DNA of 64,000 nucleotides, taken from contig JANHCV010000009.1 of NCBI GenBank assembly GCA_025594325.1, positions 1,178,001-1,242,000 of the forward strand, in the 5' to 3' direction. Source of the DNA: Blastocladiella emersonii ATCC 22665. Lineage: Eukaryota > Fungi > Blastocladiomycota. The notes beneath the pieces were generated by a model, which saw only the letters and a list, made by a program, of their open reading frames with translations, was not told where the DNA came from and did no database searches. Of this stretch, positions 1 through 64,000 are shown one piece after another. The position numbers and the translations under genes were made by a program. Position 1 is the stretch's first letter. Each line of letters begins with the position of its first letter.

Positions 1-1482
1 GCGATTGCTGACATCGATTTGGACAACCTGTTGTTCACCTTGGCCGACCCAATCCTTGCGTTGTCCGGTCTCAAAGGTTTGGCGGCTTCCGATAAAACCG
101 AGCCTCCCTGTGCTGACGGTGATTCGGGTAAGATCATCCCCGCGGGCATTCACCATGATCTTGTCCGCGATCTTGACGAGCACGGGCTCCCTTCGTTCCA
201 CCTGCTCCCCGCGCCGTGCGGCACGACCGCTGGCTTGACTTACTTCAACCCGTCGGTCTCAATCATGCCCGGCGTGCTACCCGGCGTACCGACCGTCCGC
301 ATCGATCTCGTGTTCACCACGTCAATCAACGCTTATTATGCTGGACCTGGCATGTGGGACTTTGACTCGGACAAGATTCCGAGCCACTACAGCATCGTGT
401 TCCCCGCTGACACGACGTGGACTGTGGCAAAGAGCGCTTTCGAGTCGACGGTGGTCAGCGCCGACATCTTGTCGCACAAGTTTCTTTACTGGCGGCTCCC
501 GCGCAACGCTGCGGGCACCGACGCGCGCGTCGCGATTGACGGCCTGCTCTCGGACCCCAAGCTTACGCTCGCCCAGCTCGTCGCCGCGAGCAACTCGGAC
601 GGCGGTGGCGAGAAGCGGCTCGTTACGGCCAGGGGAAAGGGGAAGAAGAAAAGGCTTGCACTGCCACCCGCAGCAACGAACAGGAAGGTTGCTGCGCCGC
701 CTGGCGATGCTGACCCTACCGTGCCGGTTGTGCTTCGAATCGTCGCCGTCCCGCTTATTGACGCCCCTGGCGCGCCCGTGCCACGGGATATCCTCAAGCA
801 GTACACAGTGGACTGGATGCTTATCTTCATCAAGGTTTACATTGCGCCGATCGGCACGCGCTTCCTTTGCCCGTGCTGGATCCCGCCAACGATTGCCGTC
901 ATGCAGACGACGGACTGCTTCCTGCCCGCCGGCTCGATTCTCGAACACACGCTCGGCAAACCCCTCGGATTCTACGAGGAGCGGCCCGGCAACGTGCCGC
1001 CGCGCCGGCTCAGCCCGCGACTCTCTTGGCGCACGAACAACGTCCCCTTTGGCGCCGTGATCGTCGTCGAGTTTGCGCCCATGCCCGGGAGCTGCGCCAA
1101 CCTTCGCGACCCCGCGCGGCAGCCTTGTGCCGACGACTACTGGTCCGACGGGACGTCGTCCGTCGCCTTCCAGGTCTCCAGCCTGTTCTCGGCAATGTCC
1201 GAGCTCTCATTGCAGTGCGCCGACCCGGCGCGCGTCCAGCACGTCGTTGATACGGCCATGAGCGCGTACTTGGTCGGGCATGCGCTCCTGCCTCGGATCG
1301 AGCACGATCTGCGCCACGAGTACCGCATGGTCGCGCGCGGACGCGTCGCGCCACCGACGTTCCACGAGTGGATCGGCGAGTCGGCGGGCGGTAAGTGGCG
1401 CGAGTTTGCGTGGTTGGCGGACCCGGATGCGCCGTTTTTCGCGCCCAACGAGGGTACGGCCGCGGGTCGTGTGAAGCAGTGA
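1..1482 (+). CDS. Family A paralog 1, 3' part (5' end outside window); C-terminal USP7/Ubp15 UBL-like region
   Basis: ORF 19-1482 has the family blocks HDLVRDLDEHGLPSFHLLPAPCG, WDFDS, YWRLP, LIFIKVY, FYEERPG, PFGAVIVVEF and WREFAWLADPDAP shared with the other copies. Confidence 0.8.
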   Translation, partial: AIADIDLDNLLFTLADPILALSGLKGLAASDKTEPPCADGDSGKIIPAGIHHDLVRDLDEHGLPSFHLLPAPCGTTAGLTYFNPSVSIMPGVLPGVPTVRIDLVFTTSINAYYAGPGMWDFDSDKIPSHYSIVFPADTTWTVAKSAFESTVVSADILSHKFLYWRLPRNAAGTDARVAIDGLLSDPKLTLAQLVAASNSDGGGEKRLVTARGKGKKKRLALPPAATNRKVAAPPGDADPTVPVVLRIVAVPLIDAPGAPVPRDILKQYTVDWMLIFIKVYIAPIGTRFLCPCWIPPTIAVMQTTDCFLPAGSILEHTLGKPLGFYEERPGNVPPRRLSPRLSWRTNNVPFGAVIVVEFAPMPGSCANLRDPARQPCADDYWSDGTSSVAFQVSSLFSAMSELSLQCADPARVQHVVDTAMSAYLVGHALLPRIEHDLRHEYRMVARGRVAPPTFHEWIGESAGGKWREFAWLADPDAPFFAPNEGTAAGRVKQ

Positions 1483-1814
1483 TATAACTCACATGTATGA
1501 AGATGTTTTGTCCTTGTAATCGGCTCAGATGCACTCAAGCTGATGCGCGACAGCAGACTGCATCGCGTCGCCGCCGTTCTGCACTTCCAAGTTCGCCGCG
1601 TAGACGTGATCATGTAATGCTTTGACTAGAGTTGATACGTTTAATTCGACTCGTGCACCTACTCAGAACAACGAACTCTGCCGCGGACGAAAAGAAGACG
1701 CGGCGGCTACGCGCACGTGTCTCCCATGATCAACCGAGTTTCATGTTCAGGCTCTTCGTTCACCGAGATGCGATCAAACTTCTCACGACGACCTCACCTC
1801 CGCATGTAAAACGA

Positions 1815-4800
1815 ATGGAAACGCACTGGAACTCGGCGCAATATGCGCCTATGTATCACGGCCACCCGCCTGGCCCGTTGCCGGGGTGGCCCGGTTTTCT
1901 CGGTCCCGCGCCTCCGCCGCCTCAGCCTTACCCGCATGCTTACTCTCAGCCGGCGCCCGCTCAAGAGACCTCGACTGCTTCGCCTGCTTCTACCTCTGCT
2001 TTAGACCTCGACCTGCTTCTTTTCGCGCAGCAGCGCCTTGTCGTCCCGACCCTGACCGCGCTAGGCGACCCGGATCCCGCGTCGTGGCTGCGCGTCATGG
2101 AGGCGGACCTCGATTCTATCGGCCTTCCTCGTCGCGTGTGGCATGTCGCGGCGCTTTGTTACGCTGACGCCGAGCTCGCGCGAACCCTTCGTCTTCGCGC
2201 GCAGGAACGCTTTGATGCGGTAGACGTGGCGAGCGGCGACTTGTGGCATTCCGGCGTTCGACCTGCTGTTCTCGAGCTTCGCCGGTACGCACCTTCGGGC
2301 CTTCAGCTGAATGCGGAACCGGCGGTCGGCACGGCCGTCTTTGACCAGTACGCTTCGAACGGGTACTCGATGTGGCCGCAGCAGCAACCTCCAGCGGCGT
2401 TCGAGACTCAAGGCTTCGCCGACGTTGCGGATACGATCCACCAAACGACCGCTTTCGCGGTGGGCGGCGCTCCCTTCTTCGATGCAGCTGAACACGAACT
2501 TCCTATTGACGCTTCCTCCGCACCCGGCAAGCCCTTGCAGGACAACACGCTTCCCATGCCTTCCCCGATCTTGGGGCTCGAGGTCGAGCCCTCGCCCTCG
2601 CCAGTTTTGGGGGTCGAGCCGAATGTTGACCAGCCGGCTACCGTCATCGTCGCCGACGGCATCGATGCGGACGACGAGCCTGACTCGTCGCACCTTTCTC
2701 CTCCAGACCTTGCACCGCGCGCCGATCCCGCGCTCGACTCGGACCTCGACACGCTCTCCTCTACTTCGACGCTGTCGTCCATTGAACCTCAACCGACTGC
2801 TGCTTCCGCGTCGACCGAGTTTGCCCATGTTCTTGCGACGGCGGACGCGTACGTGGCCTCGAACTCGCAGCGCCCGGCAGACCCGTCACCGCCATCGATT
2901 TCGCCAGGTGTTTCGGTAGCCTCGGATGACGAGGCTGGCGCTTCTTCGACGGAACTTTCCAGCTCGTGCCACAGCTCCGTGGTGGACGAGGACTTGGGCG
3001 ATGGCACTTCGAGCTCGGACTCTCGCGACGACGACTTGCTGGGCGATTCCGACGGTAGTTCCGACGCTTGCAAGGTTAGCGGTATGTCCGTTCAAACTAT
3101 GTGATTGCGAAACGCGGCTGATCATTCGTAATGAACTGTGTAGATGCTTGTTCCGCTGAGCTCGAAGGCGAGTCTGACGCTTCTTTAACTTCGGCTTCTG
3201 ACGCGGACGCGACCGCCGTCGAAACTTGCGCCGATGAGCTCGATCTCGAGCCTGCTTCGGGTTTGGCTTCCGCCGCCACCGACTCGGCAGCGCTTGATAG
3301 CGACACGGTCGAGCTCCGCGACGAGTGCTCGAGGCCCGCCGGTTCCGATGACGCGGGCGCCGCCGTTGTTGTACCCGCGGTTCTTGGCGAAGCGACGGTC
3401 GTTGCTTCCTCTGCTTCAGCAACAGCTCCAGTTCCGACGGAGCCTCGCACCGTGGTCGTGACTGTCGATTTCAGCGCAGGTGCCACCATTGGTGTTTCCA
3501 CCATCGTCGATGCTTTCCGCACGAACCTTGTCGATCCGCCGGGTGGACTCTTTCCCGCGAAGGAGGTCAACAAGTACACCGGCATCGCTAGGAGCATCTT
3601 CCAGTCGGCCAAGAAAGCCGCTGCTGCCTCTCAGCCTTACTCGACCACTCTCAAATCGCTTGGTAGCGCGAAGCGCCCGGTTACTTTTGTCATTCAGCCT
3701 CCAACGACCGGCGACGACGGTCACGATCGCGGCGGCGGTTCCGCGTCCGTGTCCTTGCCGGCCGCTTTGTCGCTGGCCGTACCTTCGCCCGCGCCGCCTG
3801 CTGTTGCAGCGGAAGAGTCTGCGCCATCCCCGTCGTCACCAGACCTTCACTACGATCTGGTCCGCGATCTTGACGAGCACGGGCTTCCGTCGTTCCACCT
3901 GCTTCCCGCGCCGTGCGGTACCGACGCAGGACCTGTTTGGTTCACCCATGCCATGACCGAAGTGCCGAACCACAACCCCACCGTCCCTTCCGTCCGCGTT
4001 GATGTGGTGTCGGATTCGGTTGCAGCAATGTTCTACTCGGGCCTTGGGATCTGGGACTTTGACTCGGAAAAGTTTCCCGCAGAGTTGAGCGTCACATTGC
4101 CTGCGGACATGACTTGGCGCACTGTGCAACTCTTGTTCAACTACTCAGCTCCCGCTCCGCACTTTTGGTGGCTTCCAACTGGTGTCCCGGGTATTGACGC
4201 GCGTGTCTCGGCGGATGGGCTCATTACCGACCAGGACGCGACGATTGCGCAACTGGTCGCCGCTGCTACTGCCGCCGGGAACAGTAGCGCGAAGAAGCAA
4301 TTGCCTGCGAAGAAGAAGGGAAAGAAGCGTCTCGCTGCTTCTGCTGCAAGCGCTTCTGAACCGAGCGAGACCATTGAGCACAACGTTGCTCCGCCTGTCG
4401 TCCTGCGAGTCGTTTCTGCTTCGCTGGTTCTTTGCCTCAAAGAGCGACTTTCAATCGTTCTTGGTTCTGGACCTACGCCTGAGTCGCAGTGGCACATTGC
4501 TCCCCACACGTCCAATCGACTGCTTCTTTTCATCAAATTTTACGTCGCACCCCTTGGCCTGCGCTTTGTCAGCACGTCCTGCGTCACGCCAACCTCGCCT
4601 GTCTCTCAACTTCTGGATGACTGGTTCCCCCCGAAATCGCTTGCAGGCTTCATCTTTGCGCAGCCCCTGTCTTACTTCGAGGAGCGGCCCGGGAAAGCGC
4701 CACCGCGCCGCCTCAGCGCGCGCATGTCGTGGCAGAAGCTTAACGTGCCGTATGGCGCCGTGATCGTCGTCGAGTTTGCCCCCGTGCGTGGCGAAGACGT

Positions 4801-5209
4801 GTTTCGGTTCGTCCTTTCCGATGATTCCGACTCGTCTCTCTTCCACAACCCGTCGGCGTCCATGCAGGTCGAGAGCCTGATTGTCGACATGAGCGATCTC
4901 GCTGATCTTCACCCGCAACCGGCGCGCGTGAAGTCCGTGTTGCGAACGATGACCGCCGTTTACTCGATCCACAACGCGCTCATGCCCGGCGGCGCGCACG
5001 ACTTGCGCCATATCTACCGCTTGGCTGCGCGCGGGCGCAAGGCGCCGGCCACGTACCCCCAGTGGCTCGAGGACTGGGCCAGCGGCACCTGGAGCCCAGA
5101 CTTCGTCTGGGGCTGCGAATTGGACGCGCCCAGCTTCACGCGCGCGGCCGTATCCGACGGTCAAACCGGGAACGAGACGGACGAGTCTCAACCTGTTTCC
5201 GAAAGTTGA
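1815..5209 (+). CDS. Family A paralog 2 (~1110 aa), one intron 3082-3143
   Basis: ATG at 1815 (METHWNSAQY). A 62-nt GTATGT...TGTAG intron with CTGAT branch-like motif joins ORF 1632-3104 in frame to ORF 3131-5209 (G+AT=Asp). Confidence 0.75.
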
Positions 5210-5512
5210 GCTTGATCTTTTGTATTTTGTTGAATGTATTGTTTAGTTTAATGTCATTGCGCGTTAGTTCACACATGAGTCTGCTGCGCTCAATGATGCG
5301 TCATGTGAAGCGCATTCACTGTTCATCCCGATCAAAAAAATTGAGTACCTTGCGATGTAGCGCGGGTCCGTGGAGATAACCTGACGCGAACTTAGCGGGC
5401 GCGGCGTCCACATGCACGGGAGGTCACGCTGAACGCCACAGTTATCCAACATGAGAGTGCACAGCGGCGCGCTCAAGCTCCCTGACCCACCTCGCCGCTG
5501 CATGCAAAACAA

Positions 5513-8268
5513 ATGGAAACCCACTGGGACTCGGTGCAATATGCGCACCAGTATCAGGGCTACCCGCCTGGCATGTCGCCCGGGTGGCCCGGCTTTCTTG
5601 GATCCGTGCCTCCGCAGCCGCAGCCATCCGCCCAAGCTTATGCCCAGGCGACTGCATTCGCTTCCGACGCTTCCCGAACTCCCGCTTCGGAACTCGACCT
5701 GCTTCTCTTTGCGCAGCAGCGGCTTGTTGTCCCGACTCTCACGGCGCTTGGTGATCCGGATCCTGCGACGTGGCTTCGCGTCCTCGAAACTGACCTCGCT
5801 GCAATCAACTTACCGCGTCGACTTTGGCACGTGGCTGCACTCAACTATGAAACCGCTGATTTTGCGCGGACGCTGCGACTGCGCGCGCAGGAGCGCTTCG
5901 ACGCGTTGGGTGCGGATGGTGATTTTTGGCTGCTTGGCGTGCAACCTGTCGTGCCCGAGCTGTGCCGTTACGCAGCTCCCGGCCCCTTGAACTCGTCAGC
6001 TTTCGGCCAAGCTGCTTCGAACGGGCACTCGGTGTGGCCCATGTACCAACGGTCGCCAATTTTCGATTTGGATTTCACAAACCCTCGCCGCAGGAAGCAG
6101 CTCGGCACTCCGCTGCTGCAACATCGGGGGCGCCCGGGTCTGCGGCGGACCTTCAGCCTGATTTCGGCAATGCTTCTGCAACTGCTGACACCGTTGGCCA
6201 TGAACTTGAGCAAATGGCTCCCCGTCCGTCCTCGTCGGTCGATTTTGTCAATTTTAATCCTGGCGTGGACTACGATCTGCTCTCACACGCTTCCTCGCTG
6301 TCGAGCTCGGGTCCTTCATTCGCGGCTTCTATCGGCCCAGCACCCTCAGAGTGCAACATCTCTCCGGCCGAAGGCGGTGAGCAGGCAACCTTGGGCTCTC
6401 AAAGCTCGCATCCGCAGTTGCCCTCGCTTTCGCCGATATTTTCCCCGATTTCCAGCGACGTTTGTACTTCCTCGCTGTCAAACTCACGTCGAAACTCTAT
6501 GGTCAGCGAATGCGGAGATGCGGTTCCAGCTGCCACGTCTTCCCTTGATGCGGCTAACCATTGCTCGAATGAAAGTGCTCCAGTCGGCACAGTTGACCTC
6601 AATACTGCGCGCACTGAGTTCGATCAATCGCGTCCGGCGAGCTGCGACTTGGATGTTGCCAAGGCTACTTTTGAACCTTTGTATGAACTGGCCTCTCAAG
6701 TCGACACGGGCAGCGGTGACGATTTGGAGTCAGCAGCAACGGACGACTCTAACATTCCAGCTACACTTGATCCTCACTCCGAGGGAATCGTGGATGGAGA
6801 CAGCAGTGCTCCATCTCCACAACCACCACTTGACGTCGCTGGTCCGCTGGAACCTTCGCCATTGACCACGGAACCGCATTACGATCTCACGCGCGATCTT
6901 GACGAACAAGGTTTTCCATCACTCCACCTGATTCCCGCCCCGTGCGGCACCACGTGCAATGCGCGGAAATGGACCCATTCAACCACGGTCATGCCTGATG
7001 TCTCGCCTGGAGTCCCAACTGTTCGCGTCGATCTTGCTTTAACCTTCACTATCGATTCTTTCTACTCTGGCCCTGGCATCTGGGATTTTGATTCGGACGA
7101 GTTTCCTGCAACCAACAGCTTTCTCTTCCCCGCTAACACAAAGTGGGGCTCGGTCAAGGCCTTTTTTGATTCAGGTTTGAGCAACAGCATTCCCGTAGAT
7201 GAGACTTTGCTCTACTGGCGGCTTCCCGGCAACGTTGTGGGTGTCGACGCGCGCCCACGGGTTGACGGGCTTCTGCTTGATCCGAACATCACGTTGATGC
7301 AGCTTGTCGCCGCTAGCCTTGGCAGCAATTCCCATCGCGGGAAGCAGTTGTCACAGGCCAATGCGACGGGAAGGAAGAAAAAGTCTGCAGGTGCGACGAC
7401 CTTTGCCACTTCAGCGACTACACCTTGCGCAGGACCCGTCAAGGACACTATCCCTGCGTCCATCACTACAACTGCGGTGCTCCGAGTTCTCACTATGCCA
7501 ATGCCTCAACTTGGGGACCCCCGGAACGCGATCACCGGTCTTGACGCAAAATCCCAACCTGACCCCGAAGTGTTTGTCAAGCAGCTCACAGTTGATCGGC
7601 TTTTGGTGTTTGTCAAGTTTTACATTACGACTGTTGGGGTCCGCTTTGTGTTTTCGCGCTGGGTCTCGCCAACAGCACCCGTGTCTGAGCTCGCGCGTGA
7701 ATGGCGTGTTCCCGACACATTAGCCAGCACCCTGTTCTCAACGCCGACCCGCTTTTACGAGGAGCGGCCTGGTAACGCTGCGCCACGCCGCTTGCACGGG
7801 CGCTTGTCATGGCGCACGCAAAGCGTGCCGTTTGGCGCAGTCGTTGTGGTCGAGTTCCTCGCGCTGCTTCCCAGTCCAACTGAGGCCAACCTTGTGCATG
7901 CACCATCCCACCTACTTCAAGTGAGAAGTCTCATTCCACACATGATGGACCTCGCGGCACAGTGTGCGAAACCAAGTGAGACCCGTGCCATGGTCTCCCA
8001 GGCGGGCTTCTCATTCTTAGCCTCGCTTGCGCTGCTGCCTGGAAGCACGCAAGACGTACGTCACCACTATCGTATGGTCGCGCGCGGCCGCGTCGCACCG
8101 ATCACGTACCTCCAGTGGGTCGACGACTGGGCGAGCGGCAAGTGGAACCGCGAGTTTGCGTGGCTGTTTGACCCAGACGCGCCCGAATTCATGGTCGAGG
8201 ACCGCGGCGTTGGGGAGGAACCTGAGCAGGAGTCGGCGGTCGTGGTTTTGCGGCGAGCACCACTATGA
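5513..8268 (+). CDS. Family A paralog 3; frame break near 6030-6100 (frameshift or unresolved intron)
   Basis: The N-terminal block is in ORF 5513-6865 and the linker plus C-terminal block are in ORF 5926-8268 (different frame). I found no clean canonical intron that fixes the frame. Confidence 0.65.
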
Positions 8269-8459
8269 AATATATTTGTAGCACCATCATTGTTCGTGAA
8301 ATTCTTGTTCAAAACTCCTCTGCGGGATCGGGAGGCGAATGATCCTTTGACTGATGGCCGTGCGATCACGAGGGGAGTGCGCCACAGCGCCAACCTTGTT
8401 CAGCAGCAGCACCTCGTCGCTCCCGCTCCCGCGTCCATCACATCGCTCATGTGAAACAA

Positions 8460-11108
8460 ATGGAAGCGCACCACAACTCGATGCAATTCACTCATCACCA
8501 GTACGGCTATCAGCCGGATGAGCCGCCGTGGCCGGGCGACTTTTCGAATTACGCGTGGCCAGCGGGCGGTCCCCCTCGCGCGGACACCGCCCAGCCCATC
8601 GCGCCAATGACCGAGCCTTCGTCTTCGAAACTTGACCTCTTGCTCTTTGCTCAGCAACGACTTGTCGTTCCTCCTCTCACTGCGACGGACGACTTGGATC
8701 CCGCGCTGTGGCTTCGTATCCTCAAGACCGGTCTCGATGCTCTCGCTCTGCCGCTGAACCAGTGGCATCTCGCGGTCTTGTGCCATGTCGAACCGAGTCT
8801 CGCGCACGCGTTGCGCGTTCGCGCACAGCCGCTCATCGATGCTGCCGGGTCCCTGGGAGACCTGTGGTCTAAAGGACTTCGTCCCGCCGTTTTGGAGCTC
8901 TGCCCAGCACCCGCACCCTTTCCGCCACCGTCTGCGTTCTCAACTTACTTGGACTTGATTCTTGGTTATTTGGCGCTACGCAGCTGCAGCAGCGACAGCA
9001 TCCAGTCGCAACCACGCTGCCCGATTTCATGACCGGTGCGTTTGGAACTTGGCCATTTGTGCCGCAAGACCTGCATTCTCAGCGGCAGCAGCCAGGCTCG
9101 CTCGACCTTCGCTCTCCCCAACAGGACCCGATGCATGATGTGCCGCTTTTCGACCCGTTCGCAGATTTAATTGTCGAGGGCGAAGCAGCGGCTGACCCTT
9201 CCAAGCTCGCTCAATTCACGCAGTCCGACAAATCGGTTACGTCGGATCGCCTTTCAGAACCAGACGGATCTTGCCGCTCGTCCCGTGTCGATACCAATGA
9301 TTATTCGACGTCGCCATCCGCCTCGGCGCTGCCTGAGCCAGCTCCAGCGACCTCGCCTCAGCTTTCTCCGACCACGACTTGCTCTAGTTCGAGCTTGGAC
9401 TTGCTCGTGGGCGATGGCGCTGCTTCCAATACTTGTCTCCTCGATTTGCCTGGCTCGACTTCGACTACTGATGCGGACATTCTTCGCGAAACGGACGATA
9501 TGGCAGCTCCAGACTCGGAACCGGACTCGACTGCGCAGGTCGAACCGCCTTTACCTTCAGCTGTTTCTGCGCTCGTGCTTGCTGGAGATACGCAAACTGT
9601 CGGTTTTCACGATGCTCCAGCAAGTTCACAATCACTTCCGCAACCTCAAGCAACTTCTTCACGCGATCCATTTCCGTCTTCGAGCCCGCCGCTGCAGCAT
9701 GCTCCAGTTCCCGAGACCTTGGAGGCGGAGACTGACGATTCTTCCGGCAAACGTGACAACGTGATTCCGCGATTGCAAGATGTACCGTTGCCGTGTGGAA
9801 CTAGCGCTCTGCGGCCACACCTTTCGCCCGATATCAGCCCTGTTATTCCAGCTGATGCTTCCGATACATCTCTCGTCCGTCTCGATTTTGTCTGGGCCGA
9901 ACTCCTTCCTTCTCATTACGCTGGCCCCGGTGTGTGGGATTTCCATTCGGACGACCGCCCTTGCCACTCGCAAATCTGGGTTCGCCGTGACCAAACCTGG
10001 GCGTACGTCTGGGATACACTTATAGTTATGCCGCTTGCCACGAAAATCTTGGCGCTCCGACCCAAGGGATCAATGCCTCACATTTGGCGCATGTCCGATG
10101 ACGGCGCGGGCATCGATTTGCGCCCAATGAGCGACGGACTGATGCTTGATATGGACGTCACGATTGCCCAACTACTCGATTCTGATCTCAAACTCGAGCG
10201 TTCCGCCAGGAAGAAGCAAAGGCGCAAACAGACGCCGCCGCTGCCTGACCCCGCCGAGCCTGCGCTGCCCGTTCTTCGCTTTCTTGCGTTCTCAAACTGT
10301 CAGAAAATGAACGGAACCCGACCAATGCTGCCTAATGGTGAAGCTCCAAGCATTCCGGGCGTGGCTCAACTCTTCACTATCCAGCACATCCTGCTCTTCA
10401 TCAAGGTGTACGCGGGCCCTACTGGCCTGCACTTTATTCGCGGTGGTTGGGTCGCGCCGACTTCGACGGTCGGCGATATTGTCGCCGAGTCACTTCGCTT
10501 AGCGGAGTTCCCGCTCGCTGCCAAACTCTTCTCTCAGCCCTCTGCTATCTACGAGGAGCGAACCGGGAGCGCGCCGCCACGCAAGCTCGATCCGCGTTCA
10601 ACGTGGCGTGCACTGGGTGTGCCGTTTGGCACCATCATTGTGCTCGAATACGCCGAGTATGGCACCTCGTTGGAAAGCTTGAGCAAAATTGTACGCGAGG
10701 TGTGAGGTGTCGGAACTCGAAAAATCGCAGACGATCGATGCCAGGGCCAATCTGATGCTAAGCCTGCAGCTCAATTTCGTGTACCCGTTCATGTTCGAGA
10801 TTTCTGCCCAGCTGAACCACTCGTCAATTACGCGACTTGCGGTCACTGCTGTCGGTTATCGGTTATGTATCGCTTTCGCAGTCGCCCAAAATCCGGTGGC
10901 GCTGCGGCGGGACCTCGACTTGCGTTGCGAGTACGACATGTTCCTGTGCGGTTGACTCGCGCCGCCCACTTACGTCGCGTGGTCCAAGCGGTGCGCAGCG
11001 GGGACGTGGAACGACGAGTTCTTTTGGCTGTTTGATCCGGAGTCGCCCAAGTACGCGAAGCAGGGGCTGGACGAGGTCGGTCCTCGCGCCGTCGATGACG
11101 AAGAGTGA
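8460..11108 (+). pseudogene. Family A paralog 4, disrupted
   Basis: Homology runs across three frames (8451-9032, 9029-10705, 10689-11108). An in-frame TGA at 10953-10955 falls where paralogs read RGR(V/L)AP, consistent with CGA>TGA. Confidence 0.7.
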
Positions 11109-11312
11109 TGAAGTGCATTGATACAGTTTGTGTTTCTTGTTTGTCCCGATCGGGTCTCCTTAGTGTGCGGAACGAGCGGGAGATGAGCCTTGCGATGCCC
11201 ATGGCCGTGTCGCCGTTTCGCTGGAGTCGCGGTGGCCACGTCCGCGTGATCGTGAGCTCGTGCCACGTCACCTCGCGCTCCCGGCCTACCGCCAACTCCC
11301 CATGTAAAGCGG

Positions 11313-13955
11313 ATGGATACGCAATTTAACTCGATGCAATATACCCATCAGCCGTACGGCTATCCGCCGAACGGTCCGCCGTGGCCCGGCTACCAGGCGC
11401 AATCGACGTGGTCGACAGGCGGTCCTGGGCAGGCTGGTGCCACTCAGCCCGCGGCTCCGGCGACCAGCTCTTATTCAATGCTGGACCTCTTGAACTTTGC
11501 GCAACAGCGTCTCGTCGTGCCCATTCTCAGTCCATCGGCCGGCGTGGATCCCGCTCTTTGGCTCCGCATTCTTGAAACCGACCTCTCTGCAGTCGGTGTT
11601 CCGCTTCATCTGTGGCATCTCGCGGCTCTACATCACGTCGATTCATCTATTGCGCGCACTTTACGTATTTGCGCCCAGGAGCGCTTCGACACGGCTGGAT
11701 CCCTGGGTGACGTGTGGACGATTGGGCTTTGTCCGGTCGTACTCGAGCTGCGCCCAGCGCCAGCACCGGCGCCACCGCCGCCCTTTGGATCGAATTCTGA
11801 TCACGCTCCTGCTCGCTCCAGTACGTGGCAGCCCGCGAGTCCGTGGGCGCCCACCTTGCCCGACTTTTTGACCGGCTCATTTGGAACGTGGCCATTTTTC
11901 CAGCCGCAGCAGCATCAACCGCAGCCACCTGCATCTCCGATGCTGGATAGCTTACCGTGTAACGAAACGAAACCGTTTGCCAGTCTTGATACCGAATTTG
12001 CAGACGACACCTCGCGATTCACTCAACAATCGGAGAGCATCAAGTCTGGGAGCCACCATTCGACTGCTTTCGATCTCGAGGCTGTCGCGGTCGAGTCCTC
12101 TACCGAGGTGACAGCTTGTCTTCCCGACAATGAACCATCAAGTCCAGCATCGTTTGAACCGCAGACCGAGTATGCTAGTGGTGTGACTCTGGAGCCCCGG
12201 ATTGCAGACGAGGACACGGCACAAATTGCGGACAGCAATTTCCTGCCAGCTTCGGAACCCCTTGAACTTGCTGTTGCTCCGCTTTCAGTTGTTGCCAGCT
12301 CGGAAACCGTCGTCGACGAAACGCCGGTATCAACCATCGATTCGGACTTAATCTCAGCTGCGGAGCCACTTCTTCATGGAGCTGGGGAGTCCCGTGAAGC
12401 TCATCACCCACCATCGCCACACTCCAATGCACCCCGGGACTCGCATCCCTACAAGCCGAGCCTGATGGCAATCTCCACTCCGCCGCCGACGCCATCAACT
12501 GTGGCTGCACCGTCGAGAGATCCCCGTTTTCCATGGTACACTCCGCTGCCGCTTGAGCCCCAAGTCTCACCCGCTGCTGGTGATTCCGAGGCCCTGCACC
12601 ATGATCTTCTGCTCGACCTTGAACATGGCCTTCCGTCGCTTCATCGGATCCCACTGCCCCTTGGAATGACTGCCGCGCGCCCACGCTTTGTTCCCGAAGA
12701 TCGGAAATCGATTGCCGCACTCGTGGACCCTGTCAAGGTCCGCGTCGACGTGATCTGGTCCGACCTTATTTCCGCACACTACGACGGCCGCGGTGTATGG
12801 GACTTTGACTCGGCCAAGCTCCCTTGTCACTCGAGACTTTGGGTCAGCACTAAGATAACGTGGGAGACTGCACTGCGAATTCTCATGAGCATGCCGCTTG
12901 CCCAACGGTTCCTCCAAGGTCAGCCAAACGGAGCGTTGACTTACTTTTGGCGTGTGTCCGGCAGCGGCGCTGGTGTGGATTTGCGCGCAACGCCTGACGG
13001 ACTCGTCCTTGATGACTCCATCACAATTGCGCAGCTTCTCGAACTCGACGCGCGCTTGGCTGGAACAAACCAGAAGAAGAAATCGCGGCCCAAGAAAGTG
13101 TCCCTGCCGATTCCCGACCCGGCGAATCTTCCCGTACTTCGCTTTGTTGCATTCACCGACGCTTGCAAATTCGATGGAACGCGCTTGGTTCCCTTGACTG
13201 GCGGCGGCAGGCCATTGGGCGAATCGGCTTTGGCACGACTTCTCACCATCAGCCACACCCTGCTGTTCGTCAAGGTGTACGTGGGTCTCACCGGTTTGCA
13301 CCTCATCCGCGCAGGCTGGGTCGTGCCGACTGCCACGGTTAGCGATTTAGCGGGCGCGGCGCTCCAGTTTGCCGAGTTCCCGCACGCGGCCAAAATCTTT
13401 GCTCGACCCGCGGCGATTTACGAGGAGCGGCCAGGCAACGCACCGCCTCGCAAGCTTAATGCGAGATCGACGTGGCGCGCTCTTGGCGTTCCGTTCGGCG
13501 CCGTCATCGTCTTCGAGTACGAGTTCGACCCCATCTTCACGATGCTGATCGGCGGGTCGCGAAGGGTGTTTCGCAACCCTGGAGATTGTATCTTGCCGTA
13601 CCGACAGAAGCAGCTCCAGTTGGAGCATACTCTCATGTGCGACCTGGCAGACAAATGTGCCAACCGCGATGACGTGGCAAGTGCCTTGTTGCCCGCCTTC
13701 TTTTGCTTCGTGGTTACGGCCGCCCTGGAACCGATCGTTGCGGCCTCGAGGCATATTGAAATGCGCCTCTACTACCACAAGGTCCTTCGTGGGTGTCTCG
13801 CTCCGTATACGTATCTGGAGTGGGTCGCCCAGCGCGCTTCGGGGACATGGAATTGTGATTTTGACTGGCTGTGCGATCCCGATGCGCCCGAGTTCACCAA
13901 GGAGGGACTGGACCAGGTGGATCCCCGAGTGGTTGCGGGCGAGAGTGAGGAGTAG
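11313..13955 (+). CDS. Family A paralog 5 (880 aa, intact ORF)
   Basis: Single ORF with all family blocks: LDLLNFAQQRLVVP, DPALWLRILETDL, WDFDS, LLFVKVY, IYEERPG, WLCDPDAPEF. Confidence 0.85.
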   Translation: MDTQFNSMQYTHQPYGYPPNGPPWPGYQAQSTWSTGGPGQAGATQPAAPATSSYSMLDLLNFAQQRLVVPILSPSAGVDPALWLRILETDLSAVGVPLHLWHLAALHHVDSSIARTLRICAQERFDTAGSLGDVWTIGLCPVVLELRPAPAPAPPPPFGSNSDHAPARSSTWQPASPWAPTLPDFLTGSFGTWPFFQPQQHQPQPPASPMLDSLPCNETKPFASLDTEFADDTSRFTQQSESIKSGSHHSTAFDLEAVAVESSTEVTACLPDNEPSSPASFEPQTEYASGVTLEPRIADEDTAQIADSNFLPASEPLELAVAPLSVVASSETVVDETPVSTIDSDLISAAEPLLHGAGESREAHHPPSPHSNAPRDSHPYKPSLMAISTPPPTPSTVAAPSRDPRFPWYTPLPLEPQVSPAAGDSEALHHDLLLDLEHGLPSLHRIPLPLGMTAARPRFVPEDRKSIAALVDPVKVRVDVIWSDLISAHYDGRGVWDFDSAKLPCHSRLWVSTKITWETALRILMSMPLAQRFLQGQPNGALTYFWRVSGSGAGVDLRATPDGLVLDDSITIAQLLELDARLAGTNQKKKSRPKKVSLPIPDPANLPVLRFVAFTDACKFDGTRLVPLTGGGRPLGESALARLLTISHTLLFVKVYVGLTGLHLIRAGWVVPTATVSDLAGAALQFAEFPHAAKIFARPAAIYEERPGNAPPRKLNARSTWRALGVPFGAVIVFEYEFDPIFTMLIGGSRRVFRNPGDCILPYRQKQLQLEHTLMCDLADKCANRDDVASALLPAFFCFVVTAALEPIVAASRHIEMRLYYHKVLRGCLAPYTYLEWVAQRASGTWNCDFDWLCDPDAPEFTKEGLDQVDPRVVAGESEE

Positions 13956-14132
13956 GGATTCGACGATATATCTTGGTTTCCCAGATCGGGCACCATTCGT
14001 GAGCGGAGCGGCCGTGAGGAGAGTTTCGCGATGTTCACAGCCGCGTGATCCCACTCGACGGCTGTTGTTTCAGGCCCGCTCACGGCGCCACATTGCCACT
14101 CCCTTGCCACCATCTAAACTCATGTAAAACGA

Positions 14133-16865
14133 ATGGAAACGCACCGCAACTTGATGCAACACGCTCAGCAGTTTTATGGTTACCCGCCAGGCGGACCGCC
14201 AGGCGGACCGCCGTGGCCTGGTTCCCAAACCCAAGCAGCGTGGTCAGCCAACGGTCTTCCTCAGGCCGATAGTGCTCCGCCCGCTGTGCCCGCAACCGCC
14301 ACCTCGTCGAGCGTAGACATCTTGCGTTTTGCTCAGCAACAACTTGTTGTCCCTCCTCTCCCCGCGTCGGGTGGTGTTGACCCCGCTCTGTGGCTCCGCA
14401 TCCTCGAAACCGATTTTTCCGCACTCGGCATTCCGCTTCACCAGTGGCATCTCGCAGCACTCGGCCATGCCGACACCGACCTCGCTCGCGTCTTGCGGAT
14501 TCGCGCGCAGGAGCTTTTCGACGCAGCCGGGCTCGCTGGCGACGTGTGGACCATCGGATATCGCCCCGCTGTTTTGGAGCTTTGCTTGGCGGCACCGGCT
14601 TCTTTCGAAACCTTTCCAATTTTCGGACCTGCTTGTGGAACCGGCCGGCAGCAGTCGAGCGCGTTGGCGTCGGAGTTACCCGATTTCTCTACCGGCTCGC
14701 TTGGAACCTGGCCGGCTTTCCAGCAGTCGCAGCAGCACTCTCAACAGCCTTCTGTTGTCACCGAAGCGATTTCCCCGTTGCAGGCCCCCGTATTTCCGGA
14801 ACTTGATAGCCCAACCGCATGCCTACCTCCCAATCCGATCTACGCGCGCGAGCGTGTCGAGTCTCTGGCTGTTTCGGACACCGACGCTGCGGACGAGGTC
14901 TCTCATATCGAATCTGATCATGACCAGGTGTCCGATTCTGCCCTCGTCGCAACCATGGACGAACATCGGACCGACGTGGACGTTTGCTCGCCCGCCGACC
15001 TTTCGTCAAGCCCGGCATTGACTGCGGTTTGTGCGGAGAGTCCAAGTGGTGCGACGACGGAATCTGGACTTTCAGACAAAGACTCGACGTGCGACGATCG
15101 GACGCCCGACTTGGACCCGACTGAGCATCTCTCCCTTGATTCACAGGACCTTGACGTCGAAGCTGTTGTCGTCAAGGAGGCGGTAGAGTCACAACTTGAG
15201 TCGGACTTCGCTCGAGTCGCGACACCGGATCCCAACGACGACGGCAAGACTCATGTCATCGAGCCTAATGCCGATATACGCCCGACTTCGCCTTTGCCAG
15301 CTTCGACCCAGGACGTTGTTCAACGTGAATCGGCACCGATTACCTCCTCGCGTCCGCCGCCGCCTCCCTCAATCATTGCGGTGCTTTCCGACGGCTTGCT
15401 CTCGGCCTCATCGCCACCGCTGCCGCTCACGTCTACTTCCGATATCGGCGGTTCCGACTCCACGCAGCTTCAGCATTCTGACCTACAACACAATCTGCTT
15501 CTCGAGCTGGAAAATGGCCTTCCGGCGTTCCACCGGATCCCAATGCCGTTCGGAACGACAGCGACGCGAACACGGTTTGTTCCTGAGCTTGATGCGGCCC
15601 CAAGCGAGTCCGACCTCGCTTCCATGGTCCGGATCGATTTCGTGTGGGCCGATCTCATTTCAGCTCACTATGCTGGTCCTGGCTTGTGGGACTTTGACTC
15701 GGCAAGGCTTCCATGCCACACACGCCTGTGGGTCAGCGCTAACGAGACGTGGATTTCTGCTTGGGCCAAGTTTATGGAAACCCCGCTTACCAGGCAGGTA
15801 CTCCAGGACCGGTCCGTTCGGACAACACCCTACTTCTGGCGGATGTCCAGCGGCACCGCGGGTGTGGACCTGCGGCCGATGCCGGAAGGAATCGTTTTCA
15901 ATTGCGACGTCACAATCGCGCAGCTTCTCGAGGCTGACGACCCGAAAGTGGCTTCTGCTGGACCGAAACAGAAGAAAAAGTCGAAGCACAGACGTGCTCC
16001 GAACCGTTCCTTCGCGCTCTTGCCACCTGAATCCACCAACAAACCCGCCGAGCGTGTGCTTCGCTTCATTGCGTTCTCGGCGGCCCTGAAATTTGACGAC
16101 ACGTACCCAAAGCTGCTCAGCAACAGTGAGAAGAGCGACAAGAGCTTGATCCGGCTCCTCGCCGTCCACCACATCCTTCTTTTCATCAAGGTGTACGCGG
16201 GTCTCGCTGGCATGTACTTTGTCTGCGCTGGCTGGGTCGCGCCGACGGACACAGTGGGCGACATTGTTGCTGCCGCGCTTCGGTTCGCCGAAGTCCCGCA
16301 GACCGCGAAGCTCTTCGCGCGACCCTCGGCCATCTACGAGGAGCGGCCGGGCGGCGCGCCGCCGCGCAAGCTCAACGCGAGGCTTTCGTGGCGCGCACAT
16401 GGCGTGTCCTTTGGTACCGTGATCGTTCTCGAGTACGCCAACATCGAACATACCGTTCCCCTCACAATCTTGCAGGCACACGCCCAGCCTGGCGGTCCGG
16501 GGCATTCCATTTTCCTGCCGCGGACGGGCAAGCAGCTTGACCTCCTCTTCCCGCTCATGTGCGAACTGGCCGTCTATTCCGCCGACCCTGTACGCGTGGA
16601 ACGCACGATCTTCCCCGCGTTTTTCTGCTTCTTGATCGCGGGTCTCCTGGAACCGGTCGTTGCCAAGTCGAGGCAGGTCGACCTTCGCCACCAGTACCGC
16701 GTGGTCGTTCGCGGCGGTCTCGCTTCGCCCACGTTCCCGGAGTGGGTCAATCGACGCGCCGCGGGGAAATGGAACCGCGAATTCGAGTGGCTGTGCGATC
16801 CGGAGGCACCCGAGTTCACCAAGGAGGGGTTGGACGCGGTCGATCCGCGCGAGGCCACGCGGTAG
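14133..16865 (+). CDS. Family A paralog 6 (910 aa, intact ORF)
   Basis: Single ORF with all family blocks. Confidence 0.85.
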   Translation: METHRNLMQHAQQFYGYPPGGPPGGPPWPGSQTQAAWSANGLPQADSAPPAVPATATSSSVDILRFAQQQLVVPPLPASGGVDPALWLRILETDFSALGIPLHQWHLAALGHADTDLARVLRIRAQELFDAAGLAGDVWTIGYRPAVLELCLAAPASFETFPIFGPACGTGRQQSSALASELPDFSTGSLGTWPAFQQSQQHSQQPSVVTEAISPLQAPVFPELDSPTACLPPNPIYARERVESLAVSDTDAADEVSHIESDHDQVSDSALVATMDEHRTDVDVCSPADLSSSPALTAVCAESPSGATTESGLSDKDSTCDDRTPDLDPTEHLSLDSQDLDVEAVVVKEAVESQLESDFARVATPDPNDDGKTHVIEPNADIRPTSPLPASTQDVVQRESAPITSSRPPPPPSIIAVLSDGLLSASSPPLPLTSTSDIGGSDSTQLQHSDLQHNLLLELENGLPAFHRIPMPFGTTATRTRFVPELDAAPSESDLASMVRIDFVWADLISAHYAGPGLWDFDSARLPCHTRLWVSANETWISAWAKFMETPLTRQVLQDRSVRTTPYFWRMSSGTAGVDLRPMPEGIVFNCDVTIAQLLEADDPKVASAGPKQKKKSKHRRAPNRSFALLPPESTNKPAERVLRFIAFSAALKFDDTYPKLLSNSEKSDKSLIRLLAVHHILLFIKVYAGLAGMYFVCAGWVAPTDTVGDIVAAALRFAEVPQTAKLFARPSAIYEERPGGAPPRKLNARLSWRAHGVSFGTVIVLEYANIEHTVPLTILQAHAQPGGPGHSIFLPRTGKQLDLLFPLMCELAVYSADPVRVERTIFPAFFCFLIAGLLEPVVAKSRQVDLRHQYRVVVRGGLASPTFPEWVNRRAAGKWNREFEWLCDPEAPEFTKEGLDAVDPREATR

Positions 16866-17473
16866 CGAGCGGCGGAGTGTAGAAATAGTAGTAATTTAGT
16901 TTTCCTTTTTACCATTCAACTCGTCGCCGATGCATCTTACGGCGGTTGACCGCGCTGAGCGAGTGAAGTCGGCCGCCCGAATGAGTGGTGACCGTGGCAA
17001 CCAGCCGAAGTCTAGCCATGGCCACGAACAGCAGCTACCGCGATAGATCATCCATCCCTGAAACTACTTGACCGACTAACTTCGAGATTGCTACCATCCT
17101 CTTTCGAGTCAAAGGGTCGGACGAGGCGCTGTTGCCGCGCACAACGAGCTTGCCGCTCGCAGCGTGCGCACGCGGTTGTGATCGACGCAGCATGAGATGC
17201 GTCCGTGATCAACCAGAGCGGATTGCCTGCATTCGACTGGAAGCACCACTGCTCGAAGTCGTGGCCCGGAACGACCTTCGTCGCGTCAGCTGAGCCGAGC
17301 AAGTCGGCACCCGTAGCTTACGGTGAAGCAAGGGCAGCTGATTGAAGGGGTACACACGGAACGCAATATATGCTCTCGAACAATTCACACAGCGCAAGCG
17401 CCAGCATCAGCAATCAAGCACAGGACCGCAATGCGGCCCGCAACGTTTATCGCAGGCACGTCGATTGCGAGGA

Positions 17474-18807
17474 TCACTGCGAAGGACCAGGCGCCGACGC
17501 GCGGATCGCGTCTCCGCCGTCGGGGACTGTGGTGAGTGGCGGCGATGCAAGGCCTCCGTCGCTCGCGTCAGTCGTTGAGCGAATTGTCAAGGTGGACTGC
17601 GGCCGCCGAAAATCCGACGGCGGACGGAGGTACGGGTGGTACGCTCGCAGATGAAGGTGATGATGACCAGAGCTGTACTGCAACGCGGTGGCAGGAATCG
17701 CGGCTGTCGTTGCTGGATGGCCAAGCGGCTGCGGGAGCGAGGGCGTTGGCTGTACGTTGCCTTGGGCCGCAGGCGGTGCCGGAAACGAGCCGCCGGGCAT
17801 TGAGTGCTGGAAGCGGAAGTACTGCTGCGGCTGGTATACGAGCTGTGGCGACAGAACGAAGCTCTGAGAATACGCGAAGTACGGCGGCTGAGTTTGCGAG
17901 TGTGGGTGAAGGTACTCGCCGGACGGTTGGTAAAACTGACCGGTGTAGCTTGCTGAAGCTTCAAGCGAGCTCGTAGCCGTGCTGCGCGAGGCATCAAGCG
18001 CCGTGTCACCCGCGTCCAGGTCGCGCGGTTCACCCCCGTGCAGCTCGCAGATGTGCCGCATCAAGTTCCAGTAACGCACGTAAGCCTTGCCGCATCCGAT
18101 GTGCGGGCACGCGTGCAGCCGCGCGACTGGGTCTTTCGGCTTACGTTGCGGCCGTACGACCGGGTCCCTCGATCGCGGCGGGGTTGGACTGTATTCGTCG
18201 CCATCGTCATCCGAGTCGGCGTCCGACCGCGTGACGGGGTCTCTCGACTTACGATTCGGTGGCGGGTCCGGCTCGTACTCGTCGTCGTCGTCCGAGTCGA
18301 CGTGCGACCGCGAGCGTTTGAGAGCGCGCGAGTGAAGGAAGGCTCGAAGCAGGACATCTGGCGAAGAAGGACACGACGAAAGAGACGACAAGGACGACGT
18401 GGAATCGAAGAAATCGTCGGCGATGGGATCGGCGGCGGGCGCAACAGATGCGCGTTCAAGTAAAGCGGTCGGACGAGAAGCAGTAGAGAATCGCGCTGCC
18501 AGATGTCGAGGCATGCGCGGTGTCGGAAGGGGAGGCATGACGCTACACGTGCGAGAATCGGTTGTAAAACTTTTATTGACGGAGAAGTTTCGAGACCGTA
18601 CGTGAGCGGACCGTACAACCACGTCCAGACCCGAGATGCGAGCAGCTTCACGTAGGGAGGGTACTTTGACGACGGGGAGCAGCGCCGTTGGAGGGCGTCT
18701 CTCACGAGGCCAGCGATGAAGTCCTTGGAGCAGACGTGGCACGGCTTCTTGGTATCGGTGCAGTAGACATACATGTCGTGCTCGGGTGGCTCGTTCGTGG
18801 TGGACAT
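17474..18807 (-). CDS. C2H2 zinc-finger protein (~424 aa), predicted intron 18543-18601
   Basis: HACPHIGCGKAYVRYWNLMRHICELH is a C2H2 finger. A 59-nt GTACGG...TGTAG intron joins exon MSTTNEPPEH... (ATG 18807) in frame to ORF 17474-18826. Confidence 0.55.
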
Positions 18808-19701
18808 CGAGTGGTGGGAGAGCCAACTGCGAAGCGCGCCGATCCAGTACATTGGCCTCGCAGTCGGCACATCGCTACGTAACAGTCACGGTGACTATTA
18901 GCACACGTTTATTCATCACTCTGGAAGAGTCGCGGCGGTCCTCGTCCGTACAGATTCACGCGATGGATTAGGGCGCGGTCGCTCGCGAGGCCAAGCCGGA
19001 CGCCATCGACCTCCTCGCCTCGGTCAGCAAACGTCGCATGGGGTAGGCGTGGCCTCTCGTCCATCGTTTCAGCAAGTTGCGGGGTATGTTCATGTGCATC
19101 CATTGTTCGGCGCGGTCGGTGGCGAGAGAGCGCTCGTGCACGGTTGATTGACGCGTCTCGACATCCGCAGGCATCACGTGCGGGTGTCTCGCGCGCTTGC
19201 AGACGCGCGCCGTGCCCTTGAAAAACGGTGGCGCGCGCTGGATGTCAGCCCCGCACTGAGTCGAGTGAGCTAGAACACGTAGGACCCCGGACCCACAAAG
19301 TCCCGCCGCCTGCGATGAACGGAGCGCTTAGCTTTTGTCTCGGGCCTCCAGTTTTGCCTCCCTTGATGACTGATGCTCTCTTCGTGCATCATTTCTACGG
19401 ATGTTTTGTTCGAAGGTCGGAGGGCCAGGAAAAATGGTCGGACGCGACACCGACTCGAGCTTGGCGACGGCGTCGCTGGCGGTCGAGTCCGAGGTTCGTC
19501 CTCCCGACGAGCTTCGGTTCTGCATGAATACAGATCATGAGTCAGGAAACGAGCGGCAGGGGCATGCGCTGGAAAGGCGCGTTGTTCACTCGCACGTGCC
19601 CCCGACGCCCGGCCAAGTTTCGAGTTCGGTGGCGTCGCGGCTTACGGCCCGTCGGTGTGCTCCAAGCTCCCGTCCCGACCTCACCGCTGCATGTAAACCC
19701 A

Positions 19702-20850
19702 ATGGAAAACGCATGGAACTCGACGCAATACGTGCACCCGTATCAGGCCTACCCGTCAGACCTAGCGCCGGAGTGGCCCGGCTTCCTGCCGCCACCGGCC
19801 GACGGAGCCGCCTCGGCCGCTTACCCGTACGCTTACCACCAAGCTTACCCACATCAGCAGACGGCTGCACCCGCTCTCGATGCTTCTCAGATCTCCGCTT
19901 CGGATCTCGACTTGCTTCTTGTTGCGCAGCAGCGCCTGGTTGTCCCGACCTTGACCGCGCTTGGCGATCTGGACCCCGCGTCGTGGCTGCGCGTCGTCGA
20001 GACGGACCTTGCTGCTCTCGGCCTACCGAGTCGGCTCTGGCAACTCGCCGTGTCCTGCTATACTGACAACGAACTTGCACGGACGCTTCGGGTTCAAGCG
20101 CAATAGTGCTTTGACGCGGAGGGAGCAGCGGGCGACATGTGGTTCCCAAGCATCCAACCGGCCGTCCTCGCGCTGCGTCAGTACGCGGCGCCGCATCACG
20201 TTTTATCGAACGCTACACCGGTCGGTGCGGGACTGTTCGCCAGCTCACTTCGAACGGGCACTCGATTTGGCAGCAGTAGCATCCGTCACCGGGGCTCGGG
20301 ACTTGGGCGCTTTCTGAAGCTGACGCGACTTGGGAAACGTCCACGCTTGCGGCTGCACAGTCTCAGACCGACCTTTTGGGCGAGTCGGTTGCTCGCCACC
20401 ACGCTTTGCCAGTCGACCCGCTTCCGCGTCCGTCCGCCAGCTCCGAGCCTGACGGGTAGCGCGTCGATCCATCTGCGGTCCCCGAAACGCTTCACGGACT
20501 TGACGACGACCTTGGCGACGGCTACCAACTTCCAGCCGTCTCGCCCACTTGCTTCACGGAAACCGAAACCGAAACCGAGCCGATCGCCGACCACGCTTCC
20601 GCGACGACGAGCAGTGCCGACGGGCACGGACACGCGCTGATTTCGGCGCAAACGGCGGCTCCCCTCGAAGACTCTGGCGATGACGATGTCCGCTGCTCGT
20701 GCGCTTCTTCTGCACCGACTTCGTCGTCGCCCAGCCCCGCGAGTATCGCGTCCGAGGACCAAATGGCCTCTCCGCCGCCTCCCACGGATCGCTTAGAGTA
20801 CTTTGCGACCCTTGCCAACAATTATTCGGGCGCGTAGGCGCCGGCCTGTC
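19702..20850 (+). pseudogene. Family A paralog 7, truncated (N-terminal block and part of linker only)
   Basis: MENAWNSTQY...LDLLLVAQQRLVVPTLTALGDLDPASWLRVVETDL. TAG at 20104-20106 where paralogs read AQERFDA; later frame break; no C-terminal block. The 3' end is approximate. Confidence 0.7.
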
Positions 20851-21087
20851 CCGCCTCAGCAGCGGCCGCGCCGCCGCCGCCGGCTTCTCCGCGCCCGTCG
20901 AGCGGCAGACGCGAGCTCGCTTGTTTGGCTCAAGGCGGCGGCGCAGTCGCGCTGGGCAGCTCGCGGGACCACGTTTCATGAAGCAGAGACAGGAGGATGA
21001 GGAACACACGCTAATCAATAGATGCACTCGTCGTACTCGTACTCGGTCTCGCCCGTTTTCCTTCCTTCACACACACACGACACTCGA

Positions 21088-24000
21088 TCATGGGACCGCG
21101 ACCCGGCCGGCGGCGTGCATCTCGGGCACGTCGAAGAGGAGCGGCGGGCGGGTGGCGGGCTTGGACTCGGCCTTCTGGACGAGCTTGAAGATGCCGGACC
21201 CGATGGGCATGGGGATGCCCATGATGATGCACTCCGAGACGCCCTCGACGGGGTCGCGCTTCGAGTACAGGGACGCGTCGAAGAGGTGGTCCGTGGTCTT
21301 CTCGAACGAGGCCAGCATGAGCACCGAGTCCTTCATCTTGGACACGCCGAACCGCGTGATGCCGAGCACCTCGCCCTTGAACGTCATCACGTCCGCGAGG
21401 AGCATGACGTGGCGCGGGTCGATCGTCATACCATGCTTGCCCATGGTATACTGGATCTCGTGAATAATCGTGTTGCGCGCCGCCTCGATGCCGAGCACCT
21501 TCTCGACCTCGGCCACGTGGTTGGACGTGGTCTCGGTGCCGATGACGCCGTCCGTGTTCATGACCTGCTGCAGGCCGTACCCCTCGACGAGCAGGTCGTA
21601 CGTGTTGCCGGGCGCGTTGGAGATGACGGCGCGGTTGATGGCCGCGTACCCGTTGATGAGCACCGTGGGCAGGAGCCGCTTGAGCATGTGCAGCTCCGAC
21701 AGGTCCGACGAGTGGACCCGCAGCTGGTTGGGCGGCTGCGGCGCGAGGTGCTGCATCGTGAGCTTGGGCGTCTTGGCCGCGAGCAGCGCGTTGCAGATCG
21801 AGTACAGGTTGATCTCGAGCGCGAGCTTGGAGATCACGGCCAGGTCGAGGTCGATGAGCAGGTACGACCCGTTGGGCGCGTGCACCACGTCGATGTAGTG
21901 CGTCACGTCGCCGAGCAGCGTCTTCTCGATGCGGCCCTTGACAAGGCGCGCCGCCGCCGACTGCGTCTTGCTCTCGAGCTTGGCCGTGATGATGGGCGTC
22001 GAGATGACCTTGGCCGCGTTGATGATCTCCTTGATGCGCGGCACACCGAGCGTCACGTTCATGGACGCGACACCCGCGAAATGGAACGTCTTGAGCGTCA
22101 TCTGGGTGCCGGGCTCGCCGATCGACTGCGCGCCGACGGCACCGACGGCCGTACCGGGCTCGATGAGCGCCTTGCGGTACTTGCGCTGCGACAGCGCCAG
22201 GAAGAACTCGAGCTGCTCGCGCGTGAGGTGGAACAGGTTGTCGGCGTGGCCGGGCGCGTCGGCGCGATCGAGCAGCTCGCGCAGCGGCGCCACGACCTTG
22301 GCGTCGACGAAGGCGCGGAGCGACGTGACGAACATGTCCGAGCACGTGGTCCACGTCTCGGTGGCCTCGAAGACGCGCGTGGCGATCTCGTCGGGGGACA
22401 GGGCGGTACCCTGGTCGCCGTCGAACGCCGCGGGGGTGCGGGCCACGTTGATGGCGTGGCGCAGGTTGCGGGCAAACTCGACGGGCTGGTTGTCGCCCTC
22501 GATGTTGGCGGGGTCGAGCCCGTCGTCGCCGTACACGAACTGCACCACGCCGCCCGACGAGTTGCGCACCGTCTTGTCGTAGTGCGCCGTCAGGTCCTCG
22601 AGCGCCTTCATGAGCCGCCGCTGCATGTACCCGGTCTCGGCCGTCTTGACGGCGGTATCGACGAGGCCCTCGCGGCCCGACACGGCGTGAAAGAAGAACT
22701 CGGTCGGCGTGAGCCCCGTGTAGAACGAGTTGCGGACGAACCCCTTGGCCGCGGGCACCTTGGACCGCTTGGCGAAGTGCGGCAGCGACCGCTCGTCGAA
22801 CCCGTCGGGGATGCGCGACCCGCTGATGATCTGCTGGCCGACGCACGCGACCATCTGGCACACGTTGATCTTGGAGCCCTTGGACCCGCACACCGACATG
22901 ATGAGCGGCGCGTTGTACTTGTTGAGCTCCGTCATGCACAGCTGGCCGGCCTTGTCGCGGATCCCGGACAGCACGCCCGAGATTTTCGACTCGAGCGTCT
23001 GCTCGGCGTTGCACCCGGGCTCGTTCGGGAGGTCACCGGCCTTGGACTTGCCAATGAAATTGTCGCACTCGGTGTAGCCGTCGTGGACGAGTTTGTCCTT
23101 GAGCTCCGTGAGCCGCTCGCCGGGCTGCACGTCCTGGATGCCGATCGAGAACCCCTGGTTGCCGAGCCAGCGCGCGCACAGGCGGGCGAGCCGGTTCATG
23201 CACTCGGCGGCGCGGACCGGCCCGTAGTCGCGCAGCACCACGTAGAAGACCGAGTCCTTGTTGCCGTCGCCGACCACCGACTTGTCCCACACGCCGCACA
23301 TCACCTCCGAGTTCATGATGACGAGCCACCCGTCGTGCGCGCACAGGTCGGGCGTCTGGCCGTCCTTCTTGACGAACGACCGCGTCTTGGCCTCGAGGTT
23401 GACCATGATCTCGCACTTCTTGTTGGGCTTGAGCAGGCACGACAGCACCTGCTTGCCGGTCCACAGCGCCTGCGGCTTGAGGATCGCGGGCGGCGGCAGG
23501 TCGAACTTGAGGTTGCCCATGAACACGAGCATCTGCGTGAACTGGTGCCGGTCGAAGAAGGCGTCCTTGCGCGACAGCAGGTACGACGCCGTGATGAAGT
23601 CCTGCGTCGCGGCGATGATGGGCTCACCGTTGCGCGGCGTCACCAGGTTGTTCTTGACGCCCATGAGCTCCATGGCCTCGGACCGCGCCTCGTCCGTCTG
23701 CGGGAGGTGCAGGTTCATCTCGTCGCCGTCGAAATCGGCGTTGTAGGGGGTGCACACGCACTCGTTGAACCGGAACGTGCGCCACGGCCGGATTTTCGCG
23801 AAGTGCGACATGATCGACAGCTTGTGCAGCGACGGCTGCCGGTTGAACAGCACCACGTCGTCGTCCTGCATGTGGCGCTCGACCACGTCGCCGACGCGCA
23901 GGTTGCGCGCGACCGCGTGCCGGTTGCCGAACTTGAGGAACTTTTTCATCTGCGACGAGCCCTCGACCACGTAGTTGGCGCCCGGGTGCACGTCGGGCCC

Positions 24001-25332
24001 GTTGACGACCAGGCCGCGCAGCCGCTCGATGTTGTGCGGCGTGACGCGCTCGGGGAACGTGAGCACCTTGGCCACGTGCTCGGGCACGGCCACCTGGTCG
24101 ATGCGCATGTTGGGGTCGGGCGAGATGACCGTGCGCCCGGAAAAGTCGACGCGCTTGCCCGACAGGTTGCCGCGGAACCGGCCCTGCTTGCCCTTGAGGC
24201 GCTGCGACAGGCCGCGGTGGCGCTTGGCGTCGCCGCTCTGCATCATGGACAGCGGGATGCCCGGCATGTCCGAGTTGATGTACAGGCCGGCCGTGAGCTG
24301 CATGAACTCCCACTGCTCCATGATCGACGACAGCGGCTGGCCCTCGGCGAGGTTGCGGCGGATGAGCGAGTTGATGTAAATGATCTCGACGAGCTTGCCG
24401 GTCAGCGAGTCCTCGTTGGTCTCCTCGGCGTCGCGGGCGACCGAGGGGCGGATGACGCCGGGCGGCACGGGCAGGTAGGTCCACAGGTAGTGCTCGGGGC
24501 GGCCGTGCTCGGGGTTGAGGCCGAGCAGCTCCACGTCCTCGTCCGTGATGGCCTGGAACAGCTCGAGGACGCGCAGCGGGTGCAGCTCGTCCATGGCCTT
24601 GCCGACGTGGGGCGCGAGCTCGGGGACGCCGGCCGTGGCCGACTGGAACGAGGCGCGGAACGCCTCCTCCTCCTCCTTGAGCTTCTTGGACCGGTACCGC
24701 TCGTGCGCGATCTTGAGCGGGCCCACCTTCTTGACGACGCCGTTGGACGCCTTGCAGTGCGGGCACAGCACGTGCTTGCGGCAGGCGGCGTTGAGCGCCT
24801 TGATGATGCGCTGGCGCGACATGTTGTCCATCGGGGTGCGCAGCTTCTTGAGGAAGGCGCGGCGGTCCTTCTCCTCGAGCATGACGCGGCTGCACGTCTT
24901 GCAGATGTTCTGCAGCGTGGTGATGATGGCGCGGAAGAAGCCGACGTGGAACAGCGGGAGCACCAGACGCAGGTGGCCGAAGTGGCCGGGGCAGTCGGCG
25001 AGCTTCTGCCCGCACGTGTTGCACTCGCCCGTCTTCTCGGACGGGCCCATGCGCAGGTCGAGCGGCCCGTTGGCGGCGGTGCCCTGCCGCTCGCGCTCCA
25101 CGAACTTGAACGTCTCGGGCACCGACACCTCGACCTCGGACGCCTTGACCATGTCCTCGCGCGAGTGCACGCCGAACTGGATGCACTTGCTACACGATGG
25201 GGGTGGCGGGCGGGCGCGCGGGTTCGTGAGCGGGGCCGATCGGCGATGGGCGGCGTGCGCAGCGCAGGGCAGCACGTACATCTTCTTGGGGACATTGTCC
25301 AGCACGGGCTGGAGCACCTTGCGGTCCCTCAT
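21088..25332 (-). CDS. RPC1: DNA-directed RNA polymerase III largest subunit (~1384 aa), intron 25190-25279
   Basis: Catalytic [34 protein letters not shown], Zn-binding CPGHFGH, and the Pol III-type trigger loop [28 protein letters not shown]. Removing the GTACGT...TGTAG intron gives KKIKCIQFG. Very high GC3. Confidence 0.95.
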   Translation of the reverse strand: [1414 protein letters not shown]

Positions 25333-26923
25333 CGTGGCGGTTGCGGATGCGGTGGTGGTGGATGCGGGAGCAGCGTCGGTGGTGGTGTGCGTGCGGCAAG
25401 TTTGTGGGGATGTGTGATGGGGGTCGGTGATGAGGGTGCGAGCGTGTAGCGGGACGCGCGGCGCGGCGAGGGGAGCGAGAACGGCCGCCGCGGCGGCGCC
25501 AGCGGAATAGCAAGGTCGGCTCGGCGTCATGTGACGCGTCGCTAGCACGCTTTCTTGTCCCCTTCTCCCACCCGAGCTCCCACCGCTTCCCCTCCTCCCC
25601 GTTGAGCACGCCATGGGCGAAACTATGGAGTAAATGCATCTGTCCCCGCTTAAATCATGTCTCCCAGCGCCGCCGTCGCCGCGTCGCGGCCTGCTTCGCC
25701 ACACCCGACCGGGCTCCCGCTTGCCGTACGCCCTGGGCGCGTGCTGCTCCGAGGCGAGCTGGGCACGATGGGCCGTGGTGGGGTCGCTGCTGCAGCCGGG
25801 CGGGGGCGGAGGCGCCCGTCGCCCGGCGTCGAACGAGTCGCCGACTCCTGCCCGTCGCTCGCGAGCTGGTGTCGCACACGTCCCATTGACCTAGTGTGCC
25901 GCGGGTGGTCCGTGGATGGAGGACCTCTCAGCACGCTCTAGGGCGCCGAGGCTACGAGCGTCGATGAGCGGGAGTCGTGGACTCCTTGAGCGGCTCAACC
26001 GACACGGTGCGAACGAGACCTCGCCGTCGGCTTTCAGCCTCGGCTTGCCCCGCTCCGGCATCTTCTCGTGACGCTTCGAGTGCCGCACGCACGGGCGCGG
26101 CCGACTCCGCGCAGTCGAGTGCTTCACCCGCAGCTCGATGCCCTCGCTGGTGGTGATGCGTCGATCGCGTTCGACTGGACCCGGCTTGACGGCCGAGTTG
26201 GCGAGGTCGAGTGAGGGAGGGTGGAAGGATGAGACGTTGATGGCAGCCAAGTACAAGCGGTCCACCGAGTTGGCGGTCGTTAGCGTTGTTCGTCGCTAAC
26301 GCCGGCTTCGTCGTCTCGAGACCACTTCATGGACGCGAGAGCCGCACCGAACCTGGCAGCCGCGGCGTCGTCCTCACTTCACACTCATGAATGCGCAACT
26401 CCGGGGCGCCGGACGACGATAGCTGCCCCGCCCGCGAGGTCCCGCGGAGGCAAGCTTCGACGGCCGTGGTTCAGCGCCCTGGGCGGGTCGTGCAGCTGCC
26501 GGTTCGCAGCCCGTGGTCGCAACGAAGACTTCGCCCCGCTCACATCCGTTCGATCTTGGCGGTGACACGAGTACCGTGCCACGCTTCATGGCTTCTCGCA
26601 CACGACAGCATTCGAGTTTCGCGAGCAGTACCTGCTCTATAACACGCTCGCGATCACCTCCGCTGGAGACGATGTTTAGTACTTGCCCAGGGTGAGGAGA
26701 GCGAGGGCGAGGTCCCGCTGCATCCCGATCGACTTGCCCTGTACACCTTCGCGCTTCGCCTAAAAAAGTCTTCTTGACCTGGTCCTCGAAGCCGACCATC
26801 GCTGGTCGAACCAGAGGTGGTGGAAGAGGTGGCGGAACGCGAGTCCAACGGAGAGCGACGCGTCAACGTCACGTCGCTTCGCTTTTGCTCCCCTCCGCCC
26901 TCACTCCCTCTCATGGAAAGCGA

Positions 26924-29368
26924 ATGAAAATGGACCCGGACTTGATGCAACACAATATTCTCGACATGGCCGGCGTTTACCAGGCCCTTGCGGCTTCTGG
27001 CGCCGTCGCGCCGTCCGCCGACCCTCGTTCGCTGGCATGGCTTCCAGAGGTGGCGCTTACCGTCGTCCTTTAGCAAGCTTGTCCACGCACGATTGTCTGT
27101 TCCACGACGCGCGTGCTCACGGACATAGCGTCCACTCGTGGCGTCAAACGCGTTTGGACGCATGTCGTGCTCCGTCGCCACGGAAACGCGGAGCTTCTCG
27201 ACAAGCGTGCCAGTGCTGTCAAACCGTTCGCCGTGGACGAGATGACCTGGATCCTTGAACAGCAAGAGTTTAACCCCATTCCAGGACTCGTTGCTCCCAG
27301 TCCGGGCTTTCTCATCGTCCTTCTGGAGTGCTTACTTGTCGATCTTCGTCGGCGCTATACGATAAACTACGCAGAGGAAGCTCTCAATACCTTCGATAAA
27401 ATGGAGGTCAAGGAACGCGTGCGCATCCGCGAGACTCAAACGCCTCCGAATATGCCGTTCGTCCCTTGCTTTACGCATCCAGGGACTTCGGCCCTTCGCA
27501 TCGCAGTTTATGCTGCTCAGCGTTGGCGCAGTGCAGGACACTTCCGGGAGCTTCTCGTGACATTCTTCGATCGTGCTCCAGCGCTTATCGCGTCCGAGGC
27601 GTTTCCAATTAGCTGGATGGCTGTCTCGCCAGGAGCGATGGACATTTTCCGGCACCTCACCTCGGACCACAGCAAAATCCCTGTGAAATTGTTCAAAATA
27701 ATGCCGTTTGTTGCATACCTGTTTGTTGTCGCGGTCGCGAAGTGGAACTATTCGACCTTCCACGTTTTCCGTTTAGATCTCCCGCTAGTGTTTGACTTAG
27801 ACCCGCAAGAGCTTGCTCAATCGCTCGGCGCGAATTGTCTTGCAACGACGGCGTGAGCTTTCTCCCGTCTTGCAAGGGGTATGCGTGCGGCCGACCTGGC
27901 TCCTATCCTTGACTACCTCCTCGACAATCATCAGCCGTACCCGCCTTTGGCTTGGCGTGACGTCCCTTACGTTCGCTGCTTGAGTGCTTTCGACACCCCC
28001 GAGCTTCTCATTCACGCGACTCGTCAACTCTCTCACCGGCTCCGCGAGGGCATCAACGACAATGATGTCGATGCGATCGCTGACCAAGTCAAGCGGTGGT
28101 GCTCGACGAACGATGGCATGGTCGAAGACGATATCGCAGTGCTGGATGATCAACAGCTTCTCAATCATGCGGCTTGGGGCCACATCATTTTCATGGCACT
28201 TCGTCAATCTGGCAGCTTCGGAGCAGGCTCACTTGCTGCCTTTGCGGCTGCTCGACTTGGACCACGGCTTAAGAGCGTGTGTGCACTAGGTACATTCTGC
28301 TGCAGTAGCTCAAACCAAGTCGACTCACTCACTCACTTGCCCCGCCGAGCCCGTGTAGCTTTCCACCACTGTCTGGCCACAGAGCTCGAGGACAATTGTC
28401 ATGTTGCCCATCTCCTCCAATTCGCTCTCATGCATCTTGGGAGCCAACCAAGCGACGACTTTGTCCACATGCTGGAAGCTCAAATGAGCGGGATCATCGA
28501 GGAAATCCGCGAACGAGCGGCCGACGAGCTGAGTCGTCGTGACTTGATCTGCTCAGTTGTCCGTCGACCTTTCGATTCAGAGTCCGGCATAGACCCGTGG
28601 TTCCTCTTCCGCATGGCCAACACGTTCCTCGCTGTTCAGAATCCGGACTACTGCCCAGGCATCAAGTTTGTTTCGTGGCTCCCTGCAATCGTCCTCAATG
28701 ATCCCGAATATCGCGACAAGGCACTCGATCTCATTCGCCAAGGCGGCACCGCGCGCACATTTCTGGCCGCCATGCTTATGGGCCAGCTTGGCAACTACTC
28801 ACCGCGGTACCCTCTCCCTTCGAGCCCACGCGGCAGCGACGTCAGCTATTGCGACTTGCGTTCTCGCGCGTCGTGGTTTTTAGTCGGGGAGTCGTTGCGC
28901 GAACTCGCCGCCGCGAGTGGTACGCCTCACTGGTTCTCGACCAAGCTCGCCACCCACATCAGCCTGGCCGCCTTTGACGACCCAGACCCTGCACCCCCTT
29001 CTATACTGTCACTTGAAGCGGCCGAGTCCGCCGAATCAGCTGGCGAGGCGTGCAAGTGCCGCGGCGACCATGTTTCCCGTCTTCACGCCACGTTCCGCTT
29101 CCTTGCCCAGCAAGAGCTCGCAGCGACGCTTGGGTTGTGCGGCGAGGCACAGCGGGTCCCCCTCGCGTTCTGGAAGCTGGTTCTGGACGGGGCACTCGAT
29201 GGTGTTAAGGAGACGAGCTGGATCGCTGGCATGCTCGCGAAACACCGGCGCGAATCTCCCAAAGCCGTGGCGGTCGCGGTCGATGCGGAGCTCCGACGCG
29301 TAGCGCCGCTGGCTGTCGAGTCACCCGACTTCCTTGCCGCGGCGGACGAGGTTGAGGGACAAGAGTGA
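26924..29368 (+). pseudogene. Family B paralog 1 (F-box-like N-terminus), two in-frame stops; intron 28290-28358
   Basis: MKMDPDLMQH...SLAWLPEVALTVVL. ORFs 26774-27073, 27113-27856 and 27881-29368 share one frame, separated by TAG and TGA. Confidence 0.7.
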
Positions 29369-29746
29369 GTTTTAAATCCCGTCAACTTCATTGAGGCCAG
29401 CTGGCCATTACGCTTGCCTACCATTTCTTCAACACGTTCGTTCGTCGTTGACGATGATTCTGCAGTCCCCGTGAGCATGCATGAGCGAGTTGGCAACGCA
29501 CTGACCGGAACAGTGACTGTGAGATCAACTAAAACGGCGTTATCCGTGCCTACCACAATTCTTTCGCGTGGGATTACGGTGGAAACGCAGATGAGATGGA
29601 GAGAAGTGAGGGTTTCCTCGATGGGAGCGCGTCGTTCATTTGTGCCCAGCTCGCGTGATCGACAGCGGGACCTGACGCGTGCCCCGTTTCGAGCTCCAGC
29701 TCCCACCCGTCCTCCCGTTCGCCTCACCCCGATCGATGCAAAACAA

Positions 29747-32160
29747 ATGAAAATGGATCCGGACTTGGTGCAACACGATACGACAAGCTCTCGCCAGCCA
29801 ACGGAAGGGGTGACGGGCATGGCACCCGTTGCGCCGACCTCGCTTGCACGGCTTCCCGACGTTGCGCTCACGATCATTCTTCAGCAAGTACGACCGCGCT
29901 CGATTCTTTGCAACTCAACGCGTATGTTTGCGTCACTTGCGCGCGTCCGCGGGGTCAAGCGCGCGTGGGCGACCGTCGTGCTCTGGCGCCACGCTCCTCT
30001 GGACCTGCACGTCGATTACGTTCGGACTCGCGGTCGGCAGACCGTGCATCGGATGGGCTTGATTCTCGACCAGTTGTTCCTGGACTCAAAGAAATTCATG
30101 CGTCGTCCTGGCCTTATCATACCGAGCTCCGAATTTCTCCTTGTCCTCTTGGAGTGCCTTCTTTTCGATCTTCGACGCCGTCATCACGAGCGTTATGCCA
30201 CAGCGATTCTCTGCGCACTCAATAGCACAGATCGCTTCCAATCTCTTGGCTCTCCGCTAGCAGCGGAGCTACATGGGGCCTTGGTTGACTGCTTCTCGTT
30301 TCCAGGGCTTTTGGCGCTCCGGATCGCCATTCATGCCGTAGAGTGCCACGACACCCGCCTCGCCACAGCCGCTCTTAAGCTATTCGCCACTCATACCCCC
30401 GATCTCCTCGCAGCGAAAATCAGCAGCAATCTGTGGTGGCTCGCTTCCGTTGAAACTAAAGATTATTTTGACTGCCTCGAACTGCAGCCTTCTGATCTAG
30501 TACATTCGACGTCGATCTCCTTTGCAAGTTACTTGCTTGCACTGGCCGTGATTCAATGGGACTCGCGGCTTTTCAGGGACATGATTGACGGCGGTTTTGG
30601 CGCGGATTCACACTCGCTTCCGCACGCGTTTGGCCCCAATGCGTTAATGACGCTCGCACTGTACCACATTACGCGCGCCAAGGGAGTACCCGCGGCGGAT
30701 CTCACCCCAATCCTCGACTACCTTCTCGACTCGTGCCAGCCTGATGTGCTTCGGACGCCGCGGGGTGTCCACTATGCTGTCCTCATGTGTGACTTCGATT
30801 CCCCCGCGCTTCTTGTTCACGCTACACGCCGACTCCCAGACCGTTTCTCAACAGACCTCGACGACAACGATCGCTCTGAGATTGCTCGGGCCTTTGAGCA
30901 ATGGCCCAATGCAATGACGGCGATGGATGTCAACGATATCGCGCTTCTTAATGACCAGGGACTCCTCGACTGCACAGCGTGGGGGCACATCATCGTCATG
31001 GCGCTTGACCAGGATGAGGGCACGGGAACAGGTCCACTAGCTACGCTGGCAGTTGACCGCCTCGGTCCAAGGCTCGAAGCGGCCTTGGTTGAAGGTACCA
31101 CCTGTTGGCCATCACACCAGTTTTCGCTCGATTTACACTATTTGCGCCGTGTATGTAGCCTTCCACCGCAGCATGATGAAGATTTTAGTGAACGACTGCA
31201 AAGTTTACGCCGTCCTCAAATTCGCCTGCCAAAGTCTTGGAGGCGAGCCAAGCGCCGACTTTGCGTACGAGCTCACTCTTCGAATGCTTACGGTCATTGA
31301 TGACTTGACCTATGGGGGACCAAGCACGGAATATTGCACCTACAATGTTATCAGTCGCGTTTTCGACCATTGGTCACACATCGACCCATGGCTCCTCTTC
31401 CTCATGGCCAACAACTACATCCAAGAAGCAAAAGGTTTTCTCAACTCCAATGACGATGAGCTCCTGTTTCTCTCTTGGATTCCTGCGGTTGTCCTTGGCG
31501 ACCCTCGGACTCGCGACAGAGCACTGGATCTCATTTGCAAAGGGAAGACCGCACGCGCCTTTCTCGCCGCTATGCTGATGGGCCAGCTGGACCTGGACGG
31601 TTACGGACGACCTCGGGCCTGGGCCTGGCCAAGTTCGTTCCGGTCATTGTGACCTACGAACCAGCGCATTGTGGTTCACGGCGATGGAATCTTTGCAAGA
31701 GCTCAAATCCACGAGCAACGCTCTGAGCCCGAATCCAGGCGGGCTCGAGTACTGCATCGAACATGCTGCATTTGACGACCCAGCCACGCCCGGTCGCCTG
31801 ACTCGCGAAATCGAGGCGCGCAAGGGTGCCGAAATCGTGGACAATGGATGCGGTTGCGGCGGCATGCACGTACCCTGGATCACCGAGACGTGTCGCTTTC
31901 TCGCTCGACATGAACTCGCGGCAACTCTTGACTTATGCAACAGTTTCACACTGGTCCCGCTTGCGTTCTGGGAGCTTGTTCCTGACGGCGCACTTGATGG
32001 CGTCAAGAACACGAGCTGGATCGCTGACATGCTCGCCAAGCACCAGCGCGAGTCGTCCGACGACGTGGCGCTTGCTGTTGAGCGGGAGCTCTGTCGCGTT
32101 GCACCACTGGCCACCCGGTCGCCCCAGTTTCGCGCTGTGGCCAAGACGGCGCGCGAGTGA
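29747..32160 (+). pseudogene. Family B paralog 2; intron 31095-31158; one frameshift near 31600
   Basis: SLARLPDVALTIILQQV F-box-like motif. The 64-nt GTACCA...TGTAG intron joins ORFs 29414-31300 and 31053-31652 in frame; a further shift leads to ORF 31669-32160. Confidence 0.65.
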
Positions 32161-32357
32161 CCATGACGCAGTCCATTGTTGGGTCGAATGTGCGTGTTGA
32201 GTCAATTTATTCTTGCCTGGATCCGCCCTTCAACAGGAGCGCGTGGTTCATTTGTGACCGCCTCGCGTGACCAAGCCTGCCAGTGGCGCTCACCTCGCTT
32301 CGAGCTCAAACTCTGACCCGCTCTCTTGCTCACCTCAACCAACTCGATGCAAAACGA

Positions 32358-34762
32358 ATGAAAATGGATCCGAAATTGGTGCAACACAATTCGACGGGCT
32401 TGCACGACCCAACGGTGGTGGCGACCAACTTGGCGCCCGTTGTTCCATCCTCGCTCACACGGCTTCCTGACGTTGCCCTCACGATCATTCTTCAGCAAGT
32501 GTGCCCGCGCTCGATTCTATGTGCTTCAACCCGTTCTCTTGCTTCGCTCGCGCGCATCCGCAGTATCAAGCGAGTGTGGGCGCCCGTCTTACTTGGGCGC
32601 CTCGCTCACCCGGACCTGTATCACGATTATGTTTTTGCCCGCGAGCCGCAGGCTGTAGACCGTATCGGCTGGGTCCTCGACCAGTCGTTCTTGAACTCGA
32701 AGCGAGACCAGCCTGTCGTTGGACTTGTCGCTCCCAACACCGATTTTCTACTGATCCTCTTGGAGTGCCTCCTCTTCGATCTCAACCGCCGTCATCACGG
32801 TAAAAACGCCACAGCAACCCTCGACGCACTGACTCGAACGGAAGTCCTCTATTCTCTGGGTCCACCTCTGGCTGCGAAATTGGACGGCGACTCGGTCGCC
32901 TGTTTTACGTTTCCAGGCGCTTCTGCTCTCCGCATTGCCATTTATGCGATCCCGAGCCACGACACTTGGCTGCTAACCCGAACTCTCAAGCTCTCGACGA
33001 CTCTCGCGCCTGATCTTGCCACGATGACAAGCTACTGCTTTTTGTGGTGGCTCATGTCCGTCGAAACTCAAAGTATCCTTTCCGCGCTCGGGTTGCATAC
33101 TGCGGCCATGGTGCTTCTGTCTTCGACCTCTTTTGCGGACCACTTGTTCACCCTCGCCGTTGTACACTGGGACGTTCGAATTTTCGAGCACATGCGCGAC
33201 TCTGGCCATGTTACGGACCCGCCATCTCTCGCACATACAATTGGCCCCAACACGCTGATGATGCTCGCGCTGCTCAACCTCTACCTCTCACCCGACCTGG
33301 GAGTACCCGCAACTGACATGGTTCCGATTTTCGACTACCTTCTTGCCTCATGCAAACCGGGCGTGCTTCGGACGCCACGCGGCATCCACGTTGCCGTCCT
33401 CTTGTGCCAATCCGATTCTCCCGCGCTTCTCATTCACGCCGCTCGCAAGCTGTCTGACCGTCTTGCCAACGATGTCGAAGACGGCGACCGCGCTGAGATC
33501 GCGCAAGCATTCAAGAGGTGGTCCAATGCAAATGCAGCGCTCGACGCGGACGACGTTGCGCTGCTGGCTGACCAGGGACTCGTTGACGATGCGGCGTAGG
33601 GGAGCATCATTATCATGGCCCTTCGCTGCTTTTCTTGTCGGTCGTCTTGGTTCGGGGCTTGAGGACGCGCTGGTTGAAGGTACGGTTTCCAACCCAATAC
33701 TGTTTAGCGAACTGTATTTGATTCTGACTACCATGCCTTATAGCCTTCTACCACAGCTCGTTGAGAGCTATGGAGGACGAGCGCAGCCTGCGCAACATCC
33801 TTGAATTTGCTTGCCAAAATCTTGGTGGCGAACCAGACAACGACTTTGTTTCTGAGCTCGTCGATCGATTGCTCGCAGTCATCTTGCATGTTGGAAACGG
33901 AGAAACTGACGAGAACAAACAGGGCGAAGCCATCTGCGATTTTACTAACCGGATCTTCGAAATTGCTTCCTACGCCAACCCGTGGCTCCTGTTTCGCATG
34001 CTTACCCTGCTTAGTCGAAGTGCCGACATGTCCCCCGACTCCGCCGAGCTCACGGTTCTTTCGTGGGTTCCTGCAATCTTTCTCGGCGACCCTCGGATTC
34101 GCGGCAAGGTACTTGATCTCATTCGCAAGGAGGGCACCGCGCGAGTATTTCTCGCCGCCATGCTGTGGGGCCAGTTGGGCGCATACCCTGCCACGTACCG
34201 GTTTGCACCAGGCTCTGGCCAAGGTTCGACTTACTTGTGCGATATCCGTTTCAGCGCCCTGTGGTTCAACGCCATGGAATCCTTGCATGGGCTCGGAACC
34301 ACAGCCACCACTCCAGGCTGGGTTCCGCGCGACCTGACGTCTTGCATCAGCGAGATCGCTTTTGACGACCCAGGGACTGCTCTGGTCTGTCGCCTGACGC
34401 ACGAAACCGAGATGTACGAGGGAGCCGAAGTTATTGACGACGATGAGTGCGACTGCGGCCACGTCCACCATCCGTCGCGGTTCATCAAAACAATGCGTTT
34501 TCTCGCCTGACACGAACTCGCAGCAACTCTTGGGTCGTGTGGCGAGGCGCAGCGCGTCCCGCTCGCGTTCTGGAAGCTGGTTCCCGATGGTGCGCTTGAT
34601 GGCGTCAAGGACGCGAGCTGGATCGCTGGCATGCTCGCCAAGCACCGGCGCGAGTCGTCTGATTCGACAGCGCTTGCGGTCGAGCAGGAGCTCCGACGCG
34701 TCGCGCCGCTGGCCACCCAGTCGCTCGAGTTCCTCGCTGCGGCCAAGCTCGCGCGCGAGTAA
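32358..34762 (+). pseudogene. Family B paralog 3; intron 33680-33743; stops and a deletion
   Basis: TAG at 33597 (paralogs AWG), a short deletion with frameshift near 33620, and TGA at 34508 where paralog 2 reads FLARHEL. Confidence 0.7.
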
Positions 34763-34934
34763 CCAGCGAGCCGTCGGTTTCTGTAGCGCGTGTACGCGCT
34801 GAATAATATATACTAGCTTTCGTTACTTTGTGCTTGCGGGCAGAGTCGCGCGCAGCTACGCTCACGCTGCCCTTGGATTGATGCTGAAGCGGCGGACAGG
34901 TTTATTCTCACGTGTCAACGTGTGTGTATTATGG

Positions 34935-36298
34935 TTACTCTTCCACTTTGGGAAACCAGTCAATGTTCAAGTCGTTGAAGCCGACCTTGTCAATCAGGTC
35001 TTGTAGCGTGCGCTCGTCATCGAACACGTTCAGCAGCAGTCGTCGGAGCGTCCGGGGAAGCCGCGAAACAAGCAGGCACGCGCTGTCGTAGCCAATGTCG
35101 TTGAGAATCAGGGACAAGCCAGTGAGCGAGCACGGGAACCAGCGTCTGGCCGCGGTGCTGGTGCAAGTCGCGCGAGCCGGACGCTGGGGAAGCTTCGAGG
35201 CGAAAGCAATGGTGGCCTTGTCATCGAGGTCGTTCTTCGAGAGGACGAGATACTTGAGCGTCGCGGGGAATGCTTCGGCAAGAGCGGCAATCCCCCGCTG
35301 GCCAATATTGTTGTCGTGGAGATCGAGCGACTGGAGGCATGCTGGCATGTGGGCGGCGAGACGCACGGCTCCCTCGGGGCCGATCTCAACACCACAAAGC
35401 GACAGCTGGCGAAGTTCTAAGGGCAGGCGTTCGACGAGGACGATAATGACTCGAAGCGGGAGATAGGCCGACCAAACTGGGCGTGTGATTACAAACGTCT
35501 GCAGGGTCGCGGGTAGCGAGCCCATTAGCACGCACGTCGACTCGAGCTCCCAATCGACATCAGAGAGCCGAAGCGTTTCGAGCGTTGACGGAATACCACG
35601 CGCGAGGCTGACAAGGGATTCGGGCGAAAGATACTCGGCTTCAGTTCTGCTCAACAGACGCATTTGGTGGCCGATGAGGTTCAGAACCTTGAGCGAGCGA
35701 GGAAGCTGGCGGAGAAAGCGTGACCCATCTGGCGCGTTGAGAAAGCAGCTGCCGAGATGGAGTACCTCAACCAAGTTTGGCAGCCACTCGCCCCGCACAG
35801 CTTGGCTGCGGCAGCCGAGAATGTTGTTCGAGAGGTCGAGCTCGCAAACCGTGTCCAGCAGCCCAAGGCGTACGAGCTCGGGAAGGCTGAGCGTCATATC
35901 GGCCAGCAAGACCCGAGTTACGGCCTGAAGCAGGTTTGAGAAAGCAGAGCGTAGAGCAGCGGCCGATGTCAGTGAGGCGCGCATTCTGAATGAAGACCTC
36001 GGTTGCGTGCCCCAAACGAAGGGACTGCGCCAGCGCTTGCGCTTGCGCGTCTCCTTTGGTTTGGAATTCATCAAAACACGGATCCTAAGCGATGAACCAT
36101 GTCTGCCCGTACGCGTGTTAGAAGGTTGCCTTAGGTCAGACAGTGAGAGCCCACATCCGCGTACCGCAAAAACTGGGCTGAACATGGCGTTGCATTCGAA
36201 CGGCACAATTGTCTCGGGGATGGCGATCCCACTCTCGTCGCGAAACCACTCAAGAACGTGAAACTGGGAAGTATTTCGCGCCGACGTGAGAAGGCTCG
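34935..36298 (-). pseudogene. 3' part of host LRR (RNI-like) gene split by the viral insertion
   Basis: Repeats such as LQSLDLHDNNIGQRGIAALAEAFPATLKYLVLSKNDL. The frame is open up to the insertion site and joins ORF 51090-51414 in frame once the element and one TSD copy are removed. Confidence 0.75.
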
Positions 36299-36303
36299 AG
36301 AGA
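36299..36303. repeat. Left target-site duplication AGAGA
   Basis: The identical 5-mer abuts both element ends (36299-36303 and 51090-51094). Confidence 0.9.
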
Positions 36304-36329
36304 TGCCGTATCCCTTAAGGGATACGGCA
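36304..36329. other. Terminal 26-bp perfect palindrome TGCCGTATCCCTTAAGGGATACGGCA
   Basis: Read directly from the sequence; self-complementary. Confidence 0.95.
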
Positions 36330-37039
36330 CATGGCTGCCCTTAGGGACTTCGCCTCTGGACTCTATCCACCCAGGCTAACCCACGTGATATCTCATTGCT
36401 TACCCCGAGTGACTCATAATGAATATAGCGATATCCTTAGGGATTTCGCCACCCGGATCGGAGGCCGAAGGCCGAAGCAGGTGGGCGGGGGGAGGGGGGA
36501 GGGGGGAGCGGCGATCACATGCCCCAGACGCGCAACGCAATGCGACCACGGAGTCACTCTATGAGCCGGCCCACGACTTGGTCGGCGACTTGGTTGCAGC
36601 AATAGGCCCTTGAAGGCTCTCGGAATAATTCCACCAGAGGTCGGCGGTCAGTCCAAGAACGCGAGCAGCGACCCAGGTCAGCGACCAGCCCCAGATGGCT
36701 CTTGATGGCCGCCCCAAACTGGACCGGGTTGGAGCTCACTGGACCGGGTTCAAAGACAACCCGGTCCATGAAATTCGCTTGGGGTAAGCCATGGACCGGG
36801 TTGACCGGGTTGACCGGGTTGTTTAAAGTAACAGTGTAGTGAAAAGGGGGGGAGGGACCGCTCCAGTGCCACTCTTCCCCCCCCCCTTTCAAATCCCTAA
36901 AGGTCAATCGACCCCCTCAACCCGGTCCACCCAGTCCATGGCTTACCCCGAGCGAATTTCAATCGACTTGGTCCATTGAACCTGGTCCATGGCTTATGGC
37001 GAACGGCTCAAAGGGCAGGCAACCCGGTCCAGGCTGCCG
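36304..37039 (+). repeat. Left terminal inverted repeat (~736 bp)
   Basis: Reverse complement of 50364-51089 by eye alignment. Contains repeated GGACCGGGTT/AACCCGGTCC motifs and a 12-bp local duplication absent from the right copy. Confidence 0.9.
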
Positions 37040-37108
37040 TGAACGGTCGCTGCAAGTACAGTAAACAAAAGGTACAAAGTTGTATTCACAAAGGAGTCTC
37101 TGGACTCG

Positions 37109-39415
37109 TTACATCTTGTCGTCGGACAGCTCAACTGTGTACGGCCCGCGGTACTTGTAGATGCGAAGCTTGCGGCGATTCACGGTGCGACGCGTCACCT
37201 CAAAGAGCTCCTGCTTGTTGGCCGGGTTGACTTCGCGCTTGATGTACTCACCGAACTTGGTCTGCGACATGGACAAGCGGCCAGGGAAGCGCTTCTTGGC
37301 GTACTTGCGGTAAAACTCGTAGAACGCGTCTGCCTCGAGCTCCTGCACAACTTCGACCTGGCGCGTGTGGTCCAGGAGGTTGAGCGGGAAGCCGCCGTAC
37401 TCCATGATGTCCATGGCCGGCGCGGGAACCGGCTCCAGTGCCGCCATGATGGCGTTGTTGCGGGCCTGGTTGCGCGAGAACTTGGACAGCGTCAGGTGCA
37501 AGAGGTCGAGGCAGAGGATGTAGGTAAAGATCTCGTCGGCGTGCTCCTTGACAAACGCGTTGAGCTCGCCAAAGTAGTTCTCGTCCTGGCACTTGATGTT
37601 GGACATCTTGAGGACGAACTCGCGGCAACCAGTCTTGGTGAGTGGCAGCACATTGCAGTTGTTGGTCGCGATCATAAAGTTGTTGACGTTCTTGACCTCC
37701 TTGCGTTTCATGTACTTTTCGTTGACAATGAGCTTGTCCTCGGTGACCATGCTCTTGAGCTTGTCAAACGCGTTCTTGAGCTTGGCTGGCTTGCTGGAGG
37801 GCATCTTGTCAAACAGCACGAGCATCTTGTGGGCGATCTCCGAGTTGAACTCGCCCTTGAGCCACGTTGGCCCGTTGCTGATGGACACCGTGTTCTTGCG
37901 GCCAATAATGTACTGGGCCAGAAGGTGGTAGAACTTGCCCTTGCCCACGCCCTCAAGACCCGTCAGCAGCAGCATCACGCCATTGGCCTTGCCTGTGGTG
38001 AGCAGGCACTGGATCCACTTGAGGACATACGCGTACTCTTCCTTGTTGCCGCTGCAGACCACGTCGCAAATGTACTCGAGGTACATGACAATCAACTCGG
38101 GCTCAATGTCGTGGCCAAGGTCTGTGGCCGCAAACCCGTAGAACGTGTTAAAGTAGTCGACCACGAGGCCGTTCTGGTGAGACGGGCCCCACTGCGGTTT
38201 GTGCATGTCAAAGATGAGCGCCTTGACCTGTGGAGCGTACTTGATGGCCCCCGTGCTGCACGCCTTCTTCACGTTGTCCTCGCCGTTGGTGTCCCAGGCG
38301 TCAGTCACGGTGCGGCGAAAGTACATCTCGCCGACCAGGTCCTTGTGGACAAACTTGCCCACGTACTTGATCACGGCCTCCTTCCACGACTGCTTGTCCT
38401 CGTCCACCTTGCGGCTGAGGTAGTGGGTGATGACCTTGCCGATCCAGTTGTTGTCGTAGTGCGGGTCACGCTCAAGCTGCACGGCAACAAACGCGGCCGG
38501 GTCCTTGCAAAAGTTGGGGAGCTTGCCCTTGTCCTTGGACTCAGGCACCGTGATCTCCTTCTCGTCCCACTCCACCTCAAAGCCCGTGTACTTGAGCGTG
38601 TTGGCAGACATCTTGGCAAGCAGCTCGGCGTTGACGCAGTCGTCCTTCTTGACCATGAACCCGTCAAACACAAGCACGCTTGGCACAAGGTTGTTGGCAC
38701 GGGCAAAGTCAATGGCGCGCATCAGGAGGATTGACTTGACAGCCTGGAACAGGTTGGAGAGCACTGAGCCCTTGTTCATGGTCTTGTCTGCGCGAGGCTT
38801 GGACGCCTTGACAACGTGCGGAAAGTCCTTCTCAATCAGCTTGTACAGCGAGCCGTACAGCATGTGGTGGAAGGCTGCAAGCTTGGGGTGCACCGCGTTG
38901 CAGTTGACAAACTCATTGAACAGCATTGAGAGGAACTCCTGCTTATCCCCGAGCCCCCACTTGGCCAGCACGGCCGTGCGGTTGGCGAGGTACTGGTCAA
39001 AGACGCCGTGGCCAAGGTTGTAGTGCTGGCAGACGCCGCAGAGGATCGACGGCGCCGCGCCCTTCATGTCAAGGTCCTGGAGCACGCCCTTGGCCAGCGG
39101 GCTGCGGATGAGGTCCTTGCTGAAGCTCTGGAGCGACGGCGACGTGGCGTAGAGTCGGCCAAACTTCTTCTTGACCAAGGTTGACCGCGTGGTGAACAAG
39201 TACACGGTCTCCTTGCCATCGCCGTAGCTCGCCTTGGCCAGCGCCGCGTAGGCCTTGAGCTTCTTCTTGACCTCAGCGTCAATGCCCGAGTACCGCGCGC
39301 AGAGCCCGTCAAGCACGTCCTTGTTGTAGTACTCGTGCAGCACGACCTGGCCCGAGTCCATGAACATGGACTTGGTGTAGTCGAGGGTCTTGGCGATCTT
39401 GGTTAGCTGGGGCAT
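37109..39415 (-). CDS. TVpol (PolA-related primase-polymerase) fused to SF3 helicase (~768 aa), probably inactivated by point mutations
   Basis: N-terminal GRLY...SLQ, DLDMKGAAPSIL and VFDGFMV motifs; C-terminal Walker A GLEGVGKG, degenerate Walker B LFDKM and NFMIATNN. ATG 39415 (MPQLTK). Confidence 0.8.
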   Translation of the reverse strand: MPQLTKIAKTLDYTKSMFMDSGQVVLHEYYNKDVLDGLCARYSGIDAEVKKKLKAYAALAKASYGDGKETVYLFTTRSTLVKKKFGRLYATSPSLQSFSKDLIRSPLAKGVLQDLDMKGAAPSILCGVCQHYNLGHGVFDQYLANRTAVLAKWGLGDKQEFLSMLFNEFVNCNAVHPKLAAFHHMLYGSLYKLIEKDFPHVVKASKPRADKTMNKGSVLSNLFQAVKSILLMRAIDFARANNLVPSVLVFDGFMVKKDDCVNAELLAKMSANTLKYTGFEVEWDEKEITVPESKDKGKLPNFCKDPAAFVAVQLERDPHYDNNWIGKVITHYLSRKVDEDKQSWKEAVIKYVGKFVHKDLVGEMYFRRTVTDAWDTNGEDNVKKACSTGAIKYAPQVKALIFDMHKPQWGPSHQNGLVVDYFNTFYGFAATDLGHDIEPELIVMYLEYICDVVCSGNKEEYAYVLKWIQCLLTTGKANGVMLLLTGLEGVGKGKFYHLLAQYIIGRKNTVSISNGPTWLKGEFNSEIAHKMLVLFDKMPSSKPAKLKNAFDKLKSMVTEDKLIVNEKYMKRKEVKNVNNFMIATNNCNVLPLTKTGCREFVLKMSNIKCQDENYFGELNAFVKEHADEIFTYILCLDLLHLTLSKFSRNQARNNAIMAALEPVPAPAMDIMEYGGFPLNLLDHTRQVEVVQELEADAFYEFYRKYAKKRFPGRLSMSQTKFGEYIKREVNPANKQELFEVTRRTVNRRKLRIYKYRGPYTVELSDDKM

Positions 39416-39539
39416 GGCCGAGTAGTTACTGTTGAGCAAAGAAAAAAGCATTGTACTTTGATGCGGAAAAACGCAGTCTGGGAGCAGGGGCAGGGCCGTG
39501 TACTTGAAGTGCCGCAATTATTGCTATTGCCGCTGGCCA

Positions 39540-39630
39540 TGACCTGACCCTGACCCTGACCCAGCTGCCCTTGCGTGACCTGACCCTGACCCTGACCCAG
39601 CTGCCCTTGCGTGACCTGACCCTGACCCAG
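39540..39630. repeat. 36-bp tandem repeat x2.5 built of TGACCC hexamers
   Basis: Unit GACCTGACCCTGACCCTGACCCAGCTGCCCTTGCGT. Confidence 0.85.
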
Positions 39631-39640
39631 ACACGACCTC

Positions 39641-40070
39641 CCCCATGAGCCCGACTTGGGAGCCAATCGCGTCTCATGTCACGATCCTTGAACCGTGACC
39701 TGGGCAGTGACTGAGGGCAAAGTCACCAACCCCCCATGCTCCCAACTTGGGAGCCAATCGAGTCTCAGGTCACGATCCTTGAACCGTGACCTGGGCGGCG
39801 ACTGAGGGCAAAGTCACCAACCCCCCATGCTCCCAACTTGGGAGCCAATCGCGTCTCAGGTCACGATCCTTGAACCGTGACTTGGGCAGCGACTGAGGGC
39901 AAAGTCACCAACCCCCCATGCTCCCAACTTGGGAGCCAATCGCGTCTCAGGTCACAATCCTTGAACCGTGACCTGGGCAGCGACTGAGGGCAAAGTCACG
40001 GACCCCCCATGCTCCCGACTTGGGAGCCAGTAGGGTCCGAGGTCACAAACCTCTCAAACCGTGACCTGGG
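39641..40070. repeat. 91-bp tandem repeat x~4.7 with two internal palindromes per unit
   Basis: The CCCCATG anchor recurs at 91-bp spacing (ATG at 39645, 39736, 39827, 39918, 40009). Confidence 0.9.
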
Positions 40071-40195
40071 CCCTCCCACGGTCCATGACTTGCCACCACC
40101 CTGACCCTGACCCAGGCCCAGCTACCCAGAAAAAAGAACGTTGCGTTCAAACGCACTTGAGCCCATGGAGCCTTTTTGTTGACAGTCAGTAAACC

Positions 40196-41346
40196 ATGGC
40201 GCTTGACTCTCTTGCCTCCCAGGTCGCCATTGCCCTTGCTCAGCACTTTGCTGCCAATGTAGTGCACCAAGTGCTCGATGGTATCAAGCCGCTGCTGGCA
40301 TGCTGGCATCCTTTGACAAGCGGCTCAAGGGAGTTGAGACCAGCCTCGCCGCGCTGGCTGCAGTGTCACATAACTGCAATCACTGTCCCAATCACACCCC
40401 CGTCGACGAGTCTGGTGAGCCCATGGACACTGACCCCCAGGTCAAGTACGCGCAGATGACCAAGGAATCCATTGCGGCGTGCATCAACGCGCGTGTTCAG
40501 AACAAGCACGGGGAACTGGTTGAGCTGAGCGACACGGACAAGGCCAAGACATCCCGCGTGCTCTGTGCCTTTGCCAAGTCGGGCATAGACATTGAAGACG
40601 TTGATGCCGTGTCCAAAGCTGTGGCAGCGTACCGCGCGTCCAAGGGCAAGCAGGGGCTGCAGGTTGAGACGCTCAAGGCCCTGGCCAAGTACTGCACCTG
40701 GAATGGTCAGCCTGAACTCGGGGCCAAGTACACAGAGGCCAAGAAGCAGGACGCTGCCGACTTCCGCGACGCGTGCAAGGAACTCGAGTCTGGTGCGCTC
40801 CCAAGCCGTGACGCCATTTGCACTGCTATTGTTGATGCAAAGGGCTGGGACTCAGGCACGGGGCTTCTGCGTCTGTACCTCCAAGTTGTGAGTGCAGTGC
40901 GCAGCGACCCTGCGTTCCTGACCACAAAGCCAATCACTGGGTACCCGTACTACAACCCAGAGACCCAGATTCTGGCCGGCGATGTCATTGTCAAGACAGA
41001 GGGCTGTGGCTACAACTTCTCGCACACAGTTAGTGAGCCCAAGGTCGCCGCCGCTCTCAAGCGTATCATTGCCCAGCGTCTCGCCAAAGGCCATGACTTT
41101 GTCTTCAACAACTACACCCGCGAGGAGCTCAAGGACACCATGCTCTGCAAGAGGGTTAGCAACACCTGGTGCAAGTCAATTCACCAGGCTGCAGAGACAG
41201 TTGGCTTTGAGGATGGCGGCGTGGCAGTGATCCGCCGTATCTCCACCAGTGAGAACTTTGCTGCACAGCAAGCTATTGCTGACTGCGCACACAAGATGGG
41301 TCACAGCGTCCCTGTTGCCTTGACCTACTACATGACGCCTCAGTAA
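40196..41346 (+). CDS. Tyrosine recombinase / protelomerase-like protein; 8-bp duplication at 40294-40309 shifts the N-terminus
   Basis: Catalytic-order motifs AVRSD (R), VIVKT (K), VIRRI (R) and MGHSVPVALTYY (H...Y). The ORF from 40300 gives 348 aa; removing one GCTGGCAT copy gives a continuous ORF from ATG 40196. Confidence 0.7.
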
Positions 41347-41374
41347 TCCTCTTGTCTCCGCCTTTGTTAATACA

Positions 41375-42487
41375 ATGTATGCCCACAAAGAGCCGCTCAC
41401 AGACGCACAGCAAGCATTCCTGACAGACTTGTACTACAAGCACAGCCACGTAGGTGTTGGCATCCGTTGGCTCTTTGACATTGTGTCCAGAGAGAACACA
41501 GGGAAGCACATCTACTGCGCCCAGCTTGAGAGATGGCTCGGCGAACAGTCTGTGTGGCAGCAGTACAAACGCGCACCTCAGAAGCGCCAAGACATTTGAA
41601 GCATCAACTCAACAAGTCCTGGCTGCAACTTTCAGCTCGACCTCATTGACATGGGCGAAAACGGTACGTACAAGGGCTTCCATTACATTCTCACGTGTGT
41701 CAACCTGGCGAGCCGCCACGTCTACCTCCAACCCATCAAGACCAAGGACAAGACGCGGGAAGCATGGTCCAGCGTGGTTGCCAAGCACAGCCTTGCACCT
41801 GCCACGATCCAGACGGACAATGAGACCGAGTTCTTTGGCATAGAGGCCGGGACCGAGGCCAAGCACATCAAGGGCAAGGCAGGAGTGCCATACAGTCAAG
41901 GTGTTGTTGAGCGTATGAACGGGACCATCCGCCGGATGCTCACACCGTGGCTGTCCATCCCGGGCAACAACGACTGGCCCAAGCACCTCGAGACCATTGA
42001 ATCTGTGATCAACAGCAGCAAGTCGAGGGCCACGGGCAGGGCGCCCAACGAGTTCCATGACATGCCCCGCAAAATGGCCAAGGAAGAGCTCAAGGCAATC
42101 CAAGCTGCCAAGGGCAAGCCAGAAGGCAACCCTCTGAGCGCGTTGTTGAAGGTAGGGACCCAGGTCCAAGTCCGCGAGCCGTACAAGACTGCCATGGAGG
42201 CCAAGGGGAAGCCGGTCTGGTCGCCAACTGTGAGCCAGGCCCAGGTCGTGCGCAAGGGGTCGGGCGTGAGCAATCCAAGCTACAAGGTCCAAGGCCTCAA
42301 GGGCTTCTATCCACACAGCGACGTCCAGCCAGTCACAGCGACCCAGGACCCGCCAGCAAGGCAGCGCGTAGGTCCAAGTCTTCCAAGGCTCCCTGCTGCG
42401 CGCACCCCGGTCACGCCAAGGGAGCCCTCGACCCGGGTCAGGCGCGTCCCAGTCCAAGTCCAAGAAAAGTGGGACCTTGGGCTTTAG
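41375..42487 (+). pseudogene. Retroviral-type (rve, DDE) integrase with one in-frame TGA at 41597
   Basis: FQLDLIDM (D), IQTDNETEF (D), SQGVVERMNGTIRR (E), and a Polinton-type C-terminal LKVGTQVQV...WS...Y block. ORFs 41375-41599 and 41651-42487 are in the same frame. Confidence 0.9.
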
Positions 42488-44427
42488 AGCAGGGTCCAGT
42501 AGCTTTGAATGATGACCTGGCAGTTGTTGGCAATTGCGACCAATGGGATCCAGATGAAAGAGTAGCTCTTGGCCGCGTCAAGGTACTCAATGCTCGAGAA
42601 CTGAAGGAACTGGACGTTGCCTTCAGCGCGGCACCCAGTGACAAGCGACACTGCAATCATGTCCGTCATATTGTACAGCGCAAAGTTCACAGTGTGGGCT
42701 CCAGGGAGCGCGCCGTTTGCGTAGTAGCCCTTTGCATGGACGAGGTAGTAGCCACTGACAGGGGGTTTGACACATCCATTGATCACAGACGTGAACGCGC
42801 CTGCCGTGGACTGGAACGCAAAGGTGGCCGGGCCCGTCAATGCTGTGCCGCCAATGATCTTGCTGCCCGTGGTCACTCCGTTTGTAGAGCGGTGCTTGGC
42901 CTGAGCGACATACCAGGTCATGCCAGACTGCAAGTCAACGTACGCCTTGTTTGCCGCGTCGGTGCCTGCCACTGGAGTGAGGTCAAGGGTGAGCTGCCCT
43001 GTGAAGCGACCAGTGCCATTGACGCGGAGCTTTTCTGTGCCAAGCGTCGCCGAGCCCACAACCACGTTGCCGCCACCTGCCACAAGGGAGACCCCACCCG
43101 TGGTTGCAGACGCAATCTCAATGTTACCCGCCGCTGTGCATGCCAGGTTGCTTCGCAGTACGCCTGCCTGCTTAAAGTCGACGTACGTCAATGTATTGGC
43201 AGCCAAGTCAAAGACAAGGTTTGCGCTTGTGGCATTCTGGACCAGGACGTTGGGCACAGTCAGTTGCTTGCCAACTCCAAGACCACCAGCAATGGTGACT
43301 GCTCCAGTGCTTGATGTCAAACTGTCCGTCGTACTTGCAAAGGCAAAGGCAGCGCCAAGCCCAAGGGTGGACTGGGGGAGCGTGCCAGCGACCGAGGCTG
43401 CGCTCACCGCTGTGACCTTGGCCGAGACGTCGGGGAGTTGTGCCAGGTCAATGGTCCCTGCGAGCTTGGCTGAGTCAATGCCGGATGCCAGCTTGGCGTT
43501 GGTCAGGGTCCCGTCTGCAATGCGGGCAGGGTCAAGGATCCCAGTGAGCTTGACTGCTGACACGTCTGTAACCTTGGCGTCCGTGACTGCACCTGCTGCC
43601 AGGTGGGAAGATCCAATGGACCCGACGTTGAGCTTGGCCCCGTCAATGCCAGTTGCCAGCTTGGCGTTGGTCACGGCCGCGTCTGCCAGGACCGAGGTGC
43701 CAACTGTGCCCGCTGCCAGCTTGGACCCGTCGATGCCAGCTGCCAGTTTGGCGTTCGATACGGCACCGTCTGCCAGGGCTCCCGTCCCAATAGTCCCTGC
43801 AACGAGCTTGGACCCAGACACGGACGCGACCTTGGCATCTGTGACTGCCAGGTCAATGAGAGCCGCCGTGCCGACTGTGCCTGCCACAAGCTTGGACCCA
43901 GACACGGACGCGACCTTGGCATCAGTCACTGAGCCGTCTGCCAGGACTGAGGTCCCAACTGTGCCTGCCACGAGCTTGGACCCGGACACGGACGCAACCT
44001 TGGCATCTGTCACTGAGCCGTCTGCCAGGACCGAGGTTCCAACGGCTGGGAGGTTGGACGCACTGAGCACGCCCACGACCTTGGACGCAGACACAGTGTC
44101 CAGCTGAGCATCGACGAGCTTGCCTGTGACCTGCCCTGCTGTAATCGTGGCGACCTTGTTGGCCGTGACGCTGGCTGGGAGCAGCTGTACCGTGCCAACC
44201 GACTTGACATAGAGCCCAGCTGCGCCCACGCCAAGGGTCTGGTTGTCGACCTTGGTCGAGACAGTGGTCCCTGAGACTGCCACGCCAGGGCCAGCAACAG
44301 GTGCGCCAACCGTGGCGTACACGGCACTGATGGCCGCGTCAACGTAGGCCTTGGACACGTCCGGGACCCCCGTGGTAGACACGGTCGGAGACGCAGTACT
44401 TGAGACGTTAAAGATATTCTTGACCAT
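42484..44427 (-). CDS. Putative virion fibre/spike protein (647 aa) with repeated shaft and possible C1q/TNF-like head
   Basis: Repeats such as VGTSVLADGSVTDAKVASVSGSKLVAGT, a SKAYVD/NKAYVD motif near both ends, and a beta-rich C-terminus with PPVSGYYLVHAKG. Confidence 0.65.
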   Translation of the reverse strand: MVKNIFNVSSTASPTVSTTGVPDVSKAYVDAAISAVYATVGAPVAGPGVAVSGTTVSTKVDNQTLGVGAAGLYVKSVGTVQLLPASVTANKVATITAGQVTGKLVDAQLDTVSASKVVGVLSASNLPAVGTSVLADGSVTDAKVASVSGSKLVAGTVGTSVLADGSVTDAKVASVSGSKLVAGTVGTAALIDLAVTDAKVASVSGSKLVAGTIGTGALADGAVSNAKLAAGIDGSKLAAGTVGTSVLADAAVTNAKLATGIDGAKLNVGSIGSSHLAAGAVTDAKVTDVSAVKLTGILDPARIADGTLTNAKLASGIDSAKLAGTIDLAQLPDVSAKVTAVSAASVAGTLPQSTLGLGAAFAFASTTDSLTSSTGAVTIAGGLGVGKQLTVPNVLVQNATSANLVFDLAANTLTYVDFKQAGVLRSNLACTAAGNIEIASATTGGVSLVAGGGNVVVGSATLGTEKLRVNGTGRFTGQLTLDLTPVAGTDAANKAYVDLQSGMTWYVAQAKHRSTNGVTTGSKIIGGTALTGPATFAFQSTAGAFTSVINGCVKPPVSGYYLVHAKGYYANGALPGAHTVNFALYNMTDMIAVSLVTGCRAEGNVQFLQFSSIEYLDAAKSYSFIWIPLVAIANNCQVIIQSYWTLL

Positions 44428-44447
44428 GTTTAACCTTAAGCAACAGA

Positions 44448-44699
44448 ATGATTTCCAGCGACCATGACCTGAGCCTGGACAAGTGGCGGGAGCACCTCGC
44501 CGGGACCATGCCCGTTCCAAGCAGCTGGTACAACAAGAGCGACAAGGACAAGGCCAAGTGGCTACGGAAGCGCGACTGCAAGGCCAACCGGTACACGCAC
44601 GTCGACAACGAGGCAGCGCGGGCCGAACGGGTCAAGATCCGGATCTACAAGGCACTCAACGCCAAGCGCCGGGACCAGGGGGCAAATAGCACCGTCTGA
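44448..44699 (+). CDS. Small basic hypothetical viral protein (83 aa)
   Basis: ATG-started ORF with the same codon style as neighbouring viral genes, divergent from the fibre gene. Confidence 0.5.
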   Translation: MISSDHDLSLDKWREHLAGTMPVPSSWYNKSDKDKAKWLRKRDCKANRYTHVDNEAARAERVKIRIYKALNAKRRDQGANSTV

Positions 44700-44811
44700 G
44701 GGACAAAAGGCACCTGCCACGGGGAAAAAGGTACGCCCAATGGTGCAAGATGCACGGGGAAAAAGGTACCGACAGGGGGACGCTTTATTTTTGGTCCATA
44801 CAGTAACTATC

Positions 44812-46527
44812 ATGGGCCAAAGAACAGTACCAGATCTACTTGCAAGAGTGACCAATGCAACCAGCGGGCGCATCACGGCCGAGCACCTTGCAGGGCAGAA
44901 GCTCAAGGCAACCATTGATGGCCGCAAGTACACGTTCCCCAATGCCAAAGAGCTCCTTGACGTCTGGGTGCCTTACATCCTTGCCTTTGACTACAAGGTG
45001 ACGCCCGAGAGCTATGCCAACGACTTTGGCTGCAAACAAGGCGACTCGCTGTTCTACCTCAGGCACCAGGACGGCGTCACTAGGTACAAGGTCAAGGACC
45101 TCCAGGAGCACGTCCAAGATACGCTTAAAGCGTGGGAAGAGCACCAGGCAACAGGCAAGGTCACTTGAGTCCCAGTTGCTCCACCAGTGGCAAGCCCCAG
45201 ACCAGAGGCCCCCAAGTTGGCCATGGACAGCAACAGGGGCAGCAGCGAAGAGGAACGCGACGAGCTGGCAGAAGAGATCTCACAAGCCCTGGACGTCATT
45301 GATGAGGACGCTGTACCAGACCACTTGCTCCCTGTGCCCGTCCGGCCAGTCATGCCCAAGCAGTACCCAGTCGAGGCCAGCGACTATGTTGGTCAAGACA
45401 TTGAAGAGTACGGCGCCATGATCCCTGGCCAGTACCTGATCCAGAATGACAATGACGGTGGCAACGACTCGCCCCCAAGGCTTGACAACGGCACCCGCAA
45501 CCTCGTGGTCATGCCACCAAGCTACGGCCCGGACGTGGCACAGCGGCAAGGCGTGTACAACGAGGGTCACGTCCACCCAGCCATGGACGAGGCACGCATG
45601 ATCGAGGGCTCCAAGGACTTGCAGGTCTACAACCCCGAGCGGGCGCTGACAACCACGGACAACATGGAGGTCGACGTTGTCCAGAACTTTCAACAGTTTA
45701 ACCAGTTTGTGTACAACAGCTCCACGCAGCAGAACACGCAGAACGTCAACATGCGGCAGTTCATCACCCAGTACAAGAACAACTACTACGAGCAGAACGT
45801 GGACATGCGACAGCAAATCCTGGTCCAGTACAACAATGACCCGAACGTCATGGCTGCGCTCAAGCTCATTGCCTCGCAGTTTGCCGGGTCCCAGGTCATG
45901 CAGTACCAGGCGTACCAGGCGCTCATCAAGCAGTCGGTGGCCGCTCAGGGACTGGCCATGGACGCATTTGCCAACCTCGCGTCCGGGATTGTGGACACGC
46001 TCCGAGCCAAACGCAACGACTTTGTCCGCCAGATTGACGCTGGCAACTGCGCGCTTGTGTCTGAGATTGCCACGGGCATGTCCTCGGCTCTCAGCAACCA
46101 GCAGGTGCTCATGAACCAACTTGCAAGCGGCGTCCAGGGCGCGATCCAAGGGCAGACCCAGAGCAACAAGGCCATGACCAAGACGCTCCAAGACCTTGGG
46201 TCCAAGCTGGACACGATCCCTGCACCCCAAGTCATTGTCCAGCCTGCCGACACAAGCGGCCTCAAGGCCATGATCAGGGAGCTGGCCGCGCAAAACAATT
46301 CTGGCGGTAGTTCTAAGAAGACCGACATGCTCCTCGAACAGATCCTCAAGCAACTGGGCTACAGGAAGCCAACTGACGCGAAGCTGTTCACAGACAAGCG
46401 GGCAGCGGGTAGCGGGCTGACAGCGCCCAAGATCCAGCGTCACCAGAAGATCCCTGAGCGGCCTGTCAAGCAGGTCCGCGAGACCCCAAGGCGCAGCGGC
46501 ATTGTGCTTGACCTCGGCTGGGACTGA
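44812..46527 (+). pseudogene. Hypothetical viral protein (~571 codons) with one in-frame TGA at 45166
   Basis: ORFs 44740-45168 and 45187-46527 are in the same frame, separated only by TGA (KVT*VPVAPP). N/Q-rich central part. Confidence 0.6.
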
Positions 46528-46553
46528 CGCCCTTTTTTGTTGGCAGTCTTTAA

Positions 46554-47351
46554 ATGTACGACATTGTTGCCATTGACAACGGCTTTACACGCAACGACAA
46601 CGGCGAACCGCTGCCAATCCCCAAGCACCCGTTCACCATGAACGTCATTGGTGCCAAGGGTCAGGGCAAGTCGACGCTGATCGCAAACATGGTCTGCTTC
46701 CCACACTTTTACAAGGGCCAGTTTGACAACGTCTGGGTCTTTAACCCGACGTTCCACGCCGACAACGAGTACGAGTACATTGCCAGTCAACCAATCCTGT
46801 GACCGCCCAAGAAGGAGCGCAACGTGCTGGACCCCCAGGAGCGCGACCCGGACCGGCTCAAGATCAAGCCAGGGTGCATTGTCACGGACCCCGAGCAGTT
46901 CATCCCAACCCTGCTCAAGATGCGCCAGGACCTGACCAAGACATTTGAAGAGTCTGGCAAGAAGGCGCTCCAGGACCAGCTGCTGATCATCGACAACGTG
47001 CTTGGGCTCAAGCTGCTGAGCCACAGAACGCTGACCAACTTTCTGTGCAACTCGCGGCACTTGAAGATCAGCTGCATCATTGGCGTCCAGCAGTGGTGTG
47101 CCCTGCCCAAGACTCTGCGCATCAATTGCAGCTACAGCGTCGTCTACCCAATCTATGACAAGACCAAGGTCCAGACGCTGCACAAGGAGATTGGGTCGCA
47201 GTTCGACCTCAAGGAGTTTGAGGCCATCATTGAACAGCTCTTTGACACGCATACTGGCAACACAAAGCGACGCTTCCTGGGCGTCAACAACCAGAACCCG
47301 CCCAAGTACCGGCTCGTAGACAGCTTCAGCAAGTGGATTGTCAAGGGATAG
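46554..47351 (+). pseudogene. FtsK/HerA-family (A32-like) genome packaging ATPase with in-frame TGA at 46800
   Basis: Walker A GAKGQGKST, degenerate Walker B LLIIDN, and SRHLKISCIIGVQ...LPKTLRIN. The two ORFs are in one frame. Confidence 0.9.
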
Positions 47352-47390
47352 ACCGCCAACTTTTTTTGTTGCAGTGTTCTAAACTAAACC

Positions 47391-48611
47391 ATGTCCAGTA
47401 CCAACGCCCAGTTCTCGCAGGTCCTGTCCAAGACTCTCCCTCCCGAGATGTCATTCAACCTGCCCAAGGAGTCCGTCTATGCCGAGCGCCAGACCGTCCA
47501 GTTCACGGCTCAGGGCGGCCCTGAGTTTGCTCCTGGCAACAGCATAAGCGTCCTGCTCCCGCCGCGCGACGACATGATGGACACGCACTGTACTTTCCTG
47601 CAGTTCTCGGCCAAGACCACAGACGCCAACGTCGCTTTTTGCAATGGTATCTTCAGCGTCATTGACCGTGTCCGCATCTACAGCGCGTCTGGTGCCCTAC
47701 TCGAAGAGCTCCCGTACTACAACCTGCATCAGCGCATTGAGGCCGACGTGACGGTCCCCCAGTACCTCAAGGACTCGTGTCTTGGCGTGGCACAGGGCTA
47801 CTTTGCGTCTGGCGCTGACAAGTTTGCCGTCTCGTCTGGGCTGCACCGGTACATGCTGCCCATCAAGTCCGCCCTGCTGGCGAACCAGAAGCACCTCCCA
47901 ATGAAGTACATGGGCGGCATCCGCGTTGAGTTCACCCTTGCACCTGGCAGCGACGCCTGCGTGGTCAAGAACAATGCAATCCCGGGCTACACAGTCAAGG
48001 ACGTCTGCATTGTCTCGGACCTGATCAAGCTCAACGACCAGCAGATCGCGGTCATGGACGCGGCCTTCAAGAAGCAGGGCCTCAAGCTCTTTGGCACGAC
48101 CTACAACCACCACTTCCTGAACTACTCAGTGCCCAACTCGACGCTCAACATCTCGGACCGCTCGGCCTCACAGAAAGACATCCTGCTGTCGTTCCGCAAC
48201 AATGCCGTGCTCAACGACAATGCCAAGGACTCGTTCCTTTGTGCCAAGACCATTACATCGTACCAGTTCAGCGTGGCCGGCCAACTCTTCCCTCAGTGAC
48301 CCATCCGCTGTGACGACTATGCGTCCGAGGCGTTTGTTGAGCTGACCAATGCCTTCCATGGCCACGTCATTGGCGCTGGCCTCACAGTTGACAAGTTCAA
48401 CGCGCCGGCCGAGGGTACCTTTGTTGTCGGCCGTGACCTTGAGTCAAGTCGCACCGTGGTCAGCGGCGACAAGTCTTGCAAGAGCCAGGCCGTGGACATG
48501 CAGGTGATCCTGACTTCAAGCGTGGCCCCGAACCAGCGCGTGGACGCCTTCATTGGCATCGACGTGGTCTACGAGTTCCTGCCAACCGGCGAGATCAACA
48601 TCTACAAGTAA
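47391..48611 (+). pseudogene. PLV-type double jelly-roll major capsid protein (406 codons) with in-frame TGA at 48297
   Basis: SVIDRVRIYSASGALLEELPYYNL near the N-terminus. The frame continues past the TGA through GTFVVGRDLE...SG to EINIYK*. Located between ATPase and minor capsid gene. Confidence 0.8.
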
Positions 48612-48653
48612 CGGCCCTGTCCTTTCTTTTCTTGCGTAGAGTTAAACCCCGCC

Positions 48654-48920
48654 ATGATCTTCCGTAACCTCTGGACCAACTTTAGCAATGTGCTCGGCCA
48701 GGTTGGGTCCTTTGTCAACAAACACATGCCAACCGTCCTCAAAGGCGTCAAGACCGTGTCCAAGTTCTTTGAGCGGTCGCACAACCCCGCCGTGAGCTCC
48801 ATTGCGCAGATGGTGACCAAGGGCGCGGACCTTGCCCAAGACATTCACACCTGGTACAACCAACCAACAAGCGAGATCTTTGAGGCAGACGCTGACGACA
48901 CGGGGACAGCTGTACAATAA
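48654..48920 (+). CDS. Small protein (88 aa) with N-terminal amphipathic helix
   Basis: MIFRNLWTNFSNVLGQVGSFVNKHMPTVLKGVKTVSKFF; sits between MCP and minor capsid gene. Confidence 0.6.
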   Translation: MIFRNLWTNFSNVLGQVGSFVNKHMPTVLKGVKTVSKFFERSHNPAVSSIAQMVTKGADLAQDIHTWYNQPTSEIFEADADDTGTAVQ

Positions 48921-48938
48921 ATTGTTGTCTTTGTTTAA

Positions 48939-49670
48939 ATGTCCGAGTACAAGACGCTGACCATCTGCAGCCGTGACCTCAAGAACGGCATCCTGTACCT
49001 ACCACAACCCCTGTCCGTGCGCGGCGTCAAGGTCAACTCGGCGTACCTCTGCAACAGCTGGCACAAGGCCAACAAAGTGTACCTGACCCAGAGCCGTGGC
49101 GCGCTGACGTTCCCGGGCACCATCACCGTCCCTGATGGCAACTACACGGTCGAGACGTTCACGGCCACGCTCAAGAGCCTGCTCAACAACGCGCCCTCAG
49201 CGTACCTCTGGCAGGGCACATGGGACGTCCAGGTTGACTCGACTACCCAGAAGATGCGCCTGGCCAACGACACGGTTGACTTTACAATTGGAACAGGGAC
49301 GGCGTCGCTGAACGTCCACATGGGCTTTGTTGGAGCGTATGGCTACAGCAAGGTCCAGTACGCGTCGGCGCTGGTCAACATCTCGCCCATCAACCTGCTT
49401 CACGTCTACTCGCGCAACCTTGGCACCCGGCTTGCGGACAACATGTACAGCGCGTACCCACAAGACAACGGCGTACTTTGTAGCATCCACGTCACGCAAC
49501 CCTTTGGCAGCTGGTTTGAGCATCGACCACACATGGGTGACTACTTTCGCTTTGACGCGCAGGGACAGGCCCAGCAGATTGACTGTATTGACATTGACGT
49601 GGTAGACAAGAACCTGCGCTCTGTCAACTTTCTCGGCCAACCCTTCTACGTCGAGCTCGCGTTCATCTGA
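48939..49670 (+). CDS. Minor capsid (penton) protein (243 aa)
   Basis: VPDGNYT insertion motif and C-terminal IDCIDIDVVDKNLRSVNFLGQPFYVELAF pattern typical of PLV/virophage pentons. Confidence 0.8.
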   Translation: MSEYKTLTICSRDLKNGILYLPQPLSVRGVKVNSAYLCNSWHKANKVYLTQSRGALTFPGTITVPDGNYTVETFTATLKSLLNNAPSAYLWQGTWDVQVDSTTQKMRLANDTVDFTIGTGTASLNVHMGFVGAYGYSKVQYASALVNISPINLLHVYSRNLGTRLADNMYSAYPQDNGVLCSIHVTQPFGSWFEHRPHMGDYFRFDAQGQAQQIDCIDIDVVDKNLRSVNFLGQPFYVELAFI

Positions 49671-49701
49671 CGTTGACTTTAATTGTTGTCGTACTGTAAA
49701 C

Positions 49702-49797
49702 ATGATCCTCGAGACGCTCCTTGTTGCAACCAACGCCCTGATCCTCGTAGCCAACCTGGCCATTGTTGGGTACAAAGCAAAGTATTCCGCGCCGTAG
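49702..49797 (+). CDS. Predicted 31-aa single-pass membrane micropeptide
   Basis: MILETLLVATNALILVANLAIVGYKAKYSAP*, preceded by the TTGTTG...TAAAC-ATG motif seen upstream of other viral genes. Confidence 0.5.
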   Translation: MILETLLVATNALILVANLAIVGYKAKYSAP

Positions 49798-50035
49798 AGT
49801 AAGCAAAAACATGTGCTTTAAATTCTTTCTTCAAAGGCATAGTAAGACACAGGACAATGAATACTGGCTCTACTGCATCAACGCCCCGCGCACCTTCCAC
49901 GAGCATCCCTTGGACTGGCCGTCCGGGCCCCCAGTCAACAGCCAACTACACGGCCATCCACAACGTGGCCCTGCCAGGTGCCAAGGTTGTGTACACTGTC
50001 TGCTTTGAATAGATCCTTCAAGTTAACTTGGTTAG

Positions 50036-50215
50036 CTACCTTGAAGCCTTTACTGGTCGCTCTCAGACTACCCGCCAGTATGTGTACTTGTGCCCACAGC
50101 ACGGGTACACAACTTGGACCCACAGCAGCTCATTGTCATGGACCCAGCTGGGAGCATCATAGTGATCGCATGGCGGCTTGGGCAGGGGGACGATCTCTTT
50201 GATACAGCCTCGCAT
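50036..50215 (-). CDS. Small Cys/His-containing viral protein, possibly with internal TGA at 50063
   Basis: MRGCIKEIVPLPKPPCDHYDAPSWVHDNELLWVQVVYPCCGHKYTYWRVV*ERPVKASR*; upstream TTGTT...GTAACT-ATG motif. Confidence 0.35.
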
Positions 50216-50363
50216 AGTTACAGTAGTCCAACAAAGTTTAAATTGACAAACGCATTCAACGCACTTGGCATGACGTAGCAACGGGACACACTACGGCATT
50301 GTGGACCCGACCAGGGCCCCTGCCCACTTTTGAACAGCTCGCCGTAAGCCATGGACCGGGTCG

Positions 50364-51089
50364 CGGCAGCCTGGACCGGGTTGCCTGCCCTTTGAACCGT
50401 TCGCCATAAGCCATGGACCAGGTTCAATGGACCAAGTCGATTGAAATTCGTTCGGGGTAAGCCATGGACTGGGTGGACTGGGTTGAGGGGGTCGATTGAC
50501 GTTTAGGGATTTGAAAGGGGGGGGGGGAAGAGTGGCACTGGAGCGGTCCCTCCCCCCCTTTTCACTACACTGTTACTTTAAAACAACCCGGTCAACCCGG
50601 TCAACCCAGTCCATGGCTTACCCCAAGCGAATTTCATGGACCGGGTTGTCTTTGAACCCGGTCCAGTGAGCTCCAACCCGGTCCAGTTTGGGGCGGCCAT
50701 CGAGAGCCATCTGGGGCTGGTCGCCAACCTGGGTCGCTGCTCGCGTTCTTGGACTGACCGCCGACCTCTGGTGGAATTATTCCGAGAGCCTTCAAGGGCC
50801 TATTGCCGCGACCAAGTCGTGGGCCGGCTCATAGAGTGACTCCGTGGTCGCGTTGCGTTGCACGTCTGGGGCATGTGATCGCCGCTCCCCCCTCCCCCCT
50901 CCCCCCGCCCACCTGCTTCGGCCTTCGGCCTCCGATCCGGGTGGCGAAATCCCTAAGGATATCGCTATATTCATTATGAGTCACTCGGGGTAAGCAATGA
51001 GATATCACGTGGGTTAGCCTGGGTGGATAGAGTCCAGAGGCGAAGTCCCTAAGGGCAGCCGTGTGCCGTATCCCTTAAGGGATACGGCA
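50364..51089 (-). repeat. Right terminal inverted repeat (~726 bp) ending in the 26-bp palindrome (51064-51089)
   Basis: Reverse complement of 36304-37039. Confidence 0.9.
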
Positions 51090-51094
51090 AGAGA
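51090..51094. repeat. Right target-site duplication AGAGA
   Basis: Matches 36299-36303. Confidence 0.9.
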
Positions 51095-51414
51095 CTCTTG
51101 CGACAGACCGCCAGGTGGCCAACCATATCGTAACCTTTTGTGCATGACCGAGTGGACCCGCACAGCTGGGCAAGACAGAGAGCGTGGAGCGCGCCTTGCA
51201 CACACGCATTTTCGACGTTTTGAAGCGACACGGCTCGTTTGGTAACGGCAAGAAACACTCGCGGCGCCACGGCGCGAGGAAGGACGCGCGAATAGTGGGC
51301 CAGCGCGTAGTCAAGCGGGTCGGTACAGAAAACGGCGTAGACCAAGATGCGCTCTGCCACCTCGACCGGCACACGGCAGCGCGGTTCATTCGATTGCATC
51401 AAGTCGTTACTCAT
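51090..51414 (-). pseudogene. 5' part of host LRR gene split by PLV-1
   Basis: MSNDLMQSNEPRCRVPVEVAERILVYAVF...AVCRKSL runs into the TSD. The rejoined frame reads RKSLSSLLTSARNTSQFHVLEWFRDESG. Confidence 0.75.
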
Positions 51415-51676
51415 TGTGCTCGTTGTGTGCTCGAGTATGAGCTTGGCCAAGAGAGTGTCGACCTCGCGCAAACGGTGAGTCAGCCTGGATCAACGAGCAT
51501 CACGTGTGAATGATTGCCACGCCAACTCATCCGCGCCGAGCTGCGCGCCGAGGGAGCTGTTCCGCACCAACTGGCAGGATTGACTTGAGTGCTCGTGAAG
51601 ACCCTCAAGTTTGCACAGATTAATCAAAACCACAGAGTTTTTTACTCGACGTTTCCCAATACGAACGGAACCGCGA

Positions 51677-53425
51677 TTACTCTTCGGCCGCCGCCCGCCC
51701 ACCCTTCTCGACATCGCCACTACCACCGTTGAGCGCCTTGACCATATCCTCGACCGCCGCTACAAACTCGCGCGCGTTCATCACGGCCTCCTCGCTGTCC
51801 ACGCTCGCGTGGTACGCGTAGTGGTGGGCCGTGATCCGCGTCACCGTCGGCTGCGGGCGGAACAACTCGTCCTTGCGCTTCGGGCTGCGGCGGTACTTGT
51901 CGGGCATCTTGATGGCCTCGTCGCCCGACTCGAGGAACAGCGTCCAGCGGGCGACCGAGACGCCAATGTCGCCGCGCACCACGGTCGCGACACGCGATGA
52001 GTACATTTTGAGGTACTGGATGCGCGACGCGATCGCGTGCGGGACCAGCGACATGGTCCAGCGCGGGCTCGAGTCGCGGCGCGACGTGAGGACGGCGGTC
52101 ACGACGCCGAGGTTGGCCTTGAGGTACGCCTCAAGCGCCGGGACGATCTGCGCGACCACATCGTTGTGGACCGACCCGTCGGCTGTCGTGCGGTCCCACT
52201 GGCGGAACGTCTGGCGCACGCGGAACCCGAGCGCGCTGGGCGTCGCGACCGAGAACTTATTGATGTGCTGGTTCTCCATGCGCACATACTCGAGCTCGAC
52301 CAACGCGGGAGCGCCAGCGGCGGTGGCGGGCGTCAGCAGGAACCCAACACGGTACAGCCCGCTGTTGCGGCGCTGCCACACGGTGCGCGGGTCCGTGTGC
52401 GTCGACTGGAACACGAACCGGATCTTGTGCTGCGTGCCGAACGTGTCGAAACCCAGCGGCTCGAGCAGGTCGGCGATGGCCGACGCCGGGTCGCCGCCTG
52501 CGGCCGCCGTGTCCGAGTCGCACACGGCGAGGCACCACGTCGGCTTGATCTCGCACGCGGCCAGAGCGCGCACGACCTCCTTGGGCGCGAACGAGGCCGT
52601 CTCGCCGCTGCCGAAGGCGCCAAAGTTGCTGTGCGGTAGGGCGCGGGCCAGCGGGCCGGTGACCTGCACGCGCGGGAACACGATGTTGCCGAAGCTGGCC
52701 TTGAGCTTGAGCAGCAGCCGCGCTGCCGACTTTTTGGTGACGCGCGGCGCGGCCCACGCGAGCAAGTCCTCGCGCCGCTGGACAATCGACGTGACAAGCA
52801 TGGTGGTGTAGCTTCCCGGGCGCGCCACGTACATGACCTGGTTGTGGCGGATCCGCTTCGACTTCTGGGCGTTGAGGTCGAGGCGCTCGTCGACGTTCGA
52901 CGCCAGCGACGACACCGCGTCGACGCTGCTTGACGGCGTAGCGGGTACGAGGCAAAAGTACGGCGGCGGGGTATCAAGGGCGCTGACACGGAGGTCGCCG
53001 TCGGGCACGATAGCCCAGCTGAGCGGCGCGCCCGTGTGCGGGAGCACGAGGAACGTGACGATCGGGTCGTGGAAGTAGCGGTCCATCTGGTGCGTCGCTT
53101 GCTCGAGGATCGAGCGGACCGCGGCAAGCTGCGACAGGCCGTCCTCGCAGTGGACCGAAGCGCGCAGGACGTGGGTGACGGGGATGTTGCTCATGTCGAC
53201 TGGCGGCTTCACGTCGTACGGGTCGTGCGGTGGGTCGAGCTCGACGCGCACAAGCGGGTACTCGGCGCGCAGCTCGTCGAGGTTGAGCGAGTGGCCCGGG
53301 TCGGGCAACGCGAGCGAGACCCAGGCCGCGTCAGGCCCGAGCTCAGCGGTCTGCTGGGCGCGCACGGCGCGGCGGTTGTTGCGGGCGCGGACCGGAGCCC
53401 AGCCGTCATCGTCGCCGTTTGACAT
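51677..53425 (-). CDS. Host hypothetical protein (582 aa)
   Basis: Long ORF with strong GC3 bias like RPC1; ATG 53425 (MSNGDDDGW). No family recognised. Confidence 0.7.
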   Translation of the reverse strand: MSNGDDDGWAPVRARNNRRAVRAQQTAELGPDAAWVSLALPDPGHSLNLDELRAEYPLVRVELDPPHDPYDVKPPVDMSNIPVTHVLRASVHCEDGLSQLAAVRSILEQATHQMDRYFHDPIVTFLVLPHTGAPLSWAIVPDGDLRVSALDTPPPYFCLVPATPSSSVDAVSSLASNVDERLDLNAQKSKRIRHNQVMYVARPGSYTTMLVTSIVQRREDLLAWAAPRVTKKSAARLLLKLKASFGNIVFPRVQVTGPLARALPHSNFGAFGSGETASFAPKEVVRALAACEIKPTWCLAVCDSDTAAAGGDPASAIADLLEPLGFDTFGTQHKIRFVFQSTHTDPRTVWQRRNSGLYRVGFLLTPATAAGAPALVELEYVRMENQHINKFSVATPSALGFRVRQTFRQWDRTTADGSVHNDVVAQIVPALEAYLKANLGVVTAVLTSRRDSSPRWTMSLVPHAIASRIQYLKMYSSRVATVVRGDIGVSVARWTLFLESGDEAIKMPDKYRRSPKRKDELFRPQPTVTRITAHHYAYHASVDSEEAVMNAREFVAAVEDMVKALNGGSGDVEKGGRAAAEE

Positions 53426-53434
53426 GTTGATGTT

Positions 53435-53461
53435 GATGATGATGATGATGATGATGATGAT
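53435..53461. repeat. (GAT)9 microsatellite just upstream of the hypothetical gene's start codon
   Basis: Read directly from the sequence. Confidence 0.9.
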
Positions 53462-53879
53462 CCGTGTGATGTTGCGTGGGGGAGGCGAGATCGACAGCGA
53501 CAAAAGATGAGCGTGTCCTGCTCGCGTCCAGCTTCTCCCCGGCGATTGTTTCACTTTGGTGAAAGCTCACGTGCGCATGAGAGTCGCGCCCTGAATTCCT
53601 CAAGGTATCGGTAGTACGGTAGGGCTCTCGGGCGAGCCGCTTGAGAGCAACCGCTGCGCTCATGGGGGCCGCGCAGAAGCCGAGCGTTCGTGTCCGAGTT
53701 ATTGTCAGTCGGCCCTGACCCAGCCTGCTTGTTGATGTCGTGACTGCGTGGCGTCCATCTAGTGGACGTGGCTTCGCGGCAACTTGTCGCGATTCGAGCG
53801 GAAAAGGCGACGAATCGACGCGAGGTGACGAAAAGCGTACGACGCGTCAGCTCCACCGCTCCGCCTCGGTCAACCCCTC

Positions 53880-53971
53880 TTGACGAGAAACACATGAAAA
53901 TGGATCCGGACTTGATGCAACGCGCTAGGGGTGTGTGCGTTCCACACTCTGTCTCAGCAGTAGGCGACTAG
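53880..53971 (+). pseudogene. 5' stub of a family B gene (MKMDPDLMQ)
   Basis: ATGAAAATGGATCCGGACTTGATGCAAC is near-identical to family B starts; similarity ends after about 9 codons. Confidence 0.6.
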
Positions 53972-56200
53972 GCCGGCTGGAAAATTACTGGAGTTCGAAG
54001 TCAAGTTGATGGGATGTGGTTGGTCTCGCTCGAGGGAATCAGTTTCGCAATGTTGAGCATGTGTCGGTCGCTGTAGTTCTAGCCGCTGCTCAGGATGACG
54101 AGCTGCCGCCAAAGGAGCAGTGCAGTTGCCGAGGGCTTGCGGACGAGATCGATGCAATCAAGGTCAAAGATCTCATCAGGCTGGAGCCCGAGGCGCCGCG
54201 CGTGTTTCGCGGCGGCCATCGTGTTCCACGCGTCACGCACCGAGTTCTGCGCCGTGATGAGCAGCAGCTGGTCGCTCCAGTCGTCGAGTCGTTCTGGATG
54301 CTGGCCGAGTACAACGTCCGCTCGACACGAACGAATGTACTCGATCACGCGCTGCAAGACGTTGCAGTTGCGCAGGTCCTGGAGCACGTTGAGAAACTCC
54401 GCGTCGCCTGACTGCCGCATCTGCTGGACGAGGATGAAGACCGAGTCGAAGGCGAGCCACTGATCGTGGCCAATGTTGGCGTCGGTTCGAGTTCTGCTGA
54501 CCGCTGGCCGCTCCTTGCACTTCGACGCGCGCTTCTTCTGCTGCTGCTGAGGCTCGCCGTCGACCTGCATCGGGTCTCCATCATGAACCGCGTCGATGTC
54601 CGCCTCGGGCTTGGTCGCCTGTTCCGAAGGGATTGTGAGCGAGCGCGCCATAACGGGCTCGAACTAGAAAAATGTCGCCAACCGGGAGGACGTGCAGGCT
54701 GCCAAATGGACGATGGTCGCGGCTCGAGTACAGCACATCGAAGCGCAAATACAACGCGGCAAGGAGCTTGGCGCCGACCATGGAGTTTCATCAATGATCA
54801 CAAACTTGACCTGGCGGCGTAAGGAGGACTTAAAACTTGTTCTTGATTGCGTTGTTCATCGGCTTGGTTGCTGAGACGGTCGTGCCGATACCGCACATGG
54901 CGTGGTTCGTGGAGCCGCCAGGTCGATGTAGTTGACGAGTTGCGCAAACCACGCCGGATCTGAGTCGACCTTTAGCAGCTACTGGCGAAGCTCGAGTGGC
55001 AGAGCAGGCACGGGCCCATACGAGTTCGAGAGCAGTCCGTAGTAAACTTCTGACATGAGGAGCATGGCCGCGTGCTGGTCGCTCTTGGAGATGATGGACA
55101 GGAACTCGTGCAGGACAGCGTTGTTGCCGTGAGCTTCTTGCGCGATGCCGACGGGCATGATCTCGCCGTCAGCCTTGTCGTCGTTACCCATGCCAGCACC
55201 GCCAGCGCGTCGAAGGTCGACCTTCTCGGGCGTCACGCTATTGTCGGCCTCGGAATCAGCGATGAGCTTGCCGGGCGACGTGTTCACGTAGTCGCGGAAG
55301 TTTTTGATCCACCGGAGCCGGTCGCTGCCCTGCTCAAGCGTGTTCTTGAAGAGATCGAGCGTCTGCGACCACGTCTCGTCGCGAGCCGGAGACCAGCTCG
55401 TTGATGACGCGGAGCGGCTCGAACAGGATCATGCAGATCATGGCCCGCGACTCGGTGCTGCCGATATTGGACGACTGGCTGTCCTGCTTGTTGAACAGCG
55501 GCACAGGAACGACTTTGGTCGCGCGCATCGCGACGATGAGCTTGCCGACTGCAGCATGCGTGTCGCCTGGCGGCACCTTGGTTATGTAGTAAATGACGTG
55601 GGCGACGTTGCCAGATGTCATGACAAGGTTCTTGATCTTCACGTTCAAGCCCAGGAGCGCGATAGTTGTCGGAGTGTACTAGTTGATCCAGTGGTGCAAT
55701 CGCCGGTGGAACGCAACGGCCTTGAGCTCACCCGTTTTGGGAGCTAGCACGATCTCGATATGCGCGACCAATTTGAGGAGCCTGCCGTAGTCGAGGACAG
55801 TGTCTCGATTGAAGCAACGAGGTTTGGATTGAGTTGAGCTGCAATCACAGCGAAGCCAAGAAGCGGAGAACGAGATCTCAGGATTCCTTCAAAACTCCTT
55901 CAGAACCCCATGAAACGCGGAGAAGCTGGATACGGAAACGTCTCAATAGAAATATATGTGAACAAATAGACAGTCGAAATAGTGAATTCATGATCGCACG
56001 GGAAGAGCACGAAGAAGAATTGGACCAAATCGGACGAGACTCCACAGGATGATGCCTTGTATGGTGCTTGCCTCGTTGCATAGAGTAACAGTGTGAATTT
56101 TATTATAGGATTTAGAGAAAATTGAGCAAGAGATCATTCGATCGCGACCACGACGTGTCGCGATGCGTAGTGATTGGAGTGACAGGAAAGACACGCGTGC
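53970..56200 (-). mobile_element. Decayed Helitron remnant (Rep and Pif1-like helicase fragments); boundaries approximate
   Basis: Rep-region-like TGEL...RRLHHWIN*YTP...NVKIKNLVMTSG...VIYYITK at ~55820-55580. Pif1 motifs WLAFDSVFILVQQMRQSGDAEFLNVLQDLR and LITAQNSVRDAWN in ORF 54079-54651. Multiple stops and frameshifts. Confidence 0.65.
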
Positions 56201-56448
56201 CAGAAACCCCAGCTTGAGCGCGAATTCAGCTCGACAGAAACTCAGCCTACTGCTGAGAACGTACGTTTGAGCAGGTACGCACTGGCATCGCCCGAAGCCA
56301 AACATGATGGAGCAGGCGAAGCAGCGCATCTTTCATGTGCACGAGTTACACGTGTGTGGCTGGGGCTTGAGGCTTGAAACTTGAACGCCGACTCCTGGCG
56401 ACTTCGACTCTCCCCTCCTATGAACGCTCGCCGGCACATGTAAAACAA

Positions 56449-59404
56449 ATGGAAACCCACTGGGACTCGGCGCAATATGCGCCCATGTATCAGGGTCACC
56501 CGTCGGGCCCGTTGCCCGGGTGGCCCGGCCTCCACTGCACCGCCGCGCCTCCGCACCTGCAGCCTCAGCCTTACCCACACGATTACCCCCAAGCTTACTC
56601 TCATTCGGCAGCACCTGCTCCCGAGCACTCGTCGTCTGCTTCCGGTTCTGGCACAACATTGGATCTCGACTTGCTCCACTTCGCGCAGCAACGGCTCGTC
56701 GTCCCGACCCTTACTGCACTCGGCGACCTGAATACCGCAACTTGGCTCCGCGTGCTGGAGACAGATCTCTTCGCTCTCAACTTACCGCGCCGCCTTTGGC
56801 ACCTCGCCGCGTTTTGCTACGCCGACGGCGAATTTGCGCGTACTCTGCGGCTCCGAGCGCAGGAACAGTTTGACGCAGCCGGCGCAGCGGGTGATATGTG
56901 GCTGCTCGGTGTCCGACCCGCCATTCTCGAGCTTCGTCAGTACGCATCCTCCGACCCAAAGCCAAGTCCGGCGGTGGCGGTGGTGACCGCGACCGCGTTT
57001 GGCGATTATGCGTCGAACGGGTACTCGATGTGGCCCACCCCGCTTCAGCACCAGCAGCAGCCAGCAGCTGTCGTGAACGAGTGCGAGCCAGCGCATTCCA
57101 CATCGGCGGTTGTTTCGCAGCTGGATGGCTCGTTCTCAAACCGGGGCTCATCGGTTGCCTTGGACCCCGAGCCTTTGCCCGCTTCAGCACTCGACTTTTC
57201 GTTCGCTTCGACAGCTGAGGCCGCTCCCGAACTTGACCTTGCGTCGATGACCAGTAGCGCCGACGGTAGCGGCTCCACTTCTTTCCCTATCGATCAAGTC
57301 GCATCGGACACAACGCCTTCTGACGATTTCGCTCCCGAGTCGGACGATGACAACTTGACTTCCGCCTACTCGTTGTCCAGTTCCGAGTTCGATCCCGTCG
57401 CGACAGTTGATTCTGAGCCGACCCACGCTGGCGAAATCATCACCGCCGCCGGTCCAGTCTCCAAGGCAGGCTTGCCTCGCTCACCGAGCCCGCTAGCGCG
57501 TTGGCCCACCCCTCCGCCGCTTTCGGACTCGCCTGTACTCCCGACTAGCTCACCGAGCCCGCTTGAACGCCCGAAGTCGCCGGTGCGGTCCACACTTTCG
57601 GACGACAAGGATTCAGCTTCATTGTACGGCGGCGGTGATTCTCTGGTCGACGGCGCTGCTTCAATCGGCGGCGACAATGACGCTTCATTCCACGGCGACG
57701 GTACTGCTTCGGCTCTCGGCGACGATTCCGCTTCTTTCCACGGCGACGACCTTGCATCGTCTGACGACACTGCTTCTTTCGCGTCTGCCTCGGACTCGTC
57801 AAGCTGGCGTCGCAGCTCATTCGCGAGCGTTGACGAGGTGAGCGCGGTCCCCGTTCCCGCCGCTATCGACACCGTTGCGGATGACCAGTGTGCTCGAGCG
57901 CGATTTGGAGGCTTCGTCCGACTCGGGTCCATTGCCTCTCTCAACGGACGCGACTGATGATACTTTGCAGTCCAAGGAACCTGTCGAAGTCGCGGCGAGC
58001 GCTTCCGCCGATCCAGAGCCTCATTTCGATCTGCTGCGCGACCTCGACGAGCACGGTCTTCCATCGTTCCACCTGATTCCCGCGCCGTGCGGCATGAATG
58101 CTGGTCCGCCGTGGTTTAGTCCACGAATTATCGACATGCCTGGTGTGGTTCCTGGCGTTCCGGTCGTCCGCATTCACCTTGTGCTGGCCACGTCGATTCC
58201 ATTTCACTACTCAGGGCCTGGCCTCTGGGACTTTGACTCAAACAGGATTCCGGCGCACTGCGTCGCTGCCTTTCTACCGGACACGACGTGGGGCTCAGCG
58301 AAGGCTGCCCTCGAGTCTACCGTTGTTGGGTCGTGCATTTTGAACCAGAATCCTGCCTACTGGCGCCTCCCGGGCAACGTTGCGGGCATTGACGCGCGCG
58401 CTTCGATCAACGGGCTTCTCTCGGATCCAGACCCCACGCTTGCGGAGCTCGTTGCTGCAAGCAACCCGAGCAGCAGCGAGAAGAGGCTTTCGCCGGCCAA
58501 AAAGAAGGGCAAGAAGGGTAAACGTGCTGCGGTGTTGACAGCTGCAAGCACGGCCGTGCCTGACGACAACGTAGACCTTGCCTCTGTCGCCGCTGCCCCC
58601 GCGCCCGCAGTGCTCCGAGTCTTGTGTGTTCCACTTGGTAGCGCCTACAAACCGGCGCCATCTGCTCCCAAGGGCGTACCCCTGCCCATCCCACGACACA
58701 TCATCCAGGGGTTCTTGATCGACCTGCAACTCATCTTTATCAAGCTTTACATGGCTCCCGCCGGATCGCGCATGTACTGCCCGTACTGGGTTACGCCAAC
58801 TGAATCTATCTCTACTCTGGTCAGCGCCTGGGCGACCAAGTCCACGTTCTTTGGTACTATCTTCGCCCAGCCGATCGCCTTTTACGAGGAGCGACCAGGC
58901 GAAGCCCCGCGCCGCCTCAGTCCGCGCTTTTCCTTGAAGAGGTTGGGTGTCCCATTTGGTGCCGTGATCGTCATCGAGTACGCGCCTGCAACGAGCAGCG
59001 ATGCCATGTACCGGTCCATGTCGCCAGAGGCAGCAAAGAACCTCATCACCAGGACGCGATCGGATGTGATGCAGGTGTCGAGCCTTTTCCCGACCATGCG
59101 CACTCTCGCAAAGCTTTTGGCGGATTATGACCGCGTGTGGCGCGCCGTAGATACGGCTATGTGCGTCTACTCGATCTCGATCGCGCTCATTCCGGATACT
59201 CGGCGGGATTTGCGCCACAACTACTGCATGGTCGCGCTCAGACGCGTCGCGCCGCTGACGTTTCTCGATTGGGTCAGCGCGTAGACGACTGGCGCGTGGA
59301 ACCGCGAGTTTGACTGGCTGTGCGATCCCGACGCGCCCGCGTTTACAAAGGAGGGACTCAATGAAGTGGATCCTCGCGAAATTCAGGACGAGTGCGAGGA
59401 GTAG
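56449..59404 (+). pseudogene. Family A paralog 8; frame break near 57900 and TAG at 59282
   Basis: ORFs 56374-57957 and 57875-59284; homology continues past the TAG (paralogs have Trp) to TAG 59402. Confidence 0.7.
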
Positions 59405-59910
59405 CGACGAATATATTTGACCCTTTGTAGCCGTACGCGCTGTTTCCCGCGCGAATGAGCTCAGCTCAAGCTAACGCTCAGCTTTGTCAGCCGACGCTTT
59501 AGGCGATAGGTCGCGATTGTGTGGCCAATGGGCAAGCAGAGGACACAAACGGCAGCTGGTCGAGCTCGAGGCAGGCGTGTGTCTAGTCGAGAGATTCTAA
59601 AGTGAGAAGTTGTCGCGACGAGAGTGACAACGAGAAGCGGTCGCGAAAGGGCGAAGCGGACAAGGGCGAAGGCCACGCGTCGCTGCTGGCAGGGCGCATC
59701 GACCCTTACGAACAAATTCGAGCACCTTGACCGCGCCAATGAGAGATTCATGAGTGGCAATCTACATAGACTCGGAGCATGGGAAGACCTCTATGCGTAA
59801 ACGAAGCCTGAGTGCGAAAAGTCGCATGACGGCGGCCGGCTCCCTGCAACTGCAGGATCGGCAGATAACATAATGCTCGCAATAACATTCTATCAGCTTT
59901 GCATTGAGTG

Positions 59911-59936
59911 TGAAGTATCCTTATAAGGATACTTCA
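59911..59936. other. Terminal 26-bp perfect palindrome TGAAGTATCCTTATAAGGATACTTCA
   Basis: Read directly from the sequence; self-complementary. Confidence 0.95.
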
Positions 59937-60262
59937 GAATAGGATTAAATGGCTATAGAGGTAGATGTGGTTAGGTCTATCCCTGGGGACGCCCGTCAGA
60001 AACATCCCCAGGGATGCGCGCGCGCCCGCAGCCACGAAGTGGCGGAGGGTCCTCACGTGATAAGTCGACGCGTCTCCAAGTGTCTCGCGGCCCACGTGAC
60101 GGTCATCTGATCCGCGACGCGTCTCGAAATGACTTTGCGATTATTCGATGAATTGAAATCCACGACGGGCATGGGCGATATTGGCAAACGTCTATGAATC
60201 CGTCGGCGCGGTGAGGAAATGGTGAGTCGGTTGGTGAGAGTATTGGTGAGGTCGGTGAGAGT

Positions 60263-60407
60263 GTGTCCCTGTGTCCCAGTGTCCCAGCGATTTTCACTTG
60301 TAGCTCGTATTTTGAACTGAAAACAGCATACTAACTAAGTATGTTAGTTATATTTTTCAAATTTATAAAAAAGAATATTTAGCTGGGACACTGGGACACT
60401 GGGACAC
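60263..60407. repeat. Inverted triplets of GTGTCCC/GGGACAC (8-bp period) flanking an AT-rich core
   Basis: GTGTCCC at 60263, 60271, 60279; GGGACAC at 60385, 60393, 60401. Confidence 0.85.
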
Positions 60408-60829
60408 AAGTAGGTTGATAGAGTAGACGGCCATTTGGTAGTGGGTTTCAGTCGTCATAGTCCATGCCATCTGAGAAGCGGGCGCGGCGGATTTCCAGTC
60501 ACTGGGCGATCCAGCTGTGGGGCAGGAAGTTGTGAGTATGACGCAGTTTTTAGGGCCTCCACAAAGGAAGCTAATGGCTTACCCTGGGTGTGAGTTTGTG
60601 AGTACAGGAATCGGAACTTTTCCACCCCGCCCATAATTCGGAGACTTTTTGTCACTGACATATGTATGTTACTTTTTTCTTCCAAATATATATCACTGAA
60701 TACCTCTAAATATCATACTCACATACTCACAAGACAAAAAACAAAGTAAAAACACTCAGGGTAACGTAAAAGTAGTGCATTTTGTGAGTACGACCTCCAC
60801 ACTCACACACACTCACACACACTCACAAT

Positions 60830-63205
60830 CTACTCACAATCATTGCCGTCGTCCTCTCCAGTATTGAGTCTGTAGCTGTAGACCACACCAGTCACCACTG
60901 GCCGCTTGGTCCGGGCCGTCCGATTGTACTGGGTGCACCAGTCCTTGGCATGCTTGCCCATGCAGTGCTTGCAGAGGTTTATTGTGGCCTTGCCCAGTCC
61001 GCGCGCCTCCATCAGGGAGTCATTCCACTTGGTTTTGGGGTGCAGATCAAGTGCGCGGAGGAAATCAGTGTAAAGCATCGCCTGCTCCGGATCCGCCGTC
61101 ACAGTCAGCGGGCAGTCATCATCAATCAGTGCGCTCCCAATTGGATCGTTTGCCAGTTTAGCCATGACAGCGTTATCCTTGAATACCTGCGCCATCATGT
61201 CATCGCGGAATGTGAGCCCCTGGTTCTCCTCAAGGTGCTGCACAGTGAAGTGATACGCGTCCAGGGCAAACAGCAGAATGTTCAGCAAGTACTTGTCTCG
61301 GATCTGCGCCTGGAGGAACGTGTTCTCGCGTTCGGGCTTCTTTGTAAAGTTGATAAACATGAAACGCTTGGAAACTTCGTTGAAAACTTCGGTAATCTTG
61401 AGAACAAAGTTGGACGTTGGCAGCATATGCGCCTCAAAGGCATCAGTGACCTCGTCCCCGCCCTTTCGCGCGCTGGAAAGTCCCTGACCCTCGACCAGGT
61501 TCTTGGCCGTCTGGAAACCAAGTTTCTCGAAAAAGTCGGCATTTACATCTGTGAGCTCCCACGCGACCTTGTTCTTCGTATACGCGATCGTAAACTTGGT
61601 CACAGTTTCATCACTGGCCGTGGCCTGGAAGCGGTGCATCCCATGGATGTCCTGAACAAGCTTGATGGACAGGGACTTGCCCGTGCCCGACTCGCCATAG
61701 GTAAATGGCGTGATTGCCCAGTTGTCAAAGTATCCCACTGGGAACATGGTGCGGCCAAAGTACATCATCACGTACTGAATCTTGGCAAGCTCGTTGCTAC
61801 CAAACTGTAGATCAAGCACGTCCTGATAAGGGCCCAGGCTGAGCTCAGAGTACTTGTTCAGGTAATCGAAATCGAACTCGTTGTCAATGTACGTCCACAC
61901 CACTGGGTTCCCACTGCAAACGTGGTTTACAAACCACTCGTAGTTGTCCTCGATGTCCTGTAGAGAAATTGGCCCCCATTTACGGTTCTCATGCGTGCTA
62001 GTGAACAGAACCCCATTCTTGAACGCGATCAGGCTGCGGTTTTGTTTGTACTGGGGGATGTTCTTAGAACCCTGCGCCAATCGCTGTGTTACGTGGCGGC
62101 GGTACTTGCTTGCGTCCTGGTTGTAATAGTCGACAATTACGTCATCGAGAATGTAGGACACGTACTCATCCACTGTCATGTGGCGCTCAAAATAAAACGG
62201 GTTCTTTGCTGATGGCTTGTAAATGTACTCGCTGTCCTTGACATAGCCCAGGGTCTTGAACTCGTCCACGATAAACTCTGAGATCAACTGCGTTGGTGTC
62301 TTCTCCTCCTCCTCTTCCTCGGGCTCTGGAATGGCACAGGGCGCGACAATGGGTTTCTCGGCCCACATGATATCAAAACCCGTCTTTTCGAGCGTGTACG
62401 CACCGAGGTCGGCCATAAACTGCTCGTTGATCTGATCTGAGGCACGGACCATCATGCCGTCGTACATGAGAACCGCGACCTTGATGTCACGCGAGGCGCA
62501 AAAGTCCTTGGCGTGAAGAAGGAGCTTGCACTCGACACACTGATAGACGAACGAGAGGAATGAGCCCTGGCGATTGGGATGCTTTGGCGACGACATGGCC
62601 CACACATCCGGGTGCATCTCTTGAAACTTGGGAACCACGACGTTGTACAAAAACGCGTGGAACGCCTTGTACTCGGCGGGAAACTCCAACGGACACTTTT
62701 TGCTGAACGAGCCAGCGAAGAAATCGGTTTTGTTCATGCCCAGTCGATCAAGTACGCTGTTTCGGTTCTCAATGTACTCGTTGAGAAGAGGGTACTCGAG
62801 TCCATGGTGACGAGCCAGTTGGTGGATGATGGTTGGCGCACAGTTGTGCATGTCGATATCTTGGAGCACGCCCTCGAACAGGAACGCACGCGTTTCGCCG
62901 CAAATCTTTTGTAGCCCAGGAGTAGTAGGCGTGGTAGTAAGTCGGCCAGAGTTTGTCGTGTCTGAGAACTTGTAGATGGTCTCGACTTCACCGCGCTTAT
63001 TCATCTTGCGACGGATTGAGTTGACGATTTTCGTTTCCTTGGCCTGTTGCTTTGGGTCGGCACACGAACACTGGATCGCCTTGCTGTGTAGAGCTTCCAC
63101 GGCCTTGGGGTTCACTGGCGCCATGAGGCGGACGGCATAGAGCGGGTCAAGAATCTTTGAAAGGTCCTTGACAGTCTCGGTAATCTTTGAGGCGGCGGAA
63201 GACAT
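60830..63205 (-). CDS. TVpol fused to D5-like SF3 helicase (791 aa, intact)
   Basis: SGRL...GLQ, DIDMHNCAPTII, YQCVE, LMYDGMMV, and Walker A YGESGTGKS. The N-terminal half parallels 37109-39415. Confidence 0.85.
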   Translation of the reverse strand: MSSAASKITETVKDLSKILDPLYAVRLMAPVNPKAVEALHSKAIQCSCADPKQQAKETKIVNSIRRKMNKRGEVETIYKFSDTTNSGRLTTTPTTPGLQKICGETRAFLFEGVLQDIDMHNCAPTIIHQLARHHGLEYPLLNEYIENRNSVLDRLGMNKTDFFAGSFSKKCPLEFPAEYKAFHAFLYNVVVPKFQEMHPDVWAMSSPKHPNRQGSFLSFVYQCVECKLLLHAKDFCASRDIKVAVLMYDGMMVRASDQINEQFMADLGAYTLEKTGFDIMWAEKPIVAPCAIPEPEEEEEEKTPTQLISEFIVDEFKTLGYVKDSEYIYKPSAKNPFYFERHMTVDEYVSYILDDVIVDYYNQDASKYRRHVTQRLAQGSKNIPQYKQNRSLIAFKNGVLFTSTHENRKWGPISLQDIEDNYEWFVNHVCSGNPVVWTYIDNEFDFDYLNKYSELSLGPYQDVLDLQFGSNELAKIQYVMMYFGRTMFPVGYFDNWAITPFTYGESGTGKSLSIKLVQDIHGMHRFQATASDETVTKFTIAYTKNKVAWELTDVNADFFEKLGFQTAKNLVEGQGLSSARKGGDEVTDAFEAHMLPTSNFVLKITEVFNEVSKRFMFINFTKKPERENTFLQAQIRDKYLLNILLFALDAYHFTVQHLEENQGLTFRDDMMAQVFKDNAVMAKLANDPIGSALIDDDCPLTVTADPEQAMLYTDFLRALDLHPKTKWNDSLMEARGLGKATINLCKHCMGKHAKDWCTQYNRTARTKRPVVTGVVYSYRLNTGEDDGNDCE

Positions 63206-63324
63206 TTTGGGGATGTTCTTACTGTCCCACAAGAGGAAAAACCGGCTGCTTTTATGCGTCTGGCGCGTTTATCGATAACTCTTCAGAAATAGCTATCGAT
63301 ATGTCATTTGGATCGCGGGAACGT

Positions 63325-63780
63325 CTATTCCGCGTCGTCTTCCGCCGTCTCTGGCTTCTGTTTCTTTTCGAGTTTGCGCACAGATGCCTTTGCAATTGCC
63401 TTGAGCATCACATCGAGCTTTACTTTTTCCCATTCCGCGCGGATAATTTCCGCCTCGCACTCTGGAATGGAAAACTTGGCAAGAGTTCCTGCAATGTCCA
63501 CGTCCAGCTTTCGAACCTTTAACTTGCCCACGAGCTCGAGGAGTGTGTTTTCGCCCCAGGAAGTGAGCGGGCACTTGGAAAGCTTGCGATTCAAAGCGAG
63601 TTCGACGATCGCCACGCGGGCAGCGAGTGCGCGGACCTTCTCAAACGCGGCACCCGCCATCCCTGGGGATATCGTTGCGATGGCTTCGCTGTCAAGCTGC
63701 AGAACGAGTTCTGGATCGAATACAGTGTTGGGGATGTCAGTGACATGGCTCAGGAAGAATCCCATCAAGTGCGAGTCCAT
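63325..63780 (-). CDS. Hypothetical viral protein (151 aa)
   Basis: Clean ATG-started ORF (MDSHLMGFF), helical and charged C-terminus, directly upstream of the helicase gene. Confidence 0.6.
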   Translation of the reverse strand: MDSHLMGFFLSHVTDIPNTVFDPELVLQLDSEAIATISPGMAGAAFEKVRALAARVAIVELALNRKLSKCPLTSWGENTLLELVGKLKVRKLDVDIAGTLAKFSIPECEAEIIRAEWEKVKLDVMLKAIAKASVRKLEKKQKPETAEDDAE

Positions 63781-63875
63781 TAGCAACAGGCGCGAAAACT
63801 TTTAGCGATAACGCCAAACGTATAAAACGCGGACATCCCCGCGTACCTTTTTTGCCTGCTCTGTAGTAAAGCACA

Positions 63876-64000
63876 ATGGCGTCGTTCGAGCTTCTGGTCA
63901 AGGACATCCTCGCGCAAGCCACCAAGGAGTTTATGAACGCCCTCGAGCCCCGCCTCCAAGCCATCGAGGACAAGCAAGCGACGATTCTCAGCCACATGGC
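63876..64000 (+). CDS. 5' end of a divergent viral gene, possibly the PLV-2 tyrosine recombinase orthologue
   Basis: MASFELLVKDILAQATKEFMNALEPRLQAIEDKQATILSHMA is open to the window edge. It has the same position and orientation as the PLV-1 recombinase, a similar coiled-coil (LEPRLQAIED vs FDKRLKGVET), and a similar TTTTT-G...AGTAAA leader. Confidence 0.45.
   Translation, partial: MASFELLVKDILAQATKEFMNALEPRLQAIEDKQATILSHM

Follow-up and report, generated by a model that had tools for sequence, protein, structure and literature searches.

The locus described here lies in a 64,000-nucleotide stretch of Blastocladiella emersonii DNA (the window) and raises the question of what divides a host LRR gene in two, where exactly the intruding DNA begins and ends, and which enzyme brought it there. 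The element is a Polinton-like virus (PLV), one copy of a multi-copy Blastocladiella family, and we consider it very probable that this copy was inserted within the LRR gene by its own rve integrase as linear TG...CA-ended DNA and later decayed at CpG sites. It spans positions 36304-51089 (14,786 bp), starts with TG and finishes with CA, and is flanked by AGAGA at 36299..36303 and again at 51090..51094; two random host 5-mers would be identical by chance in 0.16% of cases. The terminal inverted repeats (TIRs), the left of about 740 bp on the plus strand (36304..37042) and the right on the minus strand (50361..51089), agree at 720 of 733 aligned bases, the global alignment giving 714 matches, 13 mismatches, one 12-bp gap and two 1-bp gaps. 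The left TIR begins with a perfect 26-bp palindrome, itself TG...CA (36304..36329), which folds as a hairpin (z -3.95), and the right TIR ends in the same palindrome (51064-51089); the preliminary description passed over these palindromes, as it did the existence of many further copies. Palindromes of 26 bp occur three times in the 64 kb, always at element ends, the next longest being 14 bp. The third (59911-59936) stands at the left end of another element, divergent from the first, on the minus strand (59911..64000, polymerase-helicase gene at 60830-63205), which is cut by the window end. Its palindrome is related to that of the first element, with four mirrored substitutions between the two divergent families.

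Removal of 36304-51089 together with one AGAGA copy joins the host halves in frame, as the preliminary description had claimed. The 5' part (51095..51414, minus strand, ATG at 51414) contributes 325 nt with one target copy included, and the 3' part (34935..36298, minus strand; one open frame of 453 codons plus TAA after the split codon) contributes 1364 nt up to the TAA at 34935, giving 1689 nt, or 562 codons and a stop. There is no in-register internal stop in either half, the other frames of the 3' half holding 15 and 12 stops, and when all six frames are scored by host codon usage, the one that the 5-bp reading joins comes first in each half. Pfam LRR_6 matches the 3' half at 27.8 bits (cut-off 23.4), and a weak F-box-like signal at the host N-terminus (Atlas 0.77, no Pfam match) is a lead only. 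The AGAGA pair, the TIRs and the LRR_6 match bear out a true integration into a host LRR ORF with a 5-bp target site duplication (TSD) and TG...CA ends. The further claim, that the restored frame fixes the boundaries, has to be weakened. AGAGA is periodic, overlaps of 1 bp and 3 bp also match formally, and upstream of the junction all three frames are open for 71-132 codons; thus frame restoration selects 5 bp without proving the boundaries. The exact boundaries are established by the TIRs and the terminal palindromes instead.

Flank-to-TIR contigs were present in three of four short-read runs (X1, X2, X3; the four runs represent one sample) and reach 29 bases into the TIR, and the X1 and X2 junction pieces are identical to the window, with no differences. 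Both junctions were recovered in those three runs. As to the proposed check for an empty site, no such allele was seen among the 10 listed joints, not one of which bypasses the element; the one sample behind the four runs is possibly the window's source.

Whether a working gene was lost is a separate matter. The insertion could be real and the ORF already dead, or the flanks could be separate ORFs, which we regard as improbable. The homology searches would suit such a history: the intact-paralogue search proposed for the LRR gene brought six distant LRR matches only, none spanning the junction and none to which the 5' half can be aligned, no 5'-half homologue appeared among 172 candidates, and no homologue of either half exceeds 42% identity. 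The openness of all three upstream frames for at least 71 codons and the richness of the region in frameshifted paralogue arrays would suit it too. However, 562 codons run without a stop, the best codon-usage frame is the same on both sides, the LRR match is above its cut-off, the CpG level of the ORF is host-like (1.19), and the ORF occupies a slot of its own, with neighbours ending near 34763 and 51677. A Blastocladiella emersonii protein at NCBI matches the adjoining RNA polymerase III gene with 100% identity; giant-virus flanks were ruled out, the large polymerase gene being cellular Pol III RPC1.

The element had been called a complete provirus, and its gene layout is indeed complete, but the integrase, ATPase and capsid genes are each broken by TGA, so that the copy is complete in layout yet defective. 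Its replicase (37109..39451, minus strand, 780 aa) has a C-terminal SF3/D5-like helicase (DUF5906 9e-17; PHROG primase 2e-22), with the Walker B motif reading FDK in this copy. The N-terminal domain, common to element 2 and 12 viral loci, is presumably a PolA-like TVpol, judging by its motifs; PDB and phage searches with it were blank. Tandem repeats of 36 bp and 91 bp (39540..40071) lie between the replicase gene and the recombinase gene, which diverge, and may be an origin or promoter. The probable tyrosine recombinase (40300..41346, plus strand, 348 aa, no stop) was recognized by eye from R...K...R...MGH...Y and by Atlas, at 0.95 to Preplasmiviricota clusters and 0.94 to a cluster with Phage_integrase on 16% of its members. 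The label found no confirmation in Pfam, PHROG, PDB or fold searches, the profile match (E 4.1) was not significant, a BLAST comparison with a viral-contig recombinase ended at E 13, and the fold model (pLDDT about 40, too low for fold search) had no match. The stand-alone rve (DDE) integrase (41375..42487, plus strand), broken by TGA at 41597-41599, shows the DDE motifs and touches Pfam rve (0.0014) and IS481 transposase (8e-12), both below cut-off.

A fibre-like repeat protein of 647 aa is encoded on the minus strand (42484..44427; Phage_Tail_Tip 2.5e-9; 84-87-bp repeats), followed on the plus strand by three ORFs of 83, 142 and 434 aa without assigned function or Pfam match (44448..46527). 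The remaining plus-strand genes are an A32-type packaging ATPase (46554..47351; Pox_A32 3e-8, 33.8 bits, cut-off 22.8) broken by TGA at 46800-46802, a double jelly-roll (DJR) major capsid protein (47391..48611; sister copies encode 406 aa) interrupted by a TGA at 48297-48299, an 88-aa ORF without assigned function (48654..48920), and a probable minor capsid protein of 243 aa (48939..49670). The last matched, at E 6e-4 among 682 ORFs, a profile of four viral-contig proteins that we take to be pentons from their position and motifs; library searches gave no match. A second capsid gene was considered and rejected, the capsid-cluster members of 303 aa being spliced gene models of the 88-aa and minor capsid ORFs. 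The major capsid assignment comes from the fold model of a sister copy, P0127 (pLDDT 94.7), with PBCV-1 Vp54 as its best Foldseek matches (E 3e-17) and Sputnik at rank 49; P0127 has no Pfam match, and MCP_V20_C was touched at 0.0016 by one of 82 aligned relatives. Capsid relatives number 277, the closest outside the species being 37% identical. Single-protein patterns found no capsid, recombinase or ATPase relatives in viral and metagenome contigs, and phage tblastn was blank. By Pfam, no protein-primed family B polymerase (pPolB) is present among the 13 element ORFs or ORF pieces, and no maturation cysteine protease among the element ORFs.

The DJR capsid, the A32 ATPase, a length within 14-40 kb with TIRs, and its own replicase and integrase make the element a PLV. 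It is like Maverick/Polinton (Polintoviricetes) in rve, TIRs, a TSD in the 5-6-bp class, DJR capsid and A32 ATPase, but pPolB and the cysteine protease are missing. A virophage of the Sputnik/mavirus type was rejected on the missing protease and a capsid that is not virophage-type, and an LTR retrotransposon or endogenous retrovirus on inverted repeats and the absence of RT. PLVs of the zoosporic fungi Spizellomyces punctatus and Allomyces macrogynus are alike in size (~15 kb), DJR capsid, TIRs, ATPase and helicase according to the accessible text of PMC7805220, which also records 5-7-bp TSDs at three of seven TIR-bearing fungal or oomycete elements; in contrast to them, no chitinase was seen in the Blastocladiella element. 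Further chytrid PLV ATPases are on record in the available part of 10.64898/2026.06.19.733378.

Mid-GC EMALE virophages of Cafeteria burkhardae (types 5-7), as presented in the accessible part of PMC8547959, likewise combine rve and tyrosine recombinase, a long primase-helicase, no pPolB and TIRs, with TSDs of mostly 3-5 bp and 13 of 22 sites in host exons. They have a mavirus capsid and protease, whereas no protease turned up in the Blastocladiella element and its capsid model is PBCV-1 Vp54-like, far above Sputnik. TIR-end palindromes beside TSDs are shared with Halocafeteria seosinensis virophages and PLV subtype 4, and the available text of that preprint (10.64898/2026.07.28.741278) ties terminal palindromes to non-pPolB replicases and already proposes hairpin priming. 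Its example palindrome measures 52 nt as against 26 nt here, and within that text rve and recombinase occur together in virophages, not PLVs, and a search for 5mC detected none, whereas we deal with a fungal host and CpG decay. As an insertion the present case is nothing unusual: EMALEs and PLVs lying in host exons with TSDs are already in the literature.

We suggest that the DDE integrase cut the host DNA with a 5-base stagger, the repair of which would yield the AGAGA pair, and that the gene was thereby knocked out. The free genome would be linear and copied by the polymerase-helicase fusion, and its terminal palindromes may fold into hairpins priming or regenerating the ends; such hairpin-end replication is suggested by the absence of a protein-primed polymerase. 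The tyrosine recombinase would not be the maker of the insertion and would probably act on replication intermediates, in excision or in giant-virus integration. The present copy would no longer supply itself with integrase, ATPase or capsid. Catalysis by rve rather than by a tyrosine recombinase had been asserted outright; we infer it as the best account, from the DDE motifs and from the cryptophyte PLV survey, in the available part of which TSDs accompany rve, not tyrosine recombinases (PMC12220804). Since a probable tyrosine recombinase is also aboard, the catalyst is named on these two grounds and less firmly than before.

A circular genome integrated by that recombinase at a shared 5-bp core, with AGAGA as the core and rve as a passenger, is in our view quite unlikely. 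It draws on a probable recombinase that has its catalytic motifs, no stop and a place next to the replicase, and on the 26-bp palindrome, symmetric sites of this kind resembling recombinase targets. PolA/AEP replicases also correlate with tyrosine recombinases in the accessible text of 10.64898/2026.10.13.758929. However, the flank contigs reach 29 bases into the TIR where 31-mers and a core of five bases shared by all copies predict an earlier end (an indirect argument from graph logic, base 29 moreover being polymorphic within the TIR), the bases before element 2 are GAGTG and not AGAGA, though it belongs to another family, and TSDs are rare around YREC PLVs as far as the available part of PMC12220804 goes.

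Returning to insertion by rve and later decay, the copy has at least 12 sister loci by locus tags, and seven of the 15 listed members of the capsid cluster (26 in all) are full-length 406-aa capsids. In X1 the long interior contigs have depths of 210-647 versus 30-38 for the flank contigs; at 466 the rve contig is on a level with those of the ATPase and capsid (487-647). The capsid TGA is absent from the dominant X1 and X2 contigs, the capsid stop being the only one for which absence from other copies was seen. All three gene-breaking stops are TGA, and most of what distinguishes this copy from its sisters is transitions at CpG. CpG o/e is 0.79 inside the element versus 1.23 and 1.27 outside. 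Differences in which the window has T or A fall in CpG context in 32 of 33 cases (among 40 of 677 rows), those of a second set in 24 of 28 with a background near 40%, and TIR mismatches in 10 of 13; for capsid residue differences the CpG share is 32/43 versus 253/804 possible transitions. The stop codons were thus likely gained through host CpG DNA methylation, to judge from this sequence pattern; we found no published report of 5mC in Blastocladiella emersonii and no published account of CpG deamination in PLVs. An assembly artefact, with a repeat copy placed in a unique contig or with stops that are sequencing errors, is scarcely credible: repeats of the family abound, the element is not spanned by any listed contig and most alleles of the window itself are missing from short-read contigs, but both junctions are found there, a misjoin would not yield a 5-bp duplication with the frame in register, and the differences are CpG-specific, unlike sequencing error.

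A laboratory-model zoosporic fungus thus harbours 13 or more nearly identical copies of a PLV, in several of which the capsid gene is whole, and for these copies we found no description. No literature joining Blastocladiella emersonii and polintons was found, although supplements (PMC7805220, PMC10120064, 2026 preprints) may list such elements or PLVs with both integrases. The main text of the B. emersonii genome paper has no 'transpos' and names viruses in the references only; Mycodnaviridae infect Blastocladiomycota, the main text of the paper on these viruses being without Blastocladiella. In one element a PLV-type capsid occurs here with both a probable tyrosine recombinase and a stand-alone rve, two enzymes whose pairing is confined elsewhere to virophages or nested retrotransposons in the accessible parts of two surveys (PMC12220804; 10.64898/2026.07.28.741278). 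With both enzymes in one PLV their jobs can be separated. The terminal palindromes carry the hairpin-priming idea into fungi, and the CpG-directed mutation in copies points to methylation as a means by which Blastocladiomycota control viral inserts.

If rve does the integrating, the tyrosine recombinase might be a telomere resolvase or excisionase targeting the 26-bp palindrome, the PLVs being hairpin-ended and linear and integration capturing an opened hairpin at each end; we offer this tentatively, as a minority reading. The palindrome is kept across two divergent families, and a free relative without a detectable rve is palindrome-ended too. If true, it would explain the frequent tyrosine recombinase in PolA- and AEP-helicase viruses, a link called elusive in the available text of 10.64898/2026.10.13.758929, where PLV replicases of such type are usually paired with tyrosine recombinases for integration, a point that speaks against insertion by rve. 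We found no literature on polinton-like viruses together with protelomerase. Blastocladiella offers a culturable fungal model for hairpin-ended replication and the role of the recombinase, and its intact-capsid copies allow the resolvase reading to be tested.

A degenerate palindrome pattern gave five stretches in viral sequences, none a perfect palindrome, and at least 116 in metagenomes; four of the 121 examined were perfect, and element genes were near none of the loci among the matches listed. Terminal palindromes occur in two of nine related viral contigs with at least one end, where contig-end palindromes can be assembly artefacts; most of these contigs are fragments, so missing palindromes say little. 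The free viral contig IMGVR_UViG_3300011115_000803 (L122/L134) is 18.7 kb long. Its TIRs are exact over 681 bp, each of its ends carries a perfect 70-bp palindrome, its terminal gene encodes a related polymerase-helicase, and a recombinase-like gene is present; it differs in a protease-like gene, in having no rve among its ORFs, and in palindromes that are AT-centred and longer. Another viral contig, L138, has a 76-bp palindrome at its end, near the helicase gene.

The element occupies 36304-51089 (14,786 bp), begins with TG, ends with CA and is bordered on the left and on the right by AGAGA, a 5-bp target site duplication (TSD). Its terminal inverted repeats (TIRs) are about 740 bp long and agree at 720 of 733 aligned bases. 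Contigs from three of the four public runs, all of one sample, cross both junctions and, together with the repeats, bear out the preliminary description of an insertion in a host LRR gene. Joined together, the host halves make 1689 nt (562 codons plus a stop), and no stop interrupts them. The claimed restoration of the frame thus stands as a rejoined ORF, but the boundaries are set by the repeats, with which the reading frame is consistent, since the periodic AGAGA also allows overlaps of 1 and 3 bases. The upstream frames are all open across 71-132 codons, and only the 5-base reading joins the best host-codon-usage frame in both halves. No empty-site allele is seen, as none of the 10 joints listed from the runs of this sample bypasses the element. 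The split host gene has a Pfam LRR_6 match above cut-off and, at its N-terminus, a weak F-box lead from the Atlas of protein-feature clusters; searches with both halves found no homologue covering the junction.

At its left the element encodes a polymerase-helicase fusion of 780 aa, and tandem repeats separate this gene from that of a probable tyrosine recombinase. Next come an rve (DDE) integrase and a fibre-like protein, followed by three ORFs of unknown function and an A32 ATPase; the major capsid gene, an ORF of 88 aa and a probable minor capsid gene complete the series on the right. A sister capsid (P0127, 406 aa, 95% identical) was modelled using an 82-sequence alignment with pLDDT 94.7, and the model matches PBCV-1 Vp54 structurally (E 3e-17). 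Because of this capsid fold, and because a Pfam scan of the element ORFs found no pPolB, protease or reverse transcriptase, the element is a Polinton-like virus (PLV), not a Maverick, virophage or retroelement. The putative tyrosine recombinase and TVpol (PolA-like, replicase N-terminal domain) labels are based on sequence motifs and on features from the Atlas; neither was confirmed by searches of folds and libraries. In the replicase (37109-39451) the Walker B motif of this copy is FDK. Each TIR contains an internal 56-bp inverted repeat (36769-36961 and 50442-50636), in which GACCGGGTT units surround runs of G/C and which may act as a secondary hairpin or an origin. At 44717-44753, 35 bases are missing from the contig of one run, so the two short ORFs there may be a single gene in other copies.

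The insertion is confirmed, but the provirus is complete in gene layout only and is otherwise defective. This copy carries TGA stops in rve (41597), the ATPase (46800) and the capsid (48297). In two public contig sets, X1 and X2, the dominant contigs lack the capsid stop; the rows displayed cover this stop, with those of rve and the ATPase lying outside them. CpG observed/expected is 0.79 within the element and 1.23 and 1.27 in outside sequence. Among the 40 rows shown of 677 differences, 33 have T/A in the window and C/G in the runs, 32 of them in CpG context. In a second set (40 rows shown of 42, 29 classified) CpG context holds for 24 of the 28 T/A rows, compared with a background of close to 40%. 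The 11 rows omitted comprise 8 transversions and 3 transitions in the reverse direction, and 10 of these rows cluster in a single divergent block towards the ATPase. CpG transitions likewise account for 10 of the 13 mismatches between the TIRs and for 32 of the 43 residues that differ in the capsid. Such transitions typically arise by deamination of methylcytosine.

All 26 members of the capsid cluster carry names. The 15 that are listed all belong to B. emersonii and comprise 7 full-length capsids and 8 gene models of the minor capsid; their locus tags point to at least 12 loci. The public annotation (gene models P0277-P0288) joins the 88-aa ORF to the minor capsid ORF by splicing and lists all of these viral proteins as hypothetical fungal ones. 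Depths in X1 are 210-647 for long interior contigs versus 30-38 in the flanks, with rve (466) close to the ATPase and capsid (487-647) and the replicase lower (210); in X2 a contig within the recombinase gene reaches 1256 versus 152-157 in the flanks. The integrase and recombinase thus look like family genes rather than a private insertion, contig depth not being copy number. The replicase depth, about half that of capsid and integrase, may reflect replicase variants inside the family.

Each element end is a perfect 26-bp palindrome. A third lies at 59911, with no others in the 64 kb, where the next longest is 14 bp; each of the three folds into a hairpin (z -3.7 to -5.5). It opens a second element, whose half-site shares 9 of 13 bases with the first, all differences being mirrored, and whose replicase N-terminal domain is 34% identical over 189 aa. 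This divergent, PLV-like element (59911-64000, running past the window end) is preceded by GAGTG and has a 791-aa polymerase-helicase; its GC is lower (0.52), and CpG is less depleted (observed/expected 1.04).

A scan with both N-terminal domains gave 12 viral loci. One contig (L122/L134, IMGVR_UViG_3300011115_000803; 18,684 bp) has 681-bp exact TIRs and 70-bp palindromes at both ends. This free genome is complete and virophage-like. It carries a polymerase-helicase gene as well as a protease-like and a recombinase-like one, and among its ORFs rve is not detectable. A relative of this recombinase-like gene led to a PLV-like contig, L138, with a perfect terminal 76-bp palindrome (14141-14216) near a primase-helicase gene. 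Terminal palindromes occur in 2 of 9 viral contigs with an end available, the others being mostly fragments, and a possible assembly artefact at contig ends has to be considered. Large viral contigs of 72-353 kb (L127-L130, 9776-11965) contain a relative of the same polymerase-helicase, possibly as PLV modules in giant viruses.

We suggest that rve would have inserted a linear genome at a cut staggered by 5 bases. This mechanism is supported as the likeliest, and we consider it very probable relative to recombinase crossover; TSDs are reported around 58% of rve-cluster but about 4% of YREC (tyrosine recombinase) elements among cryptophyte PLVs (PMC12220804). Given that there is no terminal-protein polymerase, a plausible role of the palindromes is to prime or regenerate the genome ends, as proposed for Halocafeteria elements (10.64898/2026.07.28.741278). 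Resolution of replication intermediates is one possible task of the recombinase; such a role has been suggested at entomopoxvirus ends (PMC11296320) and proposed for a telomere resolvase of a phaeovirus (PMC13236599). Alternatively it may serve integration into a giant virus (PMC8547959; 10.64898/2026.07.28.741278); Mycodnaviridae infect Blastocladiomycota (PMC13533422). The more specific reading of this recombinase as a telomere resolvase is rather unlikely.

The insertion is confirmed and its interpretation supported, apart from the defective provirus, and the element joins an already known kind. PLVs are published from Spizellomyces and Allomyces (PMC7805220), PLV ATPases from chytrids (10.64898/2026.06.19.733378), exon insertions and the rve-recombinase pairing from EMALEs (PMC8547959), and terminal palindromes from Halocafeteria (10.64898/2026.07.28.741278). 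A large protist survey left out fungi (PMC10120064). A literature search of main texts found no publication on B. emersonii and polintons together, and a term search found no discussion of such elements in the main text of the genome paper. Provided the recombinase label holds, rve plus recombinase on a PLV capsid looks uncommon, because a stand-alone rve together with a recombinase was not found among the 8300 elements of the cryptophyte study (PMC12220804) or in Halocafeteria PLVs (10.64898/2026.07.28.741278).

The host is identified by the gene at 21088-25890, the largest subunit of RNA polymerase III (RPC1) in a single open frame, which over the 801 residues searched is 100% identical to a protein assigned by NCBI to Blastocladiella emersonii (B. 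britannica, 73%). The element flanks are arrays of fast-evolving paralogues. One tandem family (265-16865 and 56449-59404) has long proteins with METH... starts and a conserved C-terminal YEERPG motif, several members being frameshift-split; eight long ORFs scanned gave no Pfam match. At 59284-59404, immediately before the second element, a TAG stands in frame close to the end of the paralogue at 57881. A second tandem array (27242-34763) has a spacing of about 2.6 kb, F-box-like starts and frame breaks.

Follow-up and report, generated by a model that had tools for sequence, protein, structure and literature searches.

The 64-kb window analysed here, which is the whole stretch of Blastocladiella emersonii DNA (64,000 nucleotides), holds two decayed Polinton-like virus (PLV) families, PLV-1 and PLV-2, both of which end exactly at 26-bp palindromes (Table 1). 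PLV-1 extends from 36304 to 51089, its TIRs differ from each other by 12 substitutions, and AGAGA abuts both of its palindromes on the outer side as a target duplication. PLV-2 is known here from one end, with its second end, its duplication and its rve gene lying beyond the window. We observe in PLV-1 two features of an endogenous PLV, namely TIRs with a short duplication and an A32-type packaging ATPase (Pfam Pox_A32, E 3.2e-8, 33.8 bits against a cut-off of 22.8). No pPolB or other PolB family member is present among the PLV-1 ORFs scanned, so PLV-1 is not a Polinton in the strict sense. It instead encodes a polymerase-like domain, which from its motifs we take to be TVpol, fused to a helicase (TIGR01613, E 1.6e-6, under the cut-off). 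The PLV-1 and PLV-2 TVpol-helicases are 35% identical over 228 aa of the polymerase-like part, and their helicase parts give no significant alignment.

The sequence-only reading had assigned an integrase of the rve type as well as a tyrosine recombinase to PLV-1. Both genes are there, but the rve gene has an in-frame stop and the recombinase gene is frameshifted. The broken integrase gene gives weak scores (Pfam rve, E 0.0014, under the cut-off; retroviral integrases in the PDB, E 0.002). Insertion of the rve type, as that reading proposed, agrees with the PLV-1 data: TG..CA ends, a 5-bp duplication, which is within the 4-6 bp expected of such insertions, and a DDE-type integrase gene. The product that we tentatively take to be the double jelly-roll major capsid protein has no Pfam, PDB or relevant NCBIfam match; its one homologous target (phmmer E 5.7e-18) is an ORF of metagenome contig L009, which also encodes a TVpol-helicase related to that of PLV-1. 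A second product, presumably the minor capsid protein given its position, has no match in the Pfam and NCBIfam profile libraries. Tandem repeats between the divergent helicase and recombinase genes are a candidate origin or control region.

Table 1. Features of PLV-1 and PLV-2 in the 64-kb window.
Feature	Position	Strand	Remarks
Target-site duplication AGAGA, left copy	36299..36303	+	5 bp
PLV-1 left TIR	36304..37042	+	739 bp
PLV-1 left terminal palindrome	36304..36329	.	26 bp, perfect
PLV-1 inner YCC-N4-GGAY site, first	36338..36348	.	
PLV-1 inner YCC-N4-GGAY site, second	36434..36444	.	
PLV-1 TVpol-like (family A polymerase-like) domain fused to superfamily 3/D5-type helicase	37109..39451	-	Pfam DUF5906, E 9e-17
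Tandem repeats	39540..40071	.	36 nt x 2.6 and 91 nt x 4.7
PLV-1 tyrosine recombinase-fold protein	40196..41346	+	frameshift near 5' end (open frame from 40300)
PLV-1 rve-type integrase	41375..42487	+	in-frame TGA at 41597-41599
PLV-1 repeat-rich fibre-like protein	42484..44427	-	Pfam Phage_Tail_Tip, E 2.5e-9
PLV-1 A32-type packaging ATPase	46554..47351	+	in-frame TGA at 46800-46802
PLV-1 candidate major capsid protein	47391..48611	+	in-frame TGA at 48297-48299
PLV-1 candidate minor capsid protein	48939..49670	+	assigned by position
PLV-1 right TIR	50361..51089	-	729 bp
PLV-1 right terminal palindrome	51064..51089	.	26 bp, same sequence as left
Target-site duplication AGAGA, right copy	51090..51094	+	
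PLV-2 terminal palindrome	59911..59936	.	26 bp, perfect
PLV-2 inner YCC-N4-GGAY site, first	59980..59990	.	
PLV-2 inner YCC-N4-GGAY site, second	60005..60015	.	
PLV-2 TVpol-like helicase	60830..63205	-	
PLV-2 tyrosine recombinase	63876..64000	+	start only; first 41 aa identical to P0018/P0020

The three palindromes were the starting point of the sequence-only reading, and all three proved to be perfect over 26 bp where it had placed them; they are the only perfect palindromes longer than 14 bp in the 64-kb window. The pattern TG-NN-GTATCC-N6-GGATAC-NN-CA matches three times in the window and never in 100 shuffles. Neither family's palindrome has a loop, its central 6 bp (CTTAAG in PLV-1, TTATAA in PLV-2) being self-complementary. 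The half-sites of the two families differ at 4 of 13 positions (1, 3, 10 and 11 from the centre), and each change is mirrored, as had been noticed. From this mirroring it had been concluded that compensatory changes place the structure under selection. We reject this argument as circular: templated copying of an opened hairpin mirrors any change, and selection therefore does not follow. Outside the palindromes the TIRs have little in common, their longest local match being 11 nt. What they share is the palindrome and a short inner motif, YCC-N4-GGAY, with tip-like arms around a 4-bp centre. This motif, which was defined after the data were seen, occurs at two sites in the first 150 bp of both families against a host background of 0.057 matches per 150 bp.

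Short-read contigs place other copies of both families at the same termini, all from one sample (4 runs, one study) that is possibly the window's own source and thus not independent. The PLV-1 TIR can be tracked in other contigs to exactly 51089, after which at least two other flanks follow. PLV-2 shows a step up in depth at exactly 59911, with at least two other flanks listed at 59911/59910, and a 58-nt variant of its end differs in 3 letters. Strand-changing joints number zero at either end in these contigs; this count carries no evidence, because contigs assembled from a latent culture could not reveal hairpin ends of a free form. A loose end at 59951 (run X4) was set aside as an artefact; its sequence resembles what we take to be a loxP library adapter.

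The recombinase accompanies the palindrome in both families, as the sequence-only reading had expected, with the PLV-2-type protein 37% identical to that of PLV-1 over 311 aa. It has a core-binding bundle and a catalytic domain with R, K, R, H and Y, and the His of HxxR is replaced. The PLV-1 protein ends 4 residues past the catalytic Tyr, and only 2-7 residues follow this Tyr in 16 of 16 recombinase sequences, leaving no C-terminal alphaN helix. A single-sequence fold was unusable (pLDDT 40), and the structure was instead modelled for P0001, a protein 94% identical to the window recombinase. This model predicts one 28-residue interdomain helix (97-124, block pLDDT 69-93).

It had been suggested that comparison with TelN, TelA and ResT or with Cre and XerC could tell a telomere resolvase from an ordinary recombinase. 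The comparison leans one way without settling the matter: XerA, XerH and Cre are the best structural matches of the model, with XerA at Z 10.0 (rmsd 12.6, 239 aligned), Cre at Z 8.9 (rmsd 6.7, 237 aligned; range 8.9-9.2) and topoisomerase IB at Z 8.5-9.1. TelK reaches Z 4.8 (rmsd 4.7, 148 aligned), and TelA is absent among the best 50 matches of either structure-comparison list. Foldseek places TelA at rank 2 (E 0.0096), tied with XerA, lambda Int and Cre (E 0.006-0.02). PF16684, the ResT-TelK catalytic profile, matched none of nine proteins at E<=1 and none of five at E<=10; the search has low power, as these proteins also stay below the Phage_integrase cut-off. The Atlas gives a cluster with PF16684 a score of 0.93 and integrases 0.92, which does not discriminate. 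Comparing profiles with TelN, Cre and lambda Int was uninformative, at probabilities of 0.2, 0.5 and 0.2%. A PDB sequence search with the recombinase family profile gave two matches, both unrelated. The nearest look-alikes are ordinary PLV and giant-virus recombinases, commonly read as integrases. Divergent recombinases of this kind are easily overlooked, as the Pfam scan did with the window's own.

Because no pPolB is found among the PLV-1 ORFs scanned, the ends of the element need some other solution. Hairpin ends in some form, by whatever route they arise, are the probable answer, and a hairpin origin, as first proposed for these palindromes, explains most economically why a palindrome without a loop stands at an exact end. 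A narrower and more tentative version, to which we give clearly less than an even chance, is that the element's own tyrosine recombinase makes covalently closed hairpin ends, of which the palindrome is the trace left after opening and copying, with insertion by the rve-type integrase. The data themselves give the ends, the duplication, the gene content and a predicted fold; we infer each enzymatic step of the cycle. A free linear genome would be copied by the TVpol-helicase from inside and round its closed ends, yielding head-to-head junctions. Like a telomere resolvase, a dimer of the recombinase would make cuts 6 bp apart about the symmetric centre of each junction and close the ends into two hairpins. 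Integration would begin with a nick after the CA that lies 13 nt past the apex; the nick could fall on the hairpin itself or on the two strands of a junction, and would produce a self-complementary 3' tail ending in CA-OH. The rve integrase would join this tail to host DNA, and gap filling would then give the full palindrome and the 5-bp duplication. The same recombinase might also release the provirus with capped ends.

Several observations favor this cycle. In both families several copies end exactly at the palindrome, which in PLV-1 lies within a 5-bp duplication, and its symmetry is perfect despite changes at 4 of 13 half-site positions, as copying of closed ends gives. The TIRs of the two families share only the palindrome and inner motif, while the recombinase is retained. 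All known protelomerases cut 6 bp apart within palindromes, and in TelA a helical linker shapes the hairpin and the HxxR His is replaced, likewise in topoisomerase IB, according to the accessible text of PMC3558466. XerA that lacks its C-terminal tail is blocked in recombination and retains cleavage (PMC3646895, in the part available). On the other side, the modelled fold seems nearer to Xer/Cre than to TelK, and the lack of a PF16684 match, together with look-alikes usually read as integrases, speaks against a resolvase. Free forms of the element were not observed. The integrase step is also awkward by our own reasoning, in that a 13-bp stem would have to serve as the ‘viral end’ with the genome attached where target DNA binds. 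A single residue change is described as pushing TelA activity towards recombination (PMC12270096, from the text available), and fold rank thus cannot exclude resolvase activity. The short tail of the PLV enzyme is not protelomerase-like either, since TelA (Tyr405) and TelK have long tails after the Tyr. TelA is reportedly active on a 26-bp minimal site, to which we give no weight.

The strongest competitor is self-priming by parvovirus-like hairpin transfer, which we consider only a little less likely than the recombinase cycle. Here the ends would be open and carry the whole palindrome: a displaced 3' end would fold back and prime the TVpol-helicase; nicking across from the fold and copying would then restore a blunt CA end, an ordinary rve substrate that requires no unusual integrase geometry. 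The recombinase would have another job, for example insertion into a giant virus. Both palindromes can fold into an 11-bp stem (-12.1 and -9.0 kcal/mol, DNA parameters), and in EMALE04 helicase swaps accompany TIR changes, according to the available text of PMC10945749. In our two families, however, helicase halves and TIRs differ while palindrome and recombinase are kept. A loop would be tolerated in self-priming, yet the centres of both palindromes are fully self-complementary. The model further calls for a nickase whose product ends in a 3'-OH. Among the ORFs scanned, several of which have no assignment, no HUH/Rep protein is found, and a tyrosine recombinase leaves a 3'-phosphotyrosine instead.

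Self-priming is also the model of a 2026 preprint on Halocafeteria seosinensis (10.64898/2026.07.28.741278), in whose accessible sections palindromes accompany non-pPolB replicases and particular RVEs. Palindromic tips adjoining target duplications, and the hairpin-priming model that the sequence-only reading had raised as an alternative, are therefore already described. The Halocafeteria palindromes tip endogenous virophage subtypes 1, 2, 5 and 6 and PLV subtype 4. Like PLV-1, these elements combine TIR-tip palindromes adjoining the target duplication, a non-pPolB replicase and RVE. They differ in host (a stramenopile rather than a fungus) and, in subtype 5, in palindrome length (52 nt against 26 bp here). 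The hairpin model is likewise a proposal in that work. The sections available report no PLV with both RVE and Yrec and give the recombinase no role at the palindrome, whereas PLV-1 has both enzymes together. PLV subtype 4 has palindromes and RVE with no Yrec reported, so the expected association of palindrome and recombinase holds in both families here but does not appear to be a necessary one, although so divergent an enzyme could easily have been overlooked there.

A crossover of the lox/dif type is unlikely. The terminal copies, which are also direct repeats, would recombine to give a circle with one palindrome and leave a lone palindrome in the chromosome, and rve would cut the circle junction after both CAs, duplicating the site. 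The structural ranking of XerA, XerH and Cre speaks for such a crossover, as does the 10+6+10 layout, which resembles a core site. Neither centre has an asymmetric spacer, however. In Cre/lox an asymmetric spacer sets direction, and with a symmetric one inversion is as likely as excision; the same would hold for the directionless centres here. The tail helix needed for synapsis is missing, and the circle would carry a perfect inverted repeat of ~1.5 kb. In the available text of PMC12220804, PLV recombinases are nonetheless assumed to act on circles. Slightly less probable again is an origin with no hairpin stage. An ordinary open end would then carry a symmetric site bound by the integrase, the recombinase or an origin protein, or a frozen fold-back repair accident would be copied passively. 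The same arms at inner sites with a 4-bp centre suggest a binding motif, and accidental annealing is named as an alternative in the accessible preprint text (10.64898/2026.07.28.741278), but binding alone does not demand symmetry at all 13 positions, including the 4 family-variable ones, and an accident would not preserve length and register across two families with otherwise unrelated TIRs.

Known systems resemble the locus in part, as far as the accessible portions of the sources go. Mid-GC EMALE virophages of Cafeteria burkhardae also lack pPolB and have a long primase/helicase, a tyrosine recombinase, a separate rve clade and short target duplications, but differ in their virophage-type capsid module (PMC8547959). 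We found no mention of palindromes in the text available, and its supplement, like that of PMC12220804, gives target duplications and no terminal sequences. TelN, TelK, TelA, ResT and the phaeovirus telRL-like site share with PLV-1 a perfect palindrome, a self-complementary 6-bp centre and a tyrosine-nucleophile fold (PMC3558466, PMC12270096, PMC13236599), as well as a helical interdomain linker (predicted here) and a non-His residue at the HxxR position; the PLV enzyme differs in its lack of a profile match, its lower structural score than with Xer/Cre and its near absence of a tail past the Tyr. In phaeoviruses the telRL-like site is internal and a separate recombinase integrates, whereas the PLV-1 site is itself the junction of integration, with a duplication left by a DDE integrase. 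Xer/Cre recombinases and the Yrec of PLVs and virophages (Gezel-14T, TsV S2x, cryptophyte cluster C1) are the best structural and embedding matches, and the latter likewise lie beside a helicase near the genome end; Xer/Cre differ from the PLV enzyme, which has no alphaN helix and a symmetric candidate site. Target duplications are missing from most YREC-only PLVs (PMC12220804), in contrast to PLV-1, which has one.

The hypothesis of the recombinase as hairpin maker is apparently unpublished. In a broader and slightly more doubtful form, the Yrec of pPolB-less PLVs and virophages would be a telomere resolvase of separate origin, derived from Xer/Cre-like stock, the viruses themselves would have N15-style hairpin-capped genomes, and a retroviral-type integrase would open the hairpin and leave the palindrome as its footprint. 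It is an open question how PLVs and virophages that are linear and TIR-bounded replicate their ends when they have no terminal protein, as is why PolA/AEP-type replicases travel with a tyrosine recombinase, a strong link whose reason is called elusive in the available text of 10.64898/2026.10.13.758929. The locus offers a compact system: the site is 26 bp long and comes in two natural variants, each with its own enzyme (37% identical to the other), there are paralogues that appear to be full-length, and the fungus can be grown in culture. Were the resolvase reading true, it would mean a second origin of telomere resolvases, a new rve integrase reaction and a small hairpin-making enzyme; were it false, the locus would be one more case of a feature already in the preprint.

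Related loci are scarce in the collections scanned. Five loci in viral contigs matched the palindrome pattern, none of them a perfect palindrome (0/5), and we attribute them to chance. The recombinase was absent from viral (0/6 and 0/2) and metagenome (0/182) candidate stretches, the capsid candidate gave 0/6, and a phage collection matched neither recombinase nor TVpol. TVpol was found in 0/77 viral and 7/404 metagenome stretches, these seven being fragments with no recognisable genome end. Our literature search found no paper combining Blastocladiella and polinton. Among zoosporic fungi, Spizellomyces punctatus and Allomyces macrogynus carry integrated PLVs with capsid, ATPase and helicase genes, according to the accessible text of PMC7805220, which does not describe their ends, and Allomyces arbusculus has relatives of the PLV-2 helicase.

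The three 26-bp palindromes described in the sequence-only reading are all present at the tips of PLV-1 and PLV-2 (see table), and no other perfect palindrome in the window exceeds 14 bp; their shared pattern occurred in none of 100 shuffles. The PLV-1 and PLV-2 palindromes are identical at 18 of 26 positions, with 4 of 13 half-site positions changed and every change mirrored. Outside the tip, the best local match between the terminal inverted repeats (TIRs) of the two elements is 11 nt. The TIRs of PLV-1 are 739 and 729 bp long, with 12 substitutions between them.

Coordinates of palindromes, elements and neighboring features
Feature	Coordinates	Description
Tandem host family	1-20200	about seven related unannotated genes, spacing ~2.8-3.7 kb
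RNA polymerase III largest subunit	21088-25614	one long ORF; opposite strand has a 1475-aa open frame
Second tandem family	27881-34656	three related unannotated genes, spacing ~2.6-2.8 kb
Leucine-rich-repeat gene	34935-36185	PLV-1 lies 118 bp upstream
PLV-1	36304-51089	14,786 bp; AGAGA immediately outside each palindrome
PLV-1 palindromes	36304-36329, 51064-51089	26 bp each
PLV-1 inner inverted repeat, near end	36769-36961	56-nt arms, 81 nt between, short tandem units
PLV-1 recombinase	40196-41346 (+)	
Further copy of the ~seven-gene family	56371-59339	immediately left of PLV-2
PLV-2 palindrome	59911-59936	26 bp
Contig from short-read run X2	59911-59945	follows PLV-2 tip to 59945, then at least 255 unlike letters with G-rich runs
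PLV-2 inner inverted repeat, near end	60262-60408	27-nt arms, 93 nt between, short tandem units
PLV-2 recombinase gene	from 63876 (+)	
Metagenome contig L009	694-2196 of L009, not of the window	AT-rich contig; codes relatives of both TVpol-helicase and capsid candidate

In cryptophyte PLVs, duplications accompany retroviral-type (rve) integrases and not tyrosine recombinases (PMC12220804). The 5-bp duplication and TG..CA ends of PLV-1 point to insertion by rve, which would place the whole palindrome within the transferred DNA. A covalently closed DNA end that is opened off-centre and then filled in becomes a loop-less palindrome at the exact end, as is established for P nucleotides. A closed hairpin end opened in this way would leave the full palindrome, and a hairpin stage in the cycle of these elements is fairly probable. 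Copying of an opened hairpin would mirror each difference with no need for paired compensatory mutations, so the covariation from which selection had been argued is no evidence of it.

Our tentative candidate for the hairpin maker, at somewhat less than an even chance, is the recombinase, favored because it is the component conserved alongside the palindrome and seems poorly suited to four-strand exchange. A first search found seven relatives of the PLV-1 protein (55-94% identity), all named Blastocladiella emersonii proteins, which makes that zoosporic fungus the likely host; P0016, a ~25% identical recombinase on a 7.1-kb contig, is the sole family member found without that name or a link to the window. 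Viral proteins with a name among the matches come from Tetraselmis virus 1, Hokovirus and Heterosigma virus, the last being a recombinase, and the embedding neighbors are Preplasmiviricota proteins. The family conserves R, K, R, H and Y but not the His of HxxR, and the structure predicted from 16 sequences (pLDDT 79) comprises an N-terminal helical bundle, a single 28-residue helix and a catalytic domain. With this model, Foldseek tied XerA, TelA, lambda Int and Cre (E 0.006-0.02); an exhaustive structural aligner gave XerA (Z 10.0), XerH (9.3), topoisomerase IB (9.1), Cre (8.9) and TelK (4.8), with TelA not among the best 50 matches listed. In the comparison of protelomerases with Cre/Xer that had been proposed, Xer/Cre thus rank above TelK in the aligner and TelA ties with them in Foldseek. 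The ResT-TelK catalytic profile PF16684 has no match among the family proteins scanned, so by similarity the recombinase is not a protelomerase family member. Fold rank cannot settle activity, since a few substitutions convert TelA into a recombinase (PMC12270096). The recombinase departs from Xer/Cre in its short end after the catalytic Tyr (2-7 residues in 16/16 sequences), its predicted long linker helix and the symmetric 6-bp centre of its candidate site. XerA without its tail helix keeps cleavage and loses recombination (PMC3646895), and the TelA linker gives the hairpin its shape (PMC3558466).

The weak step of a recombinase-made hairpin is that rve must accept a 13-bp stem as a viral end. 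Self-priming ends, with rve acting on an ordinary blunt end, rank close behind, at an only slightly lower chance. A July 2026 preprint on Halocafeteria describes virophages of four subtypes and PLVs of one subtype whose TIR tips bear palindromes beside the duplication, associates these palindromes with particular RVEs and with replicases other than protein-primed family B polymerases (pPolB), and proposes hairpin priming (10.64898/2026.07.28.741278). No pPolB was found among the PLV-1 ORFs scanned. Palindromes are present in Halocafeteria PLV subtype 4, yet the accessible part of the preprint reports no PLV with RVE and tyrosine recombinase together (10.64898/2026.07.28.741278), which argues against a recombinase required in cis. 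Lox-like excision at the palindromes ranks lower and is improbable. Lower still is a palindrome serving as a plain binding site, a reading we doubt even though inner YCC-N4-GGAY sites suggest a sequence-specific binder common to PLV-1 and PLV-2. Each TIR has two such sites in its first 150 bp, and the following 560 bp contain none, against 0.057 matches per 150 bp in host DNA for a motif defined only after the data had been seen; their arms resemble those of the tip, around a centre of 4 bp versus 6 bp. The inner inverted repeats of both elements are a possible origin structure.

Mid-GC EMALEs share the gene trio of PLV-1 (PMC8547959), and Gezel-14T is linear with a tyrosine recombinase and TVpol (10.1101/2022.07.28.501842). 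A true telomere resolvase is present in phaeoviruses, whose telRL-like site is internal and accompanied by fold-back reads (PMC13236599). An entomopoxvirus-PLV paper raises the idea that recombinase and helicase both use the inverted repeats; for the ends of the poxvirus itself it mentions dimer resolution (PMC11296320). Passages of PMC12085832, PMC13533422 and 10.1101/2025.10.09.676808 do not describe how such elements end. In the literature searched, with most subscription papers outside it, neither 'polinton' with 'protelomerase' nor 'Blastocladiella' with 'polinton' was found, and among the papers listed the Halocafeteria preprint alone was evidently on the topic of terminal palindromes. 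The tips described here are a new and very short version of that recently described feature, and the observation extends to further copies. The protelomerase reading of the recombinase is a hypothesis, apparently unpublished judging by the literature searched, and is directly testable on a 26-bp substrate.

Short-read contigs bearing the element come from four runs of one sample in one study, and that sample may be the window's own source. For PLV-1, other contigs track the TIR exactly to 51089 and then enter at least two different flanks. For PLV-2, summed depth in run X2 climbs from 157 to ~1350 at 59911, contig depth not being copy number, and the tip has at least two other flanks among the contig matches listed. 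Flanks that differ between copies imply separate insertions, and the palindrome is the true element end in other copies of both PLV-1 and PLV-2. One variant sequence of the PLV-2 end, 58 nt long, differs by 3 letters, and the X2 contig departing at 59945 is possibly a third end type with the same tip, a truncated copy or a mirrored flank.

PLV-1 encodes a polymerase-like/helicase fusion, recombinase, rve integrase, fibre-like protein, A32 ATPase and candidate capsid proteins. It is decayed, with a frameshift close to the start of the recombinase gene and one in-frame TGA apiece in rve, ATPase and a capsid candidate. Methylation may have driven this decay, as suggested by the three TGA stops, by CpG depletion (observed/expected 0.79, against 1.02 in the less depleted PLV-2 and 1.23 in host DNA) and by CpG transitions, which make up 9/12 TIR substitutions as read off the substitution list. 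The polymerase-like part of the PLV-2 fusion protein is 35% identical to that of PLV-1 over 228 aa, and the helicase parts gave no alignment. The PLV-2 gene after the helicase is identical to P0018/P0020 over its initial 41 residues, these being recombinases 37% identical to the PLV-1 protein, and two further helicase/recombinase pairs have consecutive locus tags. None of the genes scanned from the ~seven-gene tandem host family has a Pfam match. Relatives of the helicase occur in Allomyces arbusculus, and L009 is likely a free-living relative.

Follow-up and report, generated by a model that had tools for sequence, protein, structure and literature searches.

CpG decay with a TpCpG bias in an integrated, probably Polinton-like virus of the fungus Blastocladiella emersonii

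Introduction

Which process has broken the genes of a 14.8-kb provirus in the genome of Blastocladiella emersonii, and does the context of each change point to how that process works? The window analysed here is a stretch of 64,000 nucleotides in which the provirus, one of a multi-copy family, occupies positions 36304–51089. RPC1 matches that of B. emersonii at 100% identity. A preliminary description attributed in-frame TGA codons and altered catalytic residues in it to host methylation of CpG. A TpCpG pattern has so far been described from rust and smut fungi (Pucciniomycotina, PMC3318451), and the part of that study concerned with its cause left open whether this RID-less hypermutation is an active RIP-like process or reflects unusual methylation. 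In early-diverging fungi, 5mC is commonly said to have given way almost entirely to 6mA (PMC13297926).

Results

The element is likely a Polinton-like virus. Hallmarks of that group present here are terminal inverted repeats (TIRs) of ~737 bp with a 5-bp AGAGA duplication, an A32/FtsK-type packaging ATPase (Pfam Pox_A32, 42.6 bits against a cut-off of 22.8), a replication gene (DUF5906 and PHROG primase matches in the C-terminal helicase part) and, weakly, an integrase (Pfam rve, 19.1 bits, below the cut-off of 32.6). The features are:

36299–36303, no strand: left target-site duplication AGAGA (identical 5 bases at 51090–51094)
36304–37040, plus: left TIR, beginning with a perfect 26-bp palindrome
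37100–50250, no strand: zone of TpCpG loss with sharp edges against the host flanks (TCG 307 versus TTG 785, both strands)
37109–39415, minus: polymerase/primase-helicase, 768 aa, open frame (Pfam DUF5906, E 9e-17; PHROG primase, E 2e-22)
39640–40094, plus: tandem array of 91-bp units
40196–41346, plus: gene without family match; 8 additional bases at 40293 shift its frame
41375–42487, plus: gene for an rve-type integrase with an interrupting TGA at 41597 (TCGA context); N at 41702
42484–44427, minus: uninterrupted frame for a fibre-like repeat protein of 647 aa (PHROG tail fibre; Pfam tail tip fibre, E 2.5e-9)
44812–46527, plus: hypothetical gene of ~571 codons, in-frame TGA at 45166 (TCGA context)
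46554–47351, plus: gene for an A32-like packaging ATPase, interrupted by the TGA at 46800 and reading DN in Walker B (46992–46997) (Pfam Pox_A32, E 6e-11)
47391–48611, plus: 406-codon gene for a putative major capsid protein, interrupted by the TGA at 48297 (assigned by position, size and presumed capsid motifs)
48654–48920, plus: small open frame, 88 aa
48939–49670, plus: uninterrupted frame for a putative minor capsid protein of 243 aa (identity by position only)
50363–51089, minus: right TIR
51090–51094, no strand: right target-site duplication AGAGA, matching the left copy

The polymerase/primase-helicase is 42–47% identical to Allomyces proteins, and we take its N-terminal part to be PolA-like. 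The C-terminal GHS...YY of the gene at 40196–41346 presumably resembles tyrosine recombinases, with no database match. Polinton-like viruses carry a double jelly-roll major and a single jelly-roll minor capsid protein. The putative major capsid protein has motifs that we assume to be major-capsid-like; it matched no Pfam or PHROG family, a PDB sequence search gave chance PadR matches only, and its structure model is of low confidence (pLDDT 36). Sequence searches that included metagenome contigs, PDB and PHROG detected no capsid relatives outside B. emersonii, and none of the ATPase were found among the viral contigs searched. The putative minor capsid protein had no family match in Pfam or PHROG, and exact look-ups of seven window proteins returned no match.

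In-frame TGA codons were found at 41597, 45166, 46800 and 48297. At 41597, 46800 and 48297, contigs of other copies read C and hence CGA (Arg), as expected from the CGA-to-TGA changes proposed earlier; the 48297 codon is Arg in 8/10 and Gln in 2/10 annotated sister capsid proteins. Tryptophan was not seen at the TGA sites, and recoding of TGA as Trp is ruled out because the copies carry Arg. The TGA at 45166, which falls outside the listed rows of the sister-copy comparison (40/66), is likely a premature stop, on indirect evidence. Reading frames are continuous on both of its flanks, and no T-rich motif precedes the downstream half, unlike the eight other plus-strand starts examined. An annotated sister protein spans both halves, yet with a 16-residue gap over the site; less probably, the TGA lies inside a short intron. 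A further candidate, the TGA at 50063 on the minus strand, would lengthen its frame by only eight codons if read through. Frameshifts, described as nearly absent, include one case, the 8 extra bases at 40293, which are missing from contigs of all four runs. The read data are contigs from one sample of one study.

The polymerase/primase-helicase carries E227K (38737), the Walker B change E537K (37807) and further CpG missense changes. Where its Walker B reads DK, 9/10 Allomyces homologues have DE. The ATPase Walker B DN (46995) is a candidate for a further change of this kind. For FQAVK, other copies, 8/10 Allomyces homologues and PLV-2 do have E at the position of 38737, but FQAVE is conserved and not shown to be catalytic. 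The integrase matches retroviral integrases at E 0.002, its TDN and VVE motifs falling in register with theirs. Its CVN aligns with HIV integrase AVH and not with a catalytic acid; the DDE motifs TDN and VVERMN are intact and align with their HIV counterparts. The catalytic claims for FQAVK and CVN were overstated. The putative minor capsid protein has three CpG missense changes relative to sister copies.

C-to-T decay in this region is aimed at CpG and confined to the viral insert. CpG observed/expected is 0.79 in the element, compared with 1.23 and 1.27 in the left and right host flanks, 1.24 in RPC1 and 1.05 in the PLV-2 part. Comparison with other copies gave a CpG-enriched spectrum, as had been predicted: 58/66 transitions derived in this copy lie at CpG (22% expected from background, p=1e-29), whereas 3/66 lie at CpA, plus one at ACA, and the eight non-CpG transitions comprise four pyrimidine-first and four purine-first. 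CpG changes have arisen independently and repeatedly in sister proteins from other loci; 58/120 CpG-CpG variant pairs clash with a single tree, against 0/15 non-CpG pairs.

The loss follows the order TCG >> CCG > RCG on both strands and is asymmetric inside one dyad. The 58 CpG transitions divide into TCG 32, CCG 11, GCG 10 and ACG 5, with 10.5 expected at TCG (p=3e-10). Among 10 capsid and 8 minor-capsid sister proteins, missense changes per site-copy were TCG 36/343, CCG 8/296, ACG 9/448 and GCG 3/555 (10.5% per TCG site versus 0.5–2.7% at other CpG), compared with 18/3684 for non-CpG C>T and 17/28720 for transversions; 21/37 TCG sites were struck, against 15/147 other CpG (p=7e-9). At synonymous positions, the fraction of T before G was 0.73, 0.57, 0.23 and 0.25 after T, C, A and G, respectively, and before non-G bases 0.11, 0.12, 0.05 and 0.14; ACG and GCG thus still exceed background (ACG 0.23 vs 0.05), and TpC outside CpG is not raised (TCH 0.11 vs GCH 0.14). 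TT[C]G was the most converted context (0.94), with GCG among the lowest. The template strand gave the same order (0.68, 0.54, 0.20 and 0.25), which rejects a genetic-code or codon-usage cause. In TCG/purine dyads the T side was mutated 16 times and the purine side 3 times (p=0.004); a separate count gave 12 TCGT versus 1 ACGA changes in the same CpG dyad. The seeming surplus on the template strand (24 vs 15) agrees with site availability (CGA 60 vs TCG 37), and Pol epsilon errors were rejected as the source of the bias because the wild-type enzyme has its excess at GCG (PMC11549043).

No such context contrast was seen in RPC1 (0.00–0.07) or in two host gene families. One single-copy host frame had a small excess (10/50 vs 2/63). 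The bias of PLV-2 was confined to its template strand. Polymerase copies from Allomyces show polarisation towards CpG (D>N/E>K 2.5%, G>S/R 2.3%, A>T 1.4%, V>I/M 1.2%) with little TCG excess (2.8% for T>M, 2.1% for S>L).

The TIRs behave differently from the interior. Exactly 10/13 substitutions between them are at CpG (p=7e-7), in agreement with the earlier count by eye, and one site, at 36679/36680, is indeed mutated in opposite directions in the two copies. Only 2/10 of these CpG differences are at TCG, against 62% expected (p=0.009), so the TCG bias is absent from the TIRs, and the TCG hit rate in the pair is lower (4% vs 22%, p=0.004). The near-identical TIR pair is the most obvious repeat and still has fewer TCG changes.

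RIP, a premeiotic process triggered by homology, makes many mutations per event, unevenly between copies. Here, the load was 2–12 per copy across 11 copies of one gene (dispersion p=0.22, limited power) and the mutated strands were intermixed (runs test p=0.37); with a Poisson-like load on both strands, the decay looks gradual, and a single RIP burst was rejected within the limited power of 11 copies. Recent CpG changes were synonymous in 23/56 cases, against 42.6% expected (p=0.89), and this recent layer accumulated without purifying selection. Most synonymous CpG loss is older and common to copies, which indicates that the family survived earlier rounds and kept spreading under the process. 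The idea of a disarmed provirus fits this copy.

Discussion

Host DNA methylation likely triggers the decay. The earlier proposal that the host methylates CpG on the insert agrees with CpG-directed decay of the insert, from which we infer the methylation itself. We lean towards an account in which DNMT1-type marking with a pyrimidine bias, then deamination, erodes integrated copies, most at TpCpG. A host DNMT1-type methyltransferase would mark the viral interior, favouring cytosines with a pyrimidine 5', and the marked bases would then likely deaminate to T on both strands, little by little. Because of the strong TpCpG strand bias inside one dyad, symmetric 5mCpG marking fails alone; the 5' bias may come from methylation itself, if this is strand-biased or leaves hemimethylated sites, or from the active site of the enzyme. 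Silencing would come first, with mutation a slow by-product, and the lineage would have gone through the host process many times, some copies staying intact enough to re-spread.

Evidence from related fungi bears on this account in both directions. The DNMT table of PMC12344493 gives Allomyces macrogynus and Catenaria anguillulae three DNMT1 each and no DNMT4/RID, DIM2 or DNMT5, but its zeros are unsafe because it also gives 0 DNMT5 for Cryptococcus, contradicted by 10.1101/149385. Among the sensory genes tabulated with the B. emersonii genome (PMC9730499), no PF00145 entry appears. One Allomyces strain has CpG methylation on parts of an integrated giant virus; against the account, the provirus of a second strain is described without it (PMC13533422) and global 5mC in Catenaria is reported to be very low (PMC8298701). 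Mammalian DNMT1 has a strand-level flank preference with a 10–25-fold range, G(-1) being disfavoured and T(-2) favoured (PMC10359454), and GCG here ranks near the bottom and TT[C]G at the top; its preference for C, not T, at -1 counts against. The absent TCG bias in the TIRs, the weak TCG excess in Allomyces copies and the template-only bias in PLV-2 are counterpoints to the mechanism.

The preliminary description's model, symmetric CpG methylation with passive hydrolytic deamination and no further specificity, is disfavoured and, in our judgement, improbable. It accommodates CpG enrichment, both strands and gradual neutral build-up, the TIR differences and Allomyces copies fit it, and CpG signatures in fungal repeats accompany DNMT1 class IIA genes (PMC4352252). 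However, unrepaired 5mC deamination in human cells runs ACG>CCG>GCG>TCG (PMC11564873), whereas the element interior puts TCG first ~4- to 20-fold, and symmetric marking alone cannot yield the 12-to-1 imbalance in one dyad. Another candidate, proposed for Pucciniomycotina, is direct mutation of the viral DNA by an enzyme that is RIP-like or needs no methylation, such as a deaminase with a TpC preference or a methyltransferase deaminating repeats. The asymmetry within dyads points at the mutating step. The trinucleotide is the same as in rusts and anther smuts (PMC3318451), and targeted hypermutation of integrated viruses, with another spectrum, is reported from a chlorarachniophyte (10.64898/2026.01.13.699255). 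We nevertheless consider a direct enzyme unlikely: the load is Poisson-like with mixed strands and no bursts, relatives have no listed RID or DIM-2 (table of PMC12344493), TpC outside CpG is not raised and the TIR pair is struck less at TCG.

Sunlight acting on methylated DNA would also give a pyrimidine bias, since UV dimers at T-5mC-G and C-5mC-G deaminate fast; the bias would be photochemical and methylation still needed. YCG >> RCG and within-dyad asymmetry, both predicted, are observed; dimer formation and deamination at T-mC-G, needing the 3' G, are documented (PMC4245940); and B. emersonii is phototactic, lives in ponds and soil, and has two genes annotated as photolyase/cryptochrome (PMC9730499). 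But the 75 DNA differences listed include no tandem CC>TT, the eight non-CpG transitions split evenly (small numbers in both cases), the TIRs are without the bias, and ACG and GCG are still above background synonymously; this route appears distinctly unlikely. Least credible, and very improbable, is an artefact or virus-intrinsic bias through assembly errors, codon preference or viral polymerase errors. The window's own alleles are mostly unseen in contigs, which drop rare variants, and synonymous depletion is partly inherited; even so, CpG changes recur independently in sister proteins at other loci, the published strain assembly used PacBio HiFi with Illumina polishing (PMC9730499), and a replicating virus would presumably not transmit stops and Walker B changes.

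The element and its decay can be set beside several known systems. Endogenised protist Polinton-like viruses (PMC10120064) share a size of ~15 kb, TIRs, a target duplication, many copies and genes for an A32 ATPase, rve integrase and primase-helicase; here the host is a fungus, and the capsid has no relative detected outside B. emersonii in the searches made. That survey left out Fungi; the element would add a fungal host. RIP in Neurospora and other Pezizomycotina (RID-dependent; PMC4352252, PMC7296669) shares C:G to T:A repeat decay creating stops, but its CpA preference and uneven burst load are not matched (11 copies of one gene, limited power): the context is CpG, the load lacks bursts and RID is absent from the relatives' listing (PMC12344493). 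Passive 5mC deamination (SBS1/SBS96; PMC11564873) shares clock-like CpG>TpG change on both strands, with the opposite 5' preference, TCG being lowest there and highest here. Endogenous viruses silenced by 5mC, namely Amoebidium adintoviruses and giant viruses (PMC11244446), those of Acanthamoeba and others (PMC12344493) and Allomyces Mycodnaviridae (PMC13533422), are likewise integrated DNA viruses, medium-sized or large, that a CpG-directed mark or its trace distinguishes from host genes, and CpG-specific transitions confined to the insert are found here too. Those studies measure methylation and silencing, and the parts concerned report no TpCpG mutation spectrum; ours is the mutational trace alone.

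The closest likeness is to Pucciniomycotina (Microbotryum, Puccinia, Melampsora, Rhodotorula; PMC3318451), with a shared surplus of C-to-T change at TpCpG within mobile repeats, both-strand counting, no RID homologue found in that study's account and long-term site depletion. TpCpG is the per-site outlier in the element interior and not in the TIRs, and repeats rather than single-copy host genes are affected (RPC1 and diverged host families are not). Our case differs in its blastocladialean host, far from basidiomycetes, its target, an integrated DNA virus, its spared TIRs and its Poisson-like accumulation; partial TpCpG matches, not elevated in Microbotryum, are elevated here, with CCG a clear second target (synonymous 0.57 vs 0.12; ACG 0.23 vs 0.05). 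Tentatively, and with more doubt than confidence, TpCpG hypermutation may be a DNMT1-linked, RID-independent genome defence extending from rust fungi to an early fungal branch, strand-asymmetric on integrated DNA viruses and moulding a Polinton-like virus through many rounds of decay and escape; if so, B. emersonii would give the search for the enzyme its first culturable model. What is new is the TpCpG context of CpG decay on an integrated virus of a blastocladialean, a host eroding proviruses that persist all the same, and because the virus is young and multi-copy, its trace clear, and the host culturable with a long-read assembly available, the cause left open in Pucciniomycotina becomes testable.

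Structure and copy number of the element

The provirus is likely a Polinton-like virus, with a putative capsid protein. Alongside the putative major and minor capsid proteins, its genes specify an A32-like ATPase, a primase-helicase, a fibre-like protein and an rve integrase. It is flanked by a 5-bp target duplication, AGAGA.

36304-51089: element limits
36304-37040 and 50363-51089: terminal inverted repeats (TIRs), approximately 737 bp
36304-36329 and 51064-51089: perfect 26-bp palindromes, which could form hairpins
39540-39630: short CCTGAC-rich repeats
39640-40094: 91-bp tandem units
Upstream of 40196, 41375, 44812, 46554, 47391, 48654, 48939 and 49702: short T-rich motif of viral genes, closing in an A-rich stretch ahead of ATG

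The CCTGAC-rich repeats and the tandem units separate the divergent polymerase from the + strand genes and are a possible origin or control region; the shared T-rich motif is likely a viral promoter or terminator signal.

The window RPC1 gene (21088-25704) is 100% identical to the B. emersonii ATCC 22665 protein over residues 175-900, the part searched, and the capsid gene corresponds to the annotated protein of that strain, P0123, save a 19-residue gap over the stop. In the public annotation (among P0123, P0125, P0148, P0160 and P0133-P0151), in-frame gaps shorten some copies, in this copy over the stop, and a small frame is joined to the minor capsid.

The element is multi-copy: summed contig depth, which is not true copy number, was mostly 900-6700 inside compared with approximately 150-220 in the flanks in sequencing run X1. 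At least 16 distinct capsid-containing proteins are annotated; the main cluster has 26 members, of which 15 were among the matches listed. The same sample has contigs at single-copy depth with approximately 80-85% identity to the element; they reveal a second, more distant subfamily, which agrees with the finding of capsids that are 84-86% identical. The polymerase gave five matches, from Allomyces only; none of this family was returned from B. emersonii among annotated proteins.

CpG decay in this copy

Decay directed at CpG is a real feature of the element. The CpG deamination signature claimed in the preliminary description was confirmed, with a CpG observed/expected ratio of 0.79 compared with 1.23-1.27 in the host flanks, and TpG/CpA reaches 1.34-1.38. 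Four stops had been described as compatible with CGA>TGA changes; other copies read C, in Arg codons, at 41597, 46800 and 48297, and support for 45166 is indirect. Because the genes of the element retain just six CGA codons in frame, these three or four stops are a large share of those possible. Other copies also read C at 38737, giving Glu where this copy has the Lys of FQAVK, and the by-eye estimate of about 10 of 13 TIR differences at CpG proved exact (10/13). The proposal that integrase CVN is an altered catalytic residue was not upheld, as the site is not a catalytic position, and one frameshift, of 8 bases, is present at 40293.

Changes concentrate at TpCpG

DNA differences were taken from the best 40 of 1826 rows and 40 of 66 rows, picked by support and not by context, giving 75 distinct places; the four runs represent one sample of one strain, and the majority state among copies was taken as ancestral. 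Sixty-six places are transitions with T or A in this copy, 58 of them at CpG (22% of C lies in CpG), and these were strongly skewed by the 5' base (p = 5e-12). The remaining nine are three transversions and six with T or A in other copies, four of those six at CpG. Synonymous changes made up 23 of 56 coding CpG changes among the rows listed, matching the expectation without selection. In run X1, 42 of 48 places were A>G or T>C, which amounts to approximately 1.4% of 44300-47400.

Table. CpG cytosines by 5' base. Columns: CpG transitions among the 75 places (expected); cytosines changed at 44300-47400 among the rows listed; changes per site and copy in sister proteins; T in place of C at synonymous third positions before G; the same synonymous test, template strand.
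TCG: 32 (10.5); 20/90; 10.5%; 73%; 68%
CCG: 11 (13.0); 5/94; 2.7%; 57%; 54%
ACG: 5 (16.9); 0/115; 2.0%; 23%; 20%
GCG: 10 (17.5); 4/123; 0.5%; 25%; 25%

For the sister proteins, ten capsid proteins (leaving out this copy and five more distant ones) and eight of ten minor-capsid-type proteins were compared with the window codons, after removal of changes that create stops, of thinly covered columns, and of blocks shorter than 25 residues together with the edges of the longer ones; the proteins were pre-filtered by the gene caller, and variants common to several copies were counted once per copy. Background per site and copy was 0.5% for non-CpG C>T, 0.2% for T>C and 0.06% for transversions. Counted by site alone, 21 of 37 TCG sites had changed compared with 15 of 147 other CpG sites. 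All 11 of 11 copies carried CpG-type changes (2-12 each), on both strands and without over-dispersion. CpG variants common to several copies were often incompatible with one tree, a conflict that points to CpG changes probably having recurred.

Synonymous sites record an older layer. T in place of C without a following G stood at 5-14%, and RPC1 and two host gene families gave no comparable synonymous contrast. The TCG index fell from approximately 0.6-0.7 inside the element to 0.2-0.35 across its borders. In the three genes of 44809-47351, 42 of 54 synonymous TCG sites read TTG and at most 15 places of any kind are copy-specific T>C (70% level); therefore, most of the loss is common to other copies. 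We infer that the element lineage met this process before, with silent sites purged and coding sites kept by selection. The window has two tandem host gene families (19-16865, 19400-20200 and 56374-59284; 27881-34800), with copies approximately 60-78% identical and no Pfam match for the tested frames.

Strand asymmetry and the source of the bias

Where one cytosine of a dyad follows T and the other follows a purine, the former changed 16 times and the latter 3 times; for TCGT/ACGA the changes stood at 12 to 1 and the synonymous sites at 0.73 to 0.23. An even, symmetric mark followed by passive deamination would not give dyad asymmetry. The source of the bias must lie in marking that favours one strand, in the mutating step or in repair. 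Plain passive deamination of 5mC is improbable; the order reported for unrepaired 5mC, ACG>CCG>GCG>TCG, also puts TCG last (PMC11564873, in excerpt). An active RIP-like or deaminase process is unlikely, UV dimers at methylated YCG are a slightly less likely source still, and an artefact is very improbable. Summed over the readings, 5mC is quite probably involved in some form, and methylation would be the likely cause of the element's decay.

We lean towards a DNMT1-type methyltransferase with a pyrimidine-first preference, which would mark viral CpG. This reading is favored because the tabulated part of PMC12344493 credits relatives with three DNMT1 and with none of RID, DIM-2 and DNMT5, an Allomyces provirus is described as CpG-methylated over part of its length in one of two strains (extract of PMC13533422), and the influence of flanking bases on DNMT1 can cover a 10-25-fold range (passage in PMC10359454).

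Several results run against the DNMT1-type reading. The TIRs are CpG-mutated without TCG bias (2/10 CpG differences, p = 0.009), with TCG:TTG near 1:1 and TCG depletion far weaker than in the interior, possibly through homogenisation between the ends or lower marking. Allomyces copies, read from residues only, have CpG polarity (reverse N>D/K>E 0/532) and little TCG excess. In PLV-2 the context order is seen on just one of the strands, from small counts, and global 5mC in Catenaria is given as very low in the relevant portion of PMC8298701.

PLV-2 (59912-64000) is another element of this type but is unrelated to the first. It begins near 59912, where its end is palindromic, and extends past the window end; it carries an open 800-codon polymerase-helicase frame, has a CpG observed/expected ratio of 1.05 and is depleted in CCGG.

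Comparison with known systems

In Allomyces macrogynus, the E>K change at the FQAVE motif recurs in two copies, and two have a G>S in the FDG motif (among P0154, P0155 and P0157); therefore, CpG decay of these viruses reaches a second genus. Within partial literature coverage, where earlier mention is possible, we found no paper treating B. emersonii and Polintons together and, since 2015, none on CpG methylation of transposable elements in Blastocladiella; few subscription papers were covered in the search that found no report of a TpCpG decay signature in Blastocladiomycota, and earlier mention is possible there too. A large protist survey of such viruses excluded Fungi, by its scope statement (PMC10120064). 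Methylation of endogenous viruses is already known (sections of PMC11244446 and PMC12344493), and TpCpG hypermutation has been described in Pucciniomycotina, with its cause left open in the sections available (PMC3318451); it is the TpCpG, strand-asymmetric and gradual character of the decay that is the finding worth following.

What the first reader, a model, noticed from the sequence alone, without database searches (positions are those of the whole stretch)
40196..42487. Adjacent tyrosine recombinase and rve integrase in a pPolB-less, protease-less PLV
Both recombinase classes sit in tandem in one 14.8-kb element that replicates with a TVpol-SF3 helicase. No protein-primed PolB or adenain-like protease ORF was seen. 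Since the TSD and CA ends point to rve for integration, the tyrosine recombinase needs another job, such as end resolution, excision or multimer resolution. This gene combination is uncommon to my knowledge; I cannot confirm novelty without a search.
Basis: partly seen in the sequence, partly recalled or inferred. Interest (0 to 1): 0.7.

Follow-up and report, generated by a model that had tools for sequence, protein, structure and literature searches.

The report
Palindrome-tipped fungal provirus with two recombinases
A decayed 14.8-kb Polinton-like provirus, likely in an aquatic fungus, carries both a retrovirus-type integrase and a tyrosine recombinase and ends on both sides in a perfect 26-base palindrome; the integrase likely inserts the genome, while the recombinase likely cuts that palindrome to release it, possibly as a hairpin-ended molecule.

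Summary
Confirmed, with corrections. The element spans 36304-51089, with ~740-bp TIRs, TG...CA ends and a 5-bp target duplication. The 40.2-41.3 kb protein has a tyrosine-recombinase (YR) fold and catalytic R-K-R-H-Y residues. The next gene is a standalone rve integrase. There is no room for pPolB or a protease. This copy is decayed: YR is frameshifted, and rve, ATPase and MCP each have an internal stop, against a background of CpG-type transitions.

New here: both ends are a perfect 26-bp palindrome. A second element family starting at 59911 has a YR 39% identical and an otherwise unrelated end, yet also begins with a perfect 26-bp palindrome. The two palindromes share TG/CA tips and 6-bp arms around a variable 6-bp core, which is how YR and telomere-resolvase sites are built.

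Best reading (0.4): rve integrates, and YR resolves the palindrome into hairpin ends, which would remove the need for protein priming. Excision to a circle at the same site fits the provirus equally well. YR+rve without pPolB is known in EMALE virophages. One survey of 8,300 elements found no genuine pair. I found no paper describing this Blastocladiella family.

The parts
36299..36303 (+). Left target-site duplication (5 bp)
   Evidence: Identical to 51090-51094
36304..36329 (.). Left terminal perfect 26-bp palindrome (TG...CA; 6-bp arms around a 6-bp core); candidate YR site and rve att end
   Evidence: one of only 3 perfect palindromes >=16 bp in the window
36304..37042 (.). Left TIR (~740 bp) with inner iteron-like repeats and a subterminal ATCC-N4-GGAT at 36433
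37109..39451 (-). PolA-like (TVpol) + SF3 helicase fusion
   Evidence: DUF5906 E 9e-17; PHROG primase E 2e-22; N-domain 34% identical to the second element's; TVpol motifs recalled, no profile
39640..40094 (.). Tandem 91-bp repeats (about 5 units) between the divergent helicase and YR genes; origin or promoter candidate (inferred)
   Evidence: family D2
40196..41346 (+). Tyrosine recombinase of the PLV/virophage type; frameshifted near 40293 in this copy; catalytic residues intact
41375..42487 (+). Standalone Polinton-type rve (DDE) integrase; premature stop at 41597
42484..44427 (-). Repeat-rich fibre-like protein, 647 aa
   Evidence: Pfam Phage_Tail_Tip E 2.5e-9; repeats D14 and D20
44448..46527 (+). 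Three unassigned ORFs (83, 142, 434 aa)
   Evidence: no significant Pfam hits; none in PHROG for the two tested
46554..47351 (+). A32-type packaging ATPase; premature stop at 46800
   Evidence: Pox_A32 E 6e-7; frame continuity
47391..48611 (+). Major capsid protein (double jelly roll, by feature similarity); premature stop at 48297
   Evidence: 406-aa homologues; ESM feature hits 0.97-0.98 including DJR and NCLDV capsid clusters; structure model unusable, pLDDT 36
48654..49670 (+). 88-aa ORF and 243-aa candidate minor capsid protein (by position; not confirmed)
   Evidence: follows MCP in other copies by locus tag
50361..51089 (.). Right TIR
51064..51089 (.). Right terminal perfect 26-bp palindrome, identical to the left one
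51090..51094 (+). Right target-site duplication (5 bp)
59911..59936 (.). Perfect 26-bp palindrome starting a second element family; 18 of 26 identical to the first, 4 compensated pair changes
60830..63268 (-). Second element: PolA-like + helicase open frame
63876..64000 (+). Second element: start of a family-2 YR gene (runs off the window)
   Evidence: First 41 aa identical to the N-terminus of P0013

Best explanation
This is a decayed copy of a multi-copy Polinton-like virus in which the rve integrase likely inserts the genome, and the tyrosine recombinase likely acts on the terminal 26-bp palindrome to resolve replicated or integrated ends into hairpin-ended linear genomes. Shown: gene content, YR fold and catalytic residues, TSD and CA ends, and perfect palindromes in two families. 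Inferred cycle: (1) the PolA-helicase copies the genome without a protein primer; (2) TIR-palindrome-TIR junctions, and the proviral ends, are cut by a YR dimer across the 6-bp core and resealed as hairpins, as telomere resolvases do; (3) rve nicks the hairpin end after the CA that lies 13 nt from the axis and joins that 3'-OH to host DNA; (4) host gap filling unfolds the hairpin and gives a full palindrome at each end plus the 5-bp duplication, which is what the provirus shows. The YR would be a functional analogue of a protelomerase, not a member of that family.
For: Both ends of element 1 and the one visible end of element 2 are perfect 26-mers. They are the only 3 perfect palindromes >=16 bp in 64 kb; about 0.0015 of length >=26 are expected by chance. 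Between families the TG/CA tips and GTATCC/GGATAC arms are kept and the 6-bp core varies but stays symmetric, while downstream 50-bp blocks match at only 8-13 of 50 ungapped and local alignment finds no extended match. TelA cuts a palindromic target 6 bp apart (PMC3558466, passages). K, H and Y are present in 21 of 21 aligned family members and both catalytic Arg in 20 of 21; the exception is a 149-aa fragment. The His of HxxR is replaced by A, Q or R, as it is replaced in TelA. All 21 end 2-7 residues after the catalytic Tyr, leaving no alphaN helix; in XerA, losing it permits cleavage but blocks recombination (PMC3646895, abstract). In EMALEs YR is in all pPolB-less types and is not reported for the pPolB types (PMC8547959). 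YR correlates with PolA/AEP replicases generally (10.64898/2026.10.13.758929, passages). Terminal palindromes associate with non-pPolB elements (10.64898/2026.07.28.741278). PgVV (TVpol + YR) is packaged as linear TIR-flanked DNA whose ends could not be assembled (10.1101/2022.07.28.501842, passages).
Against: No activity, episomal form or scar was observed. The fold is closer to XerA, Cre and TopoIB (Z 9-10.6) than to telomere resolvases. In Foldseek, TelA had TM 0.25 and TelK 0.27 against up to 0.39 for Cre, all at E > 0.001. The covariation rests on two families, and any hairpin-copying route makes a palindrome perfect without involving YR. A circle-excision route yields the same proviral ends. 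Halocafeteria PLV subtype 4 has terminal palindromes although no PLV there was found with both YR and rve. Cryptophyte PLVs with YR and no rve integrate, mostly without TSDs, so related YRs are thought to recombine (PMC12220804). rve linkage in other copies rests only on contig cover, and element 2's rve lies outside the window if it exists.
Confidence: 0.4

Rival explanations
1. YR is a Cre/Xer-like recombinase that excises the provirus as a circle by recombining the two terminal palindromes; a symmetric core is what lets inverted TIR ends excise. rve re-integrates by a 26-nt staggered cut at the two CAs of the circle junction.
For: Best whole-length fold matches are XerA and Cre. The site has lox/dif-like anatomy. 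It predicts the same proviral ends. Telomere resolution and recombination interconvert by few mutations in TelA (PMC12270096, abstract), so both could occur in sequence.
Against: No alphaN helix. The circle would hold a ~1.5-kb near-perfect inverted repeat. It does not by itself solve end replication of a linear packaged genome. No circle junction at the tips appeared among the joints listed, but those are contigs only and not informative.
Confidence: 0.25
2. YR is a second integrase for insertion into a helper giant virus, rve serves the host genome, and the palindrome is a replication primer unrelated to YR.
For: This is the explanation given for EMALEs and Halocafeteria virophages (PMC8547959; 10.64898/2026.07.28.741278). 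The best named viral fold matches are giant-virus proteins (Aureococcus, Heterosigma, Harvfovirus). Zoosporic fungi including Allomyces carry Mycodnaviridae (PMC13533422, passages).
Against: It does not explain why YR tracks loss of pPolB, nor the conserved arms around a 6-bp core. No separate att-like site was recognised. The text of PMC13533422 does not mention Blastocladiella (0 occurrences).
Confidence: 0.2
3. The pair is a mosaic: a TVpol-YR end module gained an rve, and YR is now a leftover or a DNA-binding regulator. The palindrome serves only rve nicking and self-primed hairpin replication.
For: End modules are exchanged often (PMC11296320, passages). The helicase domains of the two families do not align. 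YR-fold repressors (SroF, MrpR) are among the fold matches.
Against: All catalytic residues persist between families that are 39% identical and in a 25% identical outside homologue. At least 17 annotated loci keep the gene.
Confidence: 0.15

Closest known systems
Mid-GC EMALE virophages (types 5-8) of Cafeteria burkhardae (PMC8547959; section 7 and passages read)
   Same: No pPolB; long primase/helicase with a possible polymerase domain; YR plus rve; TIRs; mostly 3-5-bp TSDs
   Different: Types 5-7 have virophage capsid genes and a protease (type 8 is truncated); the text does not mention terminal palindromes (0 hits); YR is read as a giant-virus integrase
Halocafeteria seosinensis endogenous virophages and PLV subtype 4 (bioRxiv 10.64898/2026.07.28.741278; section 7 and passages; figures and supplements not seen)
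   Same: Palindromes at TIR tips next to TSDs, associated with non-pPolB replicases and particular rve; YR+rve in some virophages
   Different: 52-nt palindromes in subtype 5; YR+rve stated as absent from the PLVs; palindromes read as self-priming hairpins, with no YR role proposed
TVpol-S3H + OLV11-like YR PLVs (PgVV/Gezel-14T, cryptophyte cluster C1; PMC4642659, PMC12220804, 10.1101/2022.07.28.501842; passages, plus section 10 of PMC12220804)
   Same: TVpol-helicase next to YR at one genome end; no protease; MCP, mCP and A32 ATPase; TIRs
   Different: They lack rve and mostly lack TSDs. In 8,300 elements rve co-occurred with YR only in 12 cases, all RT-fused retrotransposon insertions
Hairpin telomere resolvases (TelA, TelK/TelN, ResT; also the phaeovirus resolvase, PMC13236599 passages)
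   Same: YR/TopoIB catalytic domain; HxxR His replaced; palindromic target with a 6-bp core
   Different: No Pfam telomere-resolvase hit; fold closer to Xer and Cre; no C-terminal extension after the Tyr; no activity shown
PLV genes noted in Allomyces macrogynus and Spizellomyces punctatus (PMC7805220; passages)
   Same: Integrated PLVs in zoosporic fungi; the nearest non-Blastocladiella TVpol relatives are labelled Allomyces arbusculus
   Different: Only MCP, ATPase and helicase were noted for Allomyces; ends, YR and rve were not described in the passages seen

Membership tests
Polinton-like virus | Double-jelly-roll MCP | tested here: met
   ESM feature hits 0.97-0.98 including DJR and NCLDV-capsid clusters, family shares only 10-16%; own model unusable; moderate support
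Polinton-like virus | A32-type packaging ATPase | tested here: met
   Pox_A32 E 6e-7, above the cut-off
Polinton-like virus | Minor capsid protein | tested here: inconclusive
   243-aa candidate by position; no Pfam or PHROG hit
Polinton-like virus | 14-40 kb, TIR-bounded, usually without maturation protease | tested here: met
   14,786 bp, ~740-bp TIRs, no protease recognised
Polinton-like virus | MCP/ATPase phylogeny within a named PLV clade rather than virophages | not testable with these tools
   No reference set available; only Blastocladiella-labelled MCP homologues found; none in IMG/VR
Maverick-Polinton (strict) | Protein-primed PolB | tested here: not met
   No unassigned space or ORF for it
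Maverick-Polinton (strict) | rve integrase with TSD | tested here: met
   DDE triad, 5-bp TSD
Tyrosine recombinase superfamily | Core-binding plus catalytic domain fold | tested here: met
   XerA Z 10.6 (rmsd 13.5, 237 aligned); Cre Z 10.2 (rmsd 6.8, 225 aligned); TopoIB catalytic part Z 10.1 (rmsd 3.7, 156 aligned)
Tyrosine recombinase superfamily | R-K-HxxR-H/W-Y catalytic set | tested here: met
   R228, K259, R339, H362, Y371 in P0003 numbering, assigned by motif and conservation; the first His is replaced
OLV11-like PLV/virophage YR | Sequence or profile similarity to OLV11 | tested here: inconclusive
   No OLV11 profile held; nearest ESM clusters are ~290-aa Preplasmiviricota proteins at 0.98; BFVD best named hit is an Aureococcus virus protein, and a Qinghai Lake virophage protein is at rank 19
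Hairpin telomere resolvase (protelomerase) | Family-level sequence or fold match | tested here: inconclusive
   No telomere-resolvase Pfam hit in 11 members; TelA at Foldseek ranks 5-6 but E 0.02 and TM 0.25, below Cre by TM
Hairpin telomere resolvase (protelomerase) | Palindromic target with a 6-bp symmetric core | tested here: met
   A candidate site exists at all 3 visible ends; that YR uses it is inferred
Hairpin telomere resolvase (protelomerase) | Converts a junction into covalently closed hairpins | not testable with these tools
   Needs in vitro assay or long reads
LTR retrotransposon insertion (source of rve) | rve fused to RT/RNase H, flanked by LTRs | tested here: not met
   Standalone 370-codon frame between YR and the fibre gene; no flanking direct repeats among those listed

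The most novel reading that the evidence does not exclude
The divergent PLV/virophage tyrosine recombinases that travel with TVpol or AEP replicases are end-processing enzymes that independently evolved telomere resolution. These viruses have hairpin-ended genomes, and here an rve integrase integrates them by opening the hairpin 13 nt from its tip. This would explain the unexplained PolA/AEP-YR association and how pPolB-less TIR genomes replicate their ends, and the 26-bp palindrome is the testable substrate.
Probability: 0.3. Interest if true: 0.8.

Novelty: new variant of a known kind. Interest (0 to 1): 0.55.

Why it matters
How pPolB-less PLVs and virophages replicate linear ends, and why their replicases co-occur with tyrosine recombinases, is open; a 2026 preprint calls the link 'elusive' (10.64898/2026.10.13.758929). 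Here integration is already accounted for by rve, so the YR's other role is isolated. The genome offers intact-looking enzyme copies and a short candidate site in two families, which makes hairpin versus circle a simple assay. The Blastocladiella YRs mostly escape Pfam and PHROG, so surveys may undercount YR+rve PLVs.

Tried and rejected
No whole genome is held, so other element ends and solo-palindrome scars could not be counted; the ends of sister copies remain unread.

IMG/VR scans with the YR, MCP, TVpol-helicase and rve queries found no relative.

4 of 121 matches were perfect palindromes, and 0 of 121 loci hit the YR, TVpol or MCP profiles or the window by blastn. The closest look-alike, L070, is a 52-bp-arm fold-back at a contig end beside prokaryote-like surface-protein ORFs; rejected as chance or assembly artefact.

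The PDB sequence search with the YR profile found nothing relevant. TelA and TelK are not among the 50 rows listed in either VIA run, which does not exclude them. The MCP model had pLDDT 36 and was not searched.

No RNA holder was listed. The '26 members' of the MCP cluster mix MCP and minor-capsid models, so that figure is not a copy number. P0012 (3,652 aa, 32 matched stretches), truncated P0007 and the 54-aa P0016-P0018 were left out of the 21-sequence alignment. Stop read-through by a variant code was rejected: other genes end in TGA, and contigs of other copies differ at the MCP stop.

Literature searches: Blastocladiella + Polinton 0 papers; Polinton-like + protelomerase 0; searches listed none proposing a PLV YR as telomere resolvase. 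The nearest is PMC11296320, which suggests YR acts on the inverted repeats and might resolve poxvirus dimers. The 2024 MMBR review of the supergroup is not held and could bear on novelty. The eLife supplement was listed but not opened, and bioRxiv supplements are closed. No complex prediction was run.

Full report
The element. Inverted arms of 97-99% complementarity bound a 14,786-bp element at 36304-51089. It starts with TG, ends with CA and is flanked by the same 5 bases on both sides. Unique flank contigs from one sample run 29 bases into each end and stop (three runs). This supports both junctions and suggests, by inference, that sister copies share the terminal bases. Gene order: PolA-like/SF3 helicase fusion (minus), about five 91-bp repeats, YR, rve, a fibre-like gene (minus), three unassigned ORFs, A32 ATPase, MCP, a small ORF and a candidate minor capsid protein. 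No unassigned space could hold a pPolB. All 7 close YR homologues and all 6 MCP homologues are labelled Blastocladiella emersonii, so the host is likely this blastoclad fungus or a close relative.

The two genes. The YR frame from 40300 has no Pfam hit. A model of full-length homologue P0003 from 11 sequences reached pLDDT 72.7. Among 48,161 chains, its first 21 rows are YR-fold proteins or type IB topoisomerases, led by XerA at Z 10.6; a second look gave XerA 10.4 and Cre 10.2. The best named viral models come from giant viruses, and the nearest ESM clusters are Preplasmiviricota proteins. R228, K259, R339, H362 and Y371 are kept in 20-21 of 21 aligned members, including a second family at 39% identity and one unnamed protein at 25%. 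The rve is one 370-codon frame with D88, D147 and E178, matching retroviral integrase cores weakly (best E 0.0023). It is standalone, not part of a retrotransposon.

State of this copy. YR is out of frame near 40293 through an 8-nt duplication, and rve, ATPase and MCP each carry an in-frame TGA. CpG observed/expected is 0.67-0.93 in element genes against 1.20-1.24 in host DNA. Of the 33 A>G or T>C differences among the 40 rows shown (890 further rows not shown; the shown ones are the best supported), 32 lie in a CpG context. The copy is most likely inactive and has decayed by CpG-type deamination. Other copies have full-length YR and MCP models. Of 17 named YR loci, 11 lie within six locus tags of a listed capsid gene (two of those identified by length only) and 2 lie next to a family-2 helicase. 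The YR is thus a stable part of the element.

The ends. Both termini are the same perfect 26-bp palindrome. The only other perfect palindrome of 16 bp or more in the window, also 26 bp with TG...CA tips, lies at 59911. It begins a second element with a PolA-helicase and, at 63876, the first 41 residues of a family-2 YR. The two palindromes match at 18 of 26 positions, with four compensated pair changes; downstream the two ends show no extended similarity. The kept positions are the TG/CA tips and a 6-bp arm on each side of a variable, symmetric 6-bp core. The tips fit an integrase att end. Arms around a 6-bp core fit a YR or telomere-resolvase site: TelA cuts a palindrome 6 bp apart (PMC3558466, passages). 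A shorter copy of the arm motif occurs within about 130 bp of the end in both families and nowhere in 45 kb of host DNA. This rests on two families only.

Mechanism. rve explains the TSD. For YR I favour end resolution (0.4). Replication without a protein primer gives TIR-palindrome-TIR junctions, and a YR dimer would cut across the core and reseal hairpins. One rve nick after the CA 13 nt from the axis would free a 3'-OH strand carrying the whole palindrome; strand transfer and gap filling would then give exactly the proviral ends seen. Supporting points: all 21 members end 2-7 residues after the catalytic Tyr, without the alphaN helix that XerA needs for recombination but not for cleavage (PMC3646895, abstract); and in EMALEs YR appears in all pPolB-less types. 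Against: the fold is closer to Xer and Cre than to TelA or TelK, related YRs are thought to integrate rve-less PLVs, and excision to a circle followed by a 26-nt staggered rve cut gives the same provirus (0.25). TelA can be switched between the two reactions by few mutations (PMC12270096, abstract), so they may be steps of one cycle. Integration into a helper giant virus (0.2) and a non-catalytic leftover (0.15) remain. All enzymatic steps are inferred.

Comparison and novelty. YR+rve without pPolB is described for mid-GC EMALE virophages (PMC8547959) and for some Halocafeteria virophages 'but not PLVs'. The same preprint reports terminal palindromes in non-pPolB elements and reads them as primers (figures and supplements not seen). 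In 8,300 mostly PLV elements, rve co-occurred with YR 12 times, always as a retrotransposon insertion (PMC12220804). YR acting on the inverted repeats was suggested in PMC11296320, and the PolA/AEP-YR link is called elusive in a 2026 preprint. My searches found no paper on Blastocladiella Polintons and none pairing Polinton-like viruses with protelomerase; a key review was not held.

Verdict. The module is known in virophages and rare in PLVs, and I found no description of this family. The added value is a conserved candidate target site that makes the YR's role directly testable. New variant of a known kind; interest 0.55.

Noticed in passing
window 59911-64000: A second, divergent element of the same design begins here and runs off the window. 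Its PolA-like domain is 34% identical to element 1's but the helicase domains do not align (domain mosaic). It has an extra 158-aa frame at 63325-63801 with no PHROG hit. Closest outside relatives are labelled Allomyces arbusculus.
   Followed up: partly
window 36769-36961 and 60262-60408: Each family's end region holds an inner inverted repeat of short iterons (a 9-mer 8 times in element 1's TIR; another 5 times in element 2, around a 78% AT spacer), resembling a helicase-loading origin.
   Followed up: partly
window 39640-40094: About five tandem 91-bp repeats between the divergent helicase and YR genes, with CpG observed/expected 0.55.
   Followed up: no
window 36433, 50949, 60004: Subterminal ATCC-N4-GGAT copies of the terminal arm motif in both families; none in 45 kb of host DNA.
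   Followed up: partly
window 36304-51089: Strong CpG-type decay of the provirus in a host whose own DNA is CpG-rich (observed/expected 1.2), suggesting targeted cytosine methylation of viral DNA in a blastoclad fungus.
   Followed up: partly
window 36584-36596: The left TIR has an 11-nt tandem duplication absent from the right TIR; the YR frameshift is likewise a short tandem duplication.
   Followed up: no
window 1-20200 and 56400-59340: Tandem array of about seven ~2.9-3.7-kb host paralogues, with a further copy beyond the element.
   Followed up: no
window 27242-34802: Three tandem ~2.6-2.8-kb paralogous host genes, partly split into several ORFs.
   Followed up: no
window 21088-25614 (-): Host RNA polymerase largest subunit (all five Rpb1 domains; likely Pol III).
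   Followed up: no
P0011: The only YR homologue found outside Blastocladiella labels (25% identity, unnamed 7.1-kb contig); it keeps all catalytic residues and the short C-terminus.
   Followed up: partly
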